Below are positions 1-64,000 of a DNA stretch of 64,000 nucleotides, piece after piece (position 1 is the stretch's first letter; every line of letters begins with the position of its first letter). A program made the translations under genes and the position numbers. The notes beneath the pieces were generated by a model, which was not told the origin of the DNA, did no database searches, and was given only the letters and a program-made list of their open reading frames with translations. This DNA is from an uncultured delta proteobacterium (GTDB lineage Bacteria > Desulfobacterota > WTBG01). The stretch lies in the NCBI GenBank assembly GCA_963793865.1, contig CAWCBP010000012.1, positions 104,986-168,985 of the forward strand, given 5' to 3'.

Positions 1-689
1 TCCCTCCTCGTCAAAATCAGAGCGCGCCAGCACCAGTACCACGTCGGCGTTGCCGTTGGTGATGAACCGCTTCACGCCGCGTGAGCCGCCAGGTGCCATT
101 CTCATCCTGGACGGCCTTGAGCTTCACGTTCTGCAAATCGCTTCCCGCCTCGGCCTCGGTGAGGGCCATGGCGCCGGTCACCTCTCCCCGGCAGAAGAGG
201 GGCAGGTACTTGTTTTTCAGCTCCTCGTCGGCAAAGGCATGGATGATTTCAGCGACACCCTGGAGCCCGAACAGGTTTTGCAGGCTGGCGTCGGCGCGGG
301 CGACGATTTCCTGGGCCATGGTGAAGATGATCGCGGGAAAGTTGAGGCCGCCGTAGCGCCGGGGCAGGGTCATGCCCATCAGGTCCGCTTTGGCGAAGGC
401 CGTCAAGTGAATCGCCGGTACCGGGCGCGTAGGTAACACTATGTCCATCAAAGGAAGACCCGGCAAGGTCGACCCCTTCGCCGCGGGGGGCGCTCCGCTC
501 CGCCGCGATTTCACCCAGCACCGAGAGCACCCGCCGGTAGCTGTCCACCGCATCGGCTGCGTCCGCCGGGGCATAATCATAGCGCGAGGCGTCGATGAAA
601 CCCGGTTCATAGAGATTCACGATCTTCGGCCAGTCGAAGTGACTGAAAAAAAACTGGATGTCCGCGTTGTCCTGGAAGAAGTTTTTCAC
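1..689 (-). CDS. Acyl-CoA dehydrogenase, runs off the window; frameshifts near ~400 and ~82
   Basis: ORF 249..689 (MKNFFQDN..YRRVL) continues in the frame of ORF 17..610 (LPRRYGGL, GAMALTEAEAGSDL), then in a third frame (GVKRFITNG); directly downstream of etfA. Confidence 0.88.
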
Positions 690-1714
690 CGTGTGCCCCC
701 GCCGCTTTTTGATTTGTAAGCCCTGATCATTTTGGGAAGCACCTCTTTAAGGTCGCCCACGATGCCGTAGTGGGCGACGCTGAAGATGGGGGCCTCGGGA
801 TCGGTGTTGACGGCAACTATTTTCCGCGCCTCCGACATGCCGGCGCGATGCTGGACAGCCCCGGAAATGCCGCAAGCGATATAGAGGCGGGGGCGGACGG
901 TTGTTCCCGTCTGGCCCACCTGGTGGTCGCGATGAATGAAGCCGGCATCGACTGCCGCCCGGGTTGCCCCCACCGACGCGCCCAGGCAGGAAGCCAGGCT
1001 GAAGATGAGCTTGAAGTTTTCCGCGTTGCCCACACCGGCGCCGCCGGCCACAATGACGCTGGAGGATTTCAGATTGACGGTCTTTTCCACCCGGGTGCGC
1101 TCCAGGATGGTAACCGCACCGTCCCGCGTGTCCGGGGTGTGTTCGATGTTCACCACCTCTCCCGACCGCTGCGCATCAGTCGTCAGCACCCGCATCACCC
1201 CTTCCCTGACGGTTGCCATCTGGGGCCGGGTGCGAGGGTTGACAATGGTGGCGATGATGTTGCCCCCGAAGGCGGGGCGGATCTGCATCAGGATGTTTTT
1301 ATAGCGCTCCTTGCTTACCGGGTCGGTGTACTGATCGATGGCCAGATCGGTGCAGTCGGCGGTGATGCCCACCTTGAGCTGGGAGGCCACGCGCGGGGCG
1401 AGGTCGCGGCCCAGGGCGGTCGCGCCCAGGATAAAGACCGCCGGTTCGAAGCGGTTGACCAGGTCAACCAGCGTGCGGGTATAGGGAAGGGTGGTGTAGG
1501 CATCAAGCTCCGGGTGCTGCGCCAGGTAGACGGTGTCTGCTCCGTGGGCGATGAGGGAAGGCGCGAGCTCGGCTACCCGGTTTCCCAGCAGCACCGCGGC
1601 CAGGCCGACATTAAGCTTGTCAGCAAGTTCCCTGCCCTTGCCCAGCAGCTCAAGGGTTATCTCTGCTATGCTGTTCTGTTCCCGCTGGGCAAAAACCCAG
1701 ACTTCGTTTTTCAT
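686..1714 (-). CDS. etfA: Electron transfer flavoprotein alpha subunit
   Basis: GRDLAPRVA, TADCT, RPAFGGN, QVGQTGTTV, GISGAVQH, NTDPEAPIF motifs. Confidence 0.95.
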   Translation of the reverse strand: MKNEVWVFAQREQNSIAEITLELLGKGRELADKLNVGLAAVLLGNRVAELAPSLIAHGADTVYLAQHPELDAYTTLPYTRTLVDLVNRFEPAVFILGATALGRDLAPRVASQLKVGITADCTDLAIDQYTDPVSKERYKNILMQIRPAFGGNIIATIVNPRTRPQMATVREGVMRVLTTDAQRSGEVVNIEHTPDTRDGAVTILERTRVEKTVNLKSSSVIVAGGAGVGNAENFKLIFSLASCLGASVGATRAAVDAGFIHRDHQVGQTGTTVRPRLYIACGISGAVQHRAGMSEARKIVAVNTDPEAPIFSVAHYGIVGDLKEVLPKMIRAYKSKSGGGTR

Positions 1715-1770
1715 TGACCTTTGTCATGGATAAATGTTTGTTTGCGCCAACCCTCGCTGGTGCGCACATT

Positions 1771-1852
1771 AATTCGCGGCTAAAGCCGCTCCTACTGATT
1801 AATCAATCTTCAATTCTGGGTTTGTCATCCTGCGACTTGATCGCAGGATCCA
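1771..1852. repeat. Cluster of REP-like palindromes between etfB and etfA
   Basis: GCGGCTAAAGCCGCTCCTAC (related to 3411..3469) and GTCATCCTGCGACTTGATCGCAGGATCCA (1824..1852, identical at 61693..61721). Confidence 0.75.
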
Positions 1853-1899
1853 CATATATCTGGAGGGACGCGCTCCGTCGCGTCCGCTTATTATCTCCT

Positions 1900-2796
1900 T
1901 CAGCCGAAGGTGTGCTCCTCGATCAGCTCCTGCATGAGCCGCTGCACTCCCTCATCGGTGGGCGGGTATGACTTGTGCTCGCCCCCGGTTAAAACCACCC
2001 GCTCTATCTTCTTGACCCAGGTCGGTGACCCTGCGCGGCCGCAGCGGGCGGGGTCGATGGCCAGATCATCTCCAGTCCATTCCTCAATCAGCAAACCTTT
2101 TTCCTTCAGGGACTGACAGTGCGATTCAATCTCCTGTTCGGATGCGCCTTCGGCCTGCAGCTTGTTTTTCAATTCGCCCGGGGTGAGCGCCTTTTTAAAG
2201 CGCATCAGCCTTTTTGCTGCGGGCGGCCTCGGCTCATTGCTGTCAGGCATGACGGTGATAAGAAGCGGCAGGGTTGACCGCACCCTCTCATAGCCCTCGT
2301 CAGAGAAGCGCTTTGCCTCAAGGGTTCCGTCCCGGAGGCTGTATATTTCTTCCGCGTAGGTGATTTGCGGTATGCCCAGTTTTTCCGCCACCTGCGGTCC
2401 CACCTGGGCGGTATTGCCGTCACTTGCCTCCCTGCCGCAGAAAATAAGATCAAAGGTTTTAATCTTGTTGATGGCGGCGCTCAAGGTGTAGGAAGTGGCC
2501 AGTGTGTCCGCCGCTGCAAAACGCCTGTCAGTCAAAAGGATCGCCCTGTCTGCCCCGCGGTAGAGTGATTCCCGCAGGATTTCGGCTGCCGCGGAAGGGC
2601 CCATGGTGATGACCGTAACCGTGCCGCCGTAGTTCTCCTTGATGGCGAGGGCCATTTCCAGCGCGTGCAGATCGTCCTTGTTGAAGACGGCGGGGAGGGC
2701 GGAGCGGTTGAGTGTCCCGTCCTCTTTCATGGCCTTAGGCGAGATCTCGGTGGTGTCAGGAACCTGCTTTGCGAGTACGATTGAATGATAGGGCAT
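1900..2796 (-). CDS. etfB: Electron transfer flavoprotein beta subunit
   Basis: KQVPDT, ITMGP, ADTLATS, TAQVGPQ, GSPTWV motifs. Confidence 0.95.
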   Translation of the reverse strand: MPYHSIVLAKQVPDTTEISPKAMKEDGTLNRSALPAVFNKDDLHALEMALAIKENYGGTVTVITMGPSAAAEILRESLYRGADRAILLTDRRFAAADTLATSYTLSAAINKIKTFDLIFCGREASDGNTAQVGPQVAEKLGIPQITYAEEIYSLRDGTLEAKRFSDEGYERVRSTLPLLITVMPDSNEPRPPAAKRLMRFKKALTPGELKNKLQAEGASEQEIESHCQSLKEKGLLIEEWTGDDLAIDPARCGRAGSPTWVKKIERVVLTGGEHKSYPPTDEGVQRLMQELIEEHTFG

Positions 2797-2817
2797 TTTT
2801 ACCTAACAGAAAAAAAT

Positions 2818-2920
2818 GGCAAATTTCAAAGCCAAAGTTCAAATGAAGAAAGGCTAAAGTTCAAAGTCCAAAAATCCGCTTTCATTTGTTTGGAATTTGG
2901 ATTTTGACATTTGAGCTTGT
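2818..2920. repeat. Imperfect inverted ~7-nt repeat tract upstream of etfB
   Basis: CAAA-containing units (ttcaaagccaaagttcaaatg) mirrored by TTTG units (catttgtttggaatttggattttgacatttg). Confidence 0.6.
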
Positions 2921-3221
2921 TCATCATGCACTTACATGTATTTTTATATAGAACTGACCGCGCTAAGTCAAGTTTCGAATTCCAGCTGCTGTAAAGCTGT
3001 GAATACAACAGGAGATTCCACGGTGCGCATTGACGGACGATTATAAAAACAGTCATTGAGAGCGTTATCCGTGCGGCAATCTCAATGATTGATGCACGTC
3101 GTTCACAATGACTATTTGTTTTCTAAATCAAAACCCTTTTTCTCCAATTAATGTCATATAAAAGCAACGTAAGCGACTGAGACATCTTGATCATTCAATT
3201 TATATCTTATTCATTTGAATC

Positions 3222-3237
3222 AGCAAGAAATATGCCC
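3222..3237 (-). promoter_or_regulatory. Candidate sigma54 -24/-12 promoter for the etf operon, with IHF-like site at 3287..3299
   Basis: Minus strand GGGCATATTTCTTGCT (GG-N10-GC); TATCAATGGTTTG fits WATCAANNNNTTR; ~425 bp from the etfB start and overlaps an inverted repeat. Confidence 0.45.
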
Positions 3238-3410
3238 GGCTCGTTAACGGGCCGGGCATTGGCGCACAGATTAATAAATGATTTATTATCAATGGTTTGG
3301 CAATTTACTTTTTTTAATTATAATTCTAATACCCCGCACGGTAAGTGGCTGGATCGAGCCATCATCATTTCCTATTGGCTCTAATCATGCTAATGGAAAG
3401 GTGGGAGCCA

Positions 3411-3469
3411 CGGTAGGAGCAGCTTTAGCTGCGATTAATTATATTCGCGACCGGAGGTCGCTCCTACCG
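3411..3469. repeat. GTAG-flanked REP-like doublet
   Basis: CGGTAGGAGC...GCTCCTACCG ends enclosing two small hairpins. Confidence 0.75.
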
Positions 3470-4693
3470 ATTGCCTGACGAACCGATGAGAGAATCCAGT
3501 AAAACCCGCAGCTTATTTTTAAATTCTTCATCGTTTTCCAGGGTCTGAGCGAGCATCGGGCTCAGGCGGGAATAGAGATCAATCAGTTGGCGGCCCTCCG
3601 GTGTTGTGTTCAATACTTCATCCCGAAACAAGCGCAAAGCTTCCGTTTCAGGGGCCTGGTCGCCATACAGTATGACTACGGGACAGCCGGGAACGGTTGT
3701 CGTGGTTGTTGAAACAGGCGCGTATTTCTTGATGCAGTCGTTAGCGGCGTCAGCCACATAGATATTACCCTGATTGTCAATTGCCAGTCCATACGGGGAA
3801 GGCTGCGCTCCAAACCCGCCCTTTCCTTCGAGGACGATGGTGGTAATGAGTGTGCCGTCTTGATCAATTTTCTTGATGCTGTGATGCAGTGCGTCGGAAA
3901 CATATATGTTTCCGACCCCGTCCAGCGCAATGCCGGTCGTGGTGCAGAAGATATCGTCTGCGGTGCATGGTTGGATTTGATCAACCAAGTCTCCGCCGGC
4001 TTGAAAAATCTGTATCGGACCAATGATGGTTGCCGGTACGTAGAGATTATTCGCCGAATCTGTTGCCATCTCCAGGGCATCGAACCAGATGAACGGCCAC
4101 TGGTCTATCAATATCCCCTCAGCGGTAAATTTTTGGATGCAGGTATAGTAGCGATCGGGCGGGGTAAGGGCCGCATGGTGCACGTAGATGCCGCCTTCTC
4201 CGTCCACTGCCAGCGCTCGAGGGGTGGAGTAAAGCCACCACCCGTCCGGCCTTGTGCTCCAGGCTGCAAGAAATTCTCCATCCGGAGTAAATTTTTGAAT
4301 GCGGTCGTTCAGAAAATCTGCCACGTACACATTGTCTTCCCCGTCCACGTCAATGCCCTGGGGGGCTATGAATTGGCCTTCCTCACTACCGTATCTCCCC
4401 CACCCGGTAAGGAATGTGCCATCCGGAGTAAATTTTTGAATTCGGTGATTCGACGGATCCGATACGAAAAGATTGCTATCGCCGTCTATGGCAATTCCGT
4501 GGGGCTCAAGAAACTGTCCGTCTTCGGTGCCTGAACCGCCCCACTCAGCAACAAGTTCATAGTCTTGGGAGGCAGAGAAATGAGTTCCGCACAGCAAAAG
4601 TGAAGAACAAAAAACTGAAAAAATGGCGGATAGCTCAGATTCCCCATGATGATCCTCCTTCATATGACACATTGAAATATCATTGAATTCCAA
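3464..4693 (-). CDS. Exported NHL-repeat beta-propeller protein with Thr linker and CFI-box-like C-terminal domain
   Basis: Repeated GQF..P.GIA.D..N.YV.D..N.RIQKF; TTTTTVPGCP..LRLFRDEVL..GRQLIDLY tail; true start may be the SD-preceded ATG at 4647 with a frameshift. Confidence 0.85.
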   Translation of the reverse strand: MEFNDISMCHMKEDHHGESELSAIFSVFCSSLLLCGTHFSASQDYELVAEWGGSGTEDGQFLEPHGIAIDGDSNLFVSDPSNHRIQKFTPDGTFLTGWGRYGSEEGQFIAPQGIDVDGEDNVYVADFLNDRIQKFTPDGEFLAAWSTRPDGWWLYSTPRALAVDGEGGIYVHHAALTPPDRYYTCIQKFTAEGILIDQWPFIWFDALEMATDSANNLYVPATIIGPIQIFQAGGDLVDQIQPCTADDIFCTTTGIALDGVGNIYVSDALHHSIKKIDQDGTLITTIVLEGKGGFGAQPSPYGLAIDNQGNIYVADAANDCIKKYAPVSTTTTTVPGCPVVILYGDQAPETEALRLFRDEVLNTTPEGRQLIDLYSRLSPMLAQTLENDEEFKNKLRVLLDSLIGSSGNR

Positions 4694-4757
4694 ATTTTAC
4701 GGGAATGACATCTTTAGTTCTGTATTTTTTCCTCTTTGTGGGTGGCATCATTCATAT

Positions 4758-4785
4758 GTAGGGGCGACCGGCCGGTCGCCCCTAC
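4758..4785. repeat. REP palindrome GTAGGGGCGACCGGCCGGTCGCCCCTAC, copy 1 of 4
   Basis: Perfect 28-bp palindrome with GTAG ends. Confidence 0.9.
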
Positions 4786-4880
4786 GGAACTGATTTTCGT
4801 GTTACGTGGTGAAATCTTTTCGTATTGCGTGAAAGGTGTGACAACCGGTGTTGCATATTTCCTCCCCCGGCACTTCACTC

Positions 4881-6368
4881 TTAATCATGCCCCGCTGTCC
4901 CCACAACACGGGCGCGAACGGCCAGATCGTAGGGCATCGTTGTTCCGCGTCCGATCGCCTGCCATGCTTTGCCGTCTTCGCTCACATAACAGCGTTCATT
5001 TTCGGGAGGACCCGTCACATCAACGGGGATGGGGTAACAATATCCCGGTGTGGTCAGCCGTATGGCAACAACAAAGTCATCGCCGACCCTTAGCGGGAGA
5101 GGGCGCAATAGCTTGATAGAGTAGTAGCCCAGCTCATCGCACCTTCCCCTCTTGACGCAGCGCAGGTTTCGCATTGAATTCCCCTGCATCCGATCGTACA
5201 CCCTGATTTCGTACATCGCATTCACGCTGGTTGTCCAGAAGTCAACCGCCCGCAAAACCCCTGCCGTTTCGGGGATGAAAACTGCTGCGCACCAGGCTGT
5301 AGGCCTTCCCGCGCCGATGGAATTAACGCCGTCGCAGGACCCTCCCGCGTCGAGGCAGAAAAAACCTCCTTCGTCGTAGCAGAGGATGGATTCGTCAGGG
5401 TCGGAATCTTTGTATGAGGAGATAAAACTGGACATGGTTCCTATTTTGGCTGCGCCGTAGGCGATGTGGCAGTAACCATTCATCCCCCAGTCATCACCCC
5501 AGCTGTTCTTGACGATCCAGGCGCCTGCAGGTCCCAGGTTATCATCCCAGCCGACAATGAGAACGGAGTGGTTTGCCATGAGGGAATCATAATATTCATA
5601 GACCCCTCCCGTATATGCCCGGAAAGCGGGATCGGATGCATCCATCGAGGACGTGACCGGCCCATGCCTGTAGAGAGCTGCCTTGATGGCCTCAACCAGG
5701 TTGGGAAGCACCCTCCAGCCATCCACATTTTTAATTATTTCGCAGCGGTGGTCGCACGGAACTCCGTCAACGGCCAGAAAAGGTTGGCATGATTCGAGGG
5801 AAGCGCCCCGCCGGGTCAAATAATTGATCGCCCTGAAGGCACTCCCGCCGGTAGAGCAGCTCCGGGCTTTCCCGGCAGAGGCAATGAAGTCACATGAGGC
5901 CAGCCCCTGTTCCGAAAGATCGTATGCTACGCCCTCGCGCAGCAGAATTTTTGATTCAAGCTCTGCCGCCGCGGTGAAGGCCCAGCACAGCTGGCAGGGA
6001 TATTGATCTTTTACCGGTGTTATTTTGTCTTCATCCCGCCAGTCAAAGTATGAAGGGAGATGCCGCACGGGGTAAGGCCTTTTGAGCCGGCGTTCTTCAA
6101 TGCTGCAGGGGATGGAGCCGGGCAGATTAGCGCTTTGACCAGGGGGCAGGTTATACATCCGGGTCTCGTCCACGGTAAAATTAAAACCCTGCTGCCGTAT
6201 GCGATTTCTTATCTCCTCAATCGAGGGAAGAGGCTTATAGTCTGACCCTGCCATACTATCCTCAACAGTTTGCCGGAGCGGGCTGGATAGGTTCCAGCCG
6301 CATGCAGTCTTGAAGGAAATGCCCAGTGATAGTAAACAGGTACAGAAAATGAAAAAAGGCTTGTTCAT
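4881..6368 (-). CDS. Secreted papain-family (C1A) cysteine protease with C-terminal lectin-like domain
   Basis: FDWR, DQYPCQLCWAF (catalytic Cys), NHSVLIVGWDD (His), WIVKNSWG (Asn); signal-peptide-like start MNKPFFIF. Confidence 0.9.
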   Translation of the reverse strand: MNKPFFIFCTCLLSLGISFKTACGWNLSSPLRQTVEDSMAGSDYKPLPSIEEIRNRIRQQGFNFTVDETRMYNLPPGQSANLPGSIPCSIEERRLKRPYPVRHLPSYFDWRDEDKITPVKDQYPCQLCWAFTAAAELESKILLREGVAYDLSEQGLASCDFIASAGKARSCSTGGSAFRAINYLTRRGASLESCQPFLAVDGVPCDHRCEIIKNVDGWRVLPNLVEAIKAALYRHGPVTSSMDASDPAFRAYTGGVYEYYDSLMANHSVLIVGWDDNLGPAGAWIVKNSWGDDWGMNGYCHIAYGAAKIGTMSSFISSYKDSDPDESILCYDEGGFFCLDAGGSCDGVNSIGAGRPTAWCAAVFIPETAGVLRAVDFWTTSVNAMYEIRVYDRMQGNSMRNLRCVKRGRCDELGYYSIKLLRPLPLRVGDDFVVAIRLTTPGYCYPIPVDVTGPPENERCYVSEDGKAWQAIGRGTTMPYDLAVRARVVGTAGHD

Positions 6369-6598
6369 GGGAATGTACCCCCGGGATAGATTCATGTCAC
6401 TGTTCCGGAGATGAACGGGTTGCTTCCCGATTGTGGGCCGGCATGTCCGTATTACCATCCACGCCTCAGTGAGACAGCTGCTGAAGAAAACCATCTCAGG
6501 TAAACAAGAAAGGGTTACTGCACCTGGGTGAGGAGGTAATGGCGGAAGGCATGGATCAATACAGGATATGCCGGCCCCATTGACAAAATCCATGTGTA

Positions 6599-6994
6599 TC
6601 AATTACAAATGCCGTCATTGCACGTATTGTAACAGAGCACCAGGTCGATGTAGTACATCATCCATGCCAGTCCCAGGCAGGGCACAACCTCTTCTCCGCC
6701 CAGCACGCACATCACTGCTGTCGCAAACCATGCAACCAGAGCAATTTCATCACAGCCGATGCCTTTTGGCTGCCCCGCGTTGTACCATGCCCACCAGTCA
6801 TTGGCTTTTACTCCGGATGTGCCGTATCTGTAAAAGGCGCTGAAATTGTCCGTGCAGCATTTTGTGCAATCGCATGCGGCATTACAATTCTTGTCACTGG
6901 GCAGCCCCGGCAGTATGGCGGCCGAAGCGGTTTGCGCCACGCATGTCCAGGCCACCAGTAAAGCTATCATTGCGGCGATAGTTCGAATCTTCAT
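6599..6994 (-). CDS. Small exported cysteine-rich protein (131 aa), function unknown
   Basis: Strong SD AAGGAGGTGA; signal peptide MKIRTIAA..ASA; 11 Cys after the signal; no His. Confidence 0.75.
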   Translation of the reverse strand: MKIRTIAAMIALLVAWTCVAQTASAAILPGLPSDKNCNAACDCTKCCTDNFSAFYRYGTSGVKANDWWAWYNAGQPKGIGCDEIALVAWFATAVMCVLGGEEVVPCLGLAWMMYYIDLVLCYNTCNDGICN

Positions 6995-7085
6995 TTCACT
7001 CACCTCCTTTCTTCTCAATGGTAATTTTGTCCTTCTTTTTTCCGTCACCTCCTTGCATGTCACCGCCTGTGCTCCTTCCTTGCGC

Positions 7086-8264
7086 TCATGGCATATCTTC
7101 TGCCAGTGGCGTCTGCCCGTTTTCTATAGCCGTAATCACTTCTTCCAGATACGTGAGGGAAGGGGTCCCTGACAGATAGAATCCATTAATGATTATGCCG
7201 GGGGTGCTGTTGATGCCCGCCAGGGCAGCCTCGGTCACATCCTTTTCCACCTCTTCCCTCCTACTGTCATCCTCCAGACACCGGTCAAACCGTACGGTTT
7301 CGAGGCCCGCCTGCCGGGCATATCTGCGCAGGCTTGCGACGTCCAGTTCCTGCTGATTGTCAAAAAGCAGATCATGATAATCCCAGTAGCGGTCCTGATC
7401 GTCGGCACATGCCGCTGCCAGCGCGGCCATGGGGGCGTCAGGGTGGGAAGGGAGCGGAAAGTCCCTGGCAACGATTCGTATGGCCCCTTTCTTTGTAACC
7501 AGCAGTTCTTTCAGTGTTGCGCTTGCCTTTTTGCAGGAGGGACACTGAAAATCAATGAAGGACTGAATGGTGATGGGGGCATCTCTGCGGCCAAGCCAGG
7601 GACCATCATCAGGCGTGAGGTCAAGGCGGAGAAGCGGTGGACGTTTGAGGAGAATTTCAATTCTCGATTGGTCCCGCAGTCCCCGGACAAAGGCTTCCCG
7701 TGCCTCGTTGACAGAAGCGGCCTTTTTCATTTCAACCACCTTGCTTTTAATGGCCTCTATAAACGGAGTGCCGGCACTGCCTGCCGGAAGAGAGATCCCC
7801 TCCGCGGCGTCCGGTGCTTGCATCACCGCAGTCCTTTTGGAAAACGATGGGAAATCATGCTGCATCTTTTTGACAAACTCCTGAAAGAGGGCTTCTTTAT
7901 CAGATTCAAATGCTTGTGCCTTTTCTTCCGCCTGCGCAGTGACCATGGCGATAAGTTCATCAGCCTTCATGTTTCTTTTCGCCGCCTCCTGTTCCAGAAG
8001 CTTTTGGTCAATGTGCTGCTGAAGGACCGCCTTCTGCTCCCGGTAGAGACGAACCTCCATCGCCTGCAGCTCAACATTGTATCGCTGCGCCGGGTCATAA
8101 CCGAGTTCATGCAGGCGAATTGCCGTTCCATCAATTCGTGCAATCACCCTGTCTCGTGCTTCCGCATCATCCAGGGCAGTTTGCTTGTCACCTGCAATAG
8201 AGGTGAATGCTGTACCAAGCAAGGCACAGTGGACAACCACTACAAGCGCCGGCATTTTTCTCAT
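7086..8264 (-). CDS. DsbA/thioredoxin-fold oxidoreductase with SurA-N-like helical N-terminus
   Basis: FIDFQCPSC, RDFPL..H, YWDYHDLLF, GINSTP; N-terminal signal. Confidence 0.88.
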   Translation of the reverse strand: MRKMPALVVVVHCALLGTAFTSIAGDKQTALDDAEARDRVIARIDGTAIRLHELGYDPAQRYNVELQAMEVRLYREQKAVLQQHIDQKLLEQEAAKRNMKADELIAMVTAQAEEKAQAFESDKEALFQEFVKKMQHDFPSFSKRTAVMQAPDAAEGISLPAGSAGTPFIEAIKSKVVEMKKAASVNEAREAFVRGLRDQSRIEILLKRPPLLRLDLTPDDGPWLGRRDAPITIQSFIDFQCPSCKKASATLKELLVTKKGAIRIVARDFPLPSHPDAPMAALAAACADDQDRYWDYHDLLFDNQQELDVASLRRYARQAGLETVRFDRCLEDDSRREEVEKDVTEAALAGINSTPGIIINGFYLSGTPSLTYLEEVITAIENGQTPLAEDMP

Positions 8265-8353
8265 GGCATTTCCTTTTTTCGTGGGTTTTTTTTCGTCCGG
8301 AGTCTGGCCCGGCACGCGCTCTCCGCATGCCGCTTTCTTATCCGGAGCATTTA

Positions 8354-9649
8354 TTAACCGGGTTGAGGGAGGTTGTGTTTCATAAGGTTTCTAAAAACAA
8401 GCCTGCATAGGGCGGCAAAGTGATCTTCCATTGCGCGGCAGAACATTTCCTCGGTCAGCGTGTCTGTTTTTGCCCCCTCGAGCAGTGAGTCGAGTTTCTT
8501 TATGAATTCATCGCCATTTAAAAACTGTATGGAAAATCTGTTCATAAGGTATCCGGCAAGATTGCGGGTCCGAACCGTGTCCCACGTGTAACGTTCTTGA
8601 ATAAAAGCTGTTTTCTCTTCCATGTCTTCGCTGTAAGAAACACCGGCGGGATAGGCCGCGTATTCCGGATGCGGCTCCCGGCCGGGTACGGCTGCTGCCT
8701 TGAATTGTTGTATGCGCGCCTCAAGCAGGCGGGTAAAGGCAGATGTGCCTGACTCCATAAAACTCTCCTCCATGACCCGGTAGAAAACGCCCTCGTCTAT
8801 GTGCGTTCCCCCCGCCCGCGCCAACCGCTGCTCGAGACGTTCCGCGAAATCGTCAATCAAGTGTTGCGAAGGAAGCTTGTTGACAAGCGCCCAGGCACGT
8901 TTTTCGGCCTGCTGATCCTTCCATGCATAGTGCTTCTTCAGCTGCGCGATTTTCTTCTCCACCGTTTCCTCCCGCGGGCAGGTTTTTGTTCCTGAAGCGC
9001 TGCTGCCCGTCCAAAATGCGTAGCAGGTATAATCAGGCAGAACATGGATTGCCTGTAGCGTTTCCATGGTTGCCCAGAAAAATATGAAAGAGGGGAGCAT
9101 ACATGCCAGCCGGGCGTTATTGCTGCCTGCCCGGAAGGTTTTATAAAGCATGAGGAGCGCGATGAGTAAAAAGACCAGACCTGTTCCCGCGGTGACGACC
9201 GTACGAAGGGTGGGAATATAATCCTGCAGCACTTTTCCCCCATTGATCAGGAAGGCATGAAGCAGCCAGACACATCCGAAATGGCCGAGCGCGAAGCGCA
9301 TGCCGATTGGCAGCGCCCTTTTGTAAATAATACAGGAAATGAGAAGAATGCAGGGAATGAGCATGACAGCGGCATCAGGTGTAACCAGCGATAATATTTG
9401 CTCGTGCTCCAGAAGTTCGCCGAAGAAGCACCAGAGGAAGAAGCCGGCTACAATTCCCCAGACTGCCTCCTTTTTCTTTTCAGCGCCTCCTGAGGCCTTC
9501 CAGAGGGTGACGACCACCGAGATGAATAATATTGCCGCCAGGGCGGTCGTTGCCGAAAGGCCCATCCCGTAGGCCATGGACATGCAGAAATGGCCGAGAA
9601 AATAGATGCCATAGAAGAGGGTGAAGTACGCGAGAACAAATGGGATCAT
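8354..9649 (-). CDS. Polytopic membrane protein with duplicated C-terminal helical domain
   Basis: About 7 hydrophobic segments, then two related repeats (KKHYAW..FYRVMEE; QERYTW..FCRAMED). Confidence 0.7.
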   Translation of the reverse strand: MIPFVLAYFTLFYGIYFLGHFCMSMAYGMGLSATTALAAILFISVVVTLWKASGGAEKKKEAVWGIVAGFFLWCFFGELLEHEQILSLVTPDAAVMLIPCILLISCIIYKRALPIGMRFALGHFGCVWLLHAFLINGGKVLQDYIPTLRTVVTAGTGLVFLLIALLMLYKTFRAGSNNARLACMLPSFIFFWATMETLQAIHVLPDYTCYAFWTGSSASGTKTCPREETVEKKIAQLKKHYAWKDQQAEKRAWALVNKLPSQHLIDDFAERLEQRLARAGGTHIDEGVFYRVMEESFMESGTSAFTRLLEARIQQFKAAAVPGREPHPEYAAYPAGVSYSEDMEEKTAFIQERYTWDTVRTRNLAGYLMNRFSIQFLNGDEFIKKLDSLLEGAKTDTLTEEMFCRAMEDHFAALCRLVFRNLMKHNLPQPG

Positions 9650-9684
9650 GATTCCTGCCTTCCTTCTTTGTGCATCACGTTTGG

Positions 9685-10545
9685 CTAGAACCCGTTGCGG
9701 GAGTTGTCGTCCCGCTCATGTGCCCTGCTGTTGTGGTAGTGTTGGCTCAATCGCCTGACCTGCTGCATCATGAGCGGTGCAACATCGGGCGGAGCGGCGG
9801 CTTCGATTGCCTGGTAAAACGCCGCTGCGTTTAAAGGGGCGGTTCTTTCAGGCCCGCAGATTTTGTCGAGTTCCTTTACAATTCCGTCCAGCCCGAAATC
9901 TTTCGCCTCATCGGGCATTGCCTCCAGAAGATACAGTGCCCATTCGCGTGTTTCGTCATCTTCCCACAGGTAGCGGTCTTTAAAGGATGAGATCTTTTGC
10001 GAATATCCGTCACGCGGGGTGGAGGGCGCTGTGATATCTTCGCCTGGCTCATGCTGCCGTGCAGGTGGATCAGTACCGGGATTGCTGAATGCCGCCCCCG
10101 CCATTCCGCCGTTTGCAAAAATAATGACCTCTGTAATCGATTGACGGCGGCGGTCCCTGTCGCTGTAGCGGACGAGGTAATTTTTTGCCCCGGCTGCCTT
10201 GAGCAGTATCTTAATGGCCTGTTCGAGCGGAAGGTCTTTAACGTGAATGCTGATGGGGTTAAACAGATGGTATGCTCCCCGACAGGTGATGTTTACCCGG
10301 CATGTATCACCCAGAGTCCCGAGAAGGGTTTCAAGAGGCGCATCCAAAGCATTTACGGAAACGACGTACCCCTGGGGGATCTCTTTCACTGTCACTTCGG
10401 GCCCTGACTGTACCGTGAGGGCACCGGCAGCAGGTAATGCAGCTACCGAAAAAGCGAAGATGAAAAGGAAAAGAGCCTGTTTCAGCATATGTTGAGCATT
10501 TCTCGCACAGAGCATGATACAATCATCGTATGGGGTAATGGGCAC
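9685..10545 (-). CDS. Exported protein with STN/secretin-N0-like domain and C-terminal helical domain
   Basis: Signal peptide; DAPLETLL..ISIHVKDLPLEQAIKILL; tail KDRYLW..FYQAIE resembles the repeats of the next gene; start may be ~10488. Confidence 0.6.
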   Translation of the reverse strand: MPITPYDDCIMLCARNAQHMLKQALFLFIFAFSVAALPAAGALTVQSGPEVTVKEIPQGYVVSVNALDAPLETLLGTLGDTCRVNITCRGAYHLFNPISIHVKDLPLEQAIKILLKAAGAKNYLVRYSDRDRRRQSITEVIIFANGGMAGAAFSNPGTDPPARQHEPGEDITAPSTPRDGYSQKISSFKDRYLWEDDETREWALYLLEAMPDEAKDFGLDGIVKELDKICGPERTAPLNAAAFYQAIEAAAPPDVAPLMMQQVRRLSQHYHNSRAHERDDNSRNGF

Positions 10546-11377
10546 TTGTCATCAGGTAACTGGCCGCAATGCAAAAAGAGGAGACGGCGGCACCAAAGGC
10601 GGTTATGGACAGGACGGCGCTCGCGGTCCTGTCCCACCAGCGCTGATACCTGCCGTGGAGTATGAGCGCGTAGAGGAGCCACATGATCAGGCTTGCCGTC
10701 TCCACCGGATCCCAGCTCCAGTAGTGTCCCCAGATGATCCTGGCCCGGTACGCGCCGGTTGCCATTGCCATGCTGAAGAGTATAAAACCTACCGCCATGG
10801 CTTTATAGCCGATGTCGTCCAGTACCTGCGGCATCGGAAGCCGGTTAAGCATTGCCTGCGGCAGCGCCATGAGTTTTAACCGCTCTTTGGCAATGATCAG
10901 GAGTGCTGCTACACAGGCGATGAGAAAGGCGGCCAGGCTCATAATGCAGCTTGTAACATGATATGCCAGCACATTGCCCTTGAGAACCGGGGGGAGCGCC
11001 TCTATGCCGGGCGAGATCCCGATTGAGCCGGATGCAGAGAGCATGGCAAGCGAAATAAAGGGCAGGATAAAAACTCCAAGCGCTTTTGTCCTGCAAACAC
11101 GTTCGAGGGCAAGATACATCAGGGTCAGCGACCAGCAGGCAAAGACGATGGTTTCGTAAAGGGTAAAGAACGAGAGAGGACTGTGACCCATGCCGAGCTG
11201 ATACGACTCAAACCACCGCAGCGCGTAGGCGGCGGTGTGAGCAAGGAATCCGGCAACGGTCATGCCGGTTGCGGCTCTCCCGATTGCCCCCAGGCGAAAG
11301 AAGAAGTAGCAGCTATACGCCAGCGATGAAAAAAGATAGACGTAAGAAACCGCACTGAAAAGCGCCACATTTATCAT
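10523..11377 (-). CDS. ccsB: System II cytochrome c synthetase, WWD subunit (CcsB/CcsA/ResC type)
   Basis: RWFESY..GH.PL...YET, WGHYWSWDPVET (WWD motif), terminal His. Confidence 0.92.
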   Translation of the reverse strand: MINVALFSAVSYVYLFSSLAYSCYFFFRLGAIGRAATGMTVAGFLAHTAAYALRWFESYQLGMGHSPLSFFTLYETIVFACWSLTLMYLALERVCRTKALGVFILPFISLAMLSASGSIGISPGIEALPPVLKGNVLAYHVTSCIMSLAAFLIACVAALLIIAKERLKLMALPQAMLNRLPMPQVLDDIGYKAMAVGFILFSMAMATGAYRARIIWGHYWSWDPVETASLIMWLLYALILHGRYQRWWDRTASAVLSITAFGAAVSSFCIAASYLMTSAHYPIR

Positions 11378-11437
11378 GTCCTTCCCCCTGTTACCCCTTA
11401 TAACCGTTGCATGCCTGAAATATGAGCGGCACGAAAA

Positions 11438-12874
11438 TCAGGCAGCCCGGTATTGCAAGGCCAGCTTCTTGATGAGGCCGGCATAGTGTTCCAGGACATC
11501 CGGGTTGCGGCTGGCCCAGCCGGCAACCGTTACGCAGTAGTCGCCGCCGCCGTTTTCGATCGCTATCCAAATCTTTCGGTGAGCAAGCATAAACATCAGG
11601 GAAAAGCCGGCAATGGCAATCCCCGCGCCGGTCCAGATGAGACCTGCTCCCGGCTCGGTGCTGACGATGAGGCGCATGAAGCTGGATGCGCTTTCACAAG
11701 CTTCGATGCCGTCAAGGCGGAACTCATACTCTTTATCCCATGGTTGTGCGGGTCTCCCGGCATGAGCGGTGACCCGCGGTTTATAGAGGAGAGCGTTGTT
11801 ATTCCCGTATACCTCAAGTGTGACCATGCATGATGCCTGGCAGGCAGACGATGTTTTCTGAAAAGAATCCGCGTGGAAATGATGGCTGAAGAAAATATCT
11901 TTCAGGCGAACGGTGTGTCCCGTCTCCGGAATGGTACAGCACTGATAGCGCTTCAGGGTAAATGACCTGCGCTTGCCGACTCCTTGTGGTGACAGGATTG
12001 ACAGGATTATTTGATGGCTGTCCTTGCCGGGAGATCGTGACTGACTGATGCGAATGCCGTCCCTGGTAATGGTCCGGTATCCCTCCAGCTTCTCCCGTAC
12101 TTCTTTTTTGTCTTCCTGCAACAGCGTGACCTTCGTTTGATATATTGCTTGAGAATGATCGCTGCTTCCCGATGTTGATCCGACCGGCTCGCATTCGTCA
12201 AGCCTGATGGCGTAGTCAAGCCTTCTAAAGCATGGGTTGCCGTTTTCTTTGAAGAAAACCCTGTCGTCGCTTTCTCCCTCTCTGAGATACATCTCGCCTG
12301 ATTGCGAGTAACTTCCCCAAAACCCCCCTGCCAGCACCATCAGAAGGCCGCTGTGCGCCAGGTAAAATCCCCCATGGTAAAGCCTGCCCCGCTGGCAGAA
12401 AAAAACAGATCCGGTTGTGCTGTGGTGTACCGATGGTCTGGATAGTTTTTTGGCCAGAAGACTGTAAAGGGCCGGGTAGAATCCCTCCCGCAGGAAGGCC
12501 ACAGTAAAGGTATCCCGGAAAAGCGGTGAAGACGGCATTGTGCGTCTCTCCGCAGACCTGCTGAGAGAAAGAGCCTTGAGCGTTCCCGGTATGCGTTTTG
12601 CCATGCAGGCAATCAGGTTCAGGATAAACAGGATGAGCAGCATTTTGAAAAAGCGGGAGGCATCAACATCAGTGGAAAAGCAACCATTAAGAAGATTGCT
12701 GACACTGCCGCTTCCGGGCAGATGAATAGCTCTAACAAAGGAAATAATCCCGCCCTTCATGAGATCCGCAAGCATGGTGAGTAAAAACATGACCAGCAGA
12801 ATAATGGTAAAGTTGATTGAAGATATAAAAGTGAAGATGCGGTTTAGAATCCTTTTCACGCCGTCCCTGCGCAC
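11438..12874 (-). CDS. resB: ResB/Ccs1-family cytochrome c biogenesis protein
   Basis: NLIAC, YLAHSGLLMVLAG (conserved His), EPGA.LIWTG..HRKIW. Confidence 0.88.
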   Translation of the reverse strand: MRRDGVKRILNRIFTFISSINFTIILLVMFLLTMLADLMKGGIISFVRAIHLPGSGSVSNLLNGCFSTDVDASRFFKMLLILFILNLIACMAKRIPGTLKALSLSRSAERRTMPSSPLFRDTFTVAFLREGFYPALYSLLAKKLSRPSVHHSTTGSVFFCQRGRLYHGGFYLAHSGLLMVLAGGFWGSYSQSGEMYLREGESDDRVFFKENGNPCFRRLDYAIRLDECEPVGSTSGSSDHSQAIYQTKVTLLQEDKKEVREKLEGYRTITRDGIRISQSRSPGKDSHQIILSILSPQGVGKRRSFTLKRYQCCTIPETGHTVRLKDIFFSHHFHADSFQKTSSACQASCMVTLEVYGNNNALLYKPRVTAHAGRPAQPWDKEYEFRLDGIEACESASSFMRLIVSTEPGAGLIWTGAGIAIAGFSLMFMLAHRKIWIAIENGGGDYCVTVAGWASRNPDVLEHYAGLIKKLALQYRAA

Positions 12875-12883
12875 CAGGCTTTG

Positions 12884-14382
12884 CTATCCTGACCTGGCGC
12901 ATGAATACAATTCTCTGTTTTGAATCATTGGCAACTCGTTTTTGAGATTACCTTGTTGGATTTCGTGAGGCATGGATCCCATGGCGGACATGTGATTGCG
13001 CAGAAAGGAGTTTTGCATCATGGCCTTTAATCCCTTGAAAAGCATGCTCTTCTTACATTCATCCTCCAGCGCATTCCACTGCGGCAGTTTTTTTTGATAG
13101 TATGTTTTGTAGCACCGCAATGCCTCCTGAAATACTTCATCGCGGGTCATGCTGCGCGGTTTTATGACGGGGTTACCAGGTTGTAGTTGCTGTAGTCCCA
13201 GTCCTCGATATAGGGTTTCAGATCCCGGTATATGTCAGCATAAGGCCAGGGGGTTATCATGAGGAAATGAGGATTATCCGCGTTATAGTGTTGAGCCAGA
13301 TCGAGGGTCTTCTGTATCGATTGTGGCGTCTCGTGTGGCAGGCCCAGGATAAAAGAGCACTCGGTTATGATATGGTGCTCGTTCAGAAGCCGGATGGCCT
13401 CGCGGCATTCCCGGCAGGTCTGGGATTTTTTAAAGATATCAAGAACCGTCTGGTCCGCCGACTCGACGCCGATGAACATATGAACGATGCCGGCCTTGCG
13501 ATACTTGAAGAGAATGTCTTTATCTCTGACAATATCTCCGGCGCGGGTCTCGGCCAGCAGGTATATGCCCAGGTCTTTTTCTATCAGCAGGTCCAGGATT
13601 GCCTCCCAGCGTTCCCGGTCGCAGGTGGGATATTCATCAGCAATGAAAAAGGCGTTCACGCCAAAGCGGTGAAAGAGGTATTCTATTTCCCCGACAAAGT
13701 TTTGCGGACTCCTCGCGCGATAGGACTGCTGCCAGAATTTCTGCTGTGAACAGAAAGCGCAGCTGTTGCCGCAACCTCGCGAAGAGGAAACAAGGGCCAC
13801 CTTTGCATCCTCAAGGAAGCTCAGGTAGTAGTCTTCCCAGCAAAGAAGATCCCAGGCAGGAGAGAGCGAATCAAGGTCATCCATAAATTCCCTTTGTGGT
13901 GTCATGATAATCTTTCCACCCTTCCGGTATGCAATCCCTTTAACCTCTGACAGTTGCCTGTTTCCCTCAATGGCGTCCAACAGTTCCGTGGTTGTATATT
14001 CGCCTTCCCACCTGACAATGTAATCAATGACCCCGTTTCCCTGCTGCAGGGTTTCTTCGGGCATCATGGTGGGGTGGATGCCGCCGATGATGGTTATGAT
14101 CTGCGGATCGATGGATTTGGCCAGGGCGAGCACCCGGGTGGCATCGCGGATGGTGGCGGTATAGGCGGTGGAGCCGACGATATCCGGCCGTGACTCGGTG
14201 ATGCGCTTGCTGATGTCCACATAGGTGTGGTCCTTTGCCATGGCGTCATAGATTTCAACTTCGTGCCCGGCATTTCTCAGCTCACCGGCTATATAAAGGA
14301 ACCCCAGGTTGGCCCACCTTCCCGCCGATTCAACCACCCCGCAGTGATAGGGCGGGGTAATAAGCAGTATCTTCTTTCCCAT
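12884..14382 (-). CDS. Cobalamin-binding radical SAM enzyme (BchE-like class); frameshift near 13168
   Basis: N-terminal B12-binding domain (IIGGIHPT), SRGCGNSCAFC; C-terminus continues as VIKPRSMTRDEV in ORF 12884..13150; SD GGGAGG. Confidence 0.9.
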
Positions 14383-14435
14383 GCATTTCCTCCCTGAATG
14401 CAATGCCACTCTTCAGCACTGGCGCATTACTGCAT

Positions 14436-14452
14436 GGCAACAAGCGTGCCAG
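14436..14452 (-). promoter_or_regulatory. Sigma54 promoter upstream of the radical SAM-resB-ccsB cluster
   Basis: Minus strand CTGGCACGCTTGTTGCC matches TGGCAC-N5-TTGC, ~55 bp before the ATG. Confidence 0.8.
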
Positions 14453-14673
14453 GGAAGAAAATGCGGACAAGACCGCTTTAATCCCGTGATGTCAAAACTG
14501 TTTTTTTATGAGGGAGCGGTTTTAAGAGAGGATGTAGTGGAAAGAGATGCAGGAGTGGTTGTAGCCCGATTAGTACAGGCTCAGGAAAAGTAATTGCCCA
14601 ACTGCGGGAAAAGGTTTTACTAAATAGAGGCTGTACGATAGGTCAACAGTGCGTAAAAGGATATATACGAGAC

Positions 14674-14971
14674 TTGGGGACGTTGTTGACTAAGTGGAAT
14701 AAGTTGTGCCGCTCAAGAATCGCATAGACCACGAACGATACCCTGCCCTCAGAACAATCTGCTTAAAATCCTGTCAGTATCCTGCCTGTAACACCATTCA
14801 TCCAACAGCTTTTTCCCGAAACATGAACCCTACAGAGAGCATTGAATACAAGCAAGGATGATCGCAATCATGTTATATAAACGCCGGGTTAATAAAGACA
14901 CTTGCCGCTGCTCTTGCGAATGAACTAAATTAAATCAAAGGTCAATTCCACTTAGTCAACAACGTCCCCAA
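14674..14971. mobile_element. Non-autonomous MITE copy 1 sharing ends with the RAYT element at 24094
   Basis: TTGGGGACGTTGTTGACTAAGTGGAAT ... ATTCCACTTAGTCAACAACGTCCCCAA; interior closely matches 17848..18141. Confidence 0.88.
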
Positions 14972-14994
14972 TTATGGTTTTTGTATAAAACATA

Positions 14995-15022
14995 TTGACA
15001 TTTGTAAATTGAAAGATACAAT
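14995..15022 (+). promoter_or_regulatory. Sigma70-type promoter, probably giving a leaderless mRNA
   Basis: TTGACA-16-TACAAT with ATG 6 nt later and no SD. Confidence 0.65.
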
Positions 15023-15028
15023 TGCAAT

Positions 15029-16198
15029 ATGCAAACTTATATTCCCCGCCGCATCCAATCACAGATAAAAGAACACCTCATCAATTTCCCGGTAGTTGCC
15101 ATCCTGGGGCCGCGGCAATGCGGCAAATCGACATTAGCCCGCGCCATGGTACAGAAATACAGAAACAGTGTTTATCTGGATCTGGAGCGCCCATCTGATG
15201 TAAGGAAACTTCAGGATCCCGAGCTCTTTTTTAACATGTATGAGGATAACTTAATCTGCCTGGATGAAATACAGCGGACTCCGGATATTTTCCCGGTGAT
15301 GAGAAGTATTGTTGATGAGCATAAGAAAAAGGGTCATTTTTTGATTCTGGGCTCAGCCTCCCGCGACCTGATAAAGCAGAGTTCCGAATCACTGGCAGGT
15401 AGAATTGCATATATGGAGCTGACACCCTTTGTATACCCCGAGCTTGCCGCCGTAAAGAAAAAAGCGGTCAGCGGTCTTGAGAAATTATGGTTGCGGGGGG
15501 GCTTCCCAGAAAGTGTGCTTGCGCGCAATAATGAAGCAAGCATGCAGTGGCGAGAAAATTTTATCCGGACGTTTCTTGAACGGGACATCCCCCAGCTGGG
15601 ATTTCAAATTCCCGCCCAGGCAATGCAACGATTGTGGAGAATGATCGCGCATAATCACGGGCAGGTTCTCAACGCTTCGAAACTGGGTCAGTCGCTCGGC
15701 ATCAGCCATACAACCGCCCGCTCCTACATTGATCTCTTGTCACAAACATTTATGGTAAGAATCCTGAGCCCTTTCATACCGAATGTTAAAAAGCGATTGA
15801 TTAAATCACCGAAAGTTTACATCAGGGATTCGGGAATATTGCACGCGCTTTTGGAAATTGAAACCATGGATCACCTTCTCGGTCATCCTGTCTATGGCTT
15901 TTCATGGGAGGGTTTTGTAATCGAGAATATCCTTTCCTTTCTTCCTGACTGGAAAGCGGCTTTCTACAGGACCTCATCAGGCAACGAAATCGACCTGATT
16001 ATCGAGAAAGGCAGGAAACGGCTCGCCATAGAGTGTAAGGCTTCCTCGGCGCCGTCAGCTTCCAAGGGCTTGGACTTGGCGCTGCAGGAACTTCACATTG
16101 AAACGGCATGGATTATAGCGCCCGTTGCTGAGGCGTTTCCCATAAGCAAAAATATTACCGTATCGCCCCTCATGCATTTTCTTAAAGCCGTACAATAA
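15029..16198 (+). CDS. AAA+ ATPase (AAA_14 plus DUF4143-type)
   Basis: GPRQCGKS, LDEIQ, ESLAGR, RGGFPE, KSPKVYIRDSG, EIDL..IECK. Confidence 0.92.
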   Translation: MQTYIPRRIQSQIKEHLINFPVVAILGPRQCGKSTLARAMVQKYRNSVYLDLERPSDVRKLQDPELFFNMYEDNLICLDEIQRTPDIFPVMRSIVDEHKKKGHFLILGSASRDLIKQSSESLAGRIAYMELTPFVYPELAAVKKKAVSGLEKLWLRGGFPESVLARNNEASMQWRENFIRTFLERDIPQLGFQIPAQAMQRLWRMIAHNHGQVLNASKLGQSLGISHTTARSYIDLLSQTFMVRILSPFIPNVKKRLIKSPKVYIRDSGILHALLEIETMDHLLGHPVYGFSWEGFVIENILSFLPDWKAAFYRTSSGNEIDLIIEKGRKRLAIECKASSAPSASKGLDLALQELHIETAWIIAPVAEAFPISKNITVSPLMHFLKAVQ

Positions 16199-16424
16199 AA
16201 ACTGTCCAGCCTGTGCCAGGTGCTTGAGTGAAGAATAATTGCTTTTTTAACCTCGGAAAAGCTATTATTGGGCCATTATAGGTGGCAAATAGGGAGCTTA
16301 AGAAAATAATATCAACCGGTTAGCTTGGCCCGACCCCATGTGATGCATGCTCCATTTAAGCATGGTGTCCCAGGAACTTTAAACGGCGCCTCACTGCCCT
16401 CTGCAAACAGGTCGTGCACGATGC

Positions 16425-17469
16425 TTATTGATCCTGAAAATAACCGCCTGCTCTCCAGTCGCTAATCCCTGTTGCACTTCGGGAAGCTCCCCCACTCTCA
16501 CTTGCAGAGTCACCCTTGCAGTATTGCCTAATCCCCCGCTCACGCTGGAACCAGCACCGCTTGCTGTATTGAGTCCTCCTCCGCTTACGCTGGAATATGC
16601 TTCGCTCGTGCGATCTGACAAATCCGGATCTCCTGCTAAGTTCAAAGAGTCTCCCAGCACCGTTGAATAGTTTGCAAATGCCGTATTTCCACTTAATGCC
16701 GTATCGTAACCACCACCGCCCACAAAGGCATAATCCCCGCTGGCCACATTATACCTGCCCCCGCTTACGCTGGCAGCCTCGCCGCTTGCAGCGTTATCAG
16801 ATCCTCCGCTGACGCTCGCATATTGACCGCTTGCCTGGTTGTTATACCCTCCGCTCACGCTGGAATAAGTATTGCTCGCTCTATTTGCTGATCCGCCGCT
16901 TACACTGGCATGCTGGCCGCTTGCCGTATTGCCACATCCTCCACTCACGCTGGCATAGGGTCCGGAAATGGTATTGCTGATGCCTGTTACCATTCCCCCA
17001 TACGAAGAATAATTATGCCATCTGCCGACCACAACATTGTGTGAACCAGTGCGAACATCCCCGCTGCCGCGAAGCTCGTTGTAGCTTACAATCAGGTTTC
17101 CCAGACCATTGATTGGTTCACCGGTATTGCCGCTGCCGTTTACAATCTGTACATTCACTCCGCTGAACCGGATCGTATCCTGTCCGTTCACGAGCAGTCT
17201 TGTTACATTGGCCAGCAGCGCTTCTAGTTGCGTAATCCTCATTTCCAGTTGCTCGGCGGTCTGGCACTCGATCACCGGGCAGGGATCCAGCAATGAACTT
17301 CTGCCGAAATCCGACTTGAACACGAAGGCATCGGTACCATCCTGGTCCAGATCATTATCGAAATTGCCCTCACAGTAGTCGATTGGTTGTGCCATGACGA
17401 CAGGCACTGATGATGAAAACAAAAAAGCTGCTGCTACCGCAAAGACCATCTTCCCATCAACCGTTTCAT
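16425..17469 (-). CDS. Exported SVSGG-repeat (beta-helix-like) surface protein, paralog A; two frameshifts
   Basis: ~14-aa SVSGG..N.ASG repeats; the paralog alignment restores start MKRLM (17469) and tail GGASRSATGISDWRAGGYFQDQ* (16425). Confidence 0.8.
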
Positions 17470-17675
17470 CGTCGTACCCCCATAAAAAATCCCCGCTTCA
17501 TTCCATGACCACCATGGTCTAAGAAAAAGCGGGGTGTTTTCTTGCAAAAGGCTTTGAGGACACTTCATTCCCCTCCCGGCTCTTAATGCATTATAATCTA
17601 ATCATAAAATGTCTCCATTTTCAAGGCCAAATCTGAAACCCGGCTTTGTGATACTGGTTCGGTTGTGGGATCGAA

Positions 17676-17764
17676 CGTAGCCACATGCTGTCAGCTTGTG
17701 CCTCCCTTGTGCAGCTGATTGTACAGAAGCACCATAAGTACGCAGGCTGAAGCCTGCGACTACT
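17676..17764. repeat. GTAG REP-like doublet related to 55711..55798
   Basis: ACGCAGGCTGAAGCCTGCGACTAC is the reverse complement of part of the 55.7-kb element. Confidence 0.7.
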
Positions 17765-17847
17765 GCCTTCTGACACCGGCATTCTGATTGTAAAGATTTC
17801 TCGCTGAGCTCGAAATGACAAAACGGGTGTGTTCCCAGTAAAAAGAA

Positions 17848-18141
17848 GGGGACGTTGTTGACTAAGTGGAATAAGTATTGCCGCTCAGCAATAGCATAGA
17901 CCACGAACGATACCCTGCCCTCAGAACAATCTGCTTAAAATCCGGTCAGTAGCCTGCCTGCAGCACCATTCATCCAACATCGTTTTTCCGAAACATGAAT
18001 CCTGCATATAGCATTGAATACAAGCAAGAATGATCGCAAGCATGTTATGTAAACGCCGGATTAATAAAGACAGTTGCCGCTGCTCTTGCGAATGAACTAA
18101 ATTAAATCAATGATCAATTCCACTTAGTCAACAACGTCCCC
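17848..18141. mobile_element. Non-autonomous MITE copy 2
   Basis: Same terminal inverted repeats and near-identical interior as 14674..14971. Confidence 0.88.
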
Positions 18142-18196
18142 AATTATGGTTTTTTTGCCGGAATTCTTCACCCTCCGCAGACCGGATGCATGGTGC

Positions 18197-19519
18197 TTAA
18201 TTATACTCATACAAAGTGCCTGCTGTCCAATCCTCACTGCCTGTCGCACTTCGGGCAGCACCTCCGCTCACGCTGGAGCAATAGGCGCTGGCTTGGTTAA
18301 TGTCCCCCCCGCTCACGCTGGCACCCCAGCCGGTTGCTTGACCATCCCGACCGCCACTAATGCTGGCATAATCACCGCTTGCGTAATTTCCATTTCCCCC
18401 GCTCACACTTGAAGCATCACCACGCGCTGTATTTCTTTCCCCTCCGCTCACACTGGAATTTTCTCCAATTGTGTGATCTGTCAGGGCTCCATCTCCTGCT
18501 ACGTTATCTCTTCCCCCAAGCACCGCTGAATAATGAGCAAATGCTGTATTTCCATATCCTGCTGTGTCGGCACCACCACCACCACCAACAAAGGAATAAT
18601 CACCGCTGGCCACATTATATCTTCCGCCGCTCACACTGGCACCCCAGGCGGTTGCCGTATTATTGAACCCGCCGCTCACCGTGGAACGGGAGCCGCTTGC
18701 TATATTATATTGCCCTCCGCTCACCGTGGCTGACTGGGCAAAGGTATGGTCGATGAGATCCGGATCGCCGGTAAGATTACTGCGGCCGCCCAGTATTGCT
18801 GTATAATGACCGAATGCCTGATTTCCATCAGATGCACTGGTATATCCACCTCCGCCTACGAAGGAGAAATCACCGCCGGCTTCATTATACCTGCCGCCGC
18901 TCACGCTGGCATAAGCGCCGCTTGCAGTATTAACTGTTCCTCCGCTCACATTGGTGCCAGAAGCACTTGCTATATTACCGGCTCCCCCGCTCACGCTGGC
19001 ATAGGATCCGGAAATCGTATTGTGGCGGCCTACTACCAGCCCACCATAGGATGAATAGTTGTGCTCTGCACCGACCACAACATTGTGAGACCCGGTTCGA
19101 TTGTCACCGCTGCCGCGAAGCTCGTTATATCCCACAATAAAGTTGCCCAGACCATTCGTGGTTCCGCCTGTTGTCCCGCTCCCATTAACGATATGAACAT
19201 TCACTCCGCTAAAGGTGATGTCGTTCCCGTCCCTGGTCACATTTGCCAGCAGAGCAGTCAATTGTGCCACCTGCGTTTTTAGCTGCTCAATCTCAATTCC
19301 TAATTCTTCGGCCGTCTGGCATTCGATCACCGGGCAGGGATCCAGGAGTGAGCTCCTGCCGAAATCGGACTTGAACACAAAGGCATCCGAGCCATCCTGG
19401 TCCGCATCGTTGTCAAAATTGCCCTCGCAATAGTCAATCGGTTGCGCCATGACAGGAGATACTGATAGTGAAACCATAAACCCGATTACCATTGTGAACA
19501 CGAATATCAATCTCTTCAT
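18197..19519 (-). CDS. Exported SVSGG-repeat surface protein, paralog B
   Basis: Signal peptide MKRLIFVF, QPIDYCEGNFDND.DQDG.DAF.FKSDFGR, coiled coil, SVSGG repeats. Confidence 0.85.
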   Translation of the reverse strand: MKRLIFVFTMVIGFMVSLSVSPVMAQPIDYCEGNFDNDADQDGSDAFVFKSDFGRSSLLDPCPVIECQTAEELGIEIEQLKTQVAQLTALLANVTRDGNDITFSGVNVHIVNGSGTTGGTTNGLGNFIVGYNELRGSGDNRTGSHNVVVGAEHNYSSYGGLVVGRHNTISGSYASVSGGAGNIASASGTNVSGGTVNTASGAYASVSGGRYNEAGGDFSFVGGGGYTSASDGNQAFGHYTAILGGRSNLTGDPDLIDHTFAQSATVSGGQYNIASGSRSTVSGGFNNTATAWGASVSGGRYNVASGDYSFVGGGGGADTAGYGNTAFAHYSAVLGGRDNVAGDGALTDHTIGENSSVSGGERNTARGDASSVSGGNGNYASGDYASISGGRDGQATGWGASVSGGDINQASAYCSSVSGGAARSATGSEDWTAGTLYEYN

Positions 19520-19915
19520 ACCATCCTCCCGCAAAAAAAATTCCCGCTTCATTCCCTGACCACCATGGTCAGCGGTAAAGCGGGGTTATCTCTCACAAAA
19601 ACATCATGTGTGCCACTCTATTCCCCTCCGGATTATCACGTATCGTAATTTAATCATAAAATACCTGTTCCCTCAAGGACTAAAAACCCCACGGACTGCG
19701 GGATTCTTAATTTGGCTGTGCGGAGAGAAAATCCTAGACCGCTCACGCAAAAGGTGCTACAAATATGGGTAACATCGAAGGTTGCCTGTTATCCGCGTTC
19801 AACGATGTAGAGCGGCTGTCTGAACTGTTGTTGCTTCACCTGGAATACGACCTGCCGGACGGTCATCAAACGTTCTGTTTCATCCCCCTGGCCAGGACCG
19901 GAATGGAGTAAACGG

Positions 19916-21085
19916 TTGGTGTTTTATACAAAACGATTCCTGAAATTGTTCCTGATCATCGTTCTGCCCTGCTGTCACTTGATCGTCCCGGGTTTCTCCG
20001 AAGGGCGGCCGGCGCCGAGCGTTTATGTTACCGCCCGGTCCGCCATTCTTATCGATGCCGCCACCGGCGAGGTCCTCTTCGAAAAAGCCGCCGATGTTCC
20101 GCTGCCGCCCGCCAGCACGACCAAGGTCATGACTGCCCTGATTGCCCTGGAGCAGAAATCCCTCAGCACCGTTATGCCGGTGAGCAAAAATGCGAGCAGC
20201 GTCCCTCCCTGTAAAATTTACGTCCGCGCCAATGAGCAGTGGCCACTCGATAAGCTTCTGTACGGCATCCTCCTGAAATCCGCCAATGATGCGAGCGTGG
20301 TCATTGCCGAAGGAACCTCCGGCTCGGTGGAAAAATTCGCCGATCTCATGAACCGCAAGGCCATTGAAATCGGCGCCCGCCACACCCACTTCGTCAATCC
20401 GCACGGGTTGGACGCGAGCGGGCACTATACGACAGCGCGGGACCTGGCGCTTATATTTCAATATGCCGGAAGGCAGCCGGTTTTCCGCCAAATCGCGGGA
20501 ACCAGGACCATGTCCATCACCAACCCCAGGTCACGGACTGTTTTCCTTAAAAACCACAACCGGCTGCTGGGAACCTACCCGGGGATGCTGTACGGGAAAT
20601 CCGGTTATACATCGAAAGCCAAACGCTGTTTTGTCGGACAGGCCTCCCGCGGGGGAAGGGACCTCATCGTCTGCGTCCTGGGGTCACAGAATCATTTTAA
20701 GGATGCGGCCCGCCTGCTCGATTATGGTTTTAAGACTGCACCAGAACCTCGTTTCGCCAAACTGGAGAGGGACACATCAGTTACCGATGCGGCTCCGGCA
20801 TCAAAGAGCCGGGGATTCGTCATCCAGGCGGCCTCTTTTTCTGACCGTGCCAGGGCCGCTGATCTTCACGACATGCTGATAGCTCACGGGTATCCCTCAT
20901 TCATTGAAACGGTTTTTTTCGGCAGTGACGGAACCCGTCACCGGGTCAAGGTGGGGTATTACACGGAACGGGAATACGCTGAAAAAACCCGGTACCGGCT
21001 TGTCAAAGATTTCAACCTGCGTCCTCTCATATCGTTTGAGCAGGAGGACGTACAGACGAAGAGCGCTGCACAGCCCGGGGCGTGA
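19916..21085 (+). CDS. D-Ala-D-Ala carboxypeptidase (S11) with C-terminal SPOR domain
   Basis: PASTTK (SxxK), SAND (SxN), NPHGLD, GKSG; tail IQAASF..HRVKVG. Confidence 0.92.
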   Translation: MVFYTKRFLKLFLIIVLPCCHLIVPGFSEGRPAPSVYVTARSAILIDAATGEVLFEKAADVPLPPASTTKVMTALIALEQKSLSTVMPVSKNASSVPPCKIYVRANEQWPLDKLLYGILLKSANDASVVIAEGTSGSVEKFADLMNRKAIEIGARHTHFVNPHGLDASGHYTTARDLALIFQYAGRQPVFRQIAGTRTMSITNPRSRTVFLKNHNRLLGTYPGMLYGKSGYTSKAKRCFVGQASRGGRDLIVCVLGSQNHFKDAARLLDYGFKTAPEPRFAKLERDTSVTDAAPASKSRGFVIQAASFSDRARAADLHDMLIAHGYPSFIETVFFGSDGTRHRVKVGYYTEREYAEKTRYRLVKDFNLRPLISFEQEDVQTKSAAQPGA

Positions 21086-21151
21086 GGGGAAGCGCAGCGG
21101 GAATTTTTCTAACCCAAAGCAGGTTCTTATCCCTTGATCAAGGGGTGTGCC

Positions 21152-21511
21152 ATGGCATGTCATCGAATACCCAAAGAACAGGCGATGGATTTAAAGCCCT
21201 CGGACGTCACCGGCACCGTCAGCGATCTGGCCCTGGTTACCAAGGCCATCGATAAGCCGATCAGCCAACACATGACCGCCGGTTATCTTGAGCTGAAGCC
21301 GGGATATGACCGGGAGCTGAAAACGGAATACGAGGAGGTCAACGTTTTTCTGGAAGGATCACTGACCTATTCGTTTAACGGCGAAAGCTTCGTCGCCCGC
21401 AAAGGCGATCTGGTGTTGATCGAACAGGGGAGCCGTGTCCACTATACCACGGATGAAGGCTGCCTGGTATTCTACGCGCTCTATCCCCAGCTCAAACCGC
21501 GCCGGGTCTGA
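21152..21511 (+). CDS. Small cupin protein (EutQ-like)
   Basis: MTAGYLE, YEEV..FLEGSL, ARKGDLVLIEQGS. Confidence 0.7.
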   Translation: MACHRIPKEQAMDLKPSDVTGTVSDLALVTKAIDKPISQHMTAGYLELKPGYDRELKTEYEEVNVFLEGSLTYSFNGESFVARKGDLVLIEQGSRVHYTTDEGCLVFYALYPQLKPRRV

Positions 21512-21547
21512 GGTGTGGGCGTGCGCGGGGCTCGCCGCATGCGCGCG

Positions 21548-21626
21548 TCCGGGGATGCCATACTTAATTCAGTATTGCGTTGGTTCTTTTAAGTTTTAAT
21601 CCGCCATTTAGTATGGTGTCCCCGGA
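21548..21626. repeat. Miniature inverted-repeat element; orphan end at 16354..16376
   Basis: TCCGGGGATGCCATACTTAAT / ATTTAGTATGGTGTCCCCGGA (21 bp, 3 mismatches). Confidence 0.65.
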
Positions 21627-21751
21627 ATTCTTCTCCGTCATCCCTGTTTTCTTCTTGCCATCCTCCTCAACGTATCAAATCTTCTATGTTTTGACGGAAC
21701 CGTTTTTTATATAATGCGCATGCCCTGACGCGGGGAAAGGTTCGATGTGTC

Positions 21752-22603
21752 ATGCCGAAAGTCAGCGTTATAATTCCCACCCACAACCGCGCGGCCATGG
21801 TGCGGGAAGCCATTGAATCCGTGCTTGCGCAGAGCTATGCCGACCGGGAACTGATTGTGGTGGACGACGGGTCAACCGACGGCACAGAGGCGGCGATTTC
21901 CTCCCTCATCCCTCAGCTCACCTATGTCTACCAGGAGCATCGGGGTGTGAGCGCCGCCCGGAACCGGGGTGCTTCGCTCGCGCGGGGCGAATACCTTGCC
22001 TTTCTCGACTCCGATGACCTCTGGCTCAGGGACAAGCTGGGCAGGCAGATGCAGTTCATGGAGTCGCACCCTGAGGCGCTCATATGCTACACTGATGAGA
22101 TATGGATACGGAGAGGGGTGCGGGTCAATCCCATGAAGAAGCACAAAAAACACTCGGGAATGATCTTTCCCCACTGCCTCCCGCTCTGCATTATCAGCCC
22201 CTCATCGGCTCTGTTTGCCCGCGGACTTCTGGAGGAGACGGGCATGTTCGACGAGACGCTGGCGGTGTGCGAGGATTATGACCTCTGGCTCCGCATCGCG
22301 GCGCGCTATCCCGTGTACCTGGTGGATGCTCCTCTCATCGTCAAGCGGGGGGGGCACGATGATCAGCTTTCCCGCAGCCGGACCGGCCAGGACCGTTATC
22401 GCATCGCGGCCATCGAGAAGCTGTTGCGGGGAGGACAACTCACCGCCGGCCAAAGGGAGCTCGCGGTCAGGGAGCTGGTCAGGAAATGTTCCATTTACGG
22501 GAACGGGTGCATTAAACGGGGGAGGGGCGACGAAGGCGAACGCTTCCTGGCCATTGCTGCCGCATACAGCACCCCGGGAGCCGCAAAGGTGGAGCCGATA
22601 TGA
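21752..22603 (+). CDS. Family 2 glycosyltransferase
   Basis: VSVIIPT, VVDDGSTD, GVSAARN, FLDSDD, EDYDLWLR. Confidence 0.93.
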   Translation: MPKVSVIIPTHNRAAMVREAIESVLAQSYADRELIVVDDGSTDGTEAAISSLIPQLTYVYQEHRGVSAARNRGASLARGEYLAFLDSDDLWLRDKLGRQMQFMESHPEALICYTDEIWIRRGVRVNPMKKHKKHSGMIFPHCLPLCIISPSSALFARGLLEETGMFDETLAVCEDYDLWLRIAARYPVYLVDAPLIVKRGGHDDQLSRSRTGQDRYRIAAIEKLLRGGQLTAGQRELAVRELVRKCSIYGNGCIKRGRGDEGERFLAIAAAYSTPGAAKVEPI

Positions 22604-24126
22604 TTCCAACCATAGGAGAGATGCTGGCCATTTCAGCCGGCAGGGTTCCCGGAAGGCGGGCGCTGGTGTGCGATAATGAGGAGCTAAGCTACCGGGAGCT
22701 CAATGCCCGGGTGAATCAGACAGTGCGTGGTTTCATGACCTGCGGTATTACCGCCCATGACCGGGTGGCCCTGCTGCTTCATAACAGCGTTGAGCTGGCC
22801 GTGCTGCTGATGGGCCTGGCCCGGGCGGGCATTGTCGGCATCCCGCTCAATTACAGGCTTCACCCGGGGGAGCTTGCCGCTGTGATTGCCCAATCCGGCG
22901 CCACCGTTCTGTTCGTGGGCGATGAGTTGGAACCCCTCTTCACTGCGTGCGATATCCATGCCTCGTCGGTCAGATCTGTCATGCAGGTAAAAACCTCGTC
23001 CGCCAAGGGAGGCGGTTTTTGGGAAATCTGCAGGGGCCGGCCGGACGGCCATCTCCCGGCTGCAGCGGGGCCCGGCCGCGATTCCTTCATCATTTACACC
23101 TCCGGCACCACGGGATTCCCGCGCGGGGTGGTTCTGACCCACGGCAATCACTTTTGGAACGCGGTGAATTATTCGGTCGCCTACGGGATGACGGAGACCG
23201 ACGTGGAGTTGGGGCTCTCGCCTCTCTTTCATTCAGCAACCCTGGGAAGGATGATCACCTGTTTTTTTGTCGGCGCCGCCTTTGTGACCTCCCGGCAGTT
23301 TCATCCCCAAACCGCCATGGAGCTTATCGCACGAAACCGGGTTACCTCCATAACCCAGTCGCCCACCATGTATGCCGCCCTTGGCAATCTCACCGGCGCG
23401 GATCGATACGACACCGGATCGGTAAGACGAGTTGTCTCCGGTGCTGCTTTGCTTTTCCCCGGCTTACGGAAAGACCTGTCCCGGCTGTTTCCCGGTGCCG
23501 GCATATTTGATCTGTACGGGCTGACCGAGGCCGCTCCGGGTGTCTCCATACTGACCCCCCATGATCCCCCTGAAAAGATGGACAGCGTGGGCCGGCCGAT
23601 GGTGAGTGTCCGGATCAGCATTGTCGACGAGTGCGGCGTCGCAGTGCCTGCCGGGGAGTGCGGTGAAATTCTGTGCCGCGGGCCGAACGTCATGAAGGGC
23701 TACTACAATAATGAAGCGGCCACTGCTGAAGCGCTTAAAGACGGATGGCTCCATACGGGAGACACCGGAAAAATCGATGAGGATGGATACCTCTATCTGA
23801 CCGGCAGAAAAAAAGAGATGATCATCCGCGGGGGGGAAAAAATCTATCCCGCTGATGTGGAACGGGTCCTCCACGCCCACCCCGCTGTTGCCGAAGCCGC
23901 GGTGATAGGCGTGCCCGATGACTACTGGGGCGAGCGGGTTGCGGCGGTCGTGGTCCTCCGCGCGGGGGAAACCCTGGGCGAACAGGACCTGATTGCCTTT
24001 TGTTCACGCCATGTGGCCCGCTACAAAATACCCGCGTGCGTTACCTTTACCGACCGCCTGCCTAAAAACGCAGCCGGGAAGGTGATAAAGTCCTATTTGG
24101 GGACGTTGTTGACTAAGTGGAATTGA
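22600..24126 (+). CDS. Acyl-CoA synthetase / AMP-binding enzyme
   Basis: YTSGTTGFPRG, YGLTE, GWLHTGD, LPKNAAGK; last residues are encoded by the RAYT left inverted repeat. Confidence 0.92.
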   Translation: MIPTIGEMLAISAGRVPGRRALVCDNEELSYRELNARVNQTVRGFMTCGITAHDRVALLLHNSVELAVLLMGLARAGIVGIPLNYRLHPGELAAVIAQSGATVLFVGDELEPLFTACDIHASSVRSVMQVKTSSAKGGGFWEICRGRPDGHLPAAAGPGRDSFIIYTSGTTGFPRGVVLTHGNHFWNAVNYSVAYGMTETDVELGLSPLFHSATLGRMITCFFVGAAFVTSRQFHPQTAMELIARNRVTSITQSPTMYAALGNLTGADRYDTGSVRRVVSGAALLFPGLRKDLSRLFPGAGIFDLYGLTEAAPGVSILTPHDPPEKMDSVGRPMVSVRISIVDECGVAVPAGECGEILCRGPNVMKGYYNNEAATAEALKDGWLHTGDTGKIDEDGYLYLTGRKKEMIIRGGEKIYPADVERVLHAHPAVAEAAVIGVPDDYWGERVAAVVVLRAGETLGEQDLIAFCSRHVARYKIPACVTFTDRLPKNAAGKVIKSYLGTLLTKWN

Positions 24127-25174
24127 TATGATAAGGGATAACATACCTTTTCATCACCCGGCGGAGAATGTATGCCGAGACAAGCGCGGCTTGATGCCTC
24201 AGGAACACTGCATCACGTAATCGTGAGAGGCATTGAAAAGAGAAGGATTGTTGATGACCAAAAGGATCGAGAGGCGTTCGTCTCGCGTTTGGGAGATGTT
24301 GCTACTGATACCCGGACAGTGATATATGCCTGGTCATTAATGAACAATCATGTACATCTGCTTGTGCGGAGCGGTCCTTCCGGTTTGTCCCAATTCATGC
24401 GGCGCTTACTTACCGGCTATGCCGTCTGGTACAACCGGAGACATTCGCGCATTGGTCATGTTTTTCATAACCGCTACAAGTCGATCGTCTGTGATGAAGA
24501 CCCCTATTTTCGCCAGTTGATACGCTACATTCATTTGAATCCATTAAGGGTGCAACTGGTTAAGGATATATCTGAACTCAACCGGCATCCCTGGAGCGGC
24601 CATGGGGTCATAATGGGAAACGTCAAGCATGAATGGCAGGATCGGAGTTATGTATTATCATGCTTTGGTAAAAAGGAAGCCGCGGCAAAAAAAGCCTATC
24701 TCGCCTATCTCGAGGAAGGAGTGGCGCAGGGTAGAAGGCCCGATCTGACCGGTGGTGGTTTAGTGCGCTCTCTTGGGGGATGGTCAGAAGTGGTAAGCTT
24801 GCGCAGCAACAAGCAGCACGTGTTGACCGACGAGCGCATTCTTGGGTCTGGAGATTTTGTTGAAATGGTTCTTAAAGAAGCTGATGAGAGGTTCGGGTTC
24901 CAGATTCAAGCAAAGCAGCAGAGATCCAGGATGCAGCAAATAATCGAGGACGTGTGCAGGAAGGAAGGAATTAATATCAAAGAATTGCGTTTGGGCGGCC
25001 GCAGAAAAATGGTTTCGAGAGTCCGGGCAGATTTAGCTCATACATTAAGTAACGAATTGGGGATTCCTTCGGCAGAGATTGCTCGTCAGTTGGGGGTGTC
25101 CACATCTGCGATTGGCAAGGTTCTTCAACAAAGGGAGAAAAGTAATTCCACTTAGTCAACAACGTCCCCAAATA
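24094..25174. mobile_element. RAYT element 1 with perfect 31-bp terminal inverted repeats
   Basis: TATTTGGGGACGTTGTTGACTAAGTGGAATT (24094..24124) and its exact reverse complement (25144..25174). Confidence 0.88.
24172..25155 (+). CDS. REP-associated tyrosine (Y1 HUH) transposase with C-terminal HTH
   Basis: MPRQAR..HHVIVRG, LMNNHVHLL (HUH), YIHLNP, WS; C-terminal AEIARQLGVSTSAI. Confidence 0.92.
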   Translation: MPRQARLDASGTLHHVIVRGIEKRRIVDDQKDREAFVSRLGDVATDTRTVIYAWSLMNNHVHLLVRSGPSGLSQFMRRLLTGYAVWYNRRHSRIGHVFHNRYKSIVCDEDPYFRQLIRYIHLNPLRVQLVKDISELNRHPWSGHGVIMGNVKHEWQDRSYVLSCFGKKEAAAKKAYLAYLEEGVAQGRRPDLTGGGLVRSLGGWSEVVSLRSNKQHVLTDERILGSGDFVEMVLKEADERFGFQIQAKQQRSRMQQIIEDVCRKEGINIKELRLGGRRKMVSRVRADLAHTLSNELGIPSAEIARQLGVSTSAIGKVLQQREKSNST

Positions 25175-26031
25175 TGGTAGGGTTAGAACAAAAGAAAGTC
25201 GGGGTGGTGTTCTCGTCGGGGTTCTTCGGGTTTTTTGCCCATGCCGGCTGTTTGCAGGCCCTGGAGGAGACGGGCGTGCGGCCGGTCGGCTATGGCGGCA
25301 CCAGCTCGGGCGCCATTGTGGCCGCCTACGCCGCGGGGGGCATGAAAGCCCGGGACATGGCCTCTCTCTTTCTGAACCTCAGGAAGAGCGATTTTTGGGA
25401 TCCCGGGCCCTGGTATCAAACCGCTGCCGCGGCCCTGAAGCTGTTCAGGGGCTGGCCCGGCTACCTCGAGGGGGCACGGTTCAACCGGCTGCTGGCCGGC
25501 ACGCTCCCGGTTAAGCGGTTTGAAGATTTGCCCGTACCCTGCGTTATTGCCGGCTGCAATCTGACGCGGCATGCACAGCAGGTCTTCACCTCGGGAAGCA
25601 TTGCCGACGCGGTGCAGGCCTCCGGTACCATTCCCTGGATCTTCAAATTCAAGGAGATCGGAGGAGATCTTTTTCTGGACGGAGGGCTGGTTGACAAGGC
25701 CCCCCTGGAAGCGCTGGCGGAGAGAATCGATGCCGAGGTCATCATCGTGCACTATATCGATTCACACAACCTGGGGGACGCGCGGCATTCATTTCTATCC
25801 AAGCTATTTTCACCCCAGAAGGCATACAGCCTGGCGGTGAGCATCGCACGCCGGGAGCACTACCGGAGCCAGCTGAAACTGGTGCGGCAGCGGGGAATTT
25901 CCGTCATTGAGCTTACACCTTCCCTGCCCCGGGTAACACCCGACCGGCTGCATGCGGGGAGGGATGCCTTCGACGCGGCTTACAGGCATGCGAAGGCGGC
26001 TCTGGGGGAGGCTGCCGCCAGGCCGGCATAG
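25174..26031 (+). CDS. Patatin-like phospholipase
   Basis: GTSSG nucleophile motif, DGG. Confidence 0.9.
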   Translation: MVGLEQKKVGVVFSSGFFGFFAHAGCLQALEETGVRPVGYGGTSSGAIVAAYAAGGMKARDMASLFLNLRKSDFWDPGPWYQTAAAALKLFRGWPGYLEGARFNRLLAGTLPVKRFEDLPVPCVIAGCNLTRHAQQVFTSGSIADAVQASGTIPWIFKFKEIGGDLFLDGGLVDKAPLEALAERIDAEVIIVHYIDSHNLGDARHSFLSKLFSPQKAYSLAVSIARREHYRSQLKLVRQRGISVIELTPSLPRVTPDRLHAGRDAFDAAYRHAKAALGEAAARPA

Positions 26032-26077
26032 GAAAGGCGCGATACAAGGACATTAATATCAGGCGAGGAGAAAGGGG

Positions 26078-26956
26078 ATGAATCCCATGCACCAGACGGC
26101 TGATCAAAAAGCGAGGGTCTCTATCGCGAAAGCGGCCGGCGTGGCCGGGGCGGTTGAAAATGCCCTGCGTCTCATCGGAGGCCTTGAGAAGGCGGTGGCA
26201 GGCTATGCCTCGGTTGTCATTAAGCCCAATTTGTGCGGCGGCGTTCCCGGTGAGCGCGGCTCGCACACCAGCGTCGCCGCAATCGAGGCCGTGCTGCAGC
26301 TGCTCTCTCCCCTGAAAAAAACCGTCTATATCGGCGAGGCGGATGGAAGCTTTAACTGGGCCGACGATGTCTGCAACGCCCTCGACATCTACGACCTGGC
26401 CAAGCGCTACGGCGCCCAGGTGGTTAATCTCAGCAACGGGCCCTCGGTGGAGCTTGCCGTCAGCCAGCCTCTCTCGCTCAAGACGGTTCGCGTCTCACGC
26501 CTGCTCACGGAGAGCGCCATCATAAGCGTGGCCGCGCTCAAGACCCACCCCTGGACAGGGGTGACCTTCAGCATGAAGAACATGTTCGGCGCCATTTATG
26601 AGCAGGAGAAGGCTGTGCTCCATGCGGGGCTGGACAGGAATATCGTCGACATCACGAAAGTCCTGCGGCCCGCCCTGTGCCTGGTGGACGGCAGCTACGC
26701 GGTAAAACAGGGGGGATTCAAATACGGGGTATGGGTCGGCTGTCCGCCCGACAGGATGGACCTGGTGGTCGCGGGACATGATCCGGTAGCAACCGACACC
26801 ATCTGTACCGGTTTGCTCGGCAGGAATCCCGCGCAGGTACAGTACCTCAACCTGGCAGGGGCGCAAAACCTCGGCGTGAACAGCCCGGACCGGATCGATG
26901 TTGCTACGGATAATTTTGACTACGGTGAGCGTGGGTCAGCTCATTCCAGAGCCTGA
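26078..26956 (+). CDS. DUF362 family protein
   Basis: VVIKPN, LKTH..VTFSMKNMFG, DPVATD. Confidence 0.88.
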   Translation: MNPMHQTADQKARVSIAKAAGVAGAVENALRLIGGLEKAVAGYASVVIKPNLCGGVPGERGSHTSVAAIEAVLQLLSPLKKTVYIGEADGSFNWADDVCNALDIYDLAKRYGAQVVNLSNGPSVELAVSQPLSLKTVRVSRLLTESAIISVAALKTHPWTGVTFSMKNMFGAIYEQEKAVLHAGLDRNIVDITKVLRPALCLVDGSYAVKQGGFKYGVWVGCPPDRMDLVVAGHDPVATDTICTGLLGRNPAQVQYLNLAGAQNLGVNSPDRIDVATDNFDYGERGSAHSRA

Positions 26957-27494
26957 CGAACTCCGTAAGGATCCTGGCCGTCGCCCCCCAGATTACATGA
27001 CCTTCATAGCGGTAGACGTGCCCGCGGTAGGCTTTTCCCTCCCGTATGACCGATTCTTCACCGCCGTTGCCCTCGTCGAGGAGGTGGGAAAGAGGAATGG
27101 TGATTATTTGTTCCACCTCGCGCACGCTCAAGACAAAGGGGTAGGGATAAGGAATGACCCCCACTACCGGAGTAACCCGGTATCCGGTCGACTGCGTTCT
27201 CATGTCATCCAGCAGGCCGAGCACCCGCACATCCTCCGGGCGCATGCCGATTTCTTCATGCGTCTCCCGCAGTGCCGTTCCCTCAAAGGTGCCGTCCGAT
27301 TCCTCGCAGATGCCCCCGGGAAAAGAGATCTCGCCTTTGTGGTGCTCAACCTTCCGGCTGCGCTCGATGAAGAGCACGTGGTATGCGCCATTCCTCTTAA
27401 ACAGGGGAAGCAGCACCGCCGCCTGCCTTAAATCACTATCCTGAATGGTGTGCCGTGTCCGCCCGTGGAGCCGGCGCTGCAAGTCTGTTTCCAT
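26904..27494 (-). CDS. Nudix CoA pyrophosphatase
   Basis: AAVLLPL, HKGEISFPGG, ALRETHEEIG, IWGATA. Confidence 0.93.
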   Translation of the reverse strand: METDLQRRLHGRTRHTIQDSDLRQAAVLLPLFKRNGAYHVLFIERSRKVEHHKGEISFPGGICEESDGTFEGTALRETHEEIGMRPEDVRVLGLLDDMRTQSTGYRVTPVVGVIPYPYPFVLSVREVEQIITIPLSHLLDEGNGGEESVIREGKAYRGHVYRYEGHVIWGATARILTEFVRLWNELTHAHRSQNYP

Positions 27495-27587
27495 GCAACA
27501 ATCCTCTTACCGAATCAAAAAAAGATGCCCCTGGTTATAAGGGCATCTTATCGCAAACCACCGTCACCATACAATGGTTTTTACAGT

Positions 27588-28523
27588 TTAATAGGCCACG
27601 TTAACCCTCTGCAGCCTCCGTGCCTTTTCCAGGCTGTCAGCCACCTGCGGCTGCCTGTCCGGGAACTGTTTGATGAGATTGGTATAGCTTTTCTCCGCCT
27701 TGTTATAGTCCTCGAGATCCAGATAGCAGTCCCCCGCCATCTTGTAAACCTCGTCGATGTGCGGATACTGCGGATTTTTTCTCTGAATATCATCCAGCAC
27801 CTGTAACGCGGTCTTGCAATCGTTGAGGTTCTTGTAGCTGAGCGCGAGCTGATAGCCGATGATGGCCTTCTGGGATTCCTGGGGATTCATGGTTAATGCC
27901 AGGGAGTAGGTGGCTATGGCGTTGGCAAATTCGCCCTGATTGAAATAGAGGTTGCCCAGCTCGAAGGCATAGTGCGCATTCCCTGACTGCGCGGAGGGAA
28001 GCTGCAGGAGGTTCCGCTCATCGGGGACCGCTCTTGCCACCCGGGTGAGCACGTCGGAAGGGCTGGACGGCGACACCCCCTGAATGGGCGCCCTCGCGTC
28101 GGCAATCTGCACGTTCGCTGCCGGGGCGGAAGGGGCGGACCGGTAGCTTTGCTGCCGGGCTGCCATCTGCGCGGTGCCGCCCGTTCCCGTAGCGGGAGGA
28201 TACTGGGTATAAATATAGATGCCCAGGGCCAGCATGACCATTGCTGCCATTGCCGGCGCGGGCCTGAAGAGGAATTGGGCCAGCCAGGATCTTTTCTCCT
28301 CGCGGGCGTCGTCCCGGGCGTGCGCCAGAATTCTCTGGTGCACCAGGGCGCCCGGTTCCCGCTCCAGGCGCTTAAAGGACGTGCGGATCAGCTGCAAAGG
28401 GGCCAGCTGCTTCGAGCAGTATTCACAGCCGCCCAGGTGTTCCTCCACGGCGCGCTTTTCTTCCGGGGGCAGTTCGCCGTAAAGGTAGTCGAGATATTTT
28501 TCATCGCATTCGGGACAGTTCAC
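27588..28523 (-). CDS. Zinc-finger anti-sigma factor with TM segment and TPR domain
   Basis: HLGGCEYC (HxxxCxxC), TM, TPR-like repeats; overlaps the sigma gene. Confidence 0.85.
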   Translation of the reverse strand: MNCPECDEKYLDYLYGELPPEEKRAVEEHLGGCEYCSKQLAPLQLIRTSFKRLEREPGALVHQRILAHARDDAREEKRSWLAQFLFRPAPAMAAMVMLALGIYIYTQYPPATGTGGTAQMAARQQSYRSAPSAPAANVQIADARAPIQGVSPSSPSDVLTRVARAVPDERNLLQLPSAQSGNAHYAFELGNLYFNQGEFANAIATYSLALTMNPQESQKAIIGYQLALSYKNLNDCKTALQVLDDIQRKNPQYPHIDEVYKMAGDCYLDLEDYNKAEKSYTNLIKQFPDRQPQVADSLEKARRLQRVNVAY

Positions 28524-29148
28524 CTTCCATTACCTCTTTGTGTGTGATCCCCTCACGTTTGAGATTCCTGCGCAAATGCTCCAGCGCATAGCGCATTCTG
28601 CTCTTTGCCGTGTTGACCGGGCATTTGAGCGTCTCGGCAATTTCGGCAAAGCTTAAATTAAGATCCTCGCGCATGAGAAAAATTTCCCTCTGCTCATCCG
28701 GCAGCGAGTCAATGGCCCTCTTCAGGACCTCGGCCAGTTCCCCCATGTGGGCATTTTTTTCGGGGGAGGGGCTGCTGTGCGGCAGGGTTGTTTCCACGGA
28801 CATGTCTTCGTCGGCGTCTATGGGCTGCGAGAGTGAGGTCAGCTTGCGGTGCTTCATTTTCCGAAAGTGGTCTATGCACCCGTTTCTCGCGATCTGGTAC
28901 AGCCAGGTGGTAAACTTGGCGGAGGGTTCATACCGCTTGCGCGATTTAACCACCTTGAGAAACACGTCCTGGTGCAGCTCCTCGGCCTGATTGCCGCTTT
29001 CCCCGATAAAATGGGAGATGAAATTGAAGATGCCGTGTTGATGTCTCCAGTAGAGGATTTCAAACGCAGCCTCATTGCCACCCCGGTATTGCAGCATCAG
29101 TTCCTCGTCGCTCTGTTGATTCGCCTGGTTCCTTTGATCACTGGTCAA
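28501..29148 (-). CDS. ECF RNA polymerase sigma factor
   Basis: AEELHQDVF, FTTWLYQIARN, SFAEIA..TAKSRM. Confidence 0.93.
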   Translation of the reverse strand: MTSDQRNQANQQSDEELMLQYRGGNEAAFEILYWRHQHGIFNFISHFIGESGNQAEELHQDVFLKVVKSRKRYEPSAKFTTWLYQIARNGCIDHFRKMKHRKLTSLSQPIDADEDMSVETTLPHSSPSPEKNAHMGELAEVLKRAIDSLPDEQREIFLMREDLNLSFAEIAETLKCPVNTAKSRMRYALEHLRRNLKREGITHKEVMEGELSRMR

Positions 29149-29316
29149 AGTTATTCAGCCCATTGAAAGTAAGGTTAGAAACGATGTAAATCATAAAAAG
29201 TTTTGACGTTGTGCCGGCGTCGGCAATTTCTTTTTTTCATCTATATCACGATTTTTCCTTGTTTTCAACCTGTATGGCAACCGGCCGCTTTTTTATGGGG
29301 CCTGAAGGCTTTTGAA

Positions 29317-29346
29317 TTGACAAATCCTGTGCATCTCCGGTAATTT
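29317..29346 (+). promoter_or_regulatory. Candidate sigma70 promoter for the MFS gene
   Basis: TTGACA-18-TAATTT. Confidence 0.45.
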
Positions 29347-29462
29347 CTTGCATATGCCGGCTCTATGGGAGATTTTGCCCTAAAACAGGGGGTGTGTTGT
29401 TGATCATGAACCGGATCAAGGGGTTGTAAGCCGTTACGCTTGATTCATACAAGGGGGGTTTT

Positions 29463-30689
29463 ATGGAAGAAACGGGGCATTCTTTTCGCTGGACAGTCCT
29501 TATCCTGTTGTTTTTCAGTCTTTTTACTGCCACGCTGGCCATGCAGTGCATGCCGCCCCTCTTCTCCCAGATCGCGGAAGAGATTCCTCTCACCAAGGCG
29601 CAAATGGGAACAATAATGGGAGTGCTTACACTGGCCTCCCTGTTTTTCGCGCCGGTGGGCGGCGCCATCTGCGATAAACTGGGCAGCAGGTGGGCCCTTG
29701 GTGTATCGGCGCTCATCGTGGCAGCCGGCAGTATCGTGCGCTATTTCGCATCCAGCGCAACGGGCCTCATTGTGTGCATGTTCATCATCGGCGCCGGTAT
29801 CGCCATGTACCCTCCCAATCTCCCCAAGGCCCTCGGCAGCTGGTTTGCGCCCAGGGACCTGGCCAAGGTAAACGGTATCTGTCTGGCCGGAATGGGAATA
29901 GGCGGGGCGCTGGCGATGGCAACTGCGAGAAGTGTCATGTCTCCCGCCCTGGGAGGATGGAGGGGAACAGTGACGTTCCTGGGCGTGCTGGTGCTTGTTG
30001 TGGCCGTGCTCTGGATGATCTTTTACAGGGACCGCGATGCTGAAGGCGCCGTTTCCGGGCGCAAGCAGAATGTCTTCCAAAATTTTAAAAAAGTGTTGCG
30101 GGTGCGGGATATCTGGCTTATTGCCCTGTACTACGGCCTGAACATGGTTTCGCTGCTGGCGGTCATTACCCTGCTGCCCCTCACCCTGGAGGAGCGCGGG
30201 ATGGCGAATGCGGGGGAGCTGGTGGGCATTATGATGGGCACCACGGTTGTGTTCAATATCCTGGGGGGCATACTGTCAGACCGGGTAGGCAGGCGAAAGC
30301 CCTTCCTCCTCTTCTGTGTGCTCATTTTTGCTGTCTGCGCAACCGGTTTTGTGACCCTAACCGGTGCTCCGCTCCTGGCGGCGCTGGTCCTGGCGGGCGC
30401 CGCACTGGGCACGATTGCGCCGGTATTGATGTCCGTGCCGGTGGAGATGGAGGGGATAGGCACGTCGCTGGTGGGCACGGCAATGGGCTTTATCTTCATG
30501 CTGGGGAATACGGGGGGATTTGTGGGTCCGGTTGTGGCCGGCAAGCTGATGGACCGTGCCGGCTCCCCCCTGCCGGGATTTATTTTTATAGCGGCAGCCC
30601 TGGCGGCCGCGGCGTTATTGATTATTCCCCTCCGTGAAACAGGGAGAAAAAGAAAACCGGGGGAGGCCCCCCCGGCGCATGCCCATTAA
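29463..30689 (+). CDS. Major facilitator superfamily transporter
   Basis: About 12 TM segments; GAICDKLGSR and GILSDRVGRRK motif A. Confidence 0.92.
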   Translation: MEETGHSFRWTVLILLFFSLFTATLAMQCMPPLFSQIAEEIPLTKAQMGTIMGVLTLASLFFAPVGGAICDKLGSRWALGVSALIVAAGSIVRYFASSATGLIVCMFIIGAGIAMYPPNLPKALGSWFAPRDLAKVNGICLAGMGIGGALAMATARSVMSPALGGWRGTVTFLGVLVLVVAVLWMIFYRDRDAEGAVSGRKQNVFQNFKKVLRVRDIWLIALYYGLNMVSLLAVITLLPLTLEERGMANAGELVGIMMGTTVVFNILGGILSDRVGRRKPFLLFCVLIFAVCATGFVTLTGAPLLAALVLAGAALGTIAPVLMSVPVEMEGIGTSLVGTAMGFIFMLGNTGGFVGPVVAGKLMDRAGSPLPGFIFIAAALAAAALLIIPLRETGRKRKPGEAPPAHAH

Positions 30690-30781
30690 AGACGTACCGT
30701 TTTTGTAGCGCTTCCAATGGTTTTTGTTTTCTGCTGCAGCTGTCTTCCCCGAGAAAGCGGGGATCCATGTCTCATATGAAT

Positions 30782-30809
30782 GCAGGGGCGACCGGCCGGT
30801 CGCCCCTAC
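30782..30809. repeat. REP palindrome copy 2 (GCAG variant)
   Basis: GCAGGGGCGACCGGCCGGTCGCCCCTAC between convergent genes. Confidence 0.88.
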
Positions 30810-30854
30810 AAGTCAGACGTTATGTTCGTGTTACGGTATTTATTACCCTCTCCG

Positions 30855-31553
30855 CTAACGGTCAAAAAAGATATTGAGCGCCCTGTCAACACCCTTCTTT
30901 TCGCCGAAAAGCATTTTATACCCTTTAAATCCCGGGTCATGATCTATCACCGTTTTCAGGTACTCTTCAAAGGCGCTTTTGGCCCTCTCCAGTTTCTCGC
31001 CGGTCAGGGGCGTCGCCTGCTCAACCAGGTCCATGAAAACGCCCAGATATTCCCTGAAAAGGCTCAGTGCCCGGTCATCAAGCTCCTGCGCGATTTTCAC
31101 CTGGCAGACTGCCCGCGAAAAGACGCTCTGAATCTGGCCGCCCGGTTTCACGGGCGTTTTGAGTAGCTCAGGGTAACGCTCGCGAATGGCAACCAGCCGG
31201 TCACACAGGGCGGTGTCATCGTGACCGGTGACGTCTCCGGTGCGGTGAATATCAACAATCAGCATTCTCGTTTTTCCGGTGATCACTATTTCGCCGGTGA
31301 AGACCGGCAGATCCAGCTCCATGCGGGGGCGTATGAAGACGGAGCGCACTGCCAGGTAGAACGGCGGATCCAGCCTGAACATCACCACCCGGGAGAGCTT
31401 CTCGGCGCTGAACACCTCGCCGTCCGCCTTTACCAGACCGAGGGTTCTTGCCGGCCGCTCCGGGAAGGGGTGCTTGAGCGCGACCGGGTTGAGGGTGAAG
31501 CGTTTCTTAATCTCCGCCAGCGCGACGGGATGCACATCTCGCAAACTTGTCAT
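30855..31553 (-). CDS. Ferredoxin-dependent bilin reductase / RCC reductase-like protein
   Basis: P..DLPVF..E, VFS, HDPG....LFG......IFF pattern and size typical of the fold. Confidence 0.6.
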   Translation of the reverse strand: MTSLRDVHPVALAEIKKRFTLNPVALKHPFPERPARTLGLVKADGEVFSAEKLSRVVMFRLDPPFYLAVRSVFIRPRMELDLPVFTGEIVITGKTRMLIVDIHRTGDVTGHDDTALCDRLVAIRERYPELLKTPVKPGGQIQSVFSRAVCQVKIAQELDDRALSLFREYLGVFMDLVEQATPLTGEKLERAKSAFEEYLKTVIDHDPGFKGYKMLFGEKKGVDRALNIFFDR

Positions 31554-31605
31554 AAGCGCGGATCCTTTCAGTCAGTTAACGTGTTTTTTAAAGCACCGCT
31601 GTCGC

Positions 31606-32526
31606 CTATTTAATAAAATCCCTGATTATATCCGCCAGCTCCCCGGGCCGCTCCTCCTGCACGTAGTGGCCGCACTCCTTTACCGGCGCCAGCCGCGAGG
31701 AACCGATTTCTCCATGCACGCGCCCGGCAATCTCAAGCATGTCTCCCGCCCCTCTCTGACCCCAGACTATCAGCGTGGGGCGGGTGACTTTCTCCGCTAT
31801 ACCCGGGTACTGCTTTTGCCCCACCCTGCCCATCATGTTCGCCAGGGCGTCAATGGCATTCGGGGTCCTGGTGGGAAGCATGTAGGCGTCAATCACCTCA
31901 TCGGTCACCAGCGATTTGTTGTAGAACGAGCCGGTCAAAAATCTCTTTCTCATGCTCCGGGAATAAAACTGCTTGGCCATGAGCCGGTCCAGCGGGAAGA
32001 AGAGGTGGTTCAGGAACTCGGGGCCGGTCCTGGTATAAAATCCCGGCTCAATCATGGTCAGGCTCTCCGCCTTCAGCGGGGCATCAATGGCGGCACAGGC
32101 TATGATCACGCCTCCCATGGAGTGGCCGACCAGATGGGCGGAGGGCAGGTTGAGCGCCTCCATGAAATGGATGAGCAGCTTCCCCTGGGCCGTCATCTCA
32201 TAATTGCCGTCGGGGGGCTTGTCTGAAAAACCGAAGCCGAGCATGTCATACGCATAGACGGTATAATTGCCGGCGAGGAGGGGGATGAGATTCCTCCAGG
32301 TGTAGAGTGAACCGGCAAAACCGTGCACCAGTATTAAAGGGCTGCCCGTTCCCTGCTTGGTATAATGGATGGTACGGCCATCGACCTGCACAAATCTGCT
32401 GTCCGGCCCCGCCAGCTTATCAACCGGGATCGTTTCAGAGGGAAGGTAGGCGACGATAATCAGGATGAGATAGAGGAGTGCCAGCACTGCAAGCGTAACT
32501 TTGAGTATCTTTTTTGCGCGGTTCAT
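31606..32526 (-). CDS. Alpha/beta hydrolase with N-terminal membrane anchor
   Basis: LVHGF, GFGFS, GHSMG, GHYVQEE. Confidence 0.92.
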   Translation of the reverse strand: MNRAKKILKVTLAVLALLYLILIIVAYLPSETIPVDKLAGPDSRFVQVDGRTIHYTKQGTGSPLILVHGFAGSLYTWRNLIPLLAGNYTVYAYDMLGFGFSDKPPDGNYEMTAQGKLLIHFMEALNLPSAHLVGHSMGGVIIACAAIDAPLKAESLTMIEPGFYTRTGPEFLNHLFFPLDRLMAKQFYSRSMRKRFLTGSFYNKSLVTDEVIDAYMLPTRTPNAIDALANMMGRVGQKQYPGIAEKVTRPTLIVWGQRGAGDMLEIAGRVHGEIGSSRLAPVKECGHYVQEERPGELADIIRDFIK

Positions 32527-32544
32527 GATAGGGAGTCCTTCCTT

Positions 32545-33156
32545 TTAAAAAAGCATCCGGTACTTCAAGACGCTGAAGAAGTGCATCATCCAGGGAACTA
32601 AAAAGCTCCCGGATCTTTTATACGCGTAGGCATATACCGCGCCCACAGCGCTGAAGAGAATGACAAGTAACGTTTTCACCAGCAATGGACGCGGCCAGAT
32701 GTCCCCGGTGGTGAGATAGAAAAGGCCGTAGCACAATGACGATAAGAGGATGGGAAGAAACGCGCCCTTCATTGAAGCAGACAGCGTTTTAAATAAATAT
32801 CCGCGGAAGAAGAGCTCCGTGGCAAAGGTGTGGAAGAGGGCAAGGATGAGGGCAATGGGTTGTGTCGGGTCAAACCCCCCGGGGTTATTGAACCCCATGG
32901 CGATCCCCACCAGCAATGAGATGGCAAGCCAATTAAGGGATATGCGCAAACCGAGCGCGTCACGATTTTCCTTTCGGGTCAGCCGGAGCGAGGCAGCGGC
33001 GACAGCGATCATAATAAACCTCCTCACATATAACAAAGGTGAGGAGGGATCATGTTTGCTCTCCGCCGGCCCGAGGCCGTATCCGATGCTCAAAATAAAA
33101 AACAGCGCGAACAGCAACGTACAGACGACAAGTGCCCTTACTGCATCCCGGCGCAT
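32545..33156 (-). CDS. CPBP/Abi (CAAX protease-like) membrane protein
   Basis: TELFFRG, KRSGS..PWMMH; SD GGAGG before MRRDA. Confidence 0.8.
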   Translation of the reverse strand: MRRDAVRALVVCTLLFALFFILSIGYGLGPAESKHDPSSPLLYVRRFIMIAVAAASLRLTRKENRDALGLRISLNWLAISLLVGIAMGFNNPGGFDPTQPIALILALFHTFATELFFRGYLFKTLSASMKGAFLPILLSSLCYGLFYLTTGDIWPRPLLVKTLLVILFSAVGAVYAYAYKRSGSFLVPWMMHFFSVLKYRMLF

Positions 33157-33485
33157 CTTACCTCCCATGGTCCGCTGCCATCCAGTTCTTGCGCAGCGTC
33201 CAACCATATATATTGTTTTTTTTGAGGTGTCAATATACAATTGCGCCGCATTCAGGGTGTTCCAGGATTGTGCATTGATAACAGAGCAGAGCAATATGGA
33301 GGGCCATGCTCTGTCATGGACGCATACAGCAAGAGGGCGCCGACGGAGCGCGTCCCTCCATAATAGTAATAATCTATAAGGATTCTTATAAAGTTATTCC
33401 TTCAGTTTCCGATAGTTTAAACATTATCTGTGCGCGGCGCCTTCCGGAAAGGGGGGAGGGGACTGGGGCGACGCTGAAGGGAGAA

Positions 33486-35114
33486 ATGATGATAAAAGGA
33501 AGTGCTGAGAAACCGGCTGAGGGGGTTGCCGGGAACGATCCGGTGCGGCTTCAGCTTTTGAAACAGCTGAAGCGCTCGGAGGAGCGATATCACAGCCTGG
33601 TGGAGAACGCCAATGATGCCGTGATTGCAATCAGCGGCGACGGGGTAATCACCGGATTTAACCGGAAGGCCGAGCAGATGTTCGGCTATGGCCGGGAGGA
33701 GATGCTGGGAAAATCGGTGACGCTTCTGGCGCCGCCCCGCATACGGGAGCTGCAGCAGCGGATGCTTGAAAGGTACCGCAGGACGCGTAAATTACATATC
33801 ATCGGGAAAACCGTGCCGGGAAGCGGCCTGAGGAAGGATGGACGGGAATTCCCGCTCGAAGGCACTACCCTGCTTGGGGAAGAGAATGGAGAGTACATGC
33901 TTACCATTCTCATCCGGGACATCTCTGAGCGCCGGAAGATGGAGGAGCTGCTCCTGCAGTCCGAAAAACTCAAATCCATGGGGGAGTTTGCCGGCGGGGT
34001 TGCGCATAATTTCAACAACATCCTCTCGGTCATCATGGGCAGGACCCAGCTTTTAAGAAGAAACATGCACATACCTCCCGACCGGGAGGCGGCGGAAAAA
34101 TTTGTGGAGGAGTTGAAAAAAAGCCTGGAGATAATTGAAAAAGCCTCCATTGACGGAGCGGACACGGTCAAACGCGTGCAGGATTTCGCCGGCACAACAC
34201 CGGCTGAAGTTGATGGTTTTACCGCCGTTAATGTCAATGAGATTATTGAGCAGGCGCTCGAATTTACCAGGCTCAAATGGCATGATGAAGCCTGGGCCAG
34301 GGGCATTTCCATCGCCATTAAAAAGGATCTCTCTCCGCTCCCGCTCGTGGGAGGAAACGCGTCCGAGCTGAGAGCGGCGCTGGTGAATCTGATTAACAAT
34401 GCCGTTGACGCCCTTCCCCGGGGCGGACTTATCAGGGTAAAGACCTATTCCGGCGCGGGGCAGGTGGTGGTCATTGTGGAGGACAGCGGTGTCGGCATGT
34501 CCAGGGAGGTTCAGGGCAGAATTTTTGACCCCTTTTTCACCACCAAGGGAGTTCAGTCCACGGGGCTGGGCATGAGCGTTTCCCACGGCATCATCAGGCG
34601 GCACCAGGGAACCATTACCGTGGAGAGCGTCGAGAACCGGGGAACAACCTGCTGCCTCAAGTTTCCCGTTTATACAGGCGCGCCGCAGGAAGAAAGGCAG
34701 GCGGCATCTCTTCCGGCGAAGGCGAGGAAGGCAAGCATACTGGTGGTGGAAGATGAAGAAGAAGTGCGCGAGCTGCTCAAGGACATTTTGACCGACGGCG
34801 GTCACGAGGTGGAGTTTTCCTCCAACGGCCAGAAGGGTCTGGAGCTCTTTCAGGAAAAAAAGTTTGACCTGGTATTCACCGATCTGGGCATGCCCGGGAT
34901 GTCCGGATGGCAGGTGGCGGAAAAGATCAAGCAGTTGAGCAGCGATACCCCGGTTGCCCTGATTACCGGCTGGGAAGTGAAAAAAAAGAAGCAGGAGCTG
35001 AAAAGTAAAGGGGTCGATATCGTACTCAAAAAACCGTTCCGGGTGGATGAAATCCTGCGGCTGGTTCAGGAATGGATGGCGGAGCGCGACAACCGCGCAA
35101 GCGTTCCCGCCTGA
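33486..35114 (+). CDS. Hybrid PAS sensor histidine kinase with receiver domain
   Basis: PAS; GVAHNFNN; NLINNAVDA; DPFFTTK; GLGM; receiver TDLGMP. Confidence 0.93.
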   Translation: MMIKGSAEKPAEGVAGNDPVRLQLLKQLKRSEERYHSLVENANDAVIAISGDGVITGFNRKAEQMFGYGREEMLGKSVTLLAPPRIRELQQRMLERYRRTRKLHIIGKTVPGSGLRKDGREFPLEGTTLLGEENGEYMLTILIRDISERRKMEELLLQSEKLKSMGEFAGGVAHNFNNILSVIMGRTQLLRRNMHIPPDREAAEKFVEELKKSLEIIEKASIDGADTVKRVQDFAGTTPAEVDGFTAVNVNEIIEQALEFTRLKWHDEAWARGISIAIKKDLSPLPLVGGNASELRAALVNLINNAVDALPRGGLIRVKTYSGAGQVVVIVEDSGVGMSREVQGRIFDPFFTTKGVQSTGLGMSVSHGIIRRHQGTITVESVENRGTTCCLKFPVYTGAPQEERQAASLPAKARKASILVVEDEEEVRELLKDILTDGGHEVEFSSNGQKGLELFQEKKFDLVFTDLGMPGMSGWQVAEKIKQLSSDTPVALITGWEVKKKKQELKSKGVDIVLKKPFRVDEILRLVQEWMAERDNRASVPA

Positions 35115-35201
35115 TCGCGCAGGGCACGCTAAATAAGATTCCTCACATTCGTTCGGAATGACATGTTGTACGTCTTCTCTTAATATTCTTCTCGTTTATC
35201 T

Positions 35202-35229
35202 GTAGGGGCAACCGGCCGGTTGCCCCTAC
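35202..35229. repeat. REP palindrome copy 3 with compensatory change
   Basis: GTAGGGGCAACCGGCCGGTTGCCCCTAC. Confidence 0.88.
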
Positions 35230-35318
35230 GTGTCAGACCTTATTCTAAAATTAAAAAATAATAGGTCATCACCTTTTCCTCCTCACAAACTCCTTCCGCC
35301 CATACCATCATTTTACAC

Positions 35319-35347
35319 TTGGCAGAGAGACGCGTTCTGTTTATAAT
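35319..35347 (+). promoter_or_regulatory. Sigma70 promoter for the SDR gene
   Basis: TTGGCA-17-TATAAT. Confidence 0.65.
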
Positions 35348-35443
35348 GCGCCGTACTTTTACACGGGGTGTCCTGCCTGAAGCTTCGTAGCGAAACCTGC
35401 CCGGCCCGGTGTCTCCGGCCCGGCAAAAAAAAGGAGATTGCCG

Positions 35444-36202
35444 ATGAGACTCAAGGATAAGATTGCACTGATTACGGGAGCGGCGGGAGGTATCGGAAGC
35501 GCCATCGTGCGGCGCTTCGCGGAGGAGGGCGCCACGATTATACTCAGCGATATTAAAGAGGAGGGCTGCAAGGCGCTCTTGGGCGAAATAGAAAAGAAGG
35601 GGGGCCGGGGGAGTATTATTACGGCGGACGTCACCAGGGAAGACGAGATCGTCGCGCTCTTCGCCCGGGCGATGAAGGATTATCCCCGCCTGGACATCCT
35701 GGCCAACATCGCGGGAGGAGATTTTGAAAACCAGGCGGCGGTCGATGATATCAGCTACGAGAAGATGAGCTACAATATCGATGCCAATCTCAAGTCGTGC
35801 ATTCTCTGCTGCCGGGAGGCGGCCAAGATCATGATGGGACAGCAGTACGGCAGGATCGTTAACATGGCTTCCATCGTCTACCGGGGCAGCCCCATGCAGT
35901 TCACCTATTCAGCCGCCAAAGGGGGCGTGTTTGCCTTTACCCGCAGCATGGCCATGGCGCTGGGCATATATAATATTACCGTCAATTCCCTCGCCCCGGC
36001 CCTCATAGAGGTCGACATCATAAAGAATTCCATCGAGCCTGAAATGTGGGAGGCGCTCAAGGAGGATTGCGCCTCGCGCTACCCGCTGGGGAGGATCGGC
36101 CAGCCCATCGACGTGGCAAACTGCGCCCTGTTCCTGGCCTCGGATGAAGCATCCTTCATCACCGGTCAGATTCTTGAGATATCAGGAGGAGGAAGATTAT
36201 AA
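35444..36202 (+). CDS. Short-chain dehydrogenase/reductase (FabG-like)
   Basis: TGAAGGIG, YSAAK, PLGRIG, ASFITGQ. Confidence 0.93.
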   Translation: MRLKDKIALITGAAGGIGSAIVRRFAEEGATIILSDIKEEGCKALLGEIEKKGGRGSIITADVTREDEIVALFARAMKDYPRLDILANIAGGDFENQAAVDDISYEKMSYNIDANLKSCILCCREAAKIMMGQQYGRIVNMASIVYRGSPMQFTYSAAKGGVFAFTRSMAMALGIYNITVNSLAPALIEVDIIKNSIEPEMWEALKEDCASRYPLGRIGQPIDVANCALFLASDEASFITGQILEISGGGRL

Positions 36203-36335
36203 GAAGAGGGGTCAGGGTTCAGGGTCATAAAATAGGGTACAGGGGACAGGGAGCAGGGTCAAAAACAGTTTACAGTTGCCGGTTGCCAGTTTACAGGAGA
36301 AAGGTCAAAAGTCCACTGTCCACAGAAAATGATGG

Positions 36336-36515
36336 AACCACGAAGGACACGAAGGGTAAGGCACGAAGAACACGAAGCGAGAGTCGGAGTAGGACGCGCC
36401 CTGCAGCGTCCTACTGCAAGACTTCTCAGTCATGCACGCACGACTGAGAATTGAAAAGTTCGGAGTCTTTCTTCGTGTGCTCGTTCTTGGCTTTTTCTTC
36501 GTGTGCTTCGTGGTT
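36336..36515 (+). repeat. CACGAAG-armed element copy 1 (isomer I), inside a heptamer-repeat tract 36207..36690
   Basis: AACCACGAAG/CTTCGTGGTT ends, hairpin B 36388..36415, hairpin A 36423..36450. Confidence 0.88.
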
Positions 36516-36577
36516 CAAAAAGCATGGGTCAGGGTCAGTGAAGCTTCCTTGACCAGCATCGTGTATCTTAAAAAGTT

Positions 36578-36597
36578 ATATTTCAAGACCTGACCCC
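36578..36597. repeat. Orphan end of RAYT element 2
   Basis: ATATTTCAAGACCTGACCCC, reverse complement of 49934..49953. Confidence 0.85.
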
Positions 36598-36694
36598 ATT
36601 AGACGTTGACATTTGATTCATCAATTGATAATCGTGATCCCTGACTTTTCTTTTGCCCCTGTTCCCTGAACCCTGACCCCTGCACCCTGCTTTT

Positions 36695-37600
36695 ATGACC
36701 GCCCGTTTTTTAGAACTGGAAATAACCGGCGCCTGTCGCCACCGCTGCCAGCACTGTTACGGTTCCTTTCCCCGGGAAGGAAGCCTTGACCGGGGGACGG
36801 TGATGCGCCTGATCGACGAGGCCCGCGGCAATTTTGACTGCATCATTTTTTCGGGAGGGGAACCATTTCTCCACCCCGATCTCCCGTTCTTCACCCGCTA
36901 TGCGCATGACTTTGTCGTGTTTATTACCACCTCCGGTTACCGCGTGACCGCGGAGCAGGTTCGCGGGTTGCCGGGGAACGTGATCTTGGTTTTCGGGATC
37001 GACGGCATTGGTGAGGTCCATGACCGCTACCGGGGCACGCCCGGGGCTTATGAAGAGCTTATGCGGTTGCTCAAGCAGACCCGGGACCGGCCTAAAGAGA
37101 TCATAACCACTCTCTGGAAGGGCGTTCTGCCCCAGATGGATGCCATGATAGAGCTTGCCGAGGAGCACATGGCCATTCTGCACTTTAATGCCCTGATACC
37201 GGTGGGAAGGGCCCGCTCGAATGCAGAGATCCTGCTTACAAGGGATGAGCAGGAGGCGGTGTATCAGCGCTTGCAGGAACTCAGATTGAATCGCGAGGCG
37301 TCTCTGGCAACGGACCTGTATAAGGTCACCCGGGAAGACAAAGAGGGCATAGACCTGTTCTGCAAGGGGCGGTATTCGGTCAGTCCCGCGGGGGATGTGC
37401 GGCCGTGTGAATTTCATCCCGGCGTGCTGGGCAGCGTCTTCCGGGAATCGCTGGGCTCGATCATGGAGAGGGCGAAACAACATCCTTTCATCCAGGCACG
37501 GGAGAACGGCTTCAGGGAACAGGCGAAGAAGGTTTTGGACAACCCCTTTGACTATCACACGGAGATATGTCACGCGCTGAGCGCACAGCTCCCGTTTTGA
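36695..37600 (+). CDS. Radical SAM protein with SPASM/twitch-like domain
   Basis: CRHRCQHC, SGGEPF, C..YSVSPAGDVRPC. Confidence 0.9.
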   Translation: MTARFLELEITGACRHRCQHCYGSFPREGSLDRGTVMRLIDEARGNFDCIIFSGGEPFLHPDLPFFTRYAHDFVVFITTSGYRVTAEQVRGLPGNVILVFGIDGIGEVHDRYRGTPGAYEELMRLLKQTRDRPKEIITTLWKGVLPQMDAMIELAEEHMAILHFNALIPVGRARSNAEILLTRDEQEAVYQRLQELRLNREASLATDLYKVTREDKEGIDLFCKGRYSVSPAGDVRPCEFHPGVLGSVFRESLGSIMERAKQHPFIQARENGFREQAKKVLDNPFDYHTEICHALSAQLPF

Positions 37601-37622
37601 AGGGATGATCAGGTTCTGTTCA

Positions 37623-37650
37623 GTAGGGGCGACCGGCCGGTCGCCCCTAC
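37623..37650. repeat. REP palindrome copy 4
   Basis: Identical to 4758..4785. Confidence 0.9.
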
Positions 37651-37744
37651 GTTTGGATAAGTGATATGTATGTGCATTCGCCGCCGAAAGCGAGGAATAC
37701 CACTGATATGTTTTCATGCATACTAGTGAAACGGAGGGTAACGG

Positions 37745-38116
37745 ATGAAGAGAACGGTGAAGAGCACCTGCAGCAGGTGCAGCGCGCTGTGCTGCAAATA
37801 TTTTGCCCTGGAGCTGGACAAACCCTCCACCTGGAACGATTTTGAGAACATCCGCTGGTACATCAGCCATCAGAAAACCTCGGTCTTTATCCAGCAGGGG
37901 AGGTGGTTTCTGAACGTGAACAACCGCTGCCGGCATTTAACCGCCGACAGCCGCTGCCGCGTTTATGATCATCGCCCGGCCATTTGCCGTCGGCTGGACG
38001 CGAACGGATGTGAATACCACAATCTGGACGGGGTGCGGGAGATCAGGACGGAGCAGCAGCTGGCGGCATATCTGGCCGAGCGCTCCGCAAAAAGGAAGGT
38101 GAAGAAAAAGAGATGA
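37745..38116 (+). CDS. YkgJ-family cysteine-cluster protein
   Basis: CSRCSALCC, CRHL...CRVYDHRPAICR. Confidence 0.88.
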   Translation: MKRTVKSTCSRCSALCCKYFALELDKPSTWNDFENIRWYISHQKTSVFIQQGRWFLNVNNRCRHLTADSRCRVYDHRPAICRRLDANGCEYHNLDGVREIRTEQQLAAYLAERSAKRKVKKKR

Positions 38117-38203
38117 GGGATGATGTTAAATGACGGGAGGGAAGAAAAAAGACTCAAACCGAAACGATTCGGTTTGAGTCTTTTGCACGATCGCAATGGC
38201 CGG

Positions 38204-39139
38204 TCAGCTGATTGCCGCCCGGGGACAGATATCCTCGCAGATCCTGCATCCGGTGCAGTTGCCGGTAAAGCAGAATGACTTGATTTCCCCCTTTTCCTCC
38301 TTGAGCTCCAGCGCGCAGCAGGGGCAGTTGTCGCAGCACTGACCGCATCCCATGCAGGTCTCCTCATCAATGGTGGGATAGCTCCGGCAGGTCTGGCAGA
38401 GGTTGAACATCTCCGGAGGAAAGATCATCTTGTTTCCCAGCCAGGTCAGCTGCCGTTCCGGGGCGATGGGATTGCCGCATGACTTGCAGAATCTGATGGG
38501 CAATTCCGTCTTCCAGTTCTGCATCAGGCGCTGCGCGCCCAGATTCTGCTCCCCGTCGGCATAGACGACCTGGGCGTTGTCAAAATTCTGCATCTTGATG
38601 ACCTGGGTGGGGCAGACCAGGGCGCAGCTCCCGCAGGCGATGCACTCCTTTGAGCTTTCGTCGAAGGGAACGGCGACCTTCTTGTTGATGCCGCTTCCCT
38701 CGAAGTCAATGGCATTGGCCTGCACCACTTCCGCGCAGGTGCGGACGCACAGCCCGCACAGGATGCAGTATTCGTTCTCCAGGCTGAATTCCTCGGGGAC
38801 GGCGGTGACGCCGACCTCGGCGGCCATGTCCCGTATCTTTTTGGGGTTCGGGCAGCGCGCCAGCAGGAGCTCCATCACCAGCTTTCGGACGTCCTTCACC
38901 CGCTCCGTTTCGGTGGCAACCTTCATCCCGTCCCGGACGAGGTAGTTGCAGGAGGTCTCAATGGTGGTGCGGTCCCCCTGGGTGACCTCCACGCTGCAGA
39001 GCCTGCAGTTTCCCGCCGGCTTGAGCGCGTCGTTGGAGCACAGGTTCGGGATATGGATACCCTCATCCCGGGCGGCCTCCAGAATGGTCCTGCCTTCCTC
39101 TGTTTTGATTTTCTTGCCGTTAATGGTAATGGTTATCAT
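38204..39139 (-). CDS. NuoG/HydA N-terminal-like Fe-S protein with extra ferredoxin domains and no catalytic domain
   Basis: IPNLC..GNCRLC..SC (2Fe-2S), CILCGLC, CIACGSC..CP, CMGCGQC..CP, CTGCRIC..CP. Confidence 0.88.
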   Translation of the reverse strand: MITITINGKKIKTEEGRTILEAARDEGIHIPNLCSNDALKPAGNCRLCSVEVTQGDRTTIETSCNYLVRDGMKVATETERVKDVRKLVMELLLARCPNPKKIRDMAAEVGVTAVPEEFSLENEYCILCGLCVRTCAEVVQANAIDFEGSGINKKVAVPFDESSKECIACGSCALVCPTQVIKMQNFDNAQVVYADGEQNLGAQRLMQNWKTELPIRFCKSCGNPIAPERQLTWLGNKMIFPPEMFNLCQTCRSYPTIDEETCMGCGQCCDNCPCCALELKEEKGEIKSFCFTGNCTGCRICEDICPRAAIS

Positions 39140-39192
39140 GATCTGCCCAACCTCCTCGGATGGTTGCTTGAGGCAGCCTGCCCGGATGCCTG

Positions 39193-40888
39193 TTATCCTT
39201 TGATATAATGGCTGTAGTCAGCGGCAAAGTGCTTCAGGGTTGAAGTTATCACAACCGGAACCGTCTTGCCCAGGGCGCAGAGTGATCCGTCGATCATGGG
39301 CTGTGACATCTGCTTCAGGAGGTCGATGTGCCCCTGTTTGCCCTGTCCCTGGCACAGTTCCCCCACCAGCTCGCACATCTTCTTGACCCCTTCACGGCAG
39401 GTGGTGCACTTGCCGCAGGTCTCCTCTTTAAAGAAATTGAGAAAATAGAGTGCCAGGTCAGCCATGTTGACGCTGTCGTCAATGACGGTAAACCCCGCAC
39501 CCAGGATCGCCCCTGCCTTGTTCAGATCATCATAGGTCAGGGGGAGCTTTACGGACTGCGCCGGCAGGACGCTTCCCGACGGGCCGCCAATGGTGACGGC
39601 CTTCAGCTTCTTCCCCGCGCTCACACCGCCGCCGATGGCGATGATTTCCTCCAGGGTGGTGCCGAGCGGCACTTCCACCAGGCTGGGGCTGGTGATGCTG
39701 CCGTTCAATGAAAGGACCTTGGTCCCGGCATTGCCCTTGGTGCCGATGCCGCTGAACCATTTTCCGCCCCTGGCGATTATGGCGGGAACCATGGCCAGGG
39801 TTTCCAGATTGTTTACCACCGTCGGCTGTCCCCACAGCCCCTTCTGGGCCGGGAAGGGGGGACGCGGACGCGGCTCACCGTAACGGCCTTCCAGGGTGGT
39901 AATGAGCGCCGTTTCCTCGCCGCACACATACCCGCCGCTGCCTTCATCGATGATCACATCAAAGCTGAACGTGCTCCCGAGGATGGCTCCCTCCCAGGAG
40001 TCCATAGTCGTATGCCTGTCGCACCGCCTCCCTGATTTTGGCCAGGGCCGCGGGATAATGGGTGGACACGTAGATGAAACCCTTTGAGGCGCCCACCGCG
40101 TAAGCCGCTATGATCAGGCCTTCCAGAACGGCATGGGGGTCTCCCTCCATCATGCTGCGGTGCATGCCGATGTCCGGGTCACCTTCGCTCCCGTTGGCAA
40201 CCACGTATTTTGTCTCTCCGGCCGCCTCGCTGCAGGTCTTCCACTTGATGCCGGTGGGAAAGCCGGCCCCGCCCCTGCCCCGGAGTCCCGAGGTGATTAC
40301 CTCCTGGATAACCTGCCCGGCCGGCATGGCCAGGGCCGCGGCAAGCGCGCTGTACCCGCCGAAGGCAATGTACTCATCAATGCTGCCGGGATCGATAATG
40401 CCTGCGTTGCGCAGCGCGATCTTCTGCTGCTTCTGGTAAAAGGGATACGAGCCGCGTTCGGGAAGTTCCTTGAGCGGCTGCGGGGCCTCATCGGTACCAT
40501 AGGGAACAGCTTCCCCGGCGATGACGTTTTCCTCGGCATCAGTCCTGAAGAGGGCGTGCTCCTTGAGCACCGATCCGCTCTTGATGGCCTTCACCAGCGC
40601 CGCCGCCTTGTCCGCGGTTACCGCCCCGTAGGTGATCTTCGGCCTTCCCTTCTGGATGACATCGACAATGGGCTCCTGGTAGCACATGCCGTTGCAGCCC
40701 ACCTCGACGATGTCGGCGGCAAGGCCCTGCTTTTTAACCTCGGCTTCCAGTGCCTTCTTTAAAAGATCAGCCCGCCGCGACAGCCCGCAGGTGGAGGTGC
40801 CCACCTGAATCCGCAGCGCCGCCTCGCTCATCTTTTTTCTGGCTTGCGTGCCGAGTGCCTTGAGATCCTTTTCGCTTGTGACCTTCAT
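39193..40888 (-). CDS. NuoF/HydB-like NADH-binding flavoprotein; frameshift near 39990
   Basis: N-terminal 2Fe-2S (GCNGMC), GLRGRGGAGFPTG.KW, YVCGEETAL, ETCGKCTTCREG, SLCALG. Confidence 0.9.
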
Positions 40889-40913
40889 GGTGACTCCCCG
40901 TTTTTGTGGAAAA

Positions 40914-41816
40914 CTACAATTGTCTGATCTTTTCCTGCGCCCAGCCGCCGTCGCCGCATTCACCGTCCACGCTGACCATGGGTTCATGTCCGCAGCACCC
41001 GATGCAGCGCACCTTTTCCAGGGTGAATGTGCCGCCGGCTTTTTGATTGAGCTCATCATACACCCGGCCCGAGTCCTTCAGGTGGCAGGCAAACCCGTCG
41101 CACACCTTGACCACGTGCTGCTTCTTGGGCTCGAGGCTGAAGGCCGGATACGACGTGGCCACCCGGTACACCGCGCTCAGGGGAATGGAGAGCTGCTCGC
41201 TCACCTTGCCGAGCACCACCTTGGGAAGGTGGCTGAATTCCCGCTGCACCTCGTGGAGGAGGGAGAGCAGGGCTTCCTGCTGCCCCTTGTAGCGCGAGAG
41301 TATGGCGTCCGCCTTGCTTACATCGACCCCGCTGCCCGCGGCCAGCAGGTTCATGATCTGGCTCATGAACGGTTCCGGCGGCTTCATTTCCTTGACCGCC
41401 TCAACCACCATATTCTCGGTAACGCTGCCGCCCGGTCCCGCCTTGCCGGCGATGAAATCGAGCAGCTTGGGCCTGACCGCCCCGCGCAGCATTTCCGGGA
41501 TGACGCTCATGATTTTTTCCACCATCTTTTCGCTTTCACCTTCCCAGGACAGCTGGGCCGCGGCCGCCGACTCCTGGGCGGGCGGGGCGCCTGATGTCAT
41601 TCCCAGGGCGCCCATGATCACGCTTTTCTGCGGCTCGGGCAGGTCCTCCCGCACCAGCTTTTCAATGACCGCGTCGGTCACCGGGGCGCCTTTTGCCTTG
41701 CCTTCAATCATGGCAATGAGCTGCGGTTTCATTGCGTCGCGCATCGGCTCAGGGACCACCTCCAGTATCTTGGCAAACGTGGCCTGGGCCTTTTTATCCC
41801 AATTGGAAAGAGCCAT
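40914..41816 (-). CDS. NuoE/HydC-like 2Fe-2S subunit with two N-terminal helical repeats (PCP_red/DUF2621-like)
   Basis: VCDGFACH, RCIGCC; repeats WDKKAQ..VPEPMR and WEGESE..IPEMLR. Confidence 0.85.
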   Translation of the reverse strand: MALSNWDKKAQATFAKILEVVPEPMRDAMKPQLIAMIEGKAKGAPVTDAVIEKLVREDLPEPQKSVIMGALGMTSGAPPAQESAAAAQLSWEGESEKMVEKIMSVIPEMLRGAVRPKLLDFIAGKAGPGGSVTENMVVEAVKEMKPPEPFMSQIMNLLAAGSGVDVSKADAILSRYKGQQEALLSLLHEVQREFSHLPKVVLGKVSEQLSIPLSAVYRVATSYPAFSLEPKKQHVVKVCDGFACHLKDSGRVYDELNQKAGGTFTLEKVRCIGCCGHEPMVSVDGECGDGGWAQEKIRQL

Positions 41817-41827
41817 GATATCCTCCT

Positions 41828-42559
41828 TTAAACCTTTCCCTGCCGCAGCCTGGCATAGGCTTTTTCAGCGGCAGCTTGAACCTCGCGGGTTTCCTTATCC
41901 TTGAAGTGTTTAAAACGTTTTTGCGCTGAGAGGTACTGCTCAACCGGCCGCTTGCCCGGGTGATCGATGGTCAGGCGGTAGGTTCCGGCAACGACCTCGT
42001 AGAGAGGGAAGAGCAATGATTCAACGGCCAGGCGGCCGATGGCCACGGACATCTCGCTCTCGAAGTCCCAGCCGACCGGGCAGGGCGATAAAATATGGAC
42101 ATAGCTGTTGCCTTCGCTCTCCATGCCGCGCCTGACCTTGTCGATCAGGTCGAAGGGATAGCTGGGGCAGGCGGTGGCCACGTACTGGAATCCCCGCGCT
42201 ACGGCTGCGGCGGGAAACATTTTTTTAAACACCGCCGGGGTCGGCTTCCCCTCAACCGCCTCGTTGTCGAAGCAGATGAGCAGGCTTGATGACTCATCCC
42301 CTTTGGCGACCGAAAGCAGTGCGGGGCGCACCTCATCCCCGGCCCTTTTGCCGTCTTTGACCAGGCTTCCCGGGAAGGGAATGCTGAAGGGAATTTCCCA
42401 CCGGGCATGTTCCATCCATCCCCGGTGCTCTTCCAGTGCTTTATAAGCCTGCCGCACGCCGAGCGCAACCCCGCATCCCATGCAGGCGCGGTGGGCCTGG
42501 GGCAGAAAGTGCTCCTTGAACGGCAACAATTGTGGTGCGTAGAGCCCGTATTTATCCAT
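41828..42559 (-). CDS. Degenerate 2-oxoacid:ferredoxin oxidoreductase beta-like subunit
   Basis: HRACMGCG, FDNE, YVATA, SPCPVGW, FPLYE; GDG TPP motif not intact. Confidence 0.78.
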   Translation of the reverse strand: MDKYGLYAPQLLPFKEHFLPQAHRACMGCGVALGVRQAYKALEEHRGWMEHARWEIPFSIPFPGSLVKDGKRAGDEVRPALLSVAKGDESSSLLICFDNEAVEGKPTPAVFKKMFPAAAVARGFQYVATACPSYPFDLIDKVRRGMESEGNSYVHILSPCPVGWDFESEMSVAIGRLAVESLLFPLYEVVAGTYRLTIDHPGKRPVEQYLSAQKRFKHFKDKETREVQAAAEKAYARLRQGKV

Positions 42560-42867
42560 TATCCTTCCTCCGTCATGCTAATGGCGCCAAACCAGCATTC
42601 CCTGTGACAGATGCCGCATCCCTTGCAATAGTCAAGATCGGCCTCGAAGTACCCGTCCGCTCCCCTCCTGATGGCGGCATCGGGACAAAAGAGGTAGCAG
42701 AGGCCGCATCGAACGCACATCTGCTTGTCCCATTGGGGAACAAGCTCCGGCTTGTCCGCGCGCTCAAACGGTTTTGCCTTTCCCTCTTCCAGCAGGATGC
42801 ATCCAACTTTGATTTCTTTCCAGGTCTGATTTTCAGCCGCGGCAGCTGCCGGTGCCTTCTTAACCAC
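42559..42867 (-). CDS. porD: 2-oxoacid:ferredoxin oxidoreductase delta subunit (2x4Fe-4S)
   Basis: CVRCGLCYLFCPD, DYCKGCGICHREC; GTG start. Confidence 0.85.
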   Translation of the reverse strand: MVKKAPAAAAAENQTWKEIKVGCILLEEGKAKPFERADKPELVPQWDKQMCVRCGLCYLFCPDAAIRRGADGYFEADLDYCKGCGICHRECWFGAISMTEEG

Positions 42868-42926
42868 AGTGCTTCTCCTTGTAGATGATTGTTTACAATG
42901 TCGATTTGTCGGAGATTAGAGGAGAA

Positions 42927-42956
42927 AATGTATACTATGAGGTGTAATCGTGTCAA
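42927..42956 (-). promoter_or_regulatory. Candidate sigma70 promoter for the porD..nuoG-like operon
   Basis: Minus strand TTGACA-18-TACATT. Confidence 0.5.
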
Positions 42957-43027
42957 GTTTTTTTGTCACGGTAAATCGGCGGGCAGGTCAAAGCATGTAT
43001 GGCGGGATCTTTTCAGCATCCGGAGCG

Positions 43028-43591
43028 TTATTCGCCTTGAGGTATGCGGTCCCGCATTCGCCTTCCCTCTCCCATACCCATGCCGTCTCCTTCACGCATG
43101 CCCATACCCCGCCCCCGGTGTCCCCGATGTCCCCTTCCGCCCGGGATAAAATCCTGGCAGAGCCTGTGGCTCATGAAGTCGGCGTAACGCTCCTGCTGCT
43201 CGGGGGTTAAGAATTCCTTTTCCCTGAAGAGCTGGTCGATGACGGCGATCTGCATCTTAAGCTGGAGCTCGTTTATCTCACGGAGCTTCTGCTCCAGGGA
43301 GGGCCGTTCCGGACTTTCCGAGGCCAGGAGATCTGCCAGCTCAGCCCGCTTGATCATCAGGCTGTCTCTGACGGGGGCCGTCCCGGCCATGAAGGTTTTC
43401 CTCAGCTCGCGCATCCTGTCCCGCTGCTCCCGGTCCAAAGCGAGTTCCGTGCCAAAGGGGGGAGGGCCGGCCTCTTTTACCGCCTGTCTGCTGCTGTAGT
43501 TCCTCCCCCAAAAATATCCCATGGTAATGAGAGCGGCCGCGTTGACGGTGAGGGAAAATATCAGCGCAATCATGATGAATTTTTCTTTCAT
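43028..43591 (-). CDS. Spy/CpxP/ZraP-like periplasmic sensor protein
   Basis: N-terminal TM, LALDREQ and LTPEQQ motifs, Gly/Met/Arg-rich tail. Confidence 0.85.
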   Translation of the reverse strand: MKEKFIMIALIFSLTVNAAALITMGYFWGRNYSSRQAVKEAGPPPFGTELALDREQRDRMRELRKTFMAGTAPVRDSLMIKRAELADLLASESPERPSLEQKLREINELQLKMQIAVIDQLFREKEFLTPEQQERYADFMSHRLCQDFIPGGRGHRGHRGRGMGMREGDGMGMGEGRRMRDRIPQGE

Positions 43592-43600
43592 AGAATCTCC

Positions 43601-44113
43601 TCAGTATGCTTCCGGGGTCGTACCCTGATAAGCCTCTTCGCCCAGGTTAACATAGACGCTGCCGATGGAGTCGTCGGGGAAATCATTAAAAATATCCAAG
43701 GGAAGCGCCTCCGCCTGTGCCGCAACCACCTCTTCAGGATTAAGGGCATAGGCAGTATTAAGGTACAGGTTTTTTCCGAGATAGATACCCGTGGGCAGCG
43801 CGAGAAGGGCAATTAAAGTACCCAGGGCCGGCGCCGGGGTCCTGAAAATCAAGGTCATGAATTTATTGAGTAAATTGTCCCGGTACCCGGCACTTTTGAT
43901 GGTTGCCAGGACACCCGGTGCAATATCCTTGAAATGCTCATCCGGAAGGGGTGTGCCCAGCAACTCCCAGGCCGCGCCCAGATCCGCAGCCTCCCTGCTG
44001 CACAAGGGGCAGTCGGCGAGGTGCGCTTTCACTTCCCGGGCGCGTTCCTCTGCCAGCTGCCCGGTCAGGAAGGACATGAGATTTTTTCTTGATTTTTTAC
44101 AGGACCGTTTCAT
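43601..44113 (-). CDS. Zinc-finger anti-sigma factor
   Basis: HLADCPLC plus TM segment. Confidence 0.85.
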   Translation of the reverse strand: MKRSCKKSRKNLMSFLTGQLAEERAREVKAHLADCPLCSREAADLGAAWELLGTPLPDEHFKDIAPGVLATIKSAGYRDNLLNKFMTLIFRTPAPALGTLIALLALPTGIYLGKNLYLNTAYALNPEEVVAAQAEALPLDIFNDFPDDSIGSVYVNLGEEAYQGTTPEAY

Positions 44114-44173
44114 GATTAGTGCTCCTCATGATATAACACCGCGCGCCGGCAAAAACTTGCTTGGGTGGTCTGC

Positions 44174-44785
44174 CTAGGGTGTTTTATAGGGCTGCAGCAT
44201 CTCCTTGAGCGTGCTCATGGCGCGAAAGATCAGGGACTCAACTGCCGACAGCGAACATCCCAGCGACCGGGCGATTTCCCCGTAGGACAGTCCCTCAAAG
44301 CGGAAGAGAATAACCGCCATGCGCTGCCTGTCCGGGAGCTGGGCCAGGGCCCTCTGAACCGCGGCCTTCACCTCCTCCTGCTGAAGCCGCTTCTCGGGGG
44401 CCTCCTGCCCCGCGCCTTTCTGAGACGTGTCGGGCATGTCCGTTTCTGACAGGGACGGATCTAAGCCGATGTCGTATTTGTGCTTCTTTTGACGGCGGTG
44501 GAAGTTGAGACAGTGGTTGGTGACCACTTTGTAAAGCCAGGTTTTGAACTGCGCCCGCGGGGTATAACTTCCCGACCCCCGGTATATTTTAAGAAAAATG
44601 TCCTGTGCCAGGTCTTCCGCTTCATGGTGCTGCCCGGTGTAGCGGTAGATCATGCGCATGACGCTTCCCTGGTGTTTTTCCATTAAAATTCTGAAAGCGC
44701 CGGTGTCGCCCGATCCCGTTCTGATCATGAGCTGATTGTCGGGATCAGAAAGATAGTTTTCCTTATCGTGCCGTGTCCATTTCAC
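44174..44785 (-). CDS. ECF RNA polymerase sigma factor
   Basis: AEDLAQDIF, FKTWLY, LSYGEIA..AVESLIFRA. Confidence 0.93.
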   Translation of the reverse strand: MKWTRHDKENYLSDPDNQLMIRTGSGDTGAFRILMEKHQGSVMRMIYRYTGQHHEAEDLAQDIFLKIYRGSGSYTPRAQFKTWLYKVVTNHCLNFHRRQKKHKYDIGLDPSLSETDMPDTSQKGAGQEAPEKRLQQEEVKAAVQRALAQLPDRQRMAVILFRFEGLSYGEIARSLGCSLSAVESLIFRAMSTLKEMLQPYKTP

Positions 44786-45410
44786 TTAACCGGGCGATAG
44801 CCTCCATGATGGTGCTGGTGAATGTTTTTGCGTCACCCGCCTGCGCTGCATAAAGAGGGGTTCCGATGGCAATTTTTACCCTCCGTCTCACCTTCTCCCT
44901 TCCGTACCTGATACCAACGGGTATGAAGGGAATGGGTGCCGGGGAATCGTCCCTCTCCTGGAATTTAAGCACCATGCCGATCAGCCGTGACTTGCCCCTC
45001 CCCACCGCCCCGCGGTAGTAGGTGCCTTCGGGAAAGATGACCACCCACCCTCCCGTTTTGAGAAGATGGTCCAGGTATCTGAAGGAATCCAGGGTTTTTA
45101 TCGGCGCCTGCCGGTCGAGGGGGATGCCTCCGAGCGCGAGTAAAAAACGGCTGATCAGCGGTCTCCTGAAAAGTTCCTGCTTGGCGACATAGTTGAGCCG
45201 CACATCGGAGAAGGCGAGACCGACGAGCGGGATATCCGTCCAGTACTGGTGTTTGGGGAGAATGACGGCGGGCCCGGCAGCGGGCAGGTTGTTTCTTCCG
45301 CTCACTTCAAGGCGGTACAACATTTTGCACCAGCAGGGAACCACCACTTTCATAAGGCCGTAGAGCGCGGTTCTCGCGGGGGAGCCGGGCGGGATAAAAT
45401 GTACTGTCAT
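44763..45410 (-). CDS. Lysophospholipid acyltransferase (PlsC-like)
   Basis: KHQYWTD (HxxxxD), AKQELF, FPEGT. Confidence 0.9.
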   Translation of the reverse strand: MTVHFIPPGSPARTALYGLMKVVVPCWCKMLYRLEVSGRNNLPAAGPAVILPKHQYWTDIPLVGLAFSDVRLNYVAKQELFRRPLISRFLLALGGIPLDRQAPIKTLDSFRYLDHLLKTGGWVVIFPEGTYYRGAVGRGKSRLIGMVLKFQERDDSPAPIPFIPVGIRYGREKVRRRVKIAIGTPLYAAQAGDAKTFTSTIMEAIARLSEMDTAR

Positions 45411-45480
45411 CTGTTTGGTTCCCTTCTCTTGACTTTGATGCTAAAACCATTTATGTATGCATGTCAAGGAAATGTTTGAC

Positions 45481-45509
45481 TTGATTCTTGCCGGGATTTT
45501 TTCTATACT
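45481..45509 (+). promoter_or_regulatory. Candidate sigma70 promoter for hrcA
   Basis: TTGATT-17-TATACT. Confidence 0.55.
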
Positions 45510-45629
45510 ATTTATACACATAGTGTGCAGGTTTCCGGTGCCCCTGCAAAAAAGTGACGATTTATTAAATAATTGCCGGTATTTTTTCCGGCGGCGGGGC
45601 GGCGGTCAACGTGCAGGGAGTGATGGAAC

Positions 45630-46679
45630 ATGGAAGAGTTTCTGCTGGGCGATCGTGACAGGCAGATCCTGACATCAGTGATCAATGAATACATACTGAC
45701 CGCGGAGCCGGTTGGGTCGCGCAATATCGCCAGACGATATGACATCAACCTGAGCTCCGCCACCATAAGAAATGTCATGTCCGATTTGGAAGAAATGGGT
45801 TTCCTCCATCAGCCGCACACCTCAGCCGGACGGATTCCCACCGAAAGGGCGCTCCGCTTCTACGTGGACAGCATTTTGAAGGTAAAGAGCCTGGATCAGC
45901 GGGAGAAGGACCGCATCCGGAAGCGGTATAAATTTTCCGAGCTGGAGGCGTCCGACCTTGTCCGGCAGACATCGGAGGTGCTCTCGGTGCTTTCCCGCCA
46001 CGTCAGCATTGTCTCGGCGCCCAAGCTGGTGGGAACGGTTCTCAAGCACATCGAGTTCATCAAGATAAGCAGGGACCGCATTCTGGTTATTTTTGTTTCC
46101 CAGTCGGGGTTTGTGCAGAACCGGATCATAGAAGACAGGGACGATATTTCCCAGTCGGAGCTGGACAAGTATACCAACTACCTGGGGGAGGTCCTGGTGG
46201 GGGTGAGCCTGGAGGGGGTGCGCGGGAAGATTGAAGAGGAGATGAAAAAGGAAAAGACGGCCTACGACCGGCTGCTCTCAAATGCGCTGGAATTAACCCG
46301 GAAGGTGTTCGGCAAGGAAAAAGATCCGGAACTCTTCATGGAGGGCCAGGTCAATCTCCTGGAATGCCCGGAGTTTTCCGAGGTGGGCAGCATGAAATTG
46401 CTCCTGCAGGCCCTTGAAGAAAAGAAGCTGCTCCTGCATCTTCTGGACAAGACCATGGATGCCGAGGGCATTCAAATCTTTATCGGATCCGAGGTGCCGG
46501 TCTCGGAAATGCAAACCCTGAGCGTCATCACCTCTCCCTACCGGCATGGTGAAAAGGTGGTGGGCGCGCTGGGTATTATCGGGCCCACCCGGATGAACTA
46601 TCTCAAGCTCATACCCATTGTTGAGTATTCTGCCCAGCTGCTTACCGAGTTCCTCAACGGCAAGGGCAGCGAGCTATAA
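45630..46679 (+). CDS. hrcA: Heat-inducible transcription repressor
   Basis: EPVGS, SSATIRN.M.DLE, QPHTSAGRIPT, GIIGPTRMNY. Confidence 0.96.
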   Translation: MEEFLLGDRDRQILTSVINEYILTAEPVGSRNIARRYDINLSSATIRNVMSDLEEMGFLHQPHTSAGRIPTERALRFYVDSILKVKSLDQREKDRIRKRYKFSELEASDLVRQTSEVLSVLSRHVSIVSAPKLVGTVLKHIEFIKISRDRILVIFVSQSGFVQNRIIEDRDDISQSELDKYTNYLGEVLVGVSLEGVRGKIEEEMKKEKTAYDRLLSNALELTRKVFGKEKDPELFMEGQVNLLECPEFSEVGSMKLLLQALEEKKLLLHLLDKTMDAEGIQIFIGSEVPVSEMQTLSVITSPYRHGEKVVGALGIIGPTRMNYLKLIPIVEYSAQLLTEFLNGKGSEL

Positions 46680-46698
46680 TATATATAAGGAGTGCCGT

Positions 46699-47307
46699 AT
46701 GACCAGGAAAAAGCATGATCCCGAAGTTGATGGAACGCCGGCAGGCGGGGAAGCAGGCGCCGCCGCGCCGACGGGCGGGCCGGAGGGTGAGGATGCCGGC
46801 GCTCACGGCAAGCGGGCGACCATAAAGAAGCTGGAGGAGGAACTGAAGGCCGGGGAGGAGGAGATTAAAAGCCTCAATGACCGGCTGCTCAGGACCCTCG
46901 CGGAGTTTGAAAATTTCAAGAAGCGGGCCGCCCGGGAAAAAAGCGAGCTGCTGCAATATGCCAATGATGAGATGAGCAAGGAGATGCTGCGGACGGTGGA
47001 CAACCTTGAGAATGCCATCCGGCACGCCCGGGAAGGCAGCCAGGCGGAGAGCATCATCGAAGGTGTTGAGATGACCCTGAAGCAGCTGCTCAAGAGCCTG
47101 GAACGGTTCGGCGTATCCGGCTTCAATTCCCTGGGAGAGAAGTTTGATCCCAACAGGCACGAGGCGATGCTGCAGGTGGAGAGCGCGGACCATGAGCCCA
47201 ACACCATAATCGATGAGGCGCAGAAAGGATACTTCCTGCGCGAACGGCTGCTGCGCCCGGCCCAGGTCACGGTGTCACGGGAGCCGCAGGAGGCGGCGGA
47301 GGAATAG
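46699..47307 (+). CDS. grpE: Nucleotide exchange factor GrpE
   Basis: AEFENFKKR, DNLE.A, FDPNRHEAM, KGY...RLLRPA.V. Confidence 0.95.
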   Translation: MTRKKHDPEVDGTPAGGEAGAAAPTGGPEGEDAGAHGKRATIKKLEEELKAGEEEIKSLNDRLLRTLAEFENFKKRAAREKSELLQYANDEMSKEMLRTVDNLENAIRHAREGSQAESIIEGVEMTLKQLLKSLERFGVSGFNSLGEKFDPNRHEAMLQVESADHEPNTIIDEAQKGYFLRERLLRPAQVTVSREPQEAAEE

Positions 47308-47364
47308 GAGGAGAAGAGAGAAGCTGTCAATGGTCCACGGTCCACAGTCCACAGGAAATGATGC

Positions 47365-47542
47365 AACCACGAAGGGCACGAAGGAAGCACAAGAGCACGA
47401 AGCACGGGTCGGAAAGGACGCGACCTGCCGCGTCCTACTGCTAAACTCTCAGTCGTGCACGCACGACTGAGAATTGAAAAGTTCAGAGCTGTTTTTTTCT
47501 TCGTGTGCTCGTTCTTGGTTTTTCTTCGTGATCTTCGTGGTT
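47365..47542 (+). repeat. CACGAAG-armed element copy 2 (isomer I), followed by heptamer tracts to ~47725
   Basis: Same ends and core as 36336..36515. Confidence 0.88.
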
Positions 47543-47741
47543 GAAAATAGACAGTTGGGATCAGGGTCAATAGACAGTTTACAGTTGATGTGTGCCGGTT
47601 TACAGGAGCCCTTTAGTAATCCTCGTTTGGAACATTTGTGCTTTGAAATTTGGATTTGTTTCGGATTTCGTGCTTCGGATTTCGGATTTGTCTTTCATCC
47701 TGCATCGTGCATCCTGTATCATGCATTCCCCGTAGAACTGT

Positions 47742-48809
47742 ATGCCTGCCACCGAGCTTGATTATTATGAAATACTGGGCGTGCCGCCCACGGCAAGCCA
47801 GCGGGAGATAAAAAGAGCCTTTCGCCGCCTCGCACTGCTCCATCATCCCGACCGCAATCCCCACGACAAAAAATCAGAAGAGAAGTTCAAGGAAATATCG
47901 GAAGCATACGGGATTTTAAACAACCCGCAGAAAAGAAACGCCTACGATGAGCGCACAGCCTCGGCGAAGCGCGCAGCCGATGATGTCGGCCGGTCCGCCG
48001 GAAGTGATTTCACCGGCCCCATACCTTCCAACGACCTGCTCAGGGATGTTTTCCGGGACATCCTGGGGTTCCCCATCAGGGGCCGACAGAAGGGGCAGAA
48101 AGGCGAGGACCTGAGATACCACCTTTCCATTACCTTTGAAGAGGCCGCGCTGGGCAGGCAGGTTGAAATAAAAATACCCTCTTACACGCCGTGCCCGGCG
48201 TGTAAGGGGCTGAAAATGAAACCCGGCAGCCGGTTGAAGCAGTGTCCCCTGTGCAAGGGGAAGGGCCGGGCAAAAGCGATGCGGAGGAAAGGCACACCGG
48301 AGGTGGTGTGCAAAAAATGCGGGGGAACGGGAAAGATCGCGCGGCAGCCCTGCGCCTGCTGCAGGGGCACGGGCTGCATGCGGCAGACCCGCATCCTTGC
48401 CTTCAGCATTCCCCCCGGCGTCAGGACCGGCTCGCGTCTGAAGGTGCTTAACCGGGGAAACCCGGGCAGCAACGGGGGGCCGGCAGGCGATCTCTATATT
48501 GTGCTCAACGTTAATCCCCATCCCTTTTTAGAGCGGGACGGCGATGATATTGTTTTCCACCTGGACATCAGCTTCTCGCAGGCAAGCCTCGGAGGCCGGG
48601 TGACGGTGCCCACGCTGGACGGGGAGGTTGAAATGGACATACCCCCCGGGACGCAGCCCGGCGATGTTTTGCGCATCAAGCACCGGGGCATTTCCTCTCC
48701 CCGGGGATCCGGTCGGGGTGACCAGCAGATCGTCATACAGGTGACCACACCCTCCAGATTAACCGCGCGGCAAAAAAATCTCCTGAAGCAATTTGCCCGG
48801 ATGGATTAG
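47742..48809 (+). CDS. dnaJ: DnaJ-class co-chaperone
   Basis: DYYEILGV, HPD, four CxxCxG zinc motifs, GDLY, GDQ. Confidence 0.9.
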   Translation: MPATELDYYEILGVPPTASQREIKRAFRRLALLHHPDRNPHDKKSEEKFKEISEAYGILNNPQKRNAYDERTASAKRAADDVGRSAGSDFTGPIPSNDLLRDVFRDILGFPIRGRQKGQKGEDLRYHLSITFEEAALGRQVEIKIPSYTPCPACKGLKMKPGSRLKQCPLCKGKGRAKAMRRKGTPEVVCKKCGGTGKIARQPCACCRGTGCMRQTRILAFSIPPGVRTGSRLKVLNRGNPGSNGGPAGDLYIVLNVNPHPFLERDGDDIVFHLDISFSQASLGGRVTVPTLDGEVEMDIPPGTQPGDVLRIKHRGISSPRGSGRGDQQIVIQVTTPSRLTARQKNLLKQFARMD

Positions 48810-49561
48810 CCTTCAGCCTTGGCTGAACCGGCATCCCCCGCGGCGCTTTTTCTTCCGAAGATTTTGGCCACTATAACGCTGATTTCGTAGAGCAGCAGCA
48901 GGGGGGCTGCCATGAGGCACTGGCTGAAGACATCGGGCGGGGTGAGAACGGCGGCAACGATGAAGATGATGACGATGGCGAATTTTCTCTGCTGGCGGAG
49001 CATGCGCTCGGTCACCAGACCCAGCTTGGCGAGAAAGAGTATGAACACCGGCAGCTCGAATATGATGCCGAAGGCGAGCAGTATCTGGAAGGTAAAGGAA
49101 AGGTATTCCTTCATGGCGGGCAGCGGCTTGAGCGTGTCGGTGCTGTAGCTCATGAAGAATTTAAAGGAGAAGGGAAACACGACCAGGTAGCAGAAGGCAA
49201 CGCCGGTGAAGAAAAGCAGGCTCGCGGAAATCACGAAGGGGAAGACGTACTTTTTCTCGTGGTCGTAGAGGCCGGGGGCCACAAAGCACCAGACCTCCCA
49301 GAGAATGACCGGGCTGGCCAGGATCAGCCCCGCGTAGAAGGCGAGCTTTAAGTAGACGACAAAGGCCTCGGTCAGGCCGGTAAAAATAAGCCAGCTCTGC
49401 GCGGGAAGCTGCTCTTTCAGGGGCTGTACCAGGAGCTCGAAGATGGTCTCGGCAAAGTTGTAGGAAAGTAAAAATCCCGCGACGACAGCGATGAGGCAGA
49501 TGATGATTCTTTTGCGGAGCTCTTCCAGGTGGCTGGTAAAGGGAATTTTATCGTCGGCCAT
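48806..49561 (-). CDS. tatC: Twin-arginine translocase TatC
   Basis: HLEELRKR, FVAPGL..EK, FELP, AAVLTPPD. Confidence 0.96.
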   Translation of the reverse strand: MADDKIPFTSHLEELRKRIIICLIAVVAGFLLSYNFAETIFELLVQPLKEQLPAQSWLIFTGLTEAFVVYLKLAFYAGLILASPVILWEVWCFVAPGLYDHEKKYVFPFVISASLLFFTGVAFCYLVVFPFSFKFFMSYSTDTLKPLPAMKEYLSFTFQILLAFGIIFELPVFILFLAKLGLVTERMLRQQRKFAIVIIFIVAAVLTPPDVFSQCLMAAPLLLLYEISVIVAKIFGRKSAAGDAGSAKAEG

Positions 49562-49569
49562 GAGCGGGT

Positions 49570-49866
49570 CTAGCCCTTGATTTCCTCTTCAGGTGCGTTC
49601 GCCGGGGCGGCGGGTTCAGCGTCCGTCGGCGGGGATACATCTTGTGCGGCCCTGGCCTGGCTGATTTCCTGAACCAGCCTGTCGCGCTCTTCCTTCAGCC
49701 CGTTTATATCCAGGTCTTCCTTGAGATCATCCGCGGCGCGCTTGAATTCACCGATTGCCCTTCCCAGCGCCCGTGCCAGGTCCGGCAATTTTTTCGGCCC
49801 GATGACTATCAGGGCGACCACCAGGATCACGATAACTTCCTGCATCCCCACGCCAAACATATCCAC
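49570..49866 (-). CDS. tatB: Twin-arginine translocase TatB (TatA/B family)
   Basis: MFGVGMQE..ALIVIGPKKLPDLAR. Confidence 0.88.
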   Translation of the reverse strand: MDMFGVGMQEVIVILVVALIVIGPKKLPDLARALGRAIGEFKRAADDLKEDLDINGLKEERDRLVQEISQARAAQDVSPPTDAEPAAPANAPEEEIKG

Positions 49867-49931
49867 ACCTCATATACTAACGGAGATGGTACTATTCCTA
49901 TAATCTTTTCTTTACAGTGTCAAGCTGTGTA

Positions 49932-50960
49932 TTGGGGTCAGGTCTTGAAATATCAGTTTTGGCGGGGACATGATGTGAGACCCGTTATGCGCTGCTGAGC
50001 AGGAGAAACAGACGATGACCAATGATTGACAATGTCGGGTCAGGTCTTGAAATATAAGCACTGTTCTGCTATGGTGCCTTCATGGCCAGACCATTGCGAA
50101 TAGAATACCCGGGTGCTGTTTATCACGTAACAAGCAGGGGCAATGCCCAGGGAATAATATTTAGCGATAATCAGGACCGGCTCAGCTTTCTGGACGTGCT
50201 GGCCGGTGTGGTTAAACGCTACCGCTGGTTATGCCATGCCTATTGTCTGATGGGTAATCACTATCATCTGCTGGTTGAAACGCAGGAAGCGAACCTGTCC
50301 CTGGGTATGCGCCAACTCAACGGAGTTTATACCCAGAGATATAACCGCAGGCATAAAAAATCCGGTCACGTTTTTCAAGGGAGGTTTAAGGCAATAGTGC
50401 TGGATAAAGACAGCTATTTGCTTGAACTGTGCCGCTATGTGGTATTGAATCCGGTGCGTGCGAAGATGGTCAAAAATGTGGAAGAGTGGCAATGGAGCAG
50501 CTACCGGGCCACTGTGGCAATGATCAAACCTCCCGATTACCTCACCACGGATTGGATCCTGGGTCTATTCAGCAGCAAGCGCGGGATTGCGCGGAGGAAA
50601 TATAAGAGTTTTGTCAAAGAAGGGTTGCATCAACAGTCACCCTGGGGTTTGCTGAGAGGGCAGGTGTTGCTGGGAGAGGAAAAATTTGTAAAAGGATTTA
50701 AAGCACTGCTTTCTGACAAAGATCAGGTAAAAGAGATACCGCGGCAGCAGCGCCACGTGGCCCGACCAGGGCTTGAAGAACTGTTTCAGAAAAGGGTATC
50801 GGGAAAACAGAGGAACAAAAACATCTATGCAGCCCACATGAAGTATGGGTATAAACTCTATGAAATTGCAAACTATCTGCAAATCCACTATACTACGGTG
50901 AGTAAAATCATTGCAAAGGAAGAAGGACCGCAAGACTGATAATTCAAGACCTGACCCCAA
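49932..50960. mobile_element. RAYT element 2 with GGGGTCAGGTCTTGAA inverted ends (left end doubled)
   Basis: Left copies 49932..49953 and 50037..50055; inverted copy 50943..50960. Confidence 0.82.
50082..50939 (+). CDS. REP-associated tyrosine (Y1 HUH) transposase with C-terminal HTH
   Basis: MARPLR..YHVTSRGN, LMGNHYHLL, GHVFQGRF, YVVLNPVRA, WSSY. Confidence 0.93.
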   Translation: MARPLRIEYPGAVYHVTSRGNAQGIIFSDNQDRLSFLDVLAGVVKRYRWLCHAYCLMGNHYHLLVETQEANLSLGMRQLNGVYTQRYNRRHKKSGHVFQGRFKAIVLDKDSYLLELCRYVVLNPVRAKMVKNVEEWQWSSYRATVAMIKPPDYLTTDWILGLFSSKRGIARRKYKSFVKEGLHQQSPWGLLRGQVLLGEEKFVKGFKALLSDKDQVKEIPRQQRHVARPGLEELFQKRVSGKQRNKNIYAAHMKYGYKLYEIANYLQIHYTTVSKIIAKEEGPQD

Positions 50961-50984
50961 GGAAATGACCCCAAGGAAAAATTC

Positions 50985-52032
50985 ATGGCACCCAAAACCG
51001 CTGTTGTGAAAGATCCCATATACCTCCAGCATAAAACCGGCGACTACCATCCCGAAAGCCACCACCGGCTGGAGGTTGTGTATGACATGCTCAGGGAGGA
51101 TGAGCTTCAGGGGAAGTTCTCGGCGCTCGCGCCGCGCCCGGCTACGCGCGCTGAACTGGAGCTCAATCATTCCCCGGACTATATTGACCAGGTCGCCGGA
51201 ACCGCGGGACGCGATTTTACCAGCCTTGATCCCGACACCAGCACCTCCCCGCGATCCTGGGAAGCCGCCCAGATGGCGGCGGGCGGGGTCCTGGAGGCGA
51301 TTGACCGGGTAATGCAGGGAGAGTTTGAAAACTGCTTCGCGCTGGTCCGGCCGCCCGGCCACCACGCCGAGAAGGGCTGGGGAAAGGGCTTCTGCCTCTT
51401 CAATAACATTGCCATCGGCGCGCACTATGCCTTAAAGCAGTACAGGCTGGAGCGCATCCTTATCGTGGACTGGGATTTGCACCACGGCAACGGGACGCAG
51501 CATTCGTTTTACAATGACCCGCGGGTGCTGTTTTTTTCCACGCACCAGTATCCGTACTATCCCGGAAGCGGCAGTGTGGTTGAGGCCGGCGAGGGACGCG
51601 GGGAAGGTTTTACGGTCAACGTTCCGCTTCCCGGGGGACAGGGTGACGGCGACTTCCTGGAAATTTACCGGGTGCTGCTGAAGCCGCTTGCCCTTGAGTT
51701 TAAACCGCAACTGGTGCTGGTTTCCGCCGGGTTCGATATCTATTTTGATGATCCCCTCGGCGGCATGGAGGTTACACCCGAAGGATTTGCGGCCATGACC
51801 GCTTCCATTATGGACCTTGCGCGCTCATCCTGCGGGGGAAAAATGGTGCTGAGCCTGGAAGGGGGGTATCACCTGGATGGGTCTGCGCAGATCTGTCAAG
51901 GCCACCATACGGCAGCTGGCGGGAGATTCCCTGGAACAGAAAAAAGAAGCGGGGGATCATGTGGCGAACAACACGCTCAAAATCATTGAGGCAGTGAGGA
52001 AGATCCAGAAGGGTTACTGGAAGTGCTTATAG
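50985..52032 (+). CDS. Histone deacetylase-family (AcuC-like) amidohydrolase; frameshift near 51880
   Basis: HPES, RPPGHHA, GFCLFNN, DWDLHHGNGTQ, SAGFD, LEGGY; plausible tail ..KIQKGYWKCL* in another frame. Confidence 0.92.
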
Positions 52033-52159
52033 GGAGGGTGCAGGGGCAGAAAGGAGGGTACAGGGTTCAGGGACCAGGGTCAAAGAATACAGTTGACGGT
52101 TGACAGTTTACAGCAGAGCACTCTTTAACCGTCGACTGCTGACTGTAAACTGTCTTTTG

Positions 52160-52353
52160 AACCACGAAGGGCACGAAGGGAAAGACACGCACGAAGGGCA
52201 CGAAGAAAGAATCTGAAACTTTGCAAATGTTATTTCTCAGTTGCGCATGCGCAACTGAGAAGTCTTGCAGGAAGGACGCAGCAGAGCGCGTCCTTCCTTG
52301 ACTTTCGTTGACTTCGTGTGCTTCGTGAGCTTTTCTTCGTGATCTTCGTGGTT
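52160..52353. repeat. CACGAAG-armed element copy 3 (isomer II)
   Basis: Hairpin A TTCTCAGTTGCGCATGCGCAACTGAGAA then hairpin B AGGAAGGACGC/GCGTCCTTCCT. Confidence 0.88.
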
Positions 52354-52429
52354 CAAAAACAGGGTGTAGGGTCAGTGAGGCTGCATTGACCTGCATCATG
52401 CATCCTGTATCATGCATCTTTTCCCTCGC

Positions 52430-53917
52430 TTACAGCTCCGAATTCACCTTGTATCCTCCCTGTGCCTTGGAGCGATACAGCACCTTATCCGCCTTGCGCA
52501 CCAGCGTGTGCTCGTTGCCCACGATATCACTGGTGATGTCGGCAACGCCCGTGCTTACCGAGATGGTGTAGTTTGAGCTGTCTATGTTCACCGGGTGGTT
52601 GCTGATATTTTTTTTGAGCCGCTCCGCCAGTATGGCCGCTTCCTCCGCCTTTGTTTCCGGCAGGATGACGGCGAACTCGTCCCCTCCGTAGCGCGCCAGG
52701 AAATCTATTTCCCGGATGGAGCCCTGAAGCTGTGAGGCCAGTGTTTTAAGCACGCTGTCGCCGGCCTCATGTCCATAGGTGTCGTTGATGGCCTTGAACC
52801 CGTCGACATCGAGCATGATGAGCGAGAGGGGCTTCTGGTACCGCTTTGATCTGCGCAGCTCCCTGTCCAGCACCTTCTGAAAGGCCCTGCGGTTATAAAC
52901 GCCGGTCAGCTCATCGGTAATGGCCAGCGACTGGGCCTTCTGGTGCTCTGCGGCATTTTTCAGCGCCAGCGCAACCTGGTTGGCGATGGTTGATACAAGC
53001 TGCAGCTGCTTTTTGCCCAGTCTCTTGGCGCCGGCGAGGCCCATCATCCCCAGCACATTGCCGGCCACCTTGAGCGGAATAAAAAACGTGTTATCCCCGG
53101 CCGGGGACGGTTTCTCGGCATGGGCCCGGTGATGGCACTTTATTTTTATCACCCTGGTTTGAATATCGCTTTCGACCAGCTTTTTTCCGCTGTAGCGCGC
53201 ATATTCCCCGATGGATTCGCGGGTGAGCTGCTCCACGATCTCGACTTTCAGGGGGGTGGCGCAGGTGCATATGGTCAAAAACAGCTCCTCCCCCAGCGCG
53301 TAGAAAAAAAGTACCAGGTCATTGACGATCAGCTCGCTGAACTTGCCGCCGGCGACCTTTTCCACCATCTTGTGCGCGTCCAGGGTTGAATTGATCTGCA
53401 GGCTCAGCTGATTGAGCAGGGTGAGTTCCTGGTTGATCTTTTTGAGCGAGAGCTTCTCTTTTCTGAGCTTCTCGCTCTGCCTTTTAAGCTCACTGTTGGT
53501 TTTTTTCAGCCTGCTGTCAATCTCCAGGATTTTCATAAGCGCCCGCCTGCTCTCGAGCCCCTTATGAACCACGTCTTTCAGCTGGCTGCACACGATGGGC
53601 TTGGTAATAAAACTGAAAGCCCCTTCCTGCATGGCCGAGACGATGGTCCTGAGGTCCGGTTTATCGGCCATGAAAATGACGCAGCTCTTGTAGCACGAGG
53701 ATTGGATGTCCTTTAAAATATCGATCCCGCTGAATGCGGGCATCCTCTGTTCAACAAAAATGAGGTCAAAATCATTTAAACTCCTGTGCAGTTTTTCCAG
53801 CGCCAGCTTTGAATCGGAGGCCTCCTCTACATGCAGCCCCATCTTTTTAAGCGCGCGGGATAATTTGCTTACGTTGTCCAAATCATTGTCTATAATCAGT
53901 ACACTATGCGTTTCCAT
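52430..53917 (-). CDS. Diguanylate cyclase (REC, coiled coil, GAF-like, GGDEF)
   Basis: DELTG.YNRR, D.FK.IND.YGH, REID..ARYGGDEF. Confidence 0.92.
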   Translation of the reverse strand: METHSVLIIDNDLDNVSKLSRALKKMGLHVEEASDSKLALEKLHRSLNDFDLIFVEQRMPAFSGIDILKDIQSSCYKSCVIFMADKPDLRTIVSAMQEGAFSFITKPIVCSQLKDVVHKGLESRRALMKILEIDSRLKKTNSELKRQSEKLRKEKLSLKKINQELTLLNQLSLQINSTLDAHKMVEKVAGGKFSELIVNDLVLFFYALGEELFLTICTCATPLKVEIVEQLTRESIGEYARYSGKKLVESDIQTRVIKIKCHHRAHAEKPSPAGDNTFFIPLKVAGNVLGMMGLAGAKRLGKKQLQLVSTIANQVALALKNAAEHQKAQSLAITDELTGVYNRRAFQKVLDRELRRSKRYQKPLSLIMLDVDGFKAINDTYGHEAGDSVLKTLASQLQGSIREIDFLARYGGDEFAVILPETKAEEAAILAERLKKNISNHPVNIDSSNYTISVSTGVADITSDIVGNEHTLVRKADKVLYRSKAQGGYKVNSEL

Positions 53918-53957
53918 GGCGACCCCCACTATATAAATATGCTTACATGAAAGATTG

Positions 53958-53973
53958 AGCATATTCTATGCCA
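53958..53973 (-). promoter_or_regulatory. Candidate sigma54 promoter for the diguanylate cyclase
   Basis: Minus strand TGGCATAGAATATGCT (GG-N10-GC), ~40 bp before the ATG, AT-rich upstream. Confidence 0.6.
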
Positions 53974-54230
53974 TGGTCATAAATAGTTATAATCGCTGGG
54001 ATAATAGACCCGGATTCTTGTAATTAACTGTATTTTATAGATTATTTTAAAGAGGAGTGGGGGGTATTTTTTAGTGATACGTGCAAATAATAGTCAAAAT
54101 TATGTTATGTGCCATTATTTTGACTATTAGCGAGGTTAGATTGAGGAGAAAAGATGCACGATACAGGATGCACGATCAGGAAAAGAGGCCTCTCTAACCC
54201 TGATCCCTGACCCCAGTACCCTGTTTTTTA

Positions 54231-54438
54231 AATCACGAAGCCCACGAAGAAAAACCAAGAACGATCACGAAGAGAGACACACGAAGCACTTCAAAGTTAA
54301 AGAAGGACGCGCTCTGCCGCGTCCTTCTTGCAAGTCTTCTCAGTCGCGCATGCACGACTGAGAAACGACAAGGACAAAGTTTCGGGATCTTTCTTCGTGA
54401 TCTTCGTGCTTATCTTTTCCTTCGTGCCCTTCGTGGTT
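54231..54438. repeat. CACGAAG-armed element copy 4 (isomer II)
   Basis: Hairpin B AGAAGGACGC/GCGTCCTTCT, hairpin A TTCTCAGTCGCGCATGCACGACTGAGAA. Confidence 0.86.
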
Positions 54439-54518
54439 CAAATCTGCAAGTTTACAGTTGACGGTTAGTAGTTGACAGGAACTCTCCTGCATCGTGCATC
54501 ATGTACTCCTGCTATACC

Positions 54519-55547
54519 CTACCCCCTCTCTTTTAGCATCTCGCACAATTCCTTTATCCTCTTCGGCGTGGGCAGATGATAGGGGCATTTTTCAACGCAC
54601 TTCCCGCAGGCATCGCACAGCTCAAGCTGGGGCAGCATCCGCTTTGCCATCTCCAGCGTGTAGGCAATATTGTCGTTCATCTCCCTGCCATAGGCCATGA
54701 GGTGGATCATGTGCGCGAAAGGAATCATGATGCCCTTTTCGCAGGGCATGCAGTAGCTGCAGCGGCGGCAGAAATCCTTTCCCAGTTCGGCGACTTCTTC
54801 TCCCAGCTGTTTAAGCTCTTCAGCGGAGAGGGGCTTCCCTTCCTCCATCACCTTCCAGTTGGCGTCAACCTCCTGTACCGATGACATTCCCGGCGTTATC
54901 ACCCCGATGGGATGGCTGAGAAAAAATCGCAACGCCAAGGGTTTGTTTTCGATCATGCCTCCTGCCAGGGGTTTCATTACCGATGTCGCAACTTCCAGCC
55001 GGTTGGCGGTGTCGAGCAGGGTTTGCAGCGGCTCCTGTTCGATGACGTTGAAGGGAAACATGCTCATGGCGAACTCGCCCGTTTTGAGCGCCTCGGTCAT
55101 GGTGACCGGGTTGTGACCGGTGATGGCGATGTGCCTGATCCTGCCCTTTTTCTGCGCCTCTTTCAGGAATGAAAGCGGCTCCTTCATCACCGCGGCCAGC
55201 TCCGGCGGCTGGTTCACCGCGTGAAAGCCGTAGAAGTCGATGGTCTCGAGCTTCAGGCGATCAAAGCTCTGCTCGAAATCCTTTTTAAAGGCGTCAAACC
55301 CCATCTTCCAGGAGTGGGACCGGGACAGAATGGTAAAATCGCTTCGCTTGATGGTTGAGAGCACCCTTCCCAGCTTCTCCTCACTGTCCTGGTAGGCCGA
55401 TGCCGTGTCGAAGTAATTGATGCCCTTCTCCAGGGCCCTCCTGACGGTCTTGTCTGATTCCTCTTTGGAGACGCGCGGAATGTACATTGCACCGAACCCG
55501 AGCTGCTTCACCTTGATACCGGTCTTTCCAAGAGTGATGACCTTCAT
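54519..55547 (-). CDS. Aldo/keto reductase with C-terminal 4Fe-4S domain
   Basis: GINYFDTA..Y..SEE, MKPLAGG, CRRCSYCMPC, CDACGKC...CP. Confidence 0.92.
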   Translation of the reverse strand: MKVITLGKTGIKVKQLGFGAMYIPRVSKEESDKTVRRALEKGINYFDTASAYQDSEEKLGRVLSTIKRSDFTILSRSHSWKMGFDAFKKDFEQSFDRLKLETIDFYGFHAVNQPPELAAVMKEPLSFLKEAQKKGRIRHIAITGHNPVTMTEALKTGEFAMSMFPFNVIEQEPLQTLLDTANRLEVATSVMKPLAGGMIENKPLALRFFLSHPIGVITPGMSSVQEVDANWKVMEEGKPLSAEELKQLGEEVAELGKDFCRRCSYCMPCEKGIMIPFAHMIHLMAYGREMNDNIAYTLEMAKRMLPQLELCDACGKCVEKCPYHLPTPKRIKELCEMLKERG

Positions 55548-55710
55548 TTTCAGCCTCCCTGAACATTTTTATGTCTATGCATTCGTAGGTGTAAGAATCG
55601 TGAACCTTGGAAAGAATAACATATCTCAGGATTTTCTTGTAACAAATTTCCTTGGTCCACAGGCAGTTTAATCCATCAATTAATTGGACGCGGCCGCGGG
55701 TCATAGCGGG

Positions 55711-55798
55711 TCGTAGCCGCAGGCTGTAGTCGCAGGCTTCAGCCTGCGTAAACACTGTGCCTGCGGAAGAATTCGCAAGCTAAAGCTTGCGGCTACGA
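55711..55798. repeat. GTAG REP-like doublet
   Basis: TCGTAGCCGC..GCAGGCTTCAGCCTGC..GCAAGCTAAAGCTTGCGGCTACGA. Confidence 0.78.
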
Positions 55799-55906
55799 CT
55801 GATCCCCCAAAATGTCCAATGTCAAGGGCTGCCCCGAAGGGAGGGCTGAATCTTAGTATTCAGCAGCAAGGACCATGGACCGTAAACCCTGCGCCCACAA
55901 AAACTA

Positions 55907-55926
55907 ATATTTCAAGACCTGACCCC
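55907..55926. repeat. Orphan end of RAYT element 2
   Basis: ATATTTCAAGACCTGACCCC. Confidence 0.85.
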
Positions 55927-55960
55927 ATCCACATCGTAAGAATTGGACAAACTGCGTTTT

Positions 55961-56188
55961 GAACCTAGGTTTAAGAACACGAAGGGAAAGAAGGAGCACG
56001 AAGTTCACGTCAAGAGGATTAACCCTGAATACTTTGCACAAAATTGTCATTTCTCAGTTGACCGCATGTGGCTGCGCACCGCAGAAACTGATCTTGCAAG
56101 ACGGACCCCACAGCGCGCGTCCTTCTGTAACTTTCTCTTCCTTCGTGATCTTCGTGGTCAGTCGTTTTTCTTCGTGCTCTTCGTGGTT
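55961..56188. repeat. CACGAAG-armed element copy 5 (isomer II, degraded or error-rich)
   Basis: TTCTCAGTTG.., TCTTGCA, GCGCGTCCTTCT and CTTCGTGGTT end recognisable. Confidence 0.7.
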
Positions 56189-56281
56189 AATGATTTTGGA
56201 CATTGTGTGGTTTAGATATTGGGATTTAGGATTTGTCTTCCACCCTGCACCCTTACCCCTGAACCCTGTCCCCTCAAAAAT

Positions 56282-58057
56282 CTAATCGGTAAACAAATAA
56301 ACACTTCCCTCCTGGCTGCCCACCAGCAGGTCCTGCCTGCCGTCGTTGTCCCAGTCGATGAGGAAGGGAACCGCCGAGCCGTCAACGGCGATGCGCTCAT
56401 CATTCATCTTGATCAGGCCGGCGGCGATGAACTGCGGCGTGGAGCCGGTGCTGACATTGAGATAGAGATGGATGTACCCGTCTCCGTCCCCGATCAGCAG
56501 GTCCGGCTTGCCGTCACCGTTCCAGTCAGCCATGAAGGGAGCGGCAAAGCTTCCCACATCAATCGGCGCGCCGTCCGCCATGACCGCCTCCGGCGGTGAG
56601 AGGCGGGGCTTGCTGTCGGTTCCTTCATTGAGATACAGCGAAAGGGTGCCCTCGCCGCTGCCTGCAAGCAGGTCCTTTTTGTTGTCCCCGTTCCAGTCAA
56701 CCACCTGCGGCATGCAGTAGCTGCCGACGTTAATCTCCTCCCCGGCGGCATCCCTGACCACCGCAGAAGCCCTGTAAACAGGCATGGCGTTGCTGCCCCG
56801 GTTGGTGAATGCTATGAGATAGCCCTCACCGGTTCCCGCCAGGAGGTCCTGTGCCCCGTCATTGTTGTAGTCGAGCACAAACGGAGCCGCGTTGCTGCCG
56901 ACGCTGATGACCTCATCGTTTGCCGTGAGCAGGCGGTGGTCGCCAAATGCCGGGTTGTCATCCGTGCCGGTATTGGTGAAAAGGGCGATGGTGCCGTCCT
57001 TGTTTCCCACCAGCAGGTCTTTGCCGCCGTCCAGATCATAGTCCACCACGAAGGGGCAGGCGCCTTGTCCGACGGAAATCGGCTGATCGTTGGCGGTAAG
57101 CTGCCGGACCTGGCTGAAGGCGATTCCCGCGAACGGCGTCAGGGTGATGGCGTAGATGTCTGTTGTCAGCCGGGAGAAATCAATGACCCGGTAGTGGTCG
57201 GCGAATCCCGGGTAGGTAAGGCGCAGCACCTGCTTGCCCGGGATGGCCTGGTTGAACAACTGGGGGGTGTTCCCGGAATAAATGCCGAGGTAGGCATAAT
57301 TGCCGTTCCAGTAAATTTTGGCATCCGTCGGCAGCGAGACAATCTTGACCGGCGCGTAATCCAGCTCCAGGGCTTGGGTGGCGGTGTTACCTGCCAGGTC
57401 CTCCGCGACAAGGGTGAGGCGATTTCTGCCCGGAACCAGATGCGCGCGGGCGGAGAAAATCCCATTGGCGGAGCTGATACTTGCATCATCATTGTTCAGC
57501 TTGAGAAATTTCAGGTTCGGCTCCTCAAAGGTCCCGCGTATGGTGACCGACGCGAACCGGGTCTTGGCCGGTGAGGGCAGGGGCTCAATCTCGATGCGGG
57601 GCTGCTGCTGGTCGCAAATAAGGAGGTTGCTTTGTGGAGACAAGGGTGAAGAAACCCCGGCGGGCGATACGGCAGCCACCGACAGCTTGTATGAGTGGTT
57701 ATGCTCGCATTTGAGCTGGTATTCAGGTCCCGGTGACGTGGCCTGCTTTACCATGGTGATGCCGCCCGTGCCGCCTGAACCCGGGAAAAACCGGGTGTCG
57801 CGTATTTCCAGCGCATAGTGGTCTACGGCGCCGGCCGGGGGTTGCCACACGGTCCTGACCAGGTCCTGGTTGGTGTATTGGACCGTTTCCGCGTAGCGCG
57901 GAAGAGCCCCGATGATAACTGTTATCACCAGGTAGGCAATGATGACAAAGGACAGAAATAAAAGGTCCCTCCAGACAGGGAAGTAGCGGAGTATGCTTTT
58001 TATCCTGGCATACGCGCGGTCAAAAAAGGTCACTTTTAAAAGGTGATTTTGTGCCAT
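56282..58057 (-). CDS. Membrane-anchored FG-GAP/VCBS repeat protein with FN3/Ig-like domains
   Basis: Five P.V.D(W/Y)N.DG..DLL.G..G repeats; TM near N-terminus. Confidence 0.88.
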   Translation of the reverse strand: MAQNHLLKVTFFDRAYARIKSILRYFPVWRDLLFLSFVIIAYLVITVIIGALPRYAETVQYTNQDLVRTVWQPPAGAVDHYALEIRDTRFFPGSGGTGGITMVKQATSPGPEYQLKCEHNHSYKLSVAAVSPAGVSSPLSPQSNLLICDQQQPRIEIEPLPSPAKTRFASVTIRGTFEEPNLKFLKLNNDDASISSANGIFSARAHLVPGRNRLTLVAEDLAGNTATQALELDYAPVKIVSLPTDAKIYWNGNYAYLGIYSGNTPQLFNQAIPGKQVLRLTYPGFADHYRVIDFSRLTTDIYAITLTPFAGIAFSQVRQLTANDQPISVGQGACPFVVDYDLDGGKDLLVGNKDGTIALFTNTGTDDNPAFGDHRLLTANDEVISVGSNAAPFVLDYNNDGAQDLLAGTGEGYLIAFTNRGSNAMPVYRASAVVRDAAGEEINVGSYCMPQVVDWNGDNKKDLLAGSGEGTLSLYLNEGTDSKPRLSPPEAVMADGAPIDVGSFAAPFMADWNGDGKPDLLIGDGDGYIHLYLNVSTGSTPQFIAAGLIKMNDERIAVDGSAVPFLIDWDNDGRQDLLVGSQEGSVYLFTD

Positions 58058-58184
58058 AACTTTAATTACCTTTTTTTAAACCACGAAGCGCACGAAGAAA
58101 AAATCACGAAGATCACGAAGGGGCTCCTGTAAACTGTGAACCGTCAACTGTAAACTGTCTTTTGACCCTGCTCCCTGTATTTTT

Positions 58185-58369
58185 CACCACGAAGACTCAC
58201 GAAGAAAAAGCCAAGAATGAGCACACGAAGAAAGACTCCTAACTTTTCAATTTTCAGTCGTGCGTGCACGACTGAGAAGTCTTGCAGTAGGACGCGGCAG
58301 GGCGCGTCCTACTTAGACACTTGTTTGCTTCGTGCTCTTCGTGCTTTACCCTTCGTGCCCTTCGTGGTT
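58185..58369 (-). repeat. CACGAAG-armed element copy 6 (isomer I), extra arm at 58079..58120
   Basis: Reverse complement of the 36336 architecture. Confidence 0.88.
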
Positions 58370-58854
58370 CCATCATTTTCTTTAGACAGTGGACGCTCCT
58401 TGTTGCAACCGTCAACTGTAAACTCCTGACCCCTGCCCCCTGGTCCCTGTATTTTCCTGATAAGACTGTTTATGGCCTGGGCGAGCCGGTAAAACTCATC
58501 ATGCTTTCGCAGCTTGATTTCCTGCACCTTTTCTCCCGAAGCCAGCGCTTCGAGGATGCGCTCGAACTTGTAAATCGGGCCGGCGATCCGGTGGGAGATG
58601 AAAACACTTATGATGGCAATGGCAAAGATGAGCAGCAGGCTGCGCACAAAGATCTTGGAGGTTATGGCATATTTGATGACGGCCAGGCTTTCGCCGTGGA
58701 ACTGGTTGACCAGGGTTTGCATCACTGCGGTGTAGATGCTCAAGCCCGTGACCACGGCAATAAGCACCATGGCTATGATGATGACCGCCATGAACCTGAT
58801 CTGGAATCCCCGTTCCACCATGAACTTCTTTCGGACGACCTTTTGATGAGCCAT
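58309..58854 (-). CDS. Small two-TM protein with HAMP-like domain
   Basis: RKKFMV..FQ.RF, SHRIAGPIYKF, LRKHDEF; tail reads into repeat DNA. Confidence 0.8.
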   Translation of the reverse strand: MAHQKVVRKKFMVERGFQIRFMAVIIIAMVLIAVVTGLSIYTAVMQTLVNQFHGESLAVIKYAITSKIFVRSLLLIFAIAIISVFISHRIAGPIYKFERILEALASGEKVQEIKLRKHDEFYRLAQAINSLIRKIQGPGGRGQEFTVDGCNKERPLSKENDGTTKGTKGKARRARSKQVSK

Positions 58855-58991
58855 AGAATTTGAGCCTCAGATGTCAGTTCGACAACATGAACCACGAAGC
58901 GCACGAAGCGAGACAACCACGAAGATCACGAAGGGCCTCCTGTAAACTGTCAACCGTCAAATTTTGCCCCTGAACCCATCCCTGTTTTTTC

Positions 58992-59180
58992 AACCACGAA
59001 GATCACGAAGAAAAAGCCAAAAAACGAGTTCACGAAGAAAGAAAGACTCTGAACTTTTCAATTTTCAGTCGTGCGTGCACGACTGAGAAGTCTTGCAGTA
59101 GGACGCGGCAGGGCGCGTCCTACTTCGACCCTGTTTGCTTCGTGTTCTTCGTGCACGTACCCTTCGTGCTCTTCGTGGTT
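58992..59180 (-). repeat. CACGAAG-armed element copy 7 (isomer I), extra arm at 58890..58933
   Basis: Core nearly identical to 58185..58369. Confidence 0.88.
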
Positions 59181-59234
59181 CAAAGAGACAGTTTACTGTC
59201 AACTGTTTGACCCTGACCCCTGAACCCTGCACCC

Positions 59235-61371
59235 TCATTCATTCTCTTTGAGAATGAATATCGGCTTGCCGGGGCGGCCGGGGGCTGTGCCCTCGATGAC
59301 TGCTCCTTTTCTTGCGGCAACCTCCCGGTCGAAGGCCTCTTTTGAGAGAAGCAACATCTGCCTTGCCTGCCGACTGGGTTGCGGCCAATGATTCAGGCTC
59401 GGGAACCTCGGGTTCCGCGCATCCGTAGACTTCGATTTCTGAAATATAGGTCAGATAATAAAAGACCAGGAATTTTTGAGGCCTGGTGGCGATAAACTTG
59501 ACATAGCCAGCCTCGGTACCGTCAAAAGTCCAGCTGCCGGAGCGGGACGAGGGCAGGGTATAGTCCTGCTCCGTTACAACATCCGTCCAGTTCTGCATAT
59601 CGGCGCTCGCCTGCAGCTTGAAATCGCGGGGGAAAGAGGTCACGGCCGATAAAGCGGTTGGACTTTATGTCTATTTGGTTAATAACCTTTACCCCGCCCA
59701 GGTCCAGGATTATATATTCCTCCTGCATCACCCGCCGCATGCGCGAAAGCCAGCCGGTGACATCCTTCCCGTCAACCGCCTTTTCATGCGACCACATCTT
59801 CAGATAGTTTCCTGAACAATCTCGTGGAGGCCGGTTCCAATTTAACCGGTGCCGGGCAGGAGAGACTTAAACTCGATAGTATCGCTCACCGGCTCCGTCA
59901 TCCAGTTGCCTATAGCATCACAGAACTTGGCATATACCGTTTTAACCCCTCTCCCGGCAGTGAGAACCCAGGCTGTTGTCTGGTTGAATGGCTTGGGGCC
60001 GTACCACTTCTCATTATCATTGCTCAGCATCATCTGCGCGCCCTCGCCCATGCCGCTCATGAGGTCCTGTGCGGAGAAAGCAAGTGTTACCTGCCGGGAG
60101 TTGGTGGTTTCATTCCCTTCATTAATCAGTTATGGTCGCGGAAGGAGGAGTTGTGTCCACCGGCACGGAGGTTGTGGTCCGGGGTATGGTAGTGGTTCCG
60201 CTTGCCGCGGTAAAGGTGCTAATGGCTATTTTATCCACATAAAGGTTGCGGTCTATTCCTGCAGATGCGTCATGAATAATCATTACAAAAGCCTATGGCG
60301 ATTTCGTGTGTGCCTTGTGAGACTTCTACATTGAATACGTAGGTTTGCGGTGTAGTGGAATTAACAAAAACACTGCCCCTGGTTTCACCGTCAATTATCA
60401 GTTCCATCTCCGCGCCAATATTATATGCCAGGGTAGCTTTGGCAATAATTTCAAAGCGATGGGTTCCGCTGCCGGGAAAGTAGACTTCCTCTTTCATGGT
60501 GCCATTTGACCAGAGGCTCCAATAATCACCTGTCCTGTGCACCCATTGGCATGATAGCTCATATCTTCAGCTTCGATAATAATCAGTGGAGACACTTCCT
60601 CCTGCGGCAAAGGTAATGACAATTTTATCAACATAAAGATTACGATCTATCCCTGCAGATGTTCACATAATCATTATAAAAGCCTATGGCGATTTCATGT
60701 GTGCCCTGTGATACTTCTACATTGAATGTGTAGGTTTGCGGTGTGGTGGAATTGACAAAAACGCTGCCCCTGGTTTCACCATCAATAATCAGTTTCATTT
60801 CTGCGCCAATGTTATATGCCAGGGTGGATTTAGCAATTATTTCAAAGCGATGGGTTCCGCCGGCGGGAAAGTTGACTTCCTCTTTCATGGTGCCGTTCGA
60901 CCAGAGGTTCCAATAGTCACCTGCCTGAGCACCATTGGCATGATAGCTCATATCTTCAGCTTCAATAACACTTGCTGAACCGAAAGGGGTCGTTGTGGTG
61001 GTTGCGGATGAACCTGTCGTTGTAGTGGTGGTGGTTGCTGACGGATCTATCCTTACCGGGAGTTCCTGAGAGTACCCGCTCTCATTGAGTGATAAATCAG
61101 TGGCAGTCAGAGCAAAATAGTAGGTCCGCCCGACGGATAACCTGCTTTGGTCCAGTGTGCAGGTGTTATATTGCTTGTTAATGGTTATGAAGTTACTGTA
61201 GTTTCGGGATGAGGTCCCGTAGTAGAGGCCGTAATGGGAAAGGTCGGATTCTGTATTCCTGTTCCAGGACAGCCTGAGGGGAAGCGTGGCGGCAAGAGAA
61301 ATCTGGCTGAAAATGATAAGGCCGAGTGTTACAATAAATATTATGAAAGCATTTCTCTTCAACAAAGGCAT
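59235..61371 (-). CDS. Exported multidomain protein: FN3, two carbohydrate-binding-like modules, Pro-rich linker, discoidin (F5/8-like) domain; several frameshifts
   Basis: Fragments 60640..61404, 60270..60542, 59842..60060, 59522..59797 and 59239..59643 form one colinear architecture; alternate-frame tail PGRPGKPIFILKENE*. Confidence 0.72.
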
Positions 61372-61692
61372 GGTATAATCATGACGGAGGTTTAAGAGAG
61401 GCAAATCTCCCAGCGTAAATGTGAAAGTGTTTTTATCCTATCACGTTCATACGGGCTATGCAATTAAAAATTTCCCGTCATGGCCTAAATTGCCTTATAT
61501 TTTGTGATGTTAGATTGGTCGACCGCAGCATTTTGTATAGATGAAAGAAAGTGTTTGAATCATAATATATTATATGTTAAGAAAGAAACTTGAAACCCGA
61601 CTGTGAACGTGCGCTGATTCAGAAATAAATCGGGTAATAACCTAACAAGGATAACTGGAAATTTCCTTCGGCCATCATGCGATTCAGGGGCC

Positions 61693-61721
61693 GTCATCCT
61701 GCGACTTGATCGCAGGATCCA
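61693..61721. repeat. Palindromic repeat identical to 1824..1852
   Basis: GTCATCCTGCGACTTGATCGCAGGATCCA. Confidence 0.85.
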
Positions 61722-61767
61722 ATAAATCGGATTTTCTACAGTAATCAACCATAACGGGAGCAGTGTT

Positions 61768-63841
61768 ATGAAAAAACTAACGACCATTTTTTTCTGTGTA
61801 TTGTTTGTAATCTCAATGGCAGGTTCAGTCTTTGCCATTGAATATTGCCTGGATTTTCTGGAAGCAGGAAACCCCGGCGGTATGACAACCGGCCTAAAAA
61901 CATTGCGATAGAGTCAATCCGGAGAGGGTTGATCCGGGAGATACATTTGCTGTAGACATCTGGGCATGTGACTTGCCGGAGTCAATTTTATCCAGTGGTT
62001 TCCTGATGGAGTACGATCCCAGCCAAGTAAGTATAATAAATGTTCAAGCCTATGATGGAGTAGATATAGCTGGACCCTGGGATGGTGACGCTACCTTTAA
62101 GGTGCCCGATGTTTCCGGGCCGGGATCATATGCTTGTAACACTTTTACAGTTAGAGCTGTGCTGTGCCGGATTCAGGCGGGGATGTCATCCTGGCGAAGG
62201 TAACCTTCCAGTGTCTGGCATCGACATGACTGCCATTACTGTTCAACCTATACCCATAGCAGACTTTAAAACAACAGTAGGGTGTAACAGTGGTTTTAAT
62301 TATGATCCGCAAATGGGTACCAGTATCCTCACCATTGCCCAGGTTGAAACTGATTGTTTGGATGGATTTGACAACGACCTGGACGGGTTAGCAGACTGTG
62401 CTGATTCTGACTGTACACTTGGTGCTGTTTGCTGTGGCACGGTGGTGATTGAAGCGGAGGAGATGGACTATCATGCCAATGGAGCAGTGGGTGGTGATTA
62501 CTGGCTGCTCTGGTGCGAACGGGATGATGAGCGAAGAGGGGGTGTATTTTCCTGCCGCTGGTGTGTACCGTTTTGAAGTTATCGCTAAGGGGGACCTGGC
62601 AGACAATACTGGACCGGAGATGGGATTGCTTATTGATGGTGTGTTAGCTGATGGTACTGTTTTTGTGGATACGACAACTCCTGAGACCTTTGTTTTTGAA
62701 GCTGAGATTTCGGAAGGAGCGCACACAGTTGCGATAAGGTTCTATAATGATGTCTGGATCCCTGGTGTAATGGATCGAAATCTTTATGTCGATAGAATTG
62801 CTATTACCTCATCGTCATGCAAAGAGGATTGTGCTGATCTGGTTGACAATGATCTGGACGGGTTCACAGACTGTGCTGATTCTGACTGTACACTTGGTGC
62901 TGTTTGCTGTGGCACGGTGGTGATTGAAGCGGAGGAGATGGACTATCATGCCAATGGAGCAGTGAGGGGTGATTACTGGCTGCTCTGGGCGAACGGGATG
63001 ATGAGCGAAGAGGGGTGTATTTTGCTGCCACTGGTGTGTACCGTTTTGAAGTTATCGCGAAGGGGGACCTGGCAAATAATATTGGACCGGAGATGGGATT
63101 GCTCATTGATGGGGTATTAGCTGATGGTGCCGTTTTTGTGGATACGACAACCCCTGAGACCTTTGTTTTTGATGCTGAGATTTCGGAAGGAGTCCATACA
63201 GTTGCCATAAGGTTCTATAATGACGTATGGATCCTTGGCATCAGTGGATCGTAATCTTTATGTCGATAGTAATTACTATTACACCTCGTTATTGTCATGC
63301 AAAGAGGTATCTGTGCTGATCGAGTTGACAATGATCGGGACGGGTTAGCAGACTGTGATGATCCGGACTGTACACTTGGTGCTGTTTGCTGTGGTACGGT
63401 GGTAATTGAAGCGGAGGAGATGGACTACCATGCCAATGGCGCAGTGGGGTGATTACTGGGCCTCTGGGTGAACGGGATAATGAGCGAAGAGGGGGTTGAT
63501 TTTCCTGCCGCCGGTGCGTACCGTTTTGAAGTTATCGCGAAGGGGGACCTGGCATACAATATTGGACGGAGATGGGATTGCTTATTGATGGGGTGTTAGT
63601 TGATGGTGCCGTTTTTGTGGATACGACTACACCTGAGACCTTTTTTTTGATGTTGAGATTTCGGAAGGAGTCCCATACAGTTGCGATAAGGTTTTATAAT
63701 GACGTATGGATCTTTGGCGTAATGGATCGTAATCTTTATGTCGATAAAATCACCTTACATTATTATCCTGTGACACTATCTAAATTGTCTGCTTTTCTGT
63801 CTGAGTTCATGGGATATTTTCAACGAACAATAATCTGGTGA
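61768..63841 (+). CDS. Exported protein with three tandem units of a Cys/Asp motif plus carbohydrate-binding-like module; many frameshifts, end uncertain
   Basis: Signal peptide MKKLTTIFFC..VFA; ~478-bp DNA repeats from ~62352, ~62827 and ~63308 encoding DC.D..DND.DG..DCADSDC and IEAEEM.YHANG..DRNLYVD. Confidence 0.7.
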
Positions 63842-64000
63842 AGATAACAATAGAATCTTGGCTTTTTAGCCATTCCAGATAAGTTTGCAGTGACTAAAGG
63901 AAAATGTTGCCAAGCACATTTTTTCCTGTACTTGTTGCATCGTCCCGTCTTAATAATCTTACCTTCGTGAACTCCCAACCTATTTCAGAGATTTACTCTC

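Follow-up and report, generated by a model that had tools for sequence, protein, structure and literature searches.

The window, a 64,000-nucleotide stretch of DNA, contained a cluster of eight co-oriented genes on the minus strand, together with a promoter motif, a hairpin, and one further co-oriented gene. The features are listed from the promoter end:

14437..14451, minus strand: sigma54 -24/-12 promoter motif (TGGCAC-N5-TTGC), 55 nt upstream of the ATG (14382) of the first gene
12884..14409, minus strand: B12-dependent radical SAM enzyme (rSAM), in two ORFs, 13162-14409 and 12884-13150 (C-terminus)
11438..12874, minus strand: ResB (CcsB-type) subunit (PF05140, 109.8 bits)
10523..11377, minus strand: atypical CcsB/ResC (CcsA-type) subunit (PF01578, 109.1 bits)
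9685..10545, minus strand: exported protein; weak match to an STN domain (E 0.035, under the cut-off)
8354..9649, minus strand: membrane protein with ~7 N-terminal helices, then two helical repeats
7086..8264, minus strand: SurA_N plus DsbA-type thioredoxin (CPxC and cis-Pro loop; domain and motif match)
6599..6994, minus strand: 131-aa Cys-rich protein, candidate acceptor, with a Sec-type signal peptide by inspection
6432..6578, minus strand: long single-copy hairpin immediately past the 3' end of the Cys-rich gene
4881..6368, minus strand: exported C1A cysteine protease with a lectin-like domain (catalytic Q/C/H/N motifs present)
3464..4693, minus strand: NHL beta-propeller plus CFI-box-CTERM protein, after the protease gene

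All eight genes described in a first-pass annotation of this DNA were found in the orientation claimed, while the frameshift in the rSAM gene, the NHL gene, and the wider pairing of rSAM with CcsB had been missed. The close spacing also reported there held down to the Cys-rich gene (gaps of 91 nt or less), but the protease gene started ~230 nt further on, past the hairpin. Families were assigned as B12-binding plus Radical_SAM, ResB, Cytochrom_C_asm, SurA_N plus Thioredoxin_4/DSBA, and Peptidase_C1 plus Lectin_like; the protease is presumably Cwp84-like. The eight products, the tail of rSAM, and the NHL protein were all free of CXXCH, already noted as absent from the eight, and of C-x(0-17)-CH. 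With the variant heme motifs CXXCK, CX3CH, CX4CH, and CX11-17CH (list from PMC11492766), no cognate motif of a co-encoded client was detected in the cluster products apart from the DsbA active site CPSCK, the only CXXCK present (CPFCS in L002).

The gene cluster is real and conserved. The same gene order was found in four further genomes of the same family and was kept at loci L001, L002, L004, L006, L083, L084, and L087, and the first five genes were also present in one genome from another family (G008). A gene-neighborhood comparison, the check proposed at the outset, revealed synteny: the downstream genes travel with rSAM and CcsB, and remain linked across two families. Among 42 genomes of the class, rSAM, the CcsB subclade of the cluster, and the membrane protein occurred in the same six, five of which had the Cys-rich protein. 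dN/dS values were 0.07-0.35 for the cluster genes where measurable. The NHL gene was likewise next in line at L001, L004, L006, L083, L084, and L087, and is probably a ninth member of the cluster.

The sigma54 promoter recognized earlier (14451-14437) was one of 12 strict-pattern matches across the 3.85-Mb genome, and a TGGC...TTGC site was aligned in all seven upstream regions compared (TGGCGC in L003); sigma70 and terminator scans gave matches at chance level. The hairpin, a possible mRNA stabilizer, had no match in Rfam, and the indels and stops seen across orthologues led us to reject a coding sequence there.

In the rSAM protein a B12-binding domain accompanied a radical SAM domain, and the CxxxCxxC motif was present. 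ORF 13162-14409 was cut short by a one-base frameshift near 13170 (intact orthologues, ~510 aa); the frameshift is a recent lesion unless it is a sequencing error, and a long-dead pseudogene was rejected by a dN/dS of 0.07-0.10. In the closest relative, L004, the gene was interrupted by an IS. The nearest named family was BchE (anaerobic Mg-protoporphyrin IX monomethyl ester cyclase, TIGR02026), with the same two domains and 40% identity to an annotated BchE across 475 aa, C-terminal region included, and the rSAM family grouped with BchE as a sister (SH-aLRT 96; a quick tree with one BchE row). On the other hand, two intact orthologues scored 402.6 and 416 against TIGR02026, below the cut-off of 481.35, and the neighbors of the rSAM family were ccs and cytochrome genes, with no bch gene recognized among the recurrent ones.

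Peptides are among the substrates of class B radical SAM enzymes, and the first-pass annotation had also offered a RiPP-like pathway with oxidative folding and proteolytic release. In such a pathway, rSAM would methylate or cross-link the Cys-rich precursor prior to export, DsbA would fold it, and the protease would release it. The small Cys-rich exported product and the adjoining protease agree with such a scheme, which we nevertheless regard as very unlikely: RiPP maturase models scored far under their cut-offs (ApyD, 135-149 of 750; rSAM_ocin_1, 108 of 282) against 403-416 bits for the BchE model, the candidate precursor carries, by inspection, a Sec-type signal peptide, the rSAM family is widespread without the Cys-rich protein, the protease gene is missing from the orthologous locus L006/L087, and ResB/CcsB is left unexplained. 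No RRE domain or leader-core precursor was matched by Pfam or NCBIfam in the cluster products.

A ccsB-like gene was found at 32 of 80 rSAM loci within the DNA fetched, the rest (over half) showing none there. Among these 32, 23 held a multiheme ORF and nine did not; rSAM-ccsB loci are thus not confined to the vicinity of multiheme cytochromes, the pattern that the first-pass annotation had named as evidence against a dedicated pathway. The same rSAM family was carried by Geotalea loci L026 and L033, and GSU2888 of G. sulfurreducens is a candidate member. In the openly accessible literature, no rSAM-ccs pairing was found by combined terms or among titles and abstract openings. The host genome (3.85 Mb) encoded a second, canonical ResB/CcsB among 16 multiheme ORFs, which eliminated the possibility, also raised earlier, that the cluster holds its only ccs system. 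This canonical system, which has the WDPKE motif, serves the multihemes of the genome. The trio rSAM-resB-ccsB might instead be a mobile cytochrome-tailoring module acting in trans on ordinary multihemes, with the downstream genes as a co-regulated secretion unit. The 23 loci with a multiheme ORF and the many multihemes encoded in the genome are in line with this proposal; however, the multiheme cluster owns its WDPKE pair, the downstream genes are linked in two families, and the cluster CcsB fell outside the multiheme-associated clade, being derived from a housekeeping copy (quick tree), so that we consider the proposal decidedly improbable.

System II CcsBA (ResB/ResC), known from H. hepaticus (PDB 7S9Y), is likewise a ResB plus CcsA-type pair, and all four of its heme-ligating histidines were retained in the cluster (TM/P-His assigned by alignment position): the ResB TM histidine (LAHS/GGLL) in all five orthologues aligned, and H140, H241, and H280 of CcsB in all 22 rows. 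In contrast to 7S9Y, the cluster CcsB carried W828R (R211), K842V (V225), W845A (A228), and V889A/N890S, scored 150.3 bits against the TIGR03144 equivalog (below the cut-off of 187.6), and was encoded in an operon without a CXXCH product. The changes beside the vinyl groups were W828R, N830R/K, S832I, K842V, V889A, and N890S, those at W828 and N830 bringing two new basic residues next to the 4-vinyl position, whereas W833, W837, W839, D840, and E843 were retained. In CcsBA, the proposed C1 pocket is lined by K842 and the proposed C2 pocket by W828 (PMC10663686); in the cluster CcsB, both proposed cysteine pockets are rebuilt. Taking W828, A829, and W833 (and K842 in C. jejuni) as the residues needed for synthase activity, W828 and K842 of the WWD requirement were gone and W833 was kept. 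Since W828, required in two tested CcsBAs (PMC11322641), is Arg here, covalent heme attachment by the cluster CcsB may have been lost. BchE kinship and the rebuilt pockets nevertheless lend support to the part of the first-pass reading that proposed tetrapyrrole modification and export.

Comparison with the housekeeping copies, another of the checks proposed, placed the cluster CcsB in a distinct subclade derived from the housekeeping copy of the class (quick tree). All 54 CcsBs of the subclade had R or Q at W828 and none had K842, versus K in 34 of 38 hits outside the subclade. At the loci of distant rSAM homologues, where the CcsBs form a clade of their own, V, I, L, or M stood at K842 in 24 of 29 CcsB-like rows, and the rSAM-adjacent CcsB of G261 and G043 was WDPVE, while the three other copies whose motif was read were WDPKE. 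The sister subclade (B) had the same W828 and K842 losses, although its genomes lacked this rSAM (E≤1e-80) except for G008; the pocket changes of the cluster therefore need not stem from rSAM, and the notion that K842V always marks rSAM was weakened. Four of eight subclade B loci continued with an exported CbiX-like-family protein (Pfam CbiX match in three of the four), and none had a multiheme neighbor.

These features may be explained if ResB/CcsB is an exporter rather than a ligase, moving outward a tetrapyrrole that is modified or rich in carboxylates. Release would be non-covalent, with the His/Glu-rich membrane protein or some other binder in the envelope as recipient, and the Cys-rich protein would be an ordinary disulfide-bonded co-product. 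This would account for histidines kept while W828 was lost and basic residues gained at 828/830, and for the subclade B neighborhoods. The membrane protein, which tracks rSAM in six of six genomes, has four invariant histidines among its invariant residues (H20, E78, E81, H82, H123, H131, and E196). However, the H/E/H/E set retained by its distant paralogues would resemble a metal site more than a heme pair, and the rSAM family also adjoins other CcsBs in which W828 is replaced by Tyr or Ser, one of them upstream of a CXXCH protein, and therefore the loss of W828 may not preclude ligation. We regard the exporter as possible, if doubtful. The membrane protein (model pLDDT 78) had no convincing Pfam match and ESM Atlas scores <0.8. 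Foldseek matched nothing at E≤0.001, and the highest VIA Z, 7.8, came from short helical portions; the preceding STN-like protein carries one copy of the same helical repeat as the membrane protein.

The Cys-rich protein was His-free, with 11 cysteines invariant in 16 close homologues (a twelfth in two of them) and the motif C37-x3-C41-D-C43-x-K-C46-C47. It had no Pfam or NCBIfam family (ESM Atlas best 0.82), no paralogue in its own genome, and no match in five further genomes. The AlphaFold2 model had a mean pLDDT of 49, and thus disulfides were not assignable from it; complex prediction of CcsB, heme, and the Cys-rich protein scored 0.00, which is neutral as evidence. The distant homologue P0014 lacked C43 (the first CxxC cysteine) and C130, kept C46 and C47, and had 12 cysteines in all, a pattern that fits an all-disulfide fold.

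This compatibility is also expected if CcsBA is a heme wire re-oxidizing DsbA as an analogue of DsbB, with the operon as an oxidative-folding module for a disulfide-rich secreted protein and any heme modification serving the wire. VKOR was found in none of 42 class genomes and DsbB in none of five tested (controls positive in both cases), DsbA-like proteins being present despite this, and subclade B loci often adjoin Cys-rich exported TSP3/S8 proteins. If true, the wire would explain DsbA oxidation without DsbB or VKOR in anaerobes with disulfide-rich secretomes. We know of no precedent for CcsBA acting as a DsbA oxidant, no more than 14 of the 42 class genomes had a confirmed member of the atypical clade (several mid-scoring matches lie outside this count), and dsbA was not seen beside subclade B genes; the wire is therefore rated unlikely.

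We tentatively favor, as a reading still short of probable, a sigma54-controlled pathway in which heme is tailored by rSAM, exported through the altered CcsBA, and passed to the 11-cysteine protein. In the cytoplasm, the BchE-like rSAM would act by methylation or oxidative chemistry on a side chain, either of heme itself or of one of its late precursors, a step broken by the frameshift in the present assembly. The rebuilt ResB/CcsB, with the histidines and pockets described, would then take the altered heme outside, where the His-free 131-aa protein would bind it via the C43-x-K-C46-C47 segment. With 11 cysteines, at least one must be unpaired: either one cysteine may bind heme with five disulfides formed, or CxxC thioethers and a C47 thiolate may leave four disulfides. 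The SurA-DsbA fusion would make the disulfides, the protease being accessory. Several observations stand against this pathway: the synthase requirement for W828 (PMC11322641); the shared pocket losses of subclade B without rSAM, G008 excepted; the missing C43 and C130 of P0014, Asp in place of K45 in the distant homologue P0012, and the occasional twelfth Cys; G008, without a detectable Cys-rich protein on a contig that stops after the membrane gene; G429, whose rSAM was 67% identical and whose two CcsBs were both WDPKE; the rSAM gene frameshifted here and IS-interrupted in L004; and the rSAM loci, over half of the 80, with no ccsB within the fetched DNA.

NrfI (CXXCK) and CcsA1 (CX15CH) of Wolinella are also extra paralogues beside a housekeeping system, encoded with a presumed client; they serve multiheme enzymes and retain the conserved CcsBA features (PMC10663686), whereas the cluster has altered pockets, a His-free candidate client, and an rSAM gene at the head of the operon. 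Extra ResB/ResC pairs of Geobacteraceae are co-located with clients, their purpose being called undetermined in 2009 (PMC2700814); unlike the cluster, pairs such as GSU2891-GSU2890 neighbor giant CXXCH/CX4CH multihemes. If rSAM does produce a modified heme, a non-protoheme cofactor would be present in some cytochromes that transfer electrons in Geobacteraceae, Nitrospirota, and Bacillota, the accessory ResB/CcsB pairs would gain a purpose, the sister family of BchE would gain a non-photosynthetic function, and a His-free acceptor would represent a heme-binding mode invisible to CXXCH motif scans. In its broadest form, a quite unlikely one, the BchE-sister rSAM family would make an undescribed modified heme and CcsB lineages would repeatedly have lost K842 to carry it, to giant multihemes in Geobacteraceae, Nitrospirota, Bacillota, and Bacteroidota and here, covalently and with thiolate ligation, to a His-free CxKCC protein secreted by an anaerobe.

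Heme d1 is delivered to the periplasm after the NirJ step, and to our knowledge NirJ is not B12-dependent. The heme d1 pathway has the same logic, a radical SAM enzyme tailoring a tetrapyrrole that is then exported; the cluster differs in having no nir genes and in that export would use a CcsBA derivative.

The eight minus-strand genes named in the first-pass annotation were all present in the window, their families matched those found by family models, and no product contained CXXCH, in agreement with the annotation, nor did any contain C-x(0-17)-CH. The sigma54 promoter corresponded to a motif at 14451-14437, which was aligned in 7/7 upstream regions and was one of 12 strict-pattern matches in the genome. 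The order rSAM-resB-ccsB-STN-membrane-DsbA-Cys was repeated in four loci (best 80 of 235 fetched with the B12-dependent radical SAM enzyme, rSAM), and the neighbourhood search proposed in the annotation thus found the downstream genes travelling with rSAM-resB-ccsB. When the Cys protein (a 131-aa exported candidate acceptor) served as query, nine metagenome loci were retrieved that showed the same order as far as each reached. The protease was absent from one orthologous locus (L006/L087). Among 42 genomes of the class, rSAM, the membrane protein and the top-scoring CcsB subclade occurred in the same six, five of which also contained the Cys protein. In the sixth (G008, from another family), the contig ended after the membrane gene, and neither a Cys-protein nor a close DsbA orthologue was found on searching this genome. 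In its locus (L105), rSAM and resB were separated by genes for two other small exported proteins (1322-1756 and 1981-2355), with a near-identical N-terminus and a common C-terminal part ending in GCK. Named relatives carried the labels Thermodesulfobacteriota or delta proteobacterium, and dN/dS was 0.07-0.35 for all genes where dS was measurable. The cluster is conserved, selected and co-oriented, with a conserved sigma54 site and no canonical client. It is not the only ccs system of the genome, a case that the annotation had set against its own proposal: a second ResB/CcsB pair (WDPKE) was located at C1:545509-547776, adjoining 16 ORFs with at least 3 CXXCH. Overall, the earlier observation held with corrections, and its interpretation was supported in part only.

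The rSAM ORF ended early: alignment with orthologues showed that one base was lacking near 13170, and the tail formed the ORF 12884-13150. An extra base at 13168 was found in related-strain contigs, with depths of 6.8/6.8 in sequencing run X2 and 8.5/29.4 in run X1 among the rows listed, in which run X3 was absent at this position. The dN/dS of rSAM was 0.07-0.10 against three orthologues. The break is therefore either a recent lesion or an error in the assembly. In the closest relative (L004), rSAM was interrupted by an inserted transposase-like ORF, presumably IS4-like from its sequence, and other genes were frameshifted. Elsewhere in the genome, an AhbD-like heme synthase match (G000:C6:228170-228916) spanned only model positions 93-339, below the cut-off, possibly reflecting another frameshift in the assembly.

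Intact rSAM orthologues scored 403-416 bits on the BchE model, with no other model exceeding 167; the enzyme resembles BchE but scored below the BchE cut-off (481). The best plasmid matches (36-40% identity) were annotated as bchE, the alignment extending over 475 aa with the C-terminal region included. A quick 29-row tree with long branches, built without BchQ/R, placed the rSAM family (22 rows) with the one BchE row included and separately from the other B12 enzymes of the genome. rSAM is a BchE-sister enzyme, and because of this kinship and the gene context, its substrate may be a tetrapyrrole. The taxa with homologues of 50-57% identity included Geobacteraceae, Nitrospirota, Bacillota and Bacteroidota, and homologues were present in 16/401 sampled genomes of the phylum; some Nitrospirota members had a C-terminal Polyketide_cyc (SRPBCC) domain. 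A ccsB-like gene was present in 32 of 80 rSAM loci (best 80 of 235), together with a multiheme ORF in 23 of those 32. For the cluster itself, service as a cytochrome module acting in trans is unlikely. A membrane protein of ~130 aa with no Pfam hit also recurred near rSAM in 26 of 80 loci (best 80 of 235; e.g. L075:9579-9974), as did a second, more distant B12 rSAM.

When CcsB was mapped on Helicobacter hepaticus CcsBA, the histidines and W833/W837/W839/D840/E843 were kept, while R, V and A replaced W828, K842 and W845, respectively. K842, V889 and N890 are the proposed first-cysteine pocket near the 2-vinyl, and the proposed second-cysteine pocket consists of W828, A829, S832 and W833 (PMC10663686). 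Cysteine substitutions reportedly showed that synthase function requires W828 in both H. hepaticus and C. jejuni, and in the latter also K988, the counterpart of K842 (PMC11322641). By this alignment, CcsBA has kept its heme ligands, with its pockets rebuilt. The cluster would act in the manner of a dedicated System II lyase locus, but it failed the tests on WWD residues and on the cut-off and was therefore not classed as a canonical synthase. Taken in total, heme tailoring and export is the probable function of the cluster, within which non-covalent delivery of heme elsewhere is conceivable but rather unlikely.

When database hits were limited to proteins of 240 aa or longer, W828 and K842 were both lacking in 54/54 subclade members, and K842 was present in 34/38 other hits. 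CcsBs from distant rSAM loci had V/I/L/M at 842 in 24/29 rows. The remaining five comprised a WDPKE copy, a truncated row and three rows of greater divergence; four of these five were left out of the tree. In the phylogeny against housekeeping copies suggested by the annotation (a quick tree), these 24 formed their own clade (SH-aLRT 99), and the window's subclade joined subclade B, its sister (100), and the housekeeping copies of the class (88); on this tree, K842 was therefore lost at least twice. In G261 and G043, the rSAM-adjacent CcsB had WDPVE and three other copies WDPKE, several copies not being readable by the pattern used. Four more rSAM-adjacent CcsBs carried Y/S close to 828 and V/A at position 842. 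A further divergent type (YYSS for WAN) was observed beside the same rSAM family in L180, L181, L183 and L184, and in L181 and L184 it preceded a conserved series of four genes for exported or membrane proteins. Two findings count against a simple rSAM-K842 link: G429 contained rSAM with WDPKE copies only, and subclade B showed the same losses (W828R/H, K842V/T), along with E843Q, with no rSAM and no multiheme neighbour at its eight loci:

L106-L109, L111-L113 and L116 (genomes G035, G020, G030, G015, G021, G008, G019 and G010): subclade B loci

An exported CbiX-like protein followed the ResB/CcsB pair in 4/8 of these, and several were preceded by TSP3/S8 Cys-rich secreted proteins. Outside the window, the same genome as the window's encodes two further CbiX-like exported proteins, located amid genes for secreted NHL-repeat proteins (G000:C12:6652-7692 and C9:75606-76544). 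No description of the rSAM-CcsB pairing was found in search listings and the starts of abstracts; the purposes of accessory ResB/ResC pairs of Geobacteraceae were described in 2009 as still to be determined (PMC2700814). The wider pairing of the rSAM family with K842-less CcsBs is the most testable outcome.

The Cys protein had no His, and its 11 Cys were invariant in 16 close homologues. Its motif C43-x-K45-C46-C47 resembles CxKCH with Cys in place of His; CXXCC is not among the known heme-attachment motifs listed in the sections available of PMC11492766. Three Cys on heme would leave four disulfides. A profile search of 1.84 billion representatives yielded three matches, two aligned over the whole length; CxxCC was kept in P0012 (13 Cys), and C43 and C130 were absent together from P0014 (12 Cys). 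The latter fits a putative C43-C130 disulfide with C46 or C47 as spare thiol, and a single-cysteine heme link would therefore be at least as likely as CXXCC. That the Cys protein is the heme acceptor of the tailoring and export pathway is the leading proposal, though a tentative one, and its production by a RiPP pathway is very improbable. The gene is followed by one further feature:

6432-6578, minus strand: conserved single-copy hairpin 3' of the Cys gene

The hairpin (z -3.0) had 96% of cells paired and two-sided changes in 3/35 pairs among 8 related rows, from which the structure was itself derived; its unpaired part contained an anti-Shine-Dalgarno-like stretch, and no match was found in Rfam. 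It stayed with the Cys gene where the protease was absent, which suggests that the Cys protein may be the abundant product. A 28-nt palindromic REP-like element at ~4758-4786 of the window had 48 exact copies in the genome.

DsbA had CPxC in all five rows; VKOR was not found in 42 genomes nor DsbB in 5. A function of CcsBA as a DsbB analogue is doubtful. In the membrane protein, H20, E78, E81, H82, H123, H131 and E196 were invariant in 24 rows; a helical repeat was common to it and the STN-like protein, and one database protein (P0129, single contig) fused the two. Weak paralogues of the membrane protein's TM domain were located at G000:C2:34910-35716, C14:157579-158373 and C1:540882-541694, the first two keeping a His/Glu set. 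Two paralogous exported proteins (window 16391-17449 and 18197-19552, minus strand) had Gly/Ser-rich beta-roll-like repeats and a Cys-flanked N-terminus, which we take to be dockerin-like; the former looks truncated at the C-terminus.

Follow-up and report, generated by a model that had tools for sequence, protein, structure and literature searches.

Palindromic intergenic elements with inverted heptamer arms in an uncultured delta proteobacterium, and their possible relation to GxxExxY nuclease genes

Repeats and genes of the window

The window analyzed here, a 64-kb stretch of DNA from an uncultured delta proteobacterium, contains the heptamer CACGAAG 62 times against an expectation of 7.0 (shuffled sequences: sd 2.9, maximum 15). 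Nine blocks take in 57 of these 62 occurrences, seven of them being full elements and two being solo arms (Table 1). The full elements are intergenic, gene-less palindromes of roughly 190 bases (178-228 bp each) in which inverted arms of CACGAAG units at 9-bp spacing enclose two hairpins, designated A and B; an arm consists of two to four heptamers, mostly 9 bp apart, and terminates in (T)nGAACC. A first-pass annotation of this DNA had reported seven CACGAAG-armed copies bearing both hairpins, and these were borne out, one as a degenerate copy; its listing had overlooked the two solo arms. Its placement of the copies was likewise accurate: all seven lie inside 23 kb, and next to one end of every copy is a gene or ORF fragment whose 3' end either overlaps it or is 57-132 bp away. 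On the + strand the hairpin order is B-A in three copies (36335, 47365 and 54231) and A-B in four. ORFs overlapping the elements are only antisense or read-through calls that lack a convincing family match. Intergenic regions of the window are mosaics in which arrays of several types lie one inside another.

Table 1. Heptamer-armed elements and associated features of the window
Feature	Coordinates	Strand	Arms and order	Hairpin A	Hairpin B	Remarks
Copy 1	36335..36516	+	4 + 3 exact CACGAAG units; B-A	36423-36450	36388-36415
Copy 2	47365..47542	+	3 + 3 units; B-A	47446-47473	47412-47439; two mismatches plus G-T at foot	between grpE and dnaJ
Copy 3	52159..52354	-	4 + 4 units; A-B on + strand	52234-52261; both double changes present (C-G to T-A, T-A to C-G)	52270-52297; GGAAGGACGC variant
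Copy 4	54231..54439	+	4 + 4 units; B-A	54337-54364; one half-changed pair	54301-54328; AGAAGGACGC variant
Copy 5	55961..56188	-	left arm with only 2 exact units	disrupted by insertion	56099-56126; 2 mismatches	degenerate
Solo arm 1	58079..58120	+	4 units			left end of 292-bp composite
Copy 6	58185..58370	-	3 + 4 units; A-B on + strand	58251-58278	58286-58313; GTAG form
HAMP ORF	58309..58854	-				extends 62 nt into copy 6
Solo arm 2	58889..58933	+	4 units			left end of second composite
Copy 7	58992..59181	-		59062-59089	59097-59124	near-duplicate of copy 6 (96% identity over 94 nt)
Composites	58079..58370; 58889..59181
TIRtron 1	24094..25174	+				not part of element; Y1_Tnp gene 24172-25155, 327 aa, weak Bac_DnaA_C-like HTH; terminal inverted repeat 24094-24124 / 25144-25174 (31 nt, 100%)
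TIRtron 2	49932..50960	+				not part of element; Y1_Tnp gene 50082-50939, 285 aa; terminal inverted repeat 49932-49961 / 50931-50960 (30 nt, 93%)
Solo terminal repeats of TIRtron 2	36582..36597; 55911..55926

Near the end of this cluster a solo arm, an AAACTGT module and copy 6 together form a 292-bp composite, of which a second version includes copy 7. The two composites are similar from AACCACGAAG to CTTCGTGGTTC and their flanks are unrelated, so that the duplication is bounded exactly by arm ends; we count this coincidence of duplication limits with arm termini as evidence of mobility within the window. At the junctions of the seven copies and of the two composites, whose boundaries are uncertain by a few bases, no direct repeat indicative of a target-site duplication could be seen.

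The window also holds two Y1_Tnp genes, both having a C-terminal helix-turn-helix region (Bac_DnaA_C, E 5.5e-4, below the cut-off). Each is enclosed by its own terminal inverted repeats, which resemble neither the arms nor the hairpins: these termini, including the one beginning GGGGTCAGGTCTTGAA in TIRtron 2, read GGGGTCAGGTCTTGAA... and GGGGACGTTGTTGAC..., as opposed to CACGAAG arrays. With respect to the GGGGWSAS motif of TIRYT elements, GGGGTCAG fits and GGGGACGT differs at one position. Both genes are thus TIRYT-type TIRtrons (Di Nocera 2013, PMC3733652; subclass 2.1, Quentin 2018, PMC6006769), a class characterized by having no REPs near the gene. They are separate from the heptamer-armed elements, with which they share the window, although solo copies of the TIRtron 2 terminal repeat lie beside two element copies and some terminal-repeat families of this class also form dispersed repeats.

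Hairpins, folding and conservation

The half-site of hairpin A matches the window 12 times, two per copy in six of the seven copies, against 0.33 matches expected; its reported presence in every copy fails only at copy 55961, where the hairpin is disrupted and the left arm degenerate. Hairpin B was found in all seven. Alignment of hairpin A (7 rows, 6 distinct, copy 55961 being excluded for its insertion) showed 2 of 12 pairs changed on both sides and 94.4% of cells paired, and that of hairpin B (8 rows, 7 distinct, comprising the window copies and one at locus L069) showed 2 of 10 pairs so changed and 94.3% of cells paired; unpaired cells over distinct rows number seven (eight counting the identical twin copy). 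The compensating stem variants quoted in the first-pass annotation are all present, and are genuine but few: with seven to eight copies their statistical support is weak, the covariation scores of hairpins A and B being matched by 23 and 20 of 500 shuffles, respectively.

Folding is strong, with z-scores of -10.5 as DNA and -9.3 and -7.8 as RNA. In pairwise comparisons the heptamer columns are 96% identical, the hairpins 82-83%, the arm spacers 59% and the linkers 54%. Since the 2-nt spacers in one arm are for the most part not complementary to those in the other (read by eye), the difference between heptamers and spacers indicates constraint on the heptamer itself and not on pairing alone. 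The earlier proposal that structure is being maintained, as in mobile DNA, therefore holds in outline, given the strong self-complementarity and the far better preservation of hairpins and heptamers than of linkers. Its identification of hairpin B as a GTAG REP does not: this hairpin begins with GTAG in only three of seven window copies (three of eight aligned rows), the other rows reading GAAG or AAAG, and hairpin A has no GTAG.

Arm arrays and nuclease genes in other bacteria

The most informative property of the elements, missed by the first-pass annotation, is that their arms occur across phyla and are tied elsewhere to a nuclease gene. Interrogation of 596 Gb of sequence with the pattern CACGAAGNNCACGAAGN{5,30}CACGAAG retrieved at least 124 loci, where by our own arithmetic about seven would be expected by chance; the arm pattern also exists outside the source genome. 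As judged from record titles, these loci represent Acidobacteriota, Chloroflexota, Planctomycetota, Verrucomicrobiota, Gemmatimonadota and others, along with alpha-, beta-, gamma- and deltaproteobacteria. Convergent arm pairs, 54 in all, occur at 50 of the 124 listed loci, and their cores are unrelated. The cross-phylum heptamer consensus is CRCRRAG; a terminal GAACC or TCACC signature recurs in several phyla, and among the matches listed 70 of 171 arrays have AC in front of their outermost unit. The complete signature (inverted CRCRRAG arrays, units about 9 bp apart, with a GAACC or TCACC end) is present in the window and in relatives. Genes flanking the listed loci are unrelated housekeeping genes, which fits dispersed repeats, with no regulon apparent.

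When 200 flank ORFs were scanned, PDDEXK_3 was the only family found between or directly abutting arrays among the matches listed (L004, E 3e-42; L122, E 9e-35). At L122 the gene (372-764 of that record) is bracketed exactly by arrays, forward on one side (258-356) and reverse on the other (770-864). Response_reg and adh_short domains recur among the flank ORFs as ordinary neighbors. A profile search placed a GxxExxY gene or remnant, enclosed or abutted by the arms, at four of the 124 listed loci (L004, L122, L068 and L081), two of these being remnants; in the 64-kb window neither tblastn nor a profile search detected a homologue. The protein, of roughly 125 aa (Pfam PDDEXK_3, PF13366; NCBIfam TIGR04256), has the fold of PD-(D/E)XK nucleases, in which D...ExK is conserved. 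Its family is huge and shows about 70% identity across phyla; of 8000 candidates scored, 7997 fell at E<=1e-10, and 18 sequences all retain G..E..Y, D67 and E77-x-K79. The predicted structure (pLDDT 93.6) has PD-(D/E)XK nucleases as its best PDB fold matches, lambda exonuclease (probability 0.99) followed by Cas4 and Hjc, none of them at E<=0.001.

The association was also approached from the gene. Among eight plasmid records retrieved by tblastn with the L004 protein, four carry GxxExxY genes flanked by inverted arrays of sister heptamers at a 9-bp period, and these are the four closest to L004: Bacteroides (CACAGAG), Gemmatirosa (CGCAGAG), Bernardetia (CACAGAG) and Sphingomonas (CGCGAAG), with ends TTCACC or GAACC. 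The Gemmatirosa copy of the gene is frameshifted. The remaining four of the eight genes have different flanking repeats. Gene-less copies far outnumber gene-bearing ones in one genome: in Gemmatirosa a mini-hairpin element occupies at least 40 and at least 39 places on two megaplasmids, and the GxxExxY gene occupies three places on one of them. Protein similarity does not track heptamer type, in that the protein of L004, a CACGAAG locus, shares 52% identity with that of Bacteroides (CACAGAG) but only 38% with that of L122, likewise a CACGAAG locus. Longer, gene-bearing relatives with such ends occur in other genomes (L122 and L004, and L125-L128 with sister heptamers); none was found in the window.

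Interpretation and comparison with known systems

With slightly better than even confidence, we interpret the seven copies as a MITE- or REPIN-like non-autonomous derivative of a family of elements built around GxxExxY cassettes; we found no published description of such a family, and the name is coined here. The arms would be element ends and members of a class of inverted heptamer arrays that spans phyla, and the window copies would have lost, or never had, the GxxExxY gene, its place being taken by the lineage-specific core of hairpins A and B. A GxxExxY nuclease encoded elsewhere in the genome may recognize the heptamer arrays, the extruded hairpin or both, and move the element in trans; hairpins would then be kept through the propagation of those copies able to fold, as single-stranded DNA or as a cruciform. 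The element anatomy, the cross-phylum arms, the nuclease genes between such arms, the excess of gene-less copies in one genome and the window duplication that ends exactly at arm termini are direct observations. Against the interpretation stand the absence of a candidate partner within the window and the small fraction of listed loci carrying the gene or a remnant, together with the frameshift in the Gemmatirosa copy, the different repeats around four of the eight plasmid genes, the mismatch between protein similarity and heptamer type, the lack of visible target-site duplications, the fold search without a match at E<=0.001 and the weak hairpin covariation.

The two Y1 genes suggest a different agent, a Y1 (HUH) transposase for which the element would be a REP/BIME-like substrate, with a RAYT or TIRYT cutting hairpin B, as a GTAG REP, in ssDNA form and its helix-turn-helix binding the arms as iteron-like sites. 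Short direct repeats adjoining a nicking hairpin are indeed used by HUH Rep proteins of geminiviruses, circoviruses and pMV158, and the GTAG start of hairpin B in some copies, together with the solo TIRtron repeats beside two copies, agrees with such a scheme. Nevertheless, the annotated pairing of the elements with "two RAYTs" was rejected on account of the unrelated 30-31-bp terminal repeats that both genes possess, which match TIRYT/subclass 2.1; four window copies and the L069 copy depart from GTAG; and tblastn over 300-500 bp on either side of the 124 listed loci detected no Y1 gene (best E 0.75). We consider this agent very improbable. Somewhat less so, but still unlikely, is a structured RNA module in transcripts, in which a long stem formed by the two arms would be a target of RNase III or insulate adjacent cistrons, and hairpins A and B would stabilize or process neighboring mRNA. 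In favor of such a module are the location near 3' ends, in several cases between genes of the same direction (grpE and dnaJ, for instance), the strong RNA folds, the occurrence of GxxExxY cassettes inside operons (fabD-fabG, for example) and the Shine-Dalgarno-like purine strand of the arm. Orientation among co-directional contexts splits four to one, four of five copies reading B-A in the mRNA sense, yet both orientations occur. The RNA family suggested at first pass gains no support from Rfam, which gave no match at gathering score in the window or at 26 loci: the only window match at E<=1 was STnc320 (25.3 bits against a cut-off of 50), and the other sub-threshold matches were to microRNA precursors, a type that long hairpins attract. 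One intergenic region scanned contained no promoter-like or terminator-like site, and no T run follows either hairpin in the other copies, read by eye. Half-changed pairs, also read by eye, have no bias to G-U on the sense strand (two of six), and an exact heptamer across phyla with free spacers is unlike conservation arising from pairing alone.

A further alternative reverses the relation between arrays and genes: GxxExxY genes and small repeats might instead have inserted preferentially into pre-existing host palindromes or binding arrays of a host protein. The genes at L004 and L125 do lie beside complete mini-hairpins and not inside one, and both the nested mosaics of the window and the failure to see target-site duplications would be compatible with landing pads. 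Duplication limits that fall exactly at arm termini, the terminal signature shared across phyla and flanking genes without any evident regulon all speak against this alternative, and we give it little credence. 

The non-autonomous derivative that we favor has parallels in two classes of known repeats. Like REP/REPIN-RAYT systems (REPtrons), it involves short multi-copy extragenic palindromes that may point either way and often lie inside operons, copies without a gene that vastly outnumber a single-copy nuclease-type gene flanked by repeats, and, in some window copies, a GTAG start of hairpin B. It differs in that the candidate partner is a PD-(D/E)XK (GxxExxY) protein and not a Y1 HUH transposase, in that its ends are heptamer arrays at 9-bp spacing that are nearly the same across phyla, REPs being species-specific, and in that the window Y1 genes are unrelated TIRtrons and not RAYTs flanked by cognate REPs. 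Bacterial MITEs, of which PMC3733652 names Correia/NEMIS, RUP, ERIC and Nezha, share with the window copies a small size (180-230 bp), terminal inverted repeats, no coding capacity, an intergenic location beside genes, strong fold potential and, in other genomes, longer relatives that have the same ends and carry a gene. The window element departs from them in its inverted repeats of tandem heptamers, in having no target-site duplication seen and in a gene-bearing relative that encodes a 125-aa nuclease-fold protein, not a DDE transposase.

More broadly, though less probably than not, CRCRRAG arrays and the 125-aa GxxExxY PD-(D/E)XK nuclease gene could constitute a pan-bacterial class of selfish cassette, of which the window would contain seven derivatives having a private, foldable twin-hairpin core. 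If so, this class would be a REPtron-like cassette based on an enzyme of restriction-endonuclease fold in place of a Y1 transposase, and its gene-less derivatives would populate the intergenic DNA of many phyla.

Two other types of repeat bear a partial resemblance. Intervening sequences of 23S rRNA, to which the RNA module set out above may be likened, carry a small ORF whose flanking inverted repeats pair into a stem once transcribed; the window element has no rRNA context, and no S23p-type (PF05635) gene occurs among the 200 flank ORFs of listed array loci. Cyanobacterial STRR repeats are tandem heptamers that fill intergenic DNA; their sequences differ from the CACGAAG arms, and they are not known to bound palindromic elements in the manner of arms. 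Some relatives have an HrcA that is 98-99% identical.

Architecture and conservation of the CACGAAG element

The window contains 62 occurrences of the heptamer CACGAAG, where 7.0 would be expected, and 57 of these units are concentrated in nine blocks that span 36.3 to 59.2 kb. The blocks comprise the seven full elements (178-228 bp) recognized in the first-pass annotation, together with two solo four-unit arms that it had overlooked. Each element runs from a left arm, which has a (T)nGAACC end and two to four units usually paired at a spacing of 9 bp, through a core of hairpin B (a 10-bp stem) and hairpin A (a 12-13-bp perfect palindrome), to a right arm that is the inverted counterpart of the left; on the + strand the core order is B then A in three copies and A then B in four. 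The copy at 55961 is degenerate, the hairpin A half-site has 12 matches in the window (0.33 expected), and motif scans of the window found no further copies beyond those listed in the table. In the predicted single-strand fold the arms pair into a long stem that closes a junction carrying both hairpins, with folding z-scores of -10.5 as DNA and of -9.3 and -7.8 as RNA of the two strands. A blastn search of plasmids with copy 3 gave no match, and a tRNA/tmRNA search found none.

The stem variants quoted in the earlier annotation are all present in our hairpin alignments. Both sides have changed at two of 10 pairs in hairpin B (A-T to G-C and T-A to A-T), where 94.3% of cells are paired and the covariation score is reached by 20 of 500 shuffles, and at two of 12 pairs in hairpin A (94.4% paired; score reached by 23 of 500), the latter count omitting copy 55961. 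Unpaired cells number seven over distinct rows, or eight if an identical twin copy is counted. This covariation is suggestive and short of significance, because related sequences can beat such shuffles without any structure, a caveat of the covariation tool. Constraint shows more clearly in how far pairwise identity differs among parts of the element. It reaches 96% in heptamer columns (a value partly circular, since the heptamers themselves define these columns) and 82-83% in the hairpins, and falls to 59% in the spacers within arms and 54% in linkers. Opposite arms have 2-nt spacers that are for the most part non-complementary; the heptamer itself is conserved, beyond the mere maintenance of a helix.

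Dispersal of heptamer arms and their association with GxxExxY genes

A scan of 185,579 species genomes for three heptamers in the spacing of the window retrieved at least 124 loci, compared with approximately 7 estimated by chance, in records from many phyla. Among the 124 loci listed, at least 54 convergent arm pairs (in at least 50 loci) share the same terminal signature around unrelated cores, often a GC-rich hairpin; unit spacing is 9 bp in 303 of 490 cases, at least 124 of the 303 being forced by the search pattern. Hairpins A and B of the window are common only to one listed locus, L069 from an uncultured deltaproteobacterium, which also carries the window's other flanking arrays, the same set of 7-bp-period arrays flanking its copy (positions 330-490 of that locus). 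Some loci were rejected as members of the class, for example two: the array of L024 is a coding 9-bp repeat inside a cation-efflux protein (Pfam), and that of L090 is apparently a coding 9-bp repeat, judged from an open frame only and having no Pfam match. A Vicinamibacterales MAG (L025, 501-1830) contains about eight CACGAAG-armed elements arranged head to tail and spaced 155-230 bp from one another, resembling a BIME cluster, with a masked N run within one element.

Genes beside the arrays belong to unrelated housekeeping families (Pfam, 200 flank ORFs of the loci listed), with no common neighbour gene among them; other recurring domains are ordinary neighbours, and PDDEXK_3 (PF13366) is the only family found between or abutting arrays. 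In L122 (Vicinamibacterales) a forward and a reverse set of CACGAAG arrays exactly bracket a 131-aa PDDEXK_3 gene, and in L004 (Syntrophobacter) the gene comes after a complete mini-element; both proteins match TIGR04256, "GxxExxY protein". Profile searches revealed a truncated copy abutting the array of L068 and decayed fragments between the arms of L081. Gene-bearing examples are thus few, a gene or remnant occurring in four of the 124 loci listed, and tblastn and profile searches found no GxxExxY gene in the 64-kb window.

The association was also approached in reverse, from GxxExxY genes picked without reference to repeats, which matched eight plasmid records. Each of the four closest genes lies between inverted 9-bp-period heptamer arrays, composed of CACAGAG (Bacteroides, Bernardetia), CGCAGAG (Gemmatirosa) or CGCGAAG (Sphingomonas) and ending in TTCACC or GAACC, and each cassette is wedged between genes, for example fabD and fabG; the remaining four of the eight have other flanking repeats. 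In Gemmatirosa the gene occupies three places on one of two megaplasmids, and a gene-less mini-hairpin occurs in at least 40 and 39 places on the two. Heptamer type does not match the relatedness of the GxxExxY proteins. A tblastn search of phages with the GxxExxY protein gave no match.

The protein family is very large (E<=1e-10 in 7997 of 8000 scored candidates; approximately 70% identity across phyla), with G..E..Y and D...ExK invariant. A structure model (pLDDT 93.6) has PD-(D/E)XK nucleases as its best fold matches, none at E<=0.001; a sequence search of the PDB gave no match, and PADLOC gave only a weak match to Cas4 (E 0.003). A table in a survey of PD-(D/E)XK proteins gives the function of the family as "Unknown" (PMC3424549).

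We read the window copies as gene-less members of a class of elements that is bounded by heptamer arrays and that, in its gene-bearing form, encodes a small protein with a nuclease fold, much as MITEs relate to insertion sequences or REPINs to RAYTs. The anatomy, the spread of the arms and their association with the gene are demonstrated by these data; the GxxExxY nuclease might move copies in trans by recognizing either the arrays or the palindrome once extruded. A specific inverted heptamer array with abundant gene-less copies would give this large orphan family a testable role, as mobile-element engine or passenger, and would explain an intergenic repeat class of many phyla that lies outside Rfam and of which we found no description in print. 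The searchable literature yielded no account of the heptamer-array/GxxExxY association: queries joining cacgaag with repeats or miniature inverted elements returned primers and eucaryotic papers only, the 10-mer ends gave only primer-like or unrelated hits among the matches listed, two 16-mer double heptamers were absent from the literature searched, and papers on GxxExxY, PDDEXK_3, PF13366 or TIGR04256 included none on repeats among the matches listed.

Signs of mobility, transposase genes and alternative readings

A composite of solo arm, AAACTGT module and copy 6 recurs with copy 7, the similarity beginning at AACCACGAAG and ending at CTTCGTGGTTC between unrelated flanks. This is the trace expected from movement of a unit bounded by arm ends; no target-site duplication is visible at the composites. 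A rival reading would treat the arrays as landing pads. Another would make the element an RNA module acting in transcripts, for which the RNA folds might be cited; Rfam gave no match above threshold in the window and only microRNA-precursor look-alikes, none above threshold, in 26 loci, no T run follows hairpin A or B, and the one region scanned was free of promoter-like sites and, within the element, of terminator-like sites.

The element might instead be a substrate of the Y1 transposases encoded in the window, which the first-pass annotation had called two RAYTs, with hairpin B as a GTAG REP. A GTAG start is present in three of eight aligned copies and in those only. The two Y1_Tnp proteins (327 and 285 aa, one with a weak Bac_DnaA_C-like tail) prove to be of TIRYT type, both genes being complete TIRtrons with their own terminal inverted repeats; one repeat opens with the TIRYT "TIRtron" motif GGGGWSAS, here GGGGTCAG (Di Nocera 2013, PMC3733652; subclass 2.1 of Quentin 2018, PMC6006769), and CACGAAG is absent from the main text of both papers. 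These termini resemble neither the CACGAAG arms nor the hairpins and none of the 124 array loci listed has a Y1 gene, on which grounds the Y1 genes are rejected as partners of the element. That the Y1 HTH domain might use the heptamers in the manner of DnaA boxes is speculation.

Other repeats and genes in the window

Intergenic mosaics of other 7-bp-period tandem arrays share the regions of the element and may represent the arms of additional families of elements; the GxxExxY genes of two loci outside the window (L129 and L132) are likewise flanked by arrays of the AAATCC and ACAAATCG types.

Coordinates of features in the window
Feature	Position	Strand	Description
CACGAAG elements, copies 1-7 (starts)	36335, 47365, 52159, 54231, 55961, 58185, 58992
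TIRtron 1	24094-25174		Terminal inverted repeat 31 nt, 100%
TIRtron 2	49932-50960		Terminal inverted repeat 30 nt, 93%
Solo repeats of TIRtron 2	36582-36597, 55911-55926		GGGGTCAGGTCTTGAA; adjoin copies 1 and 5
Composite and its recurrence	58079-58370, 58889-59181
7-bp-period mosaics	36203-36330, 36520-36700, 47546-47745, 52040-52158, 54160-54230, 54440-54520, 56190-56280, 59182-59235		Array types CAGGGTN/CCCTGNN, AAACTGT/ACAGTTT module (family D20), GTCCACR, TGCATCV, CGGATTT/AAATCCG
HAMP-domain ORF	58309-58854	-	181 aa; extends 62 nt into copy 6; looks truncated
F5/8 type C ORF	59239-59643	-	134-aa domain fragment; next ORF
hrcA-dnaJ region	45630-48809		hrcA, grpE, element, dnaJ
45-bp-repeat ORFs	16391-19552	-	Two ORFs; 16 copies in repeat family D1; 300-bp blocks duplicated 3.2 kb apart
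CBM60 repeats	60270-63720		Tandem repeats of ~475 bp (families D2, D3, D6) encoding CBM60 carbohydrate-binding modules
Nuo51/NADH-dehydrogenase-F-like gene	39193-41059	-	Two overlapping ORFs; Complex1_51K domain split at 39959-40005

The HAMP and F5/8 type C ORFs look like gene decay between two composite elements. Heptamer arrays can fragment assemblies, give rise to spurious ORFs and cut genes short (the HAMP ORF here extends into a copy), so that knowledge of the element family should improve annotation. The dnaK gene usually lies between grpE and dnaJ, and is absent from that place here. The two ORFs of 45-bp coding repeats have no Pfam match, and the division of the Nuo51-like gene might reflect either a frameshift or an error in sequencing.
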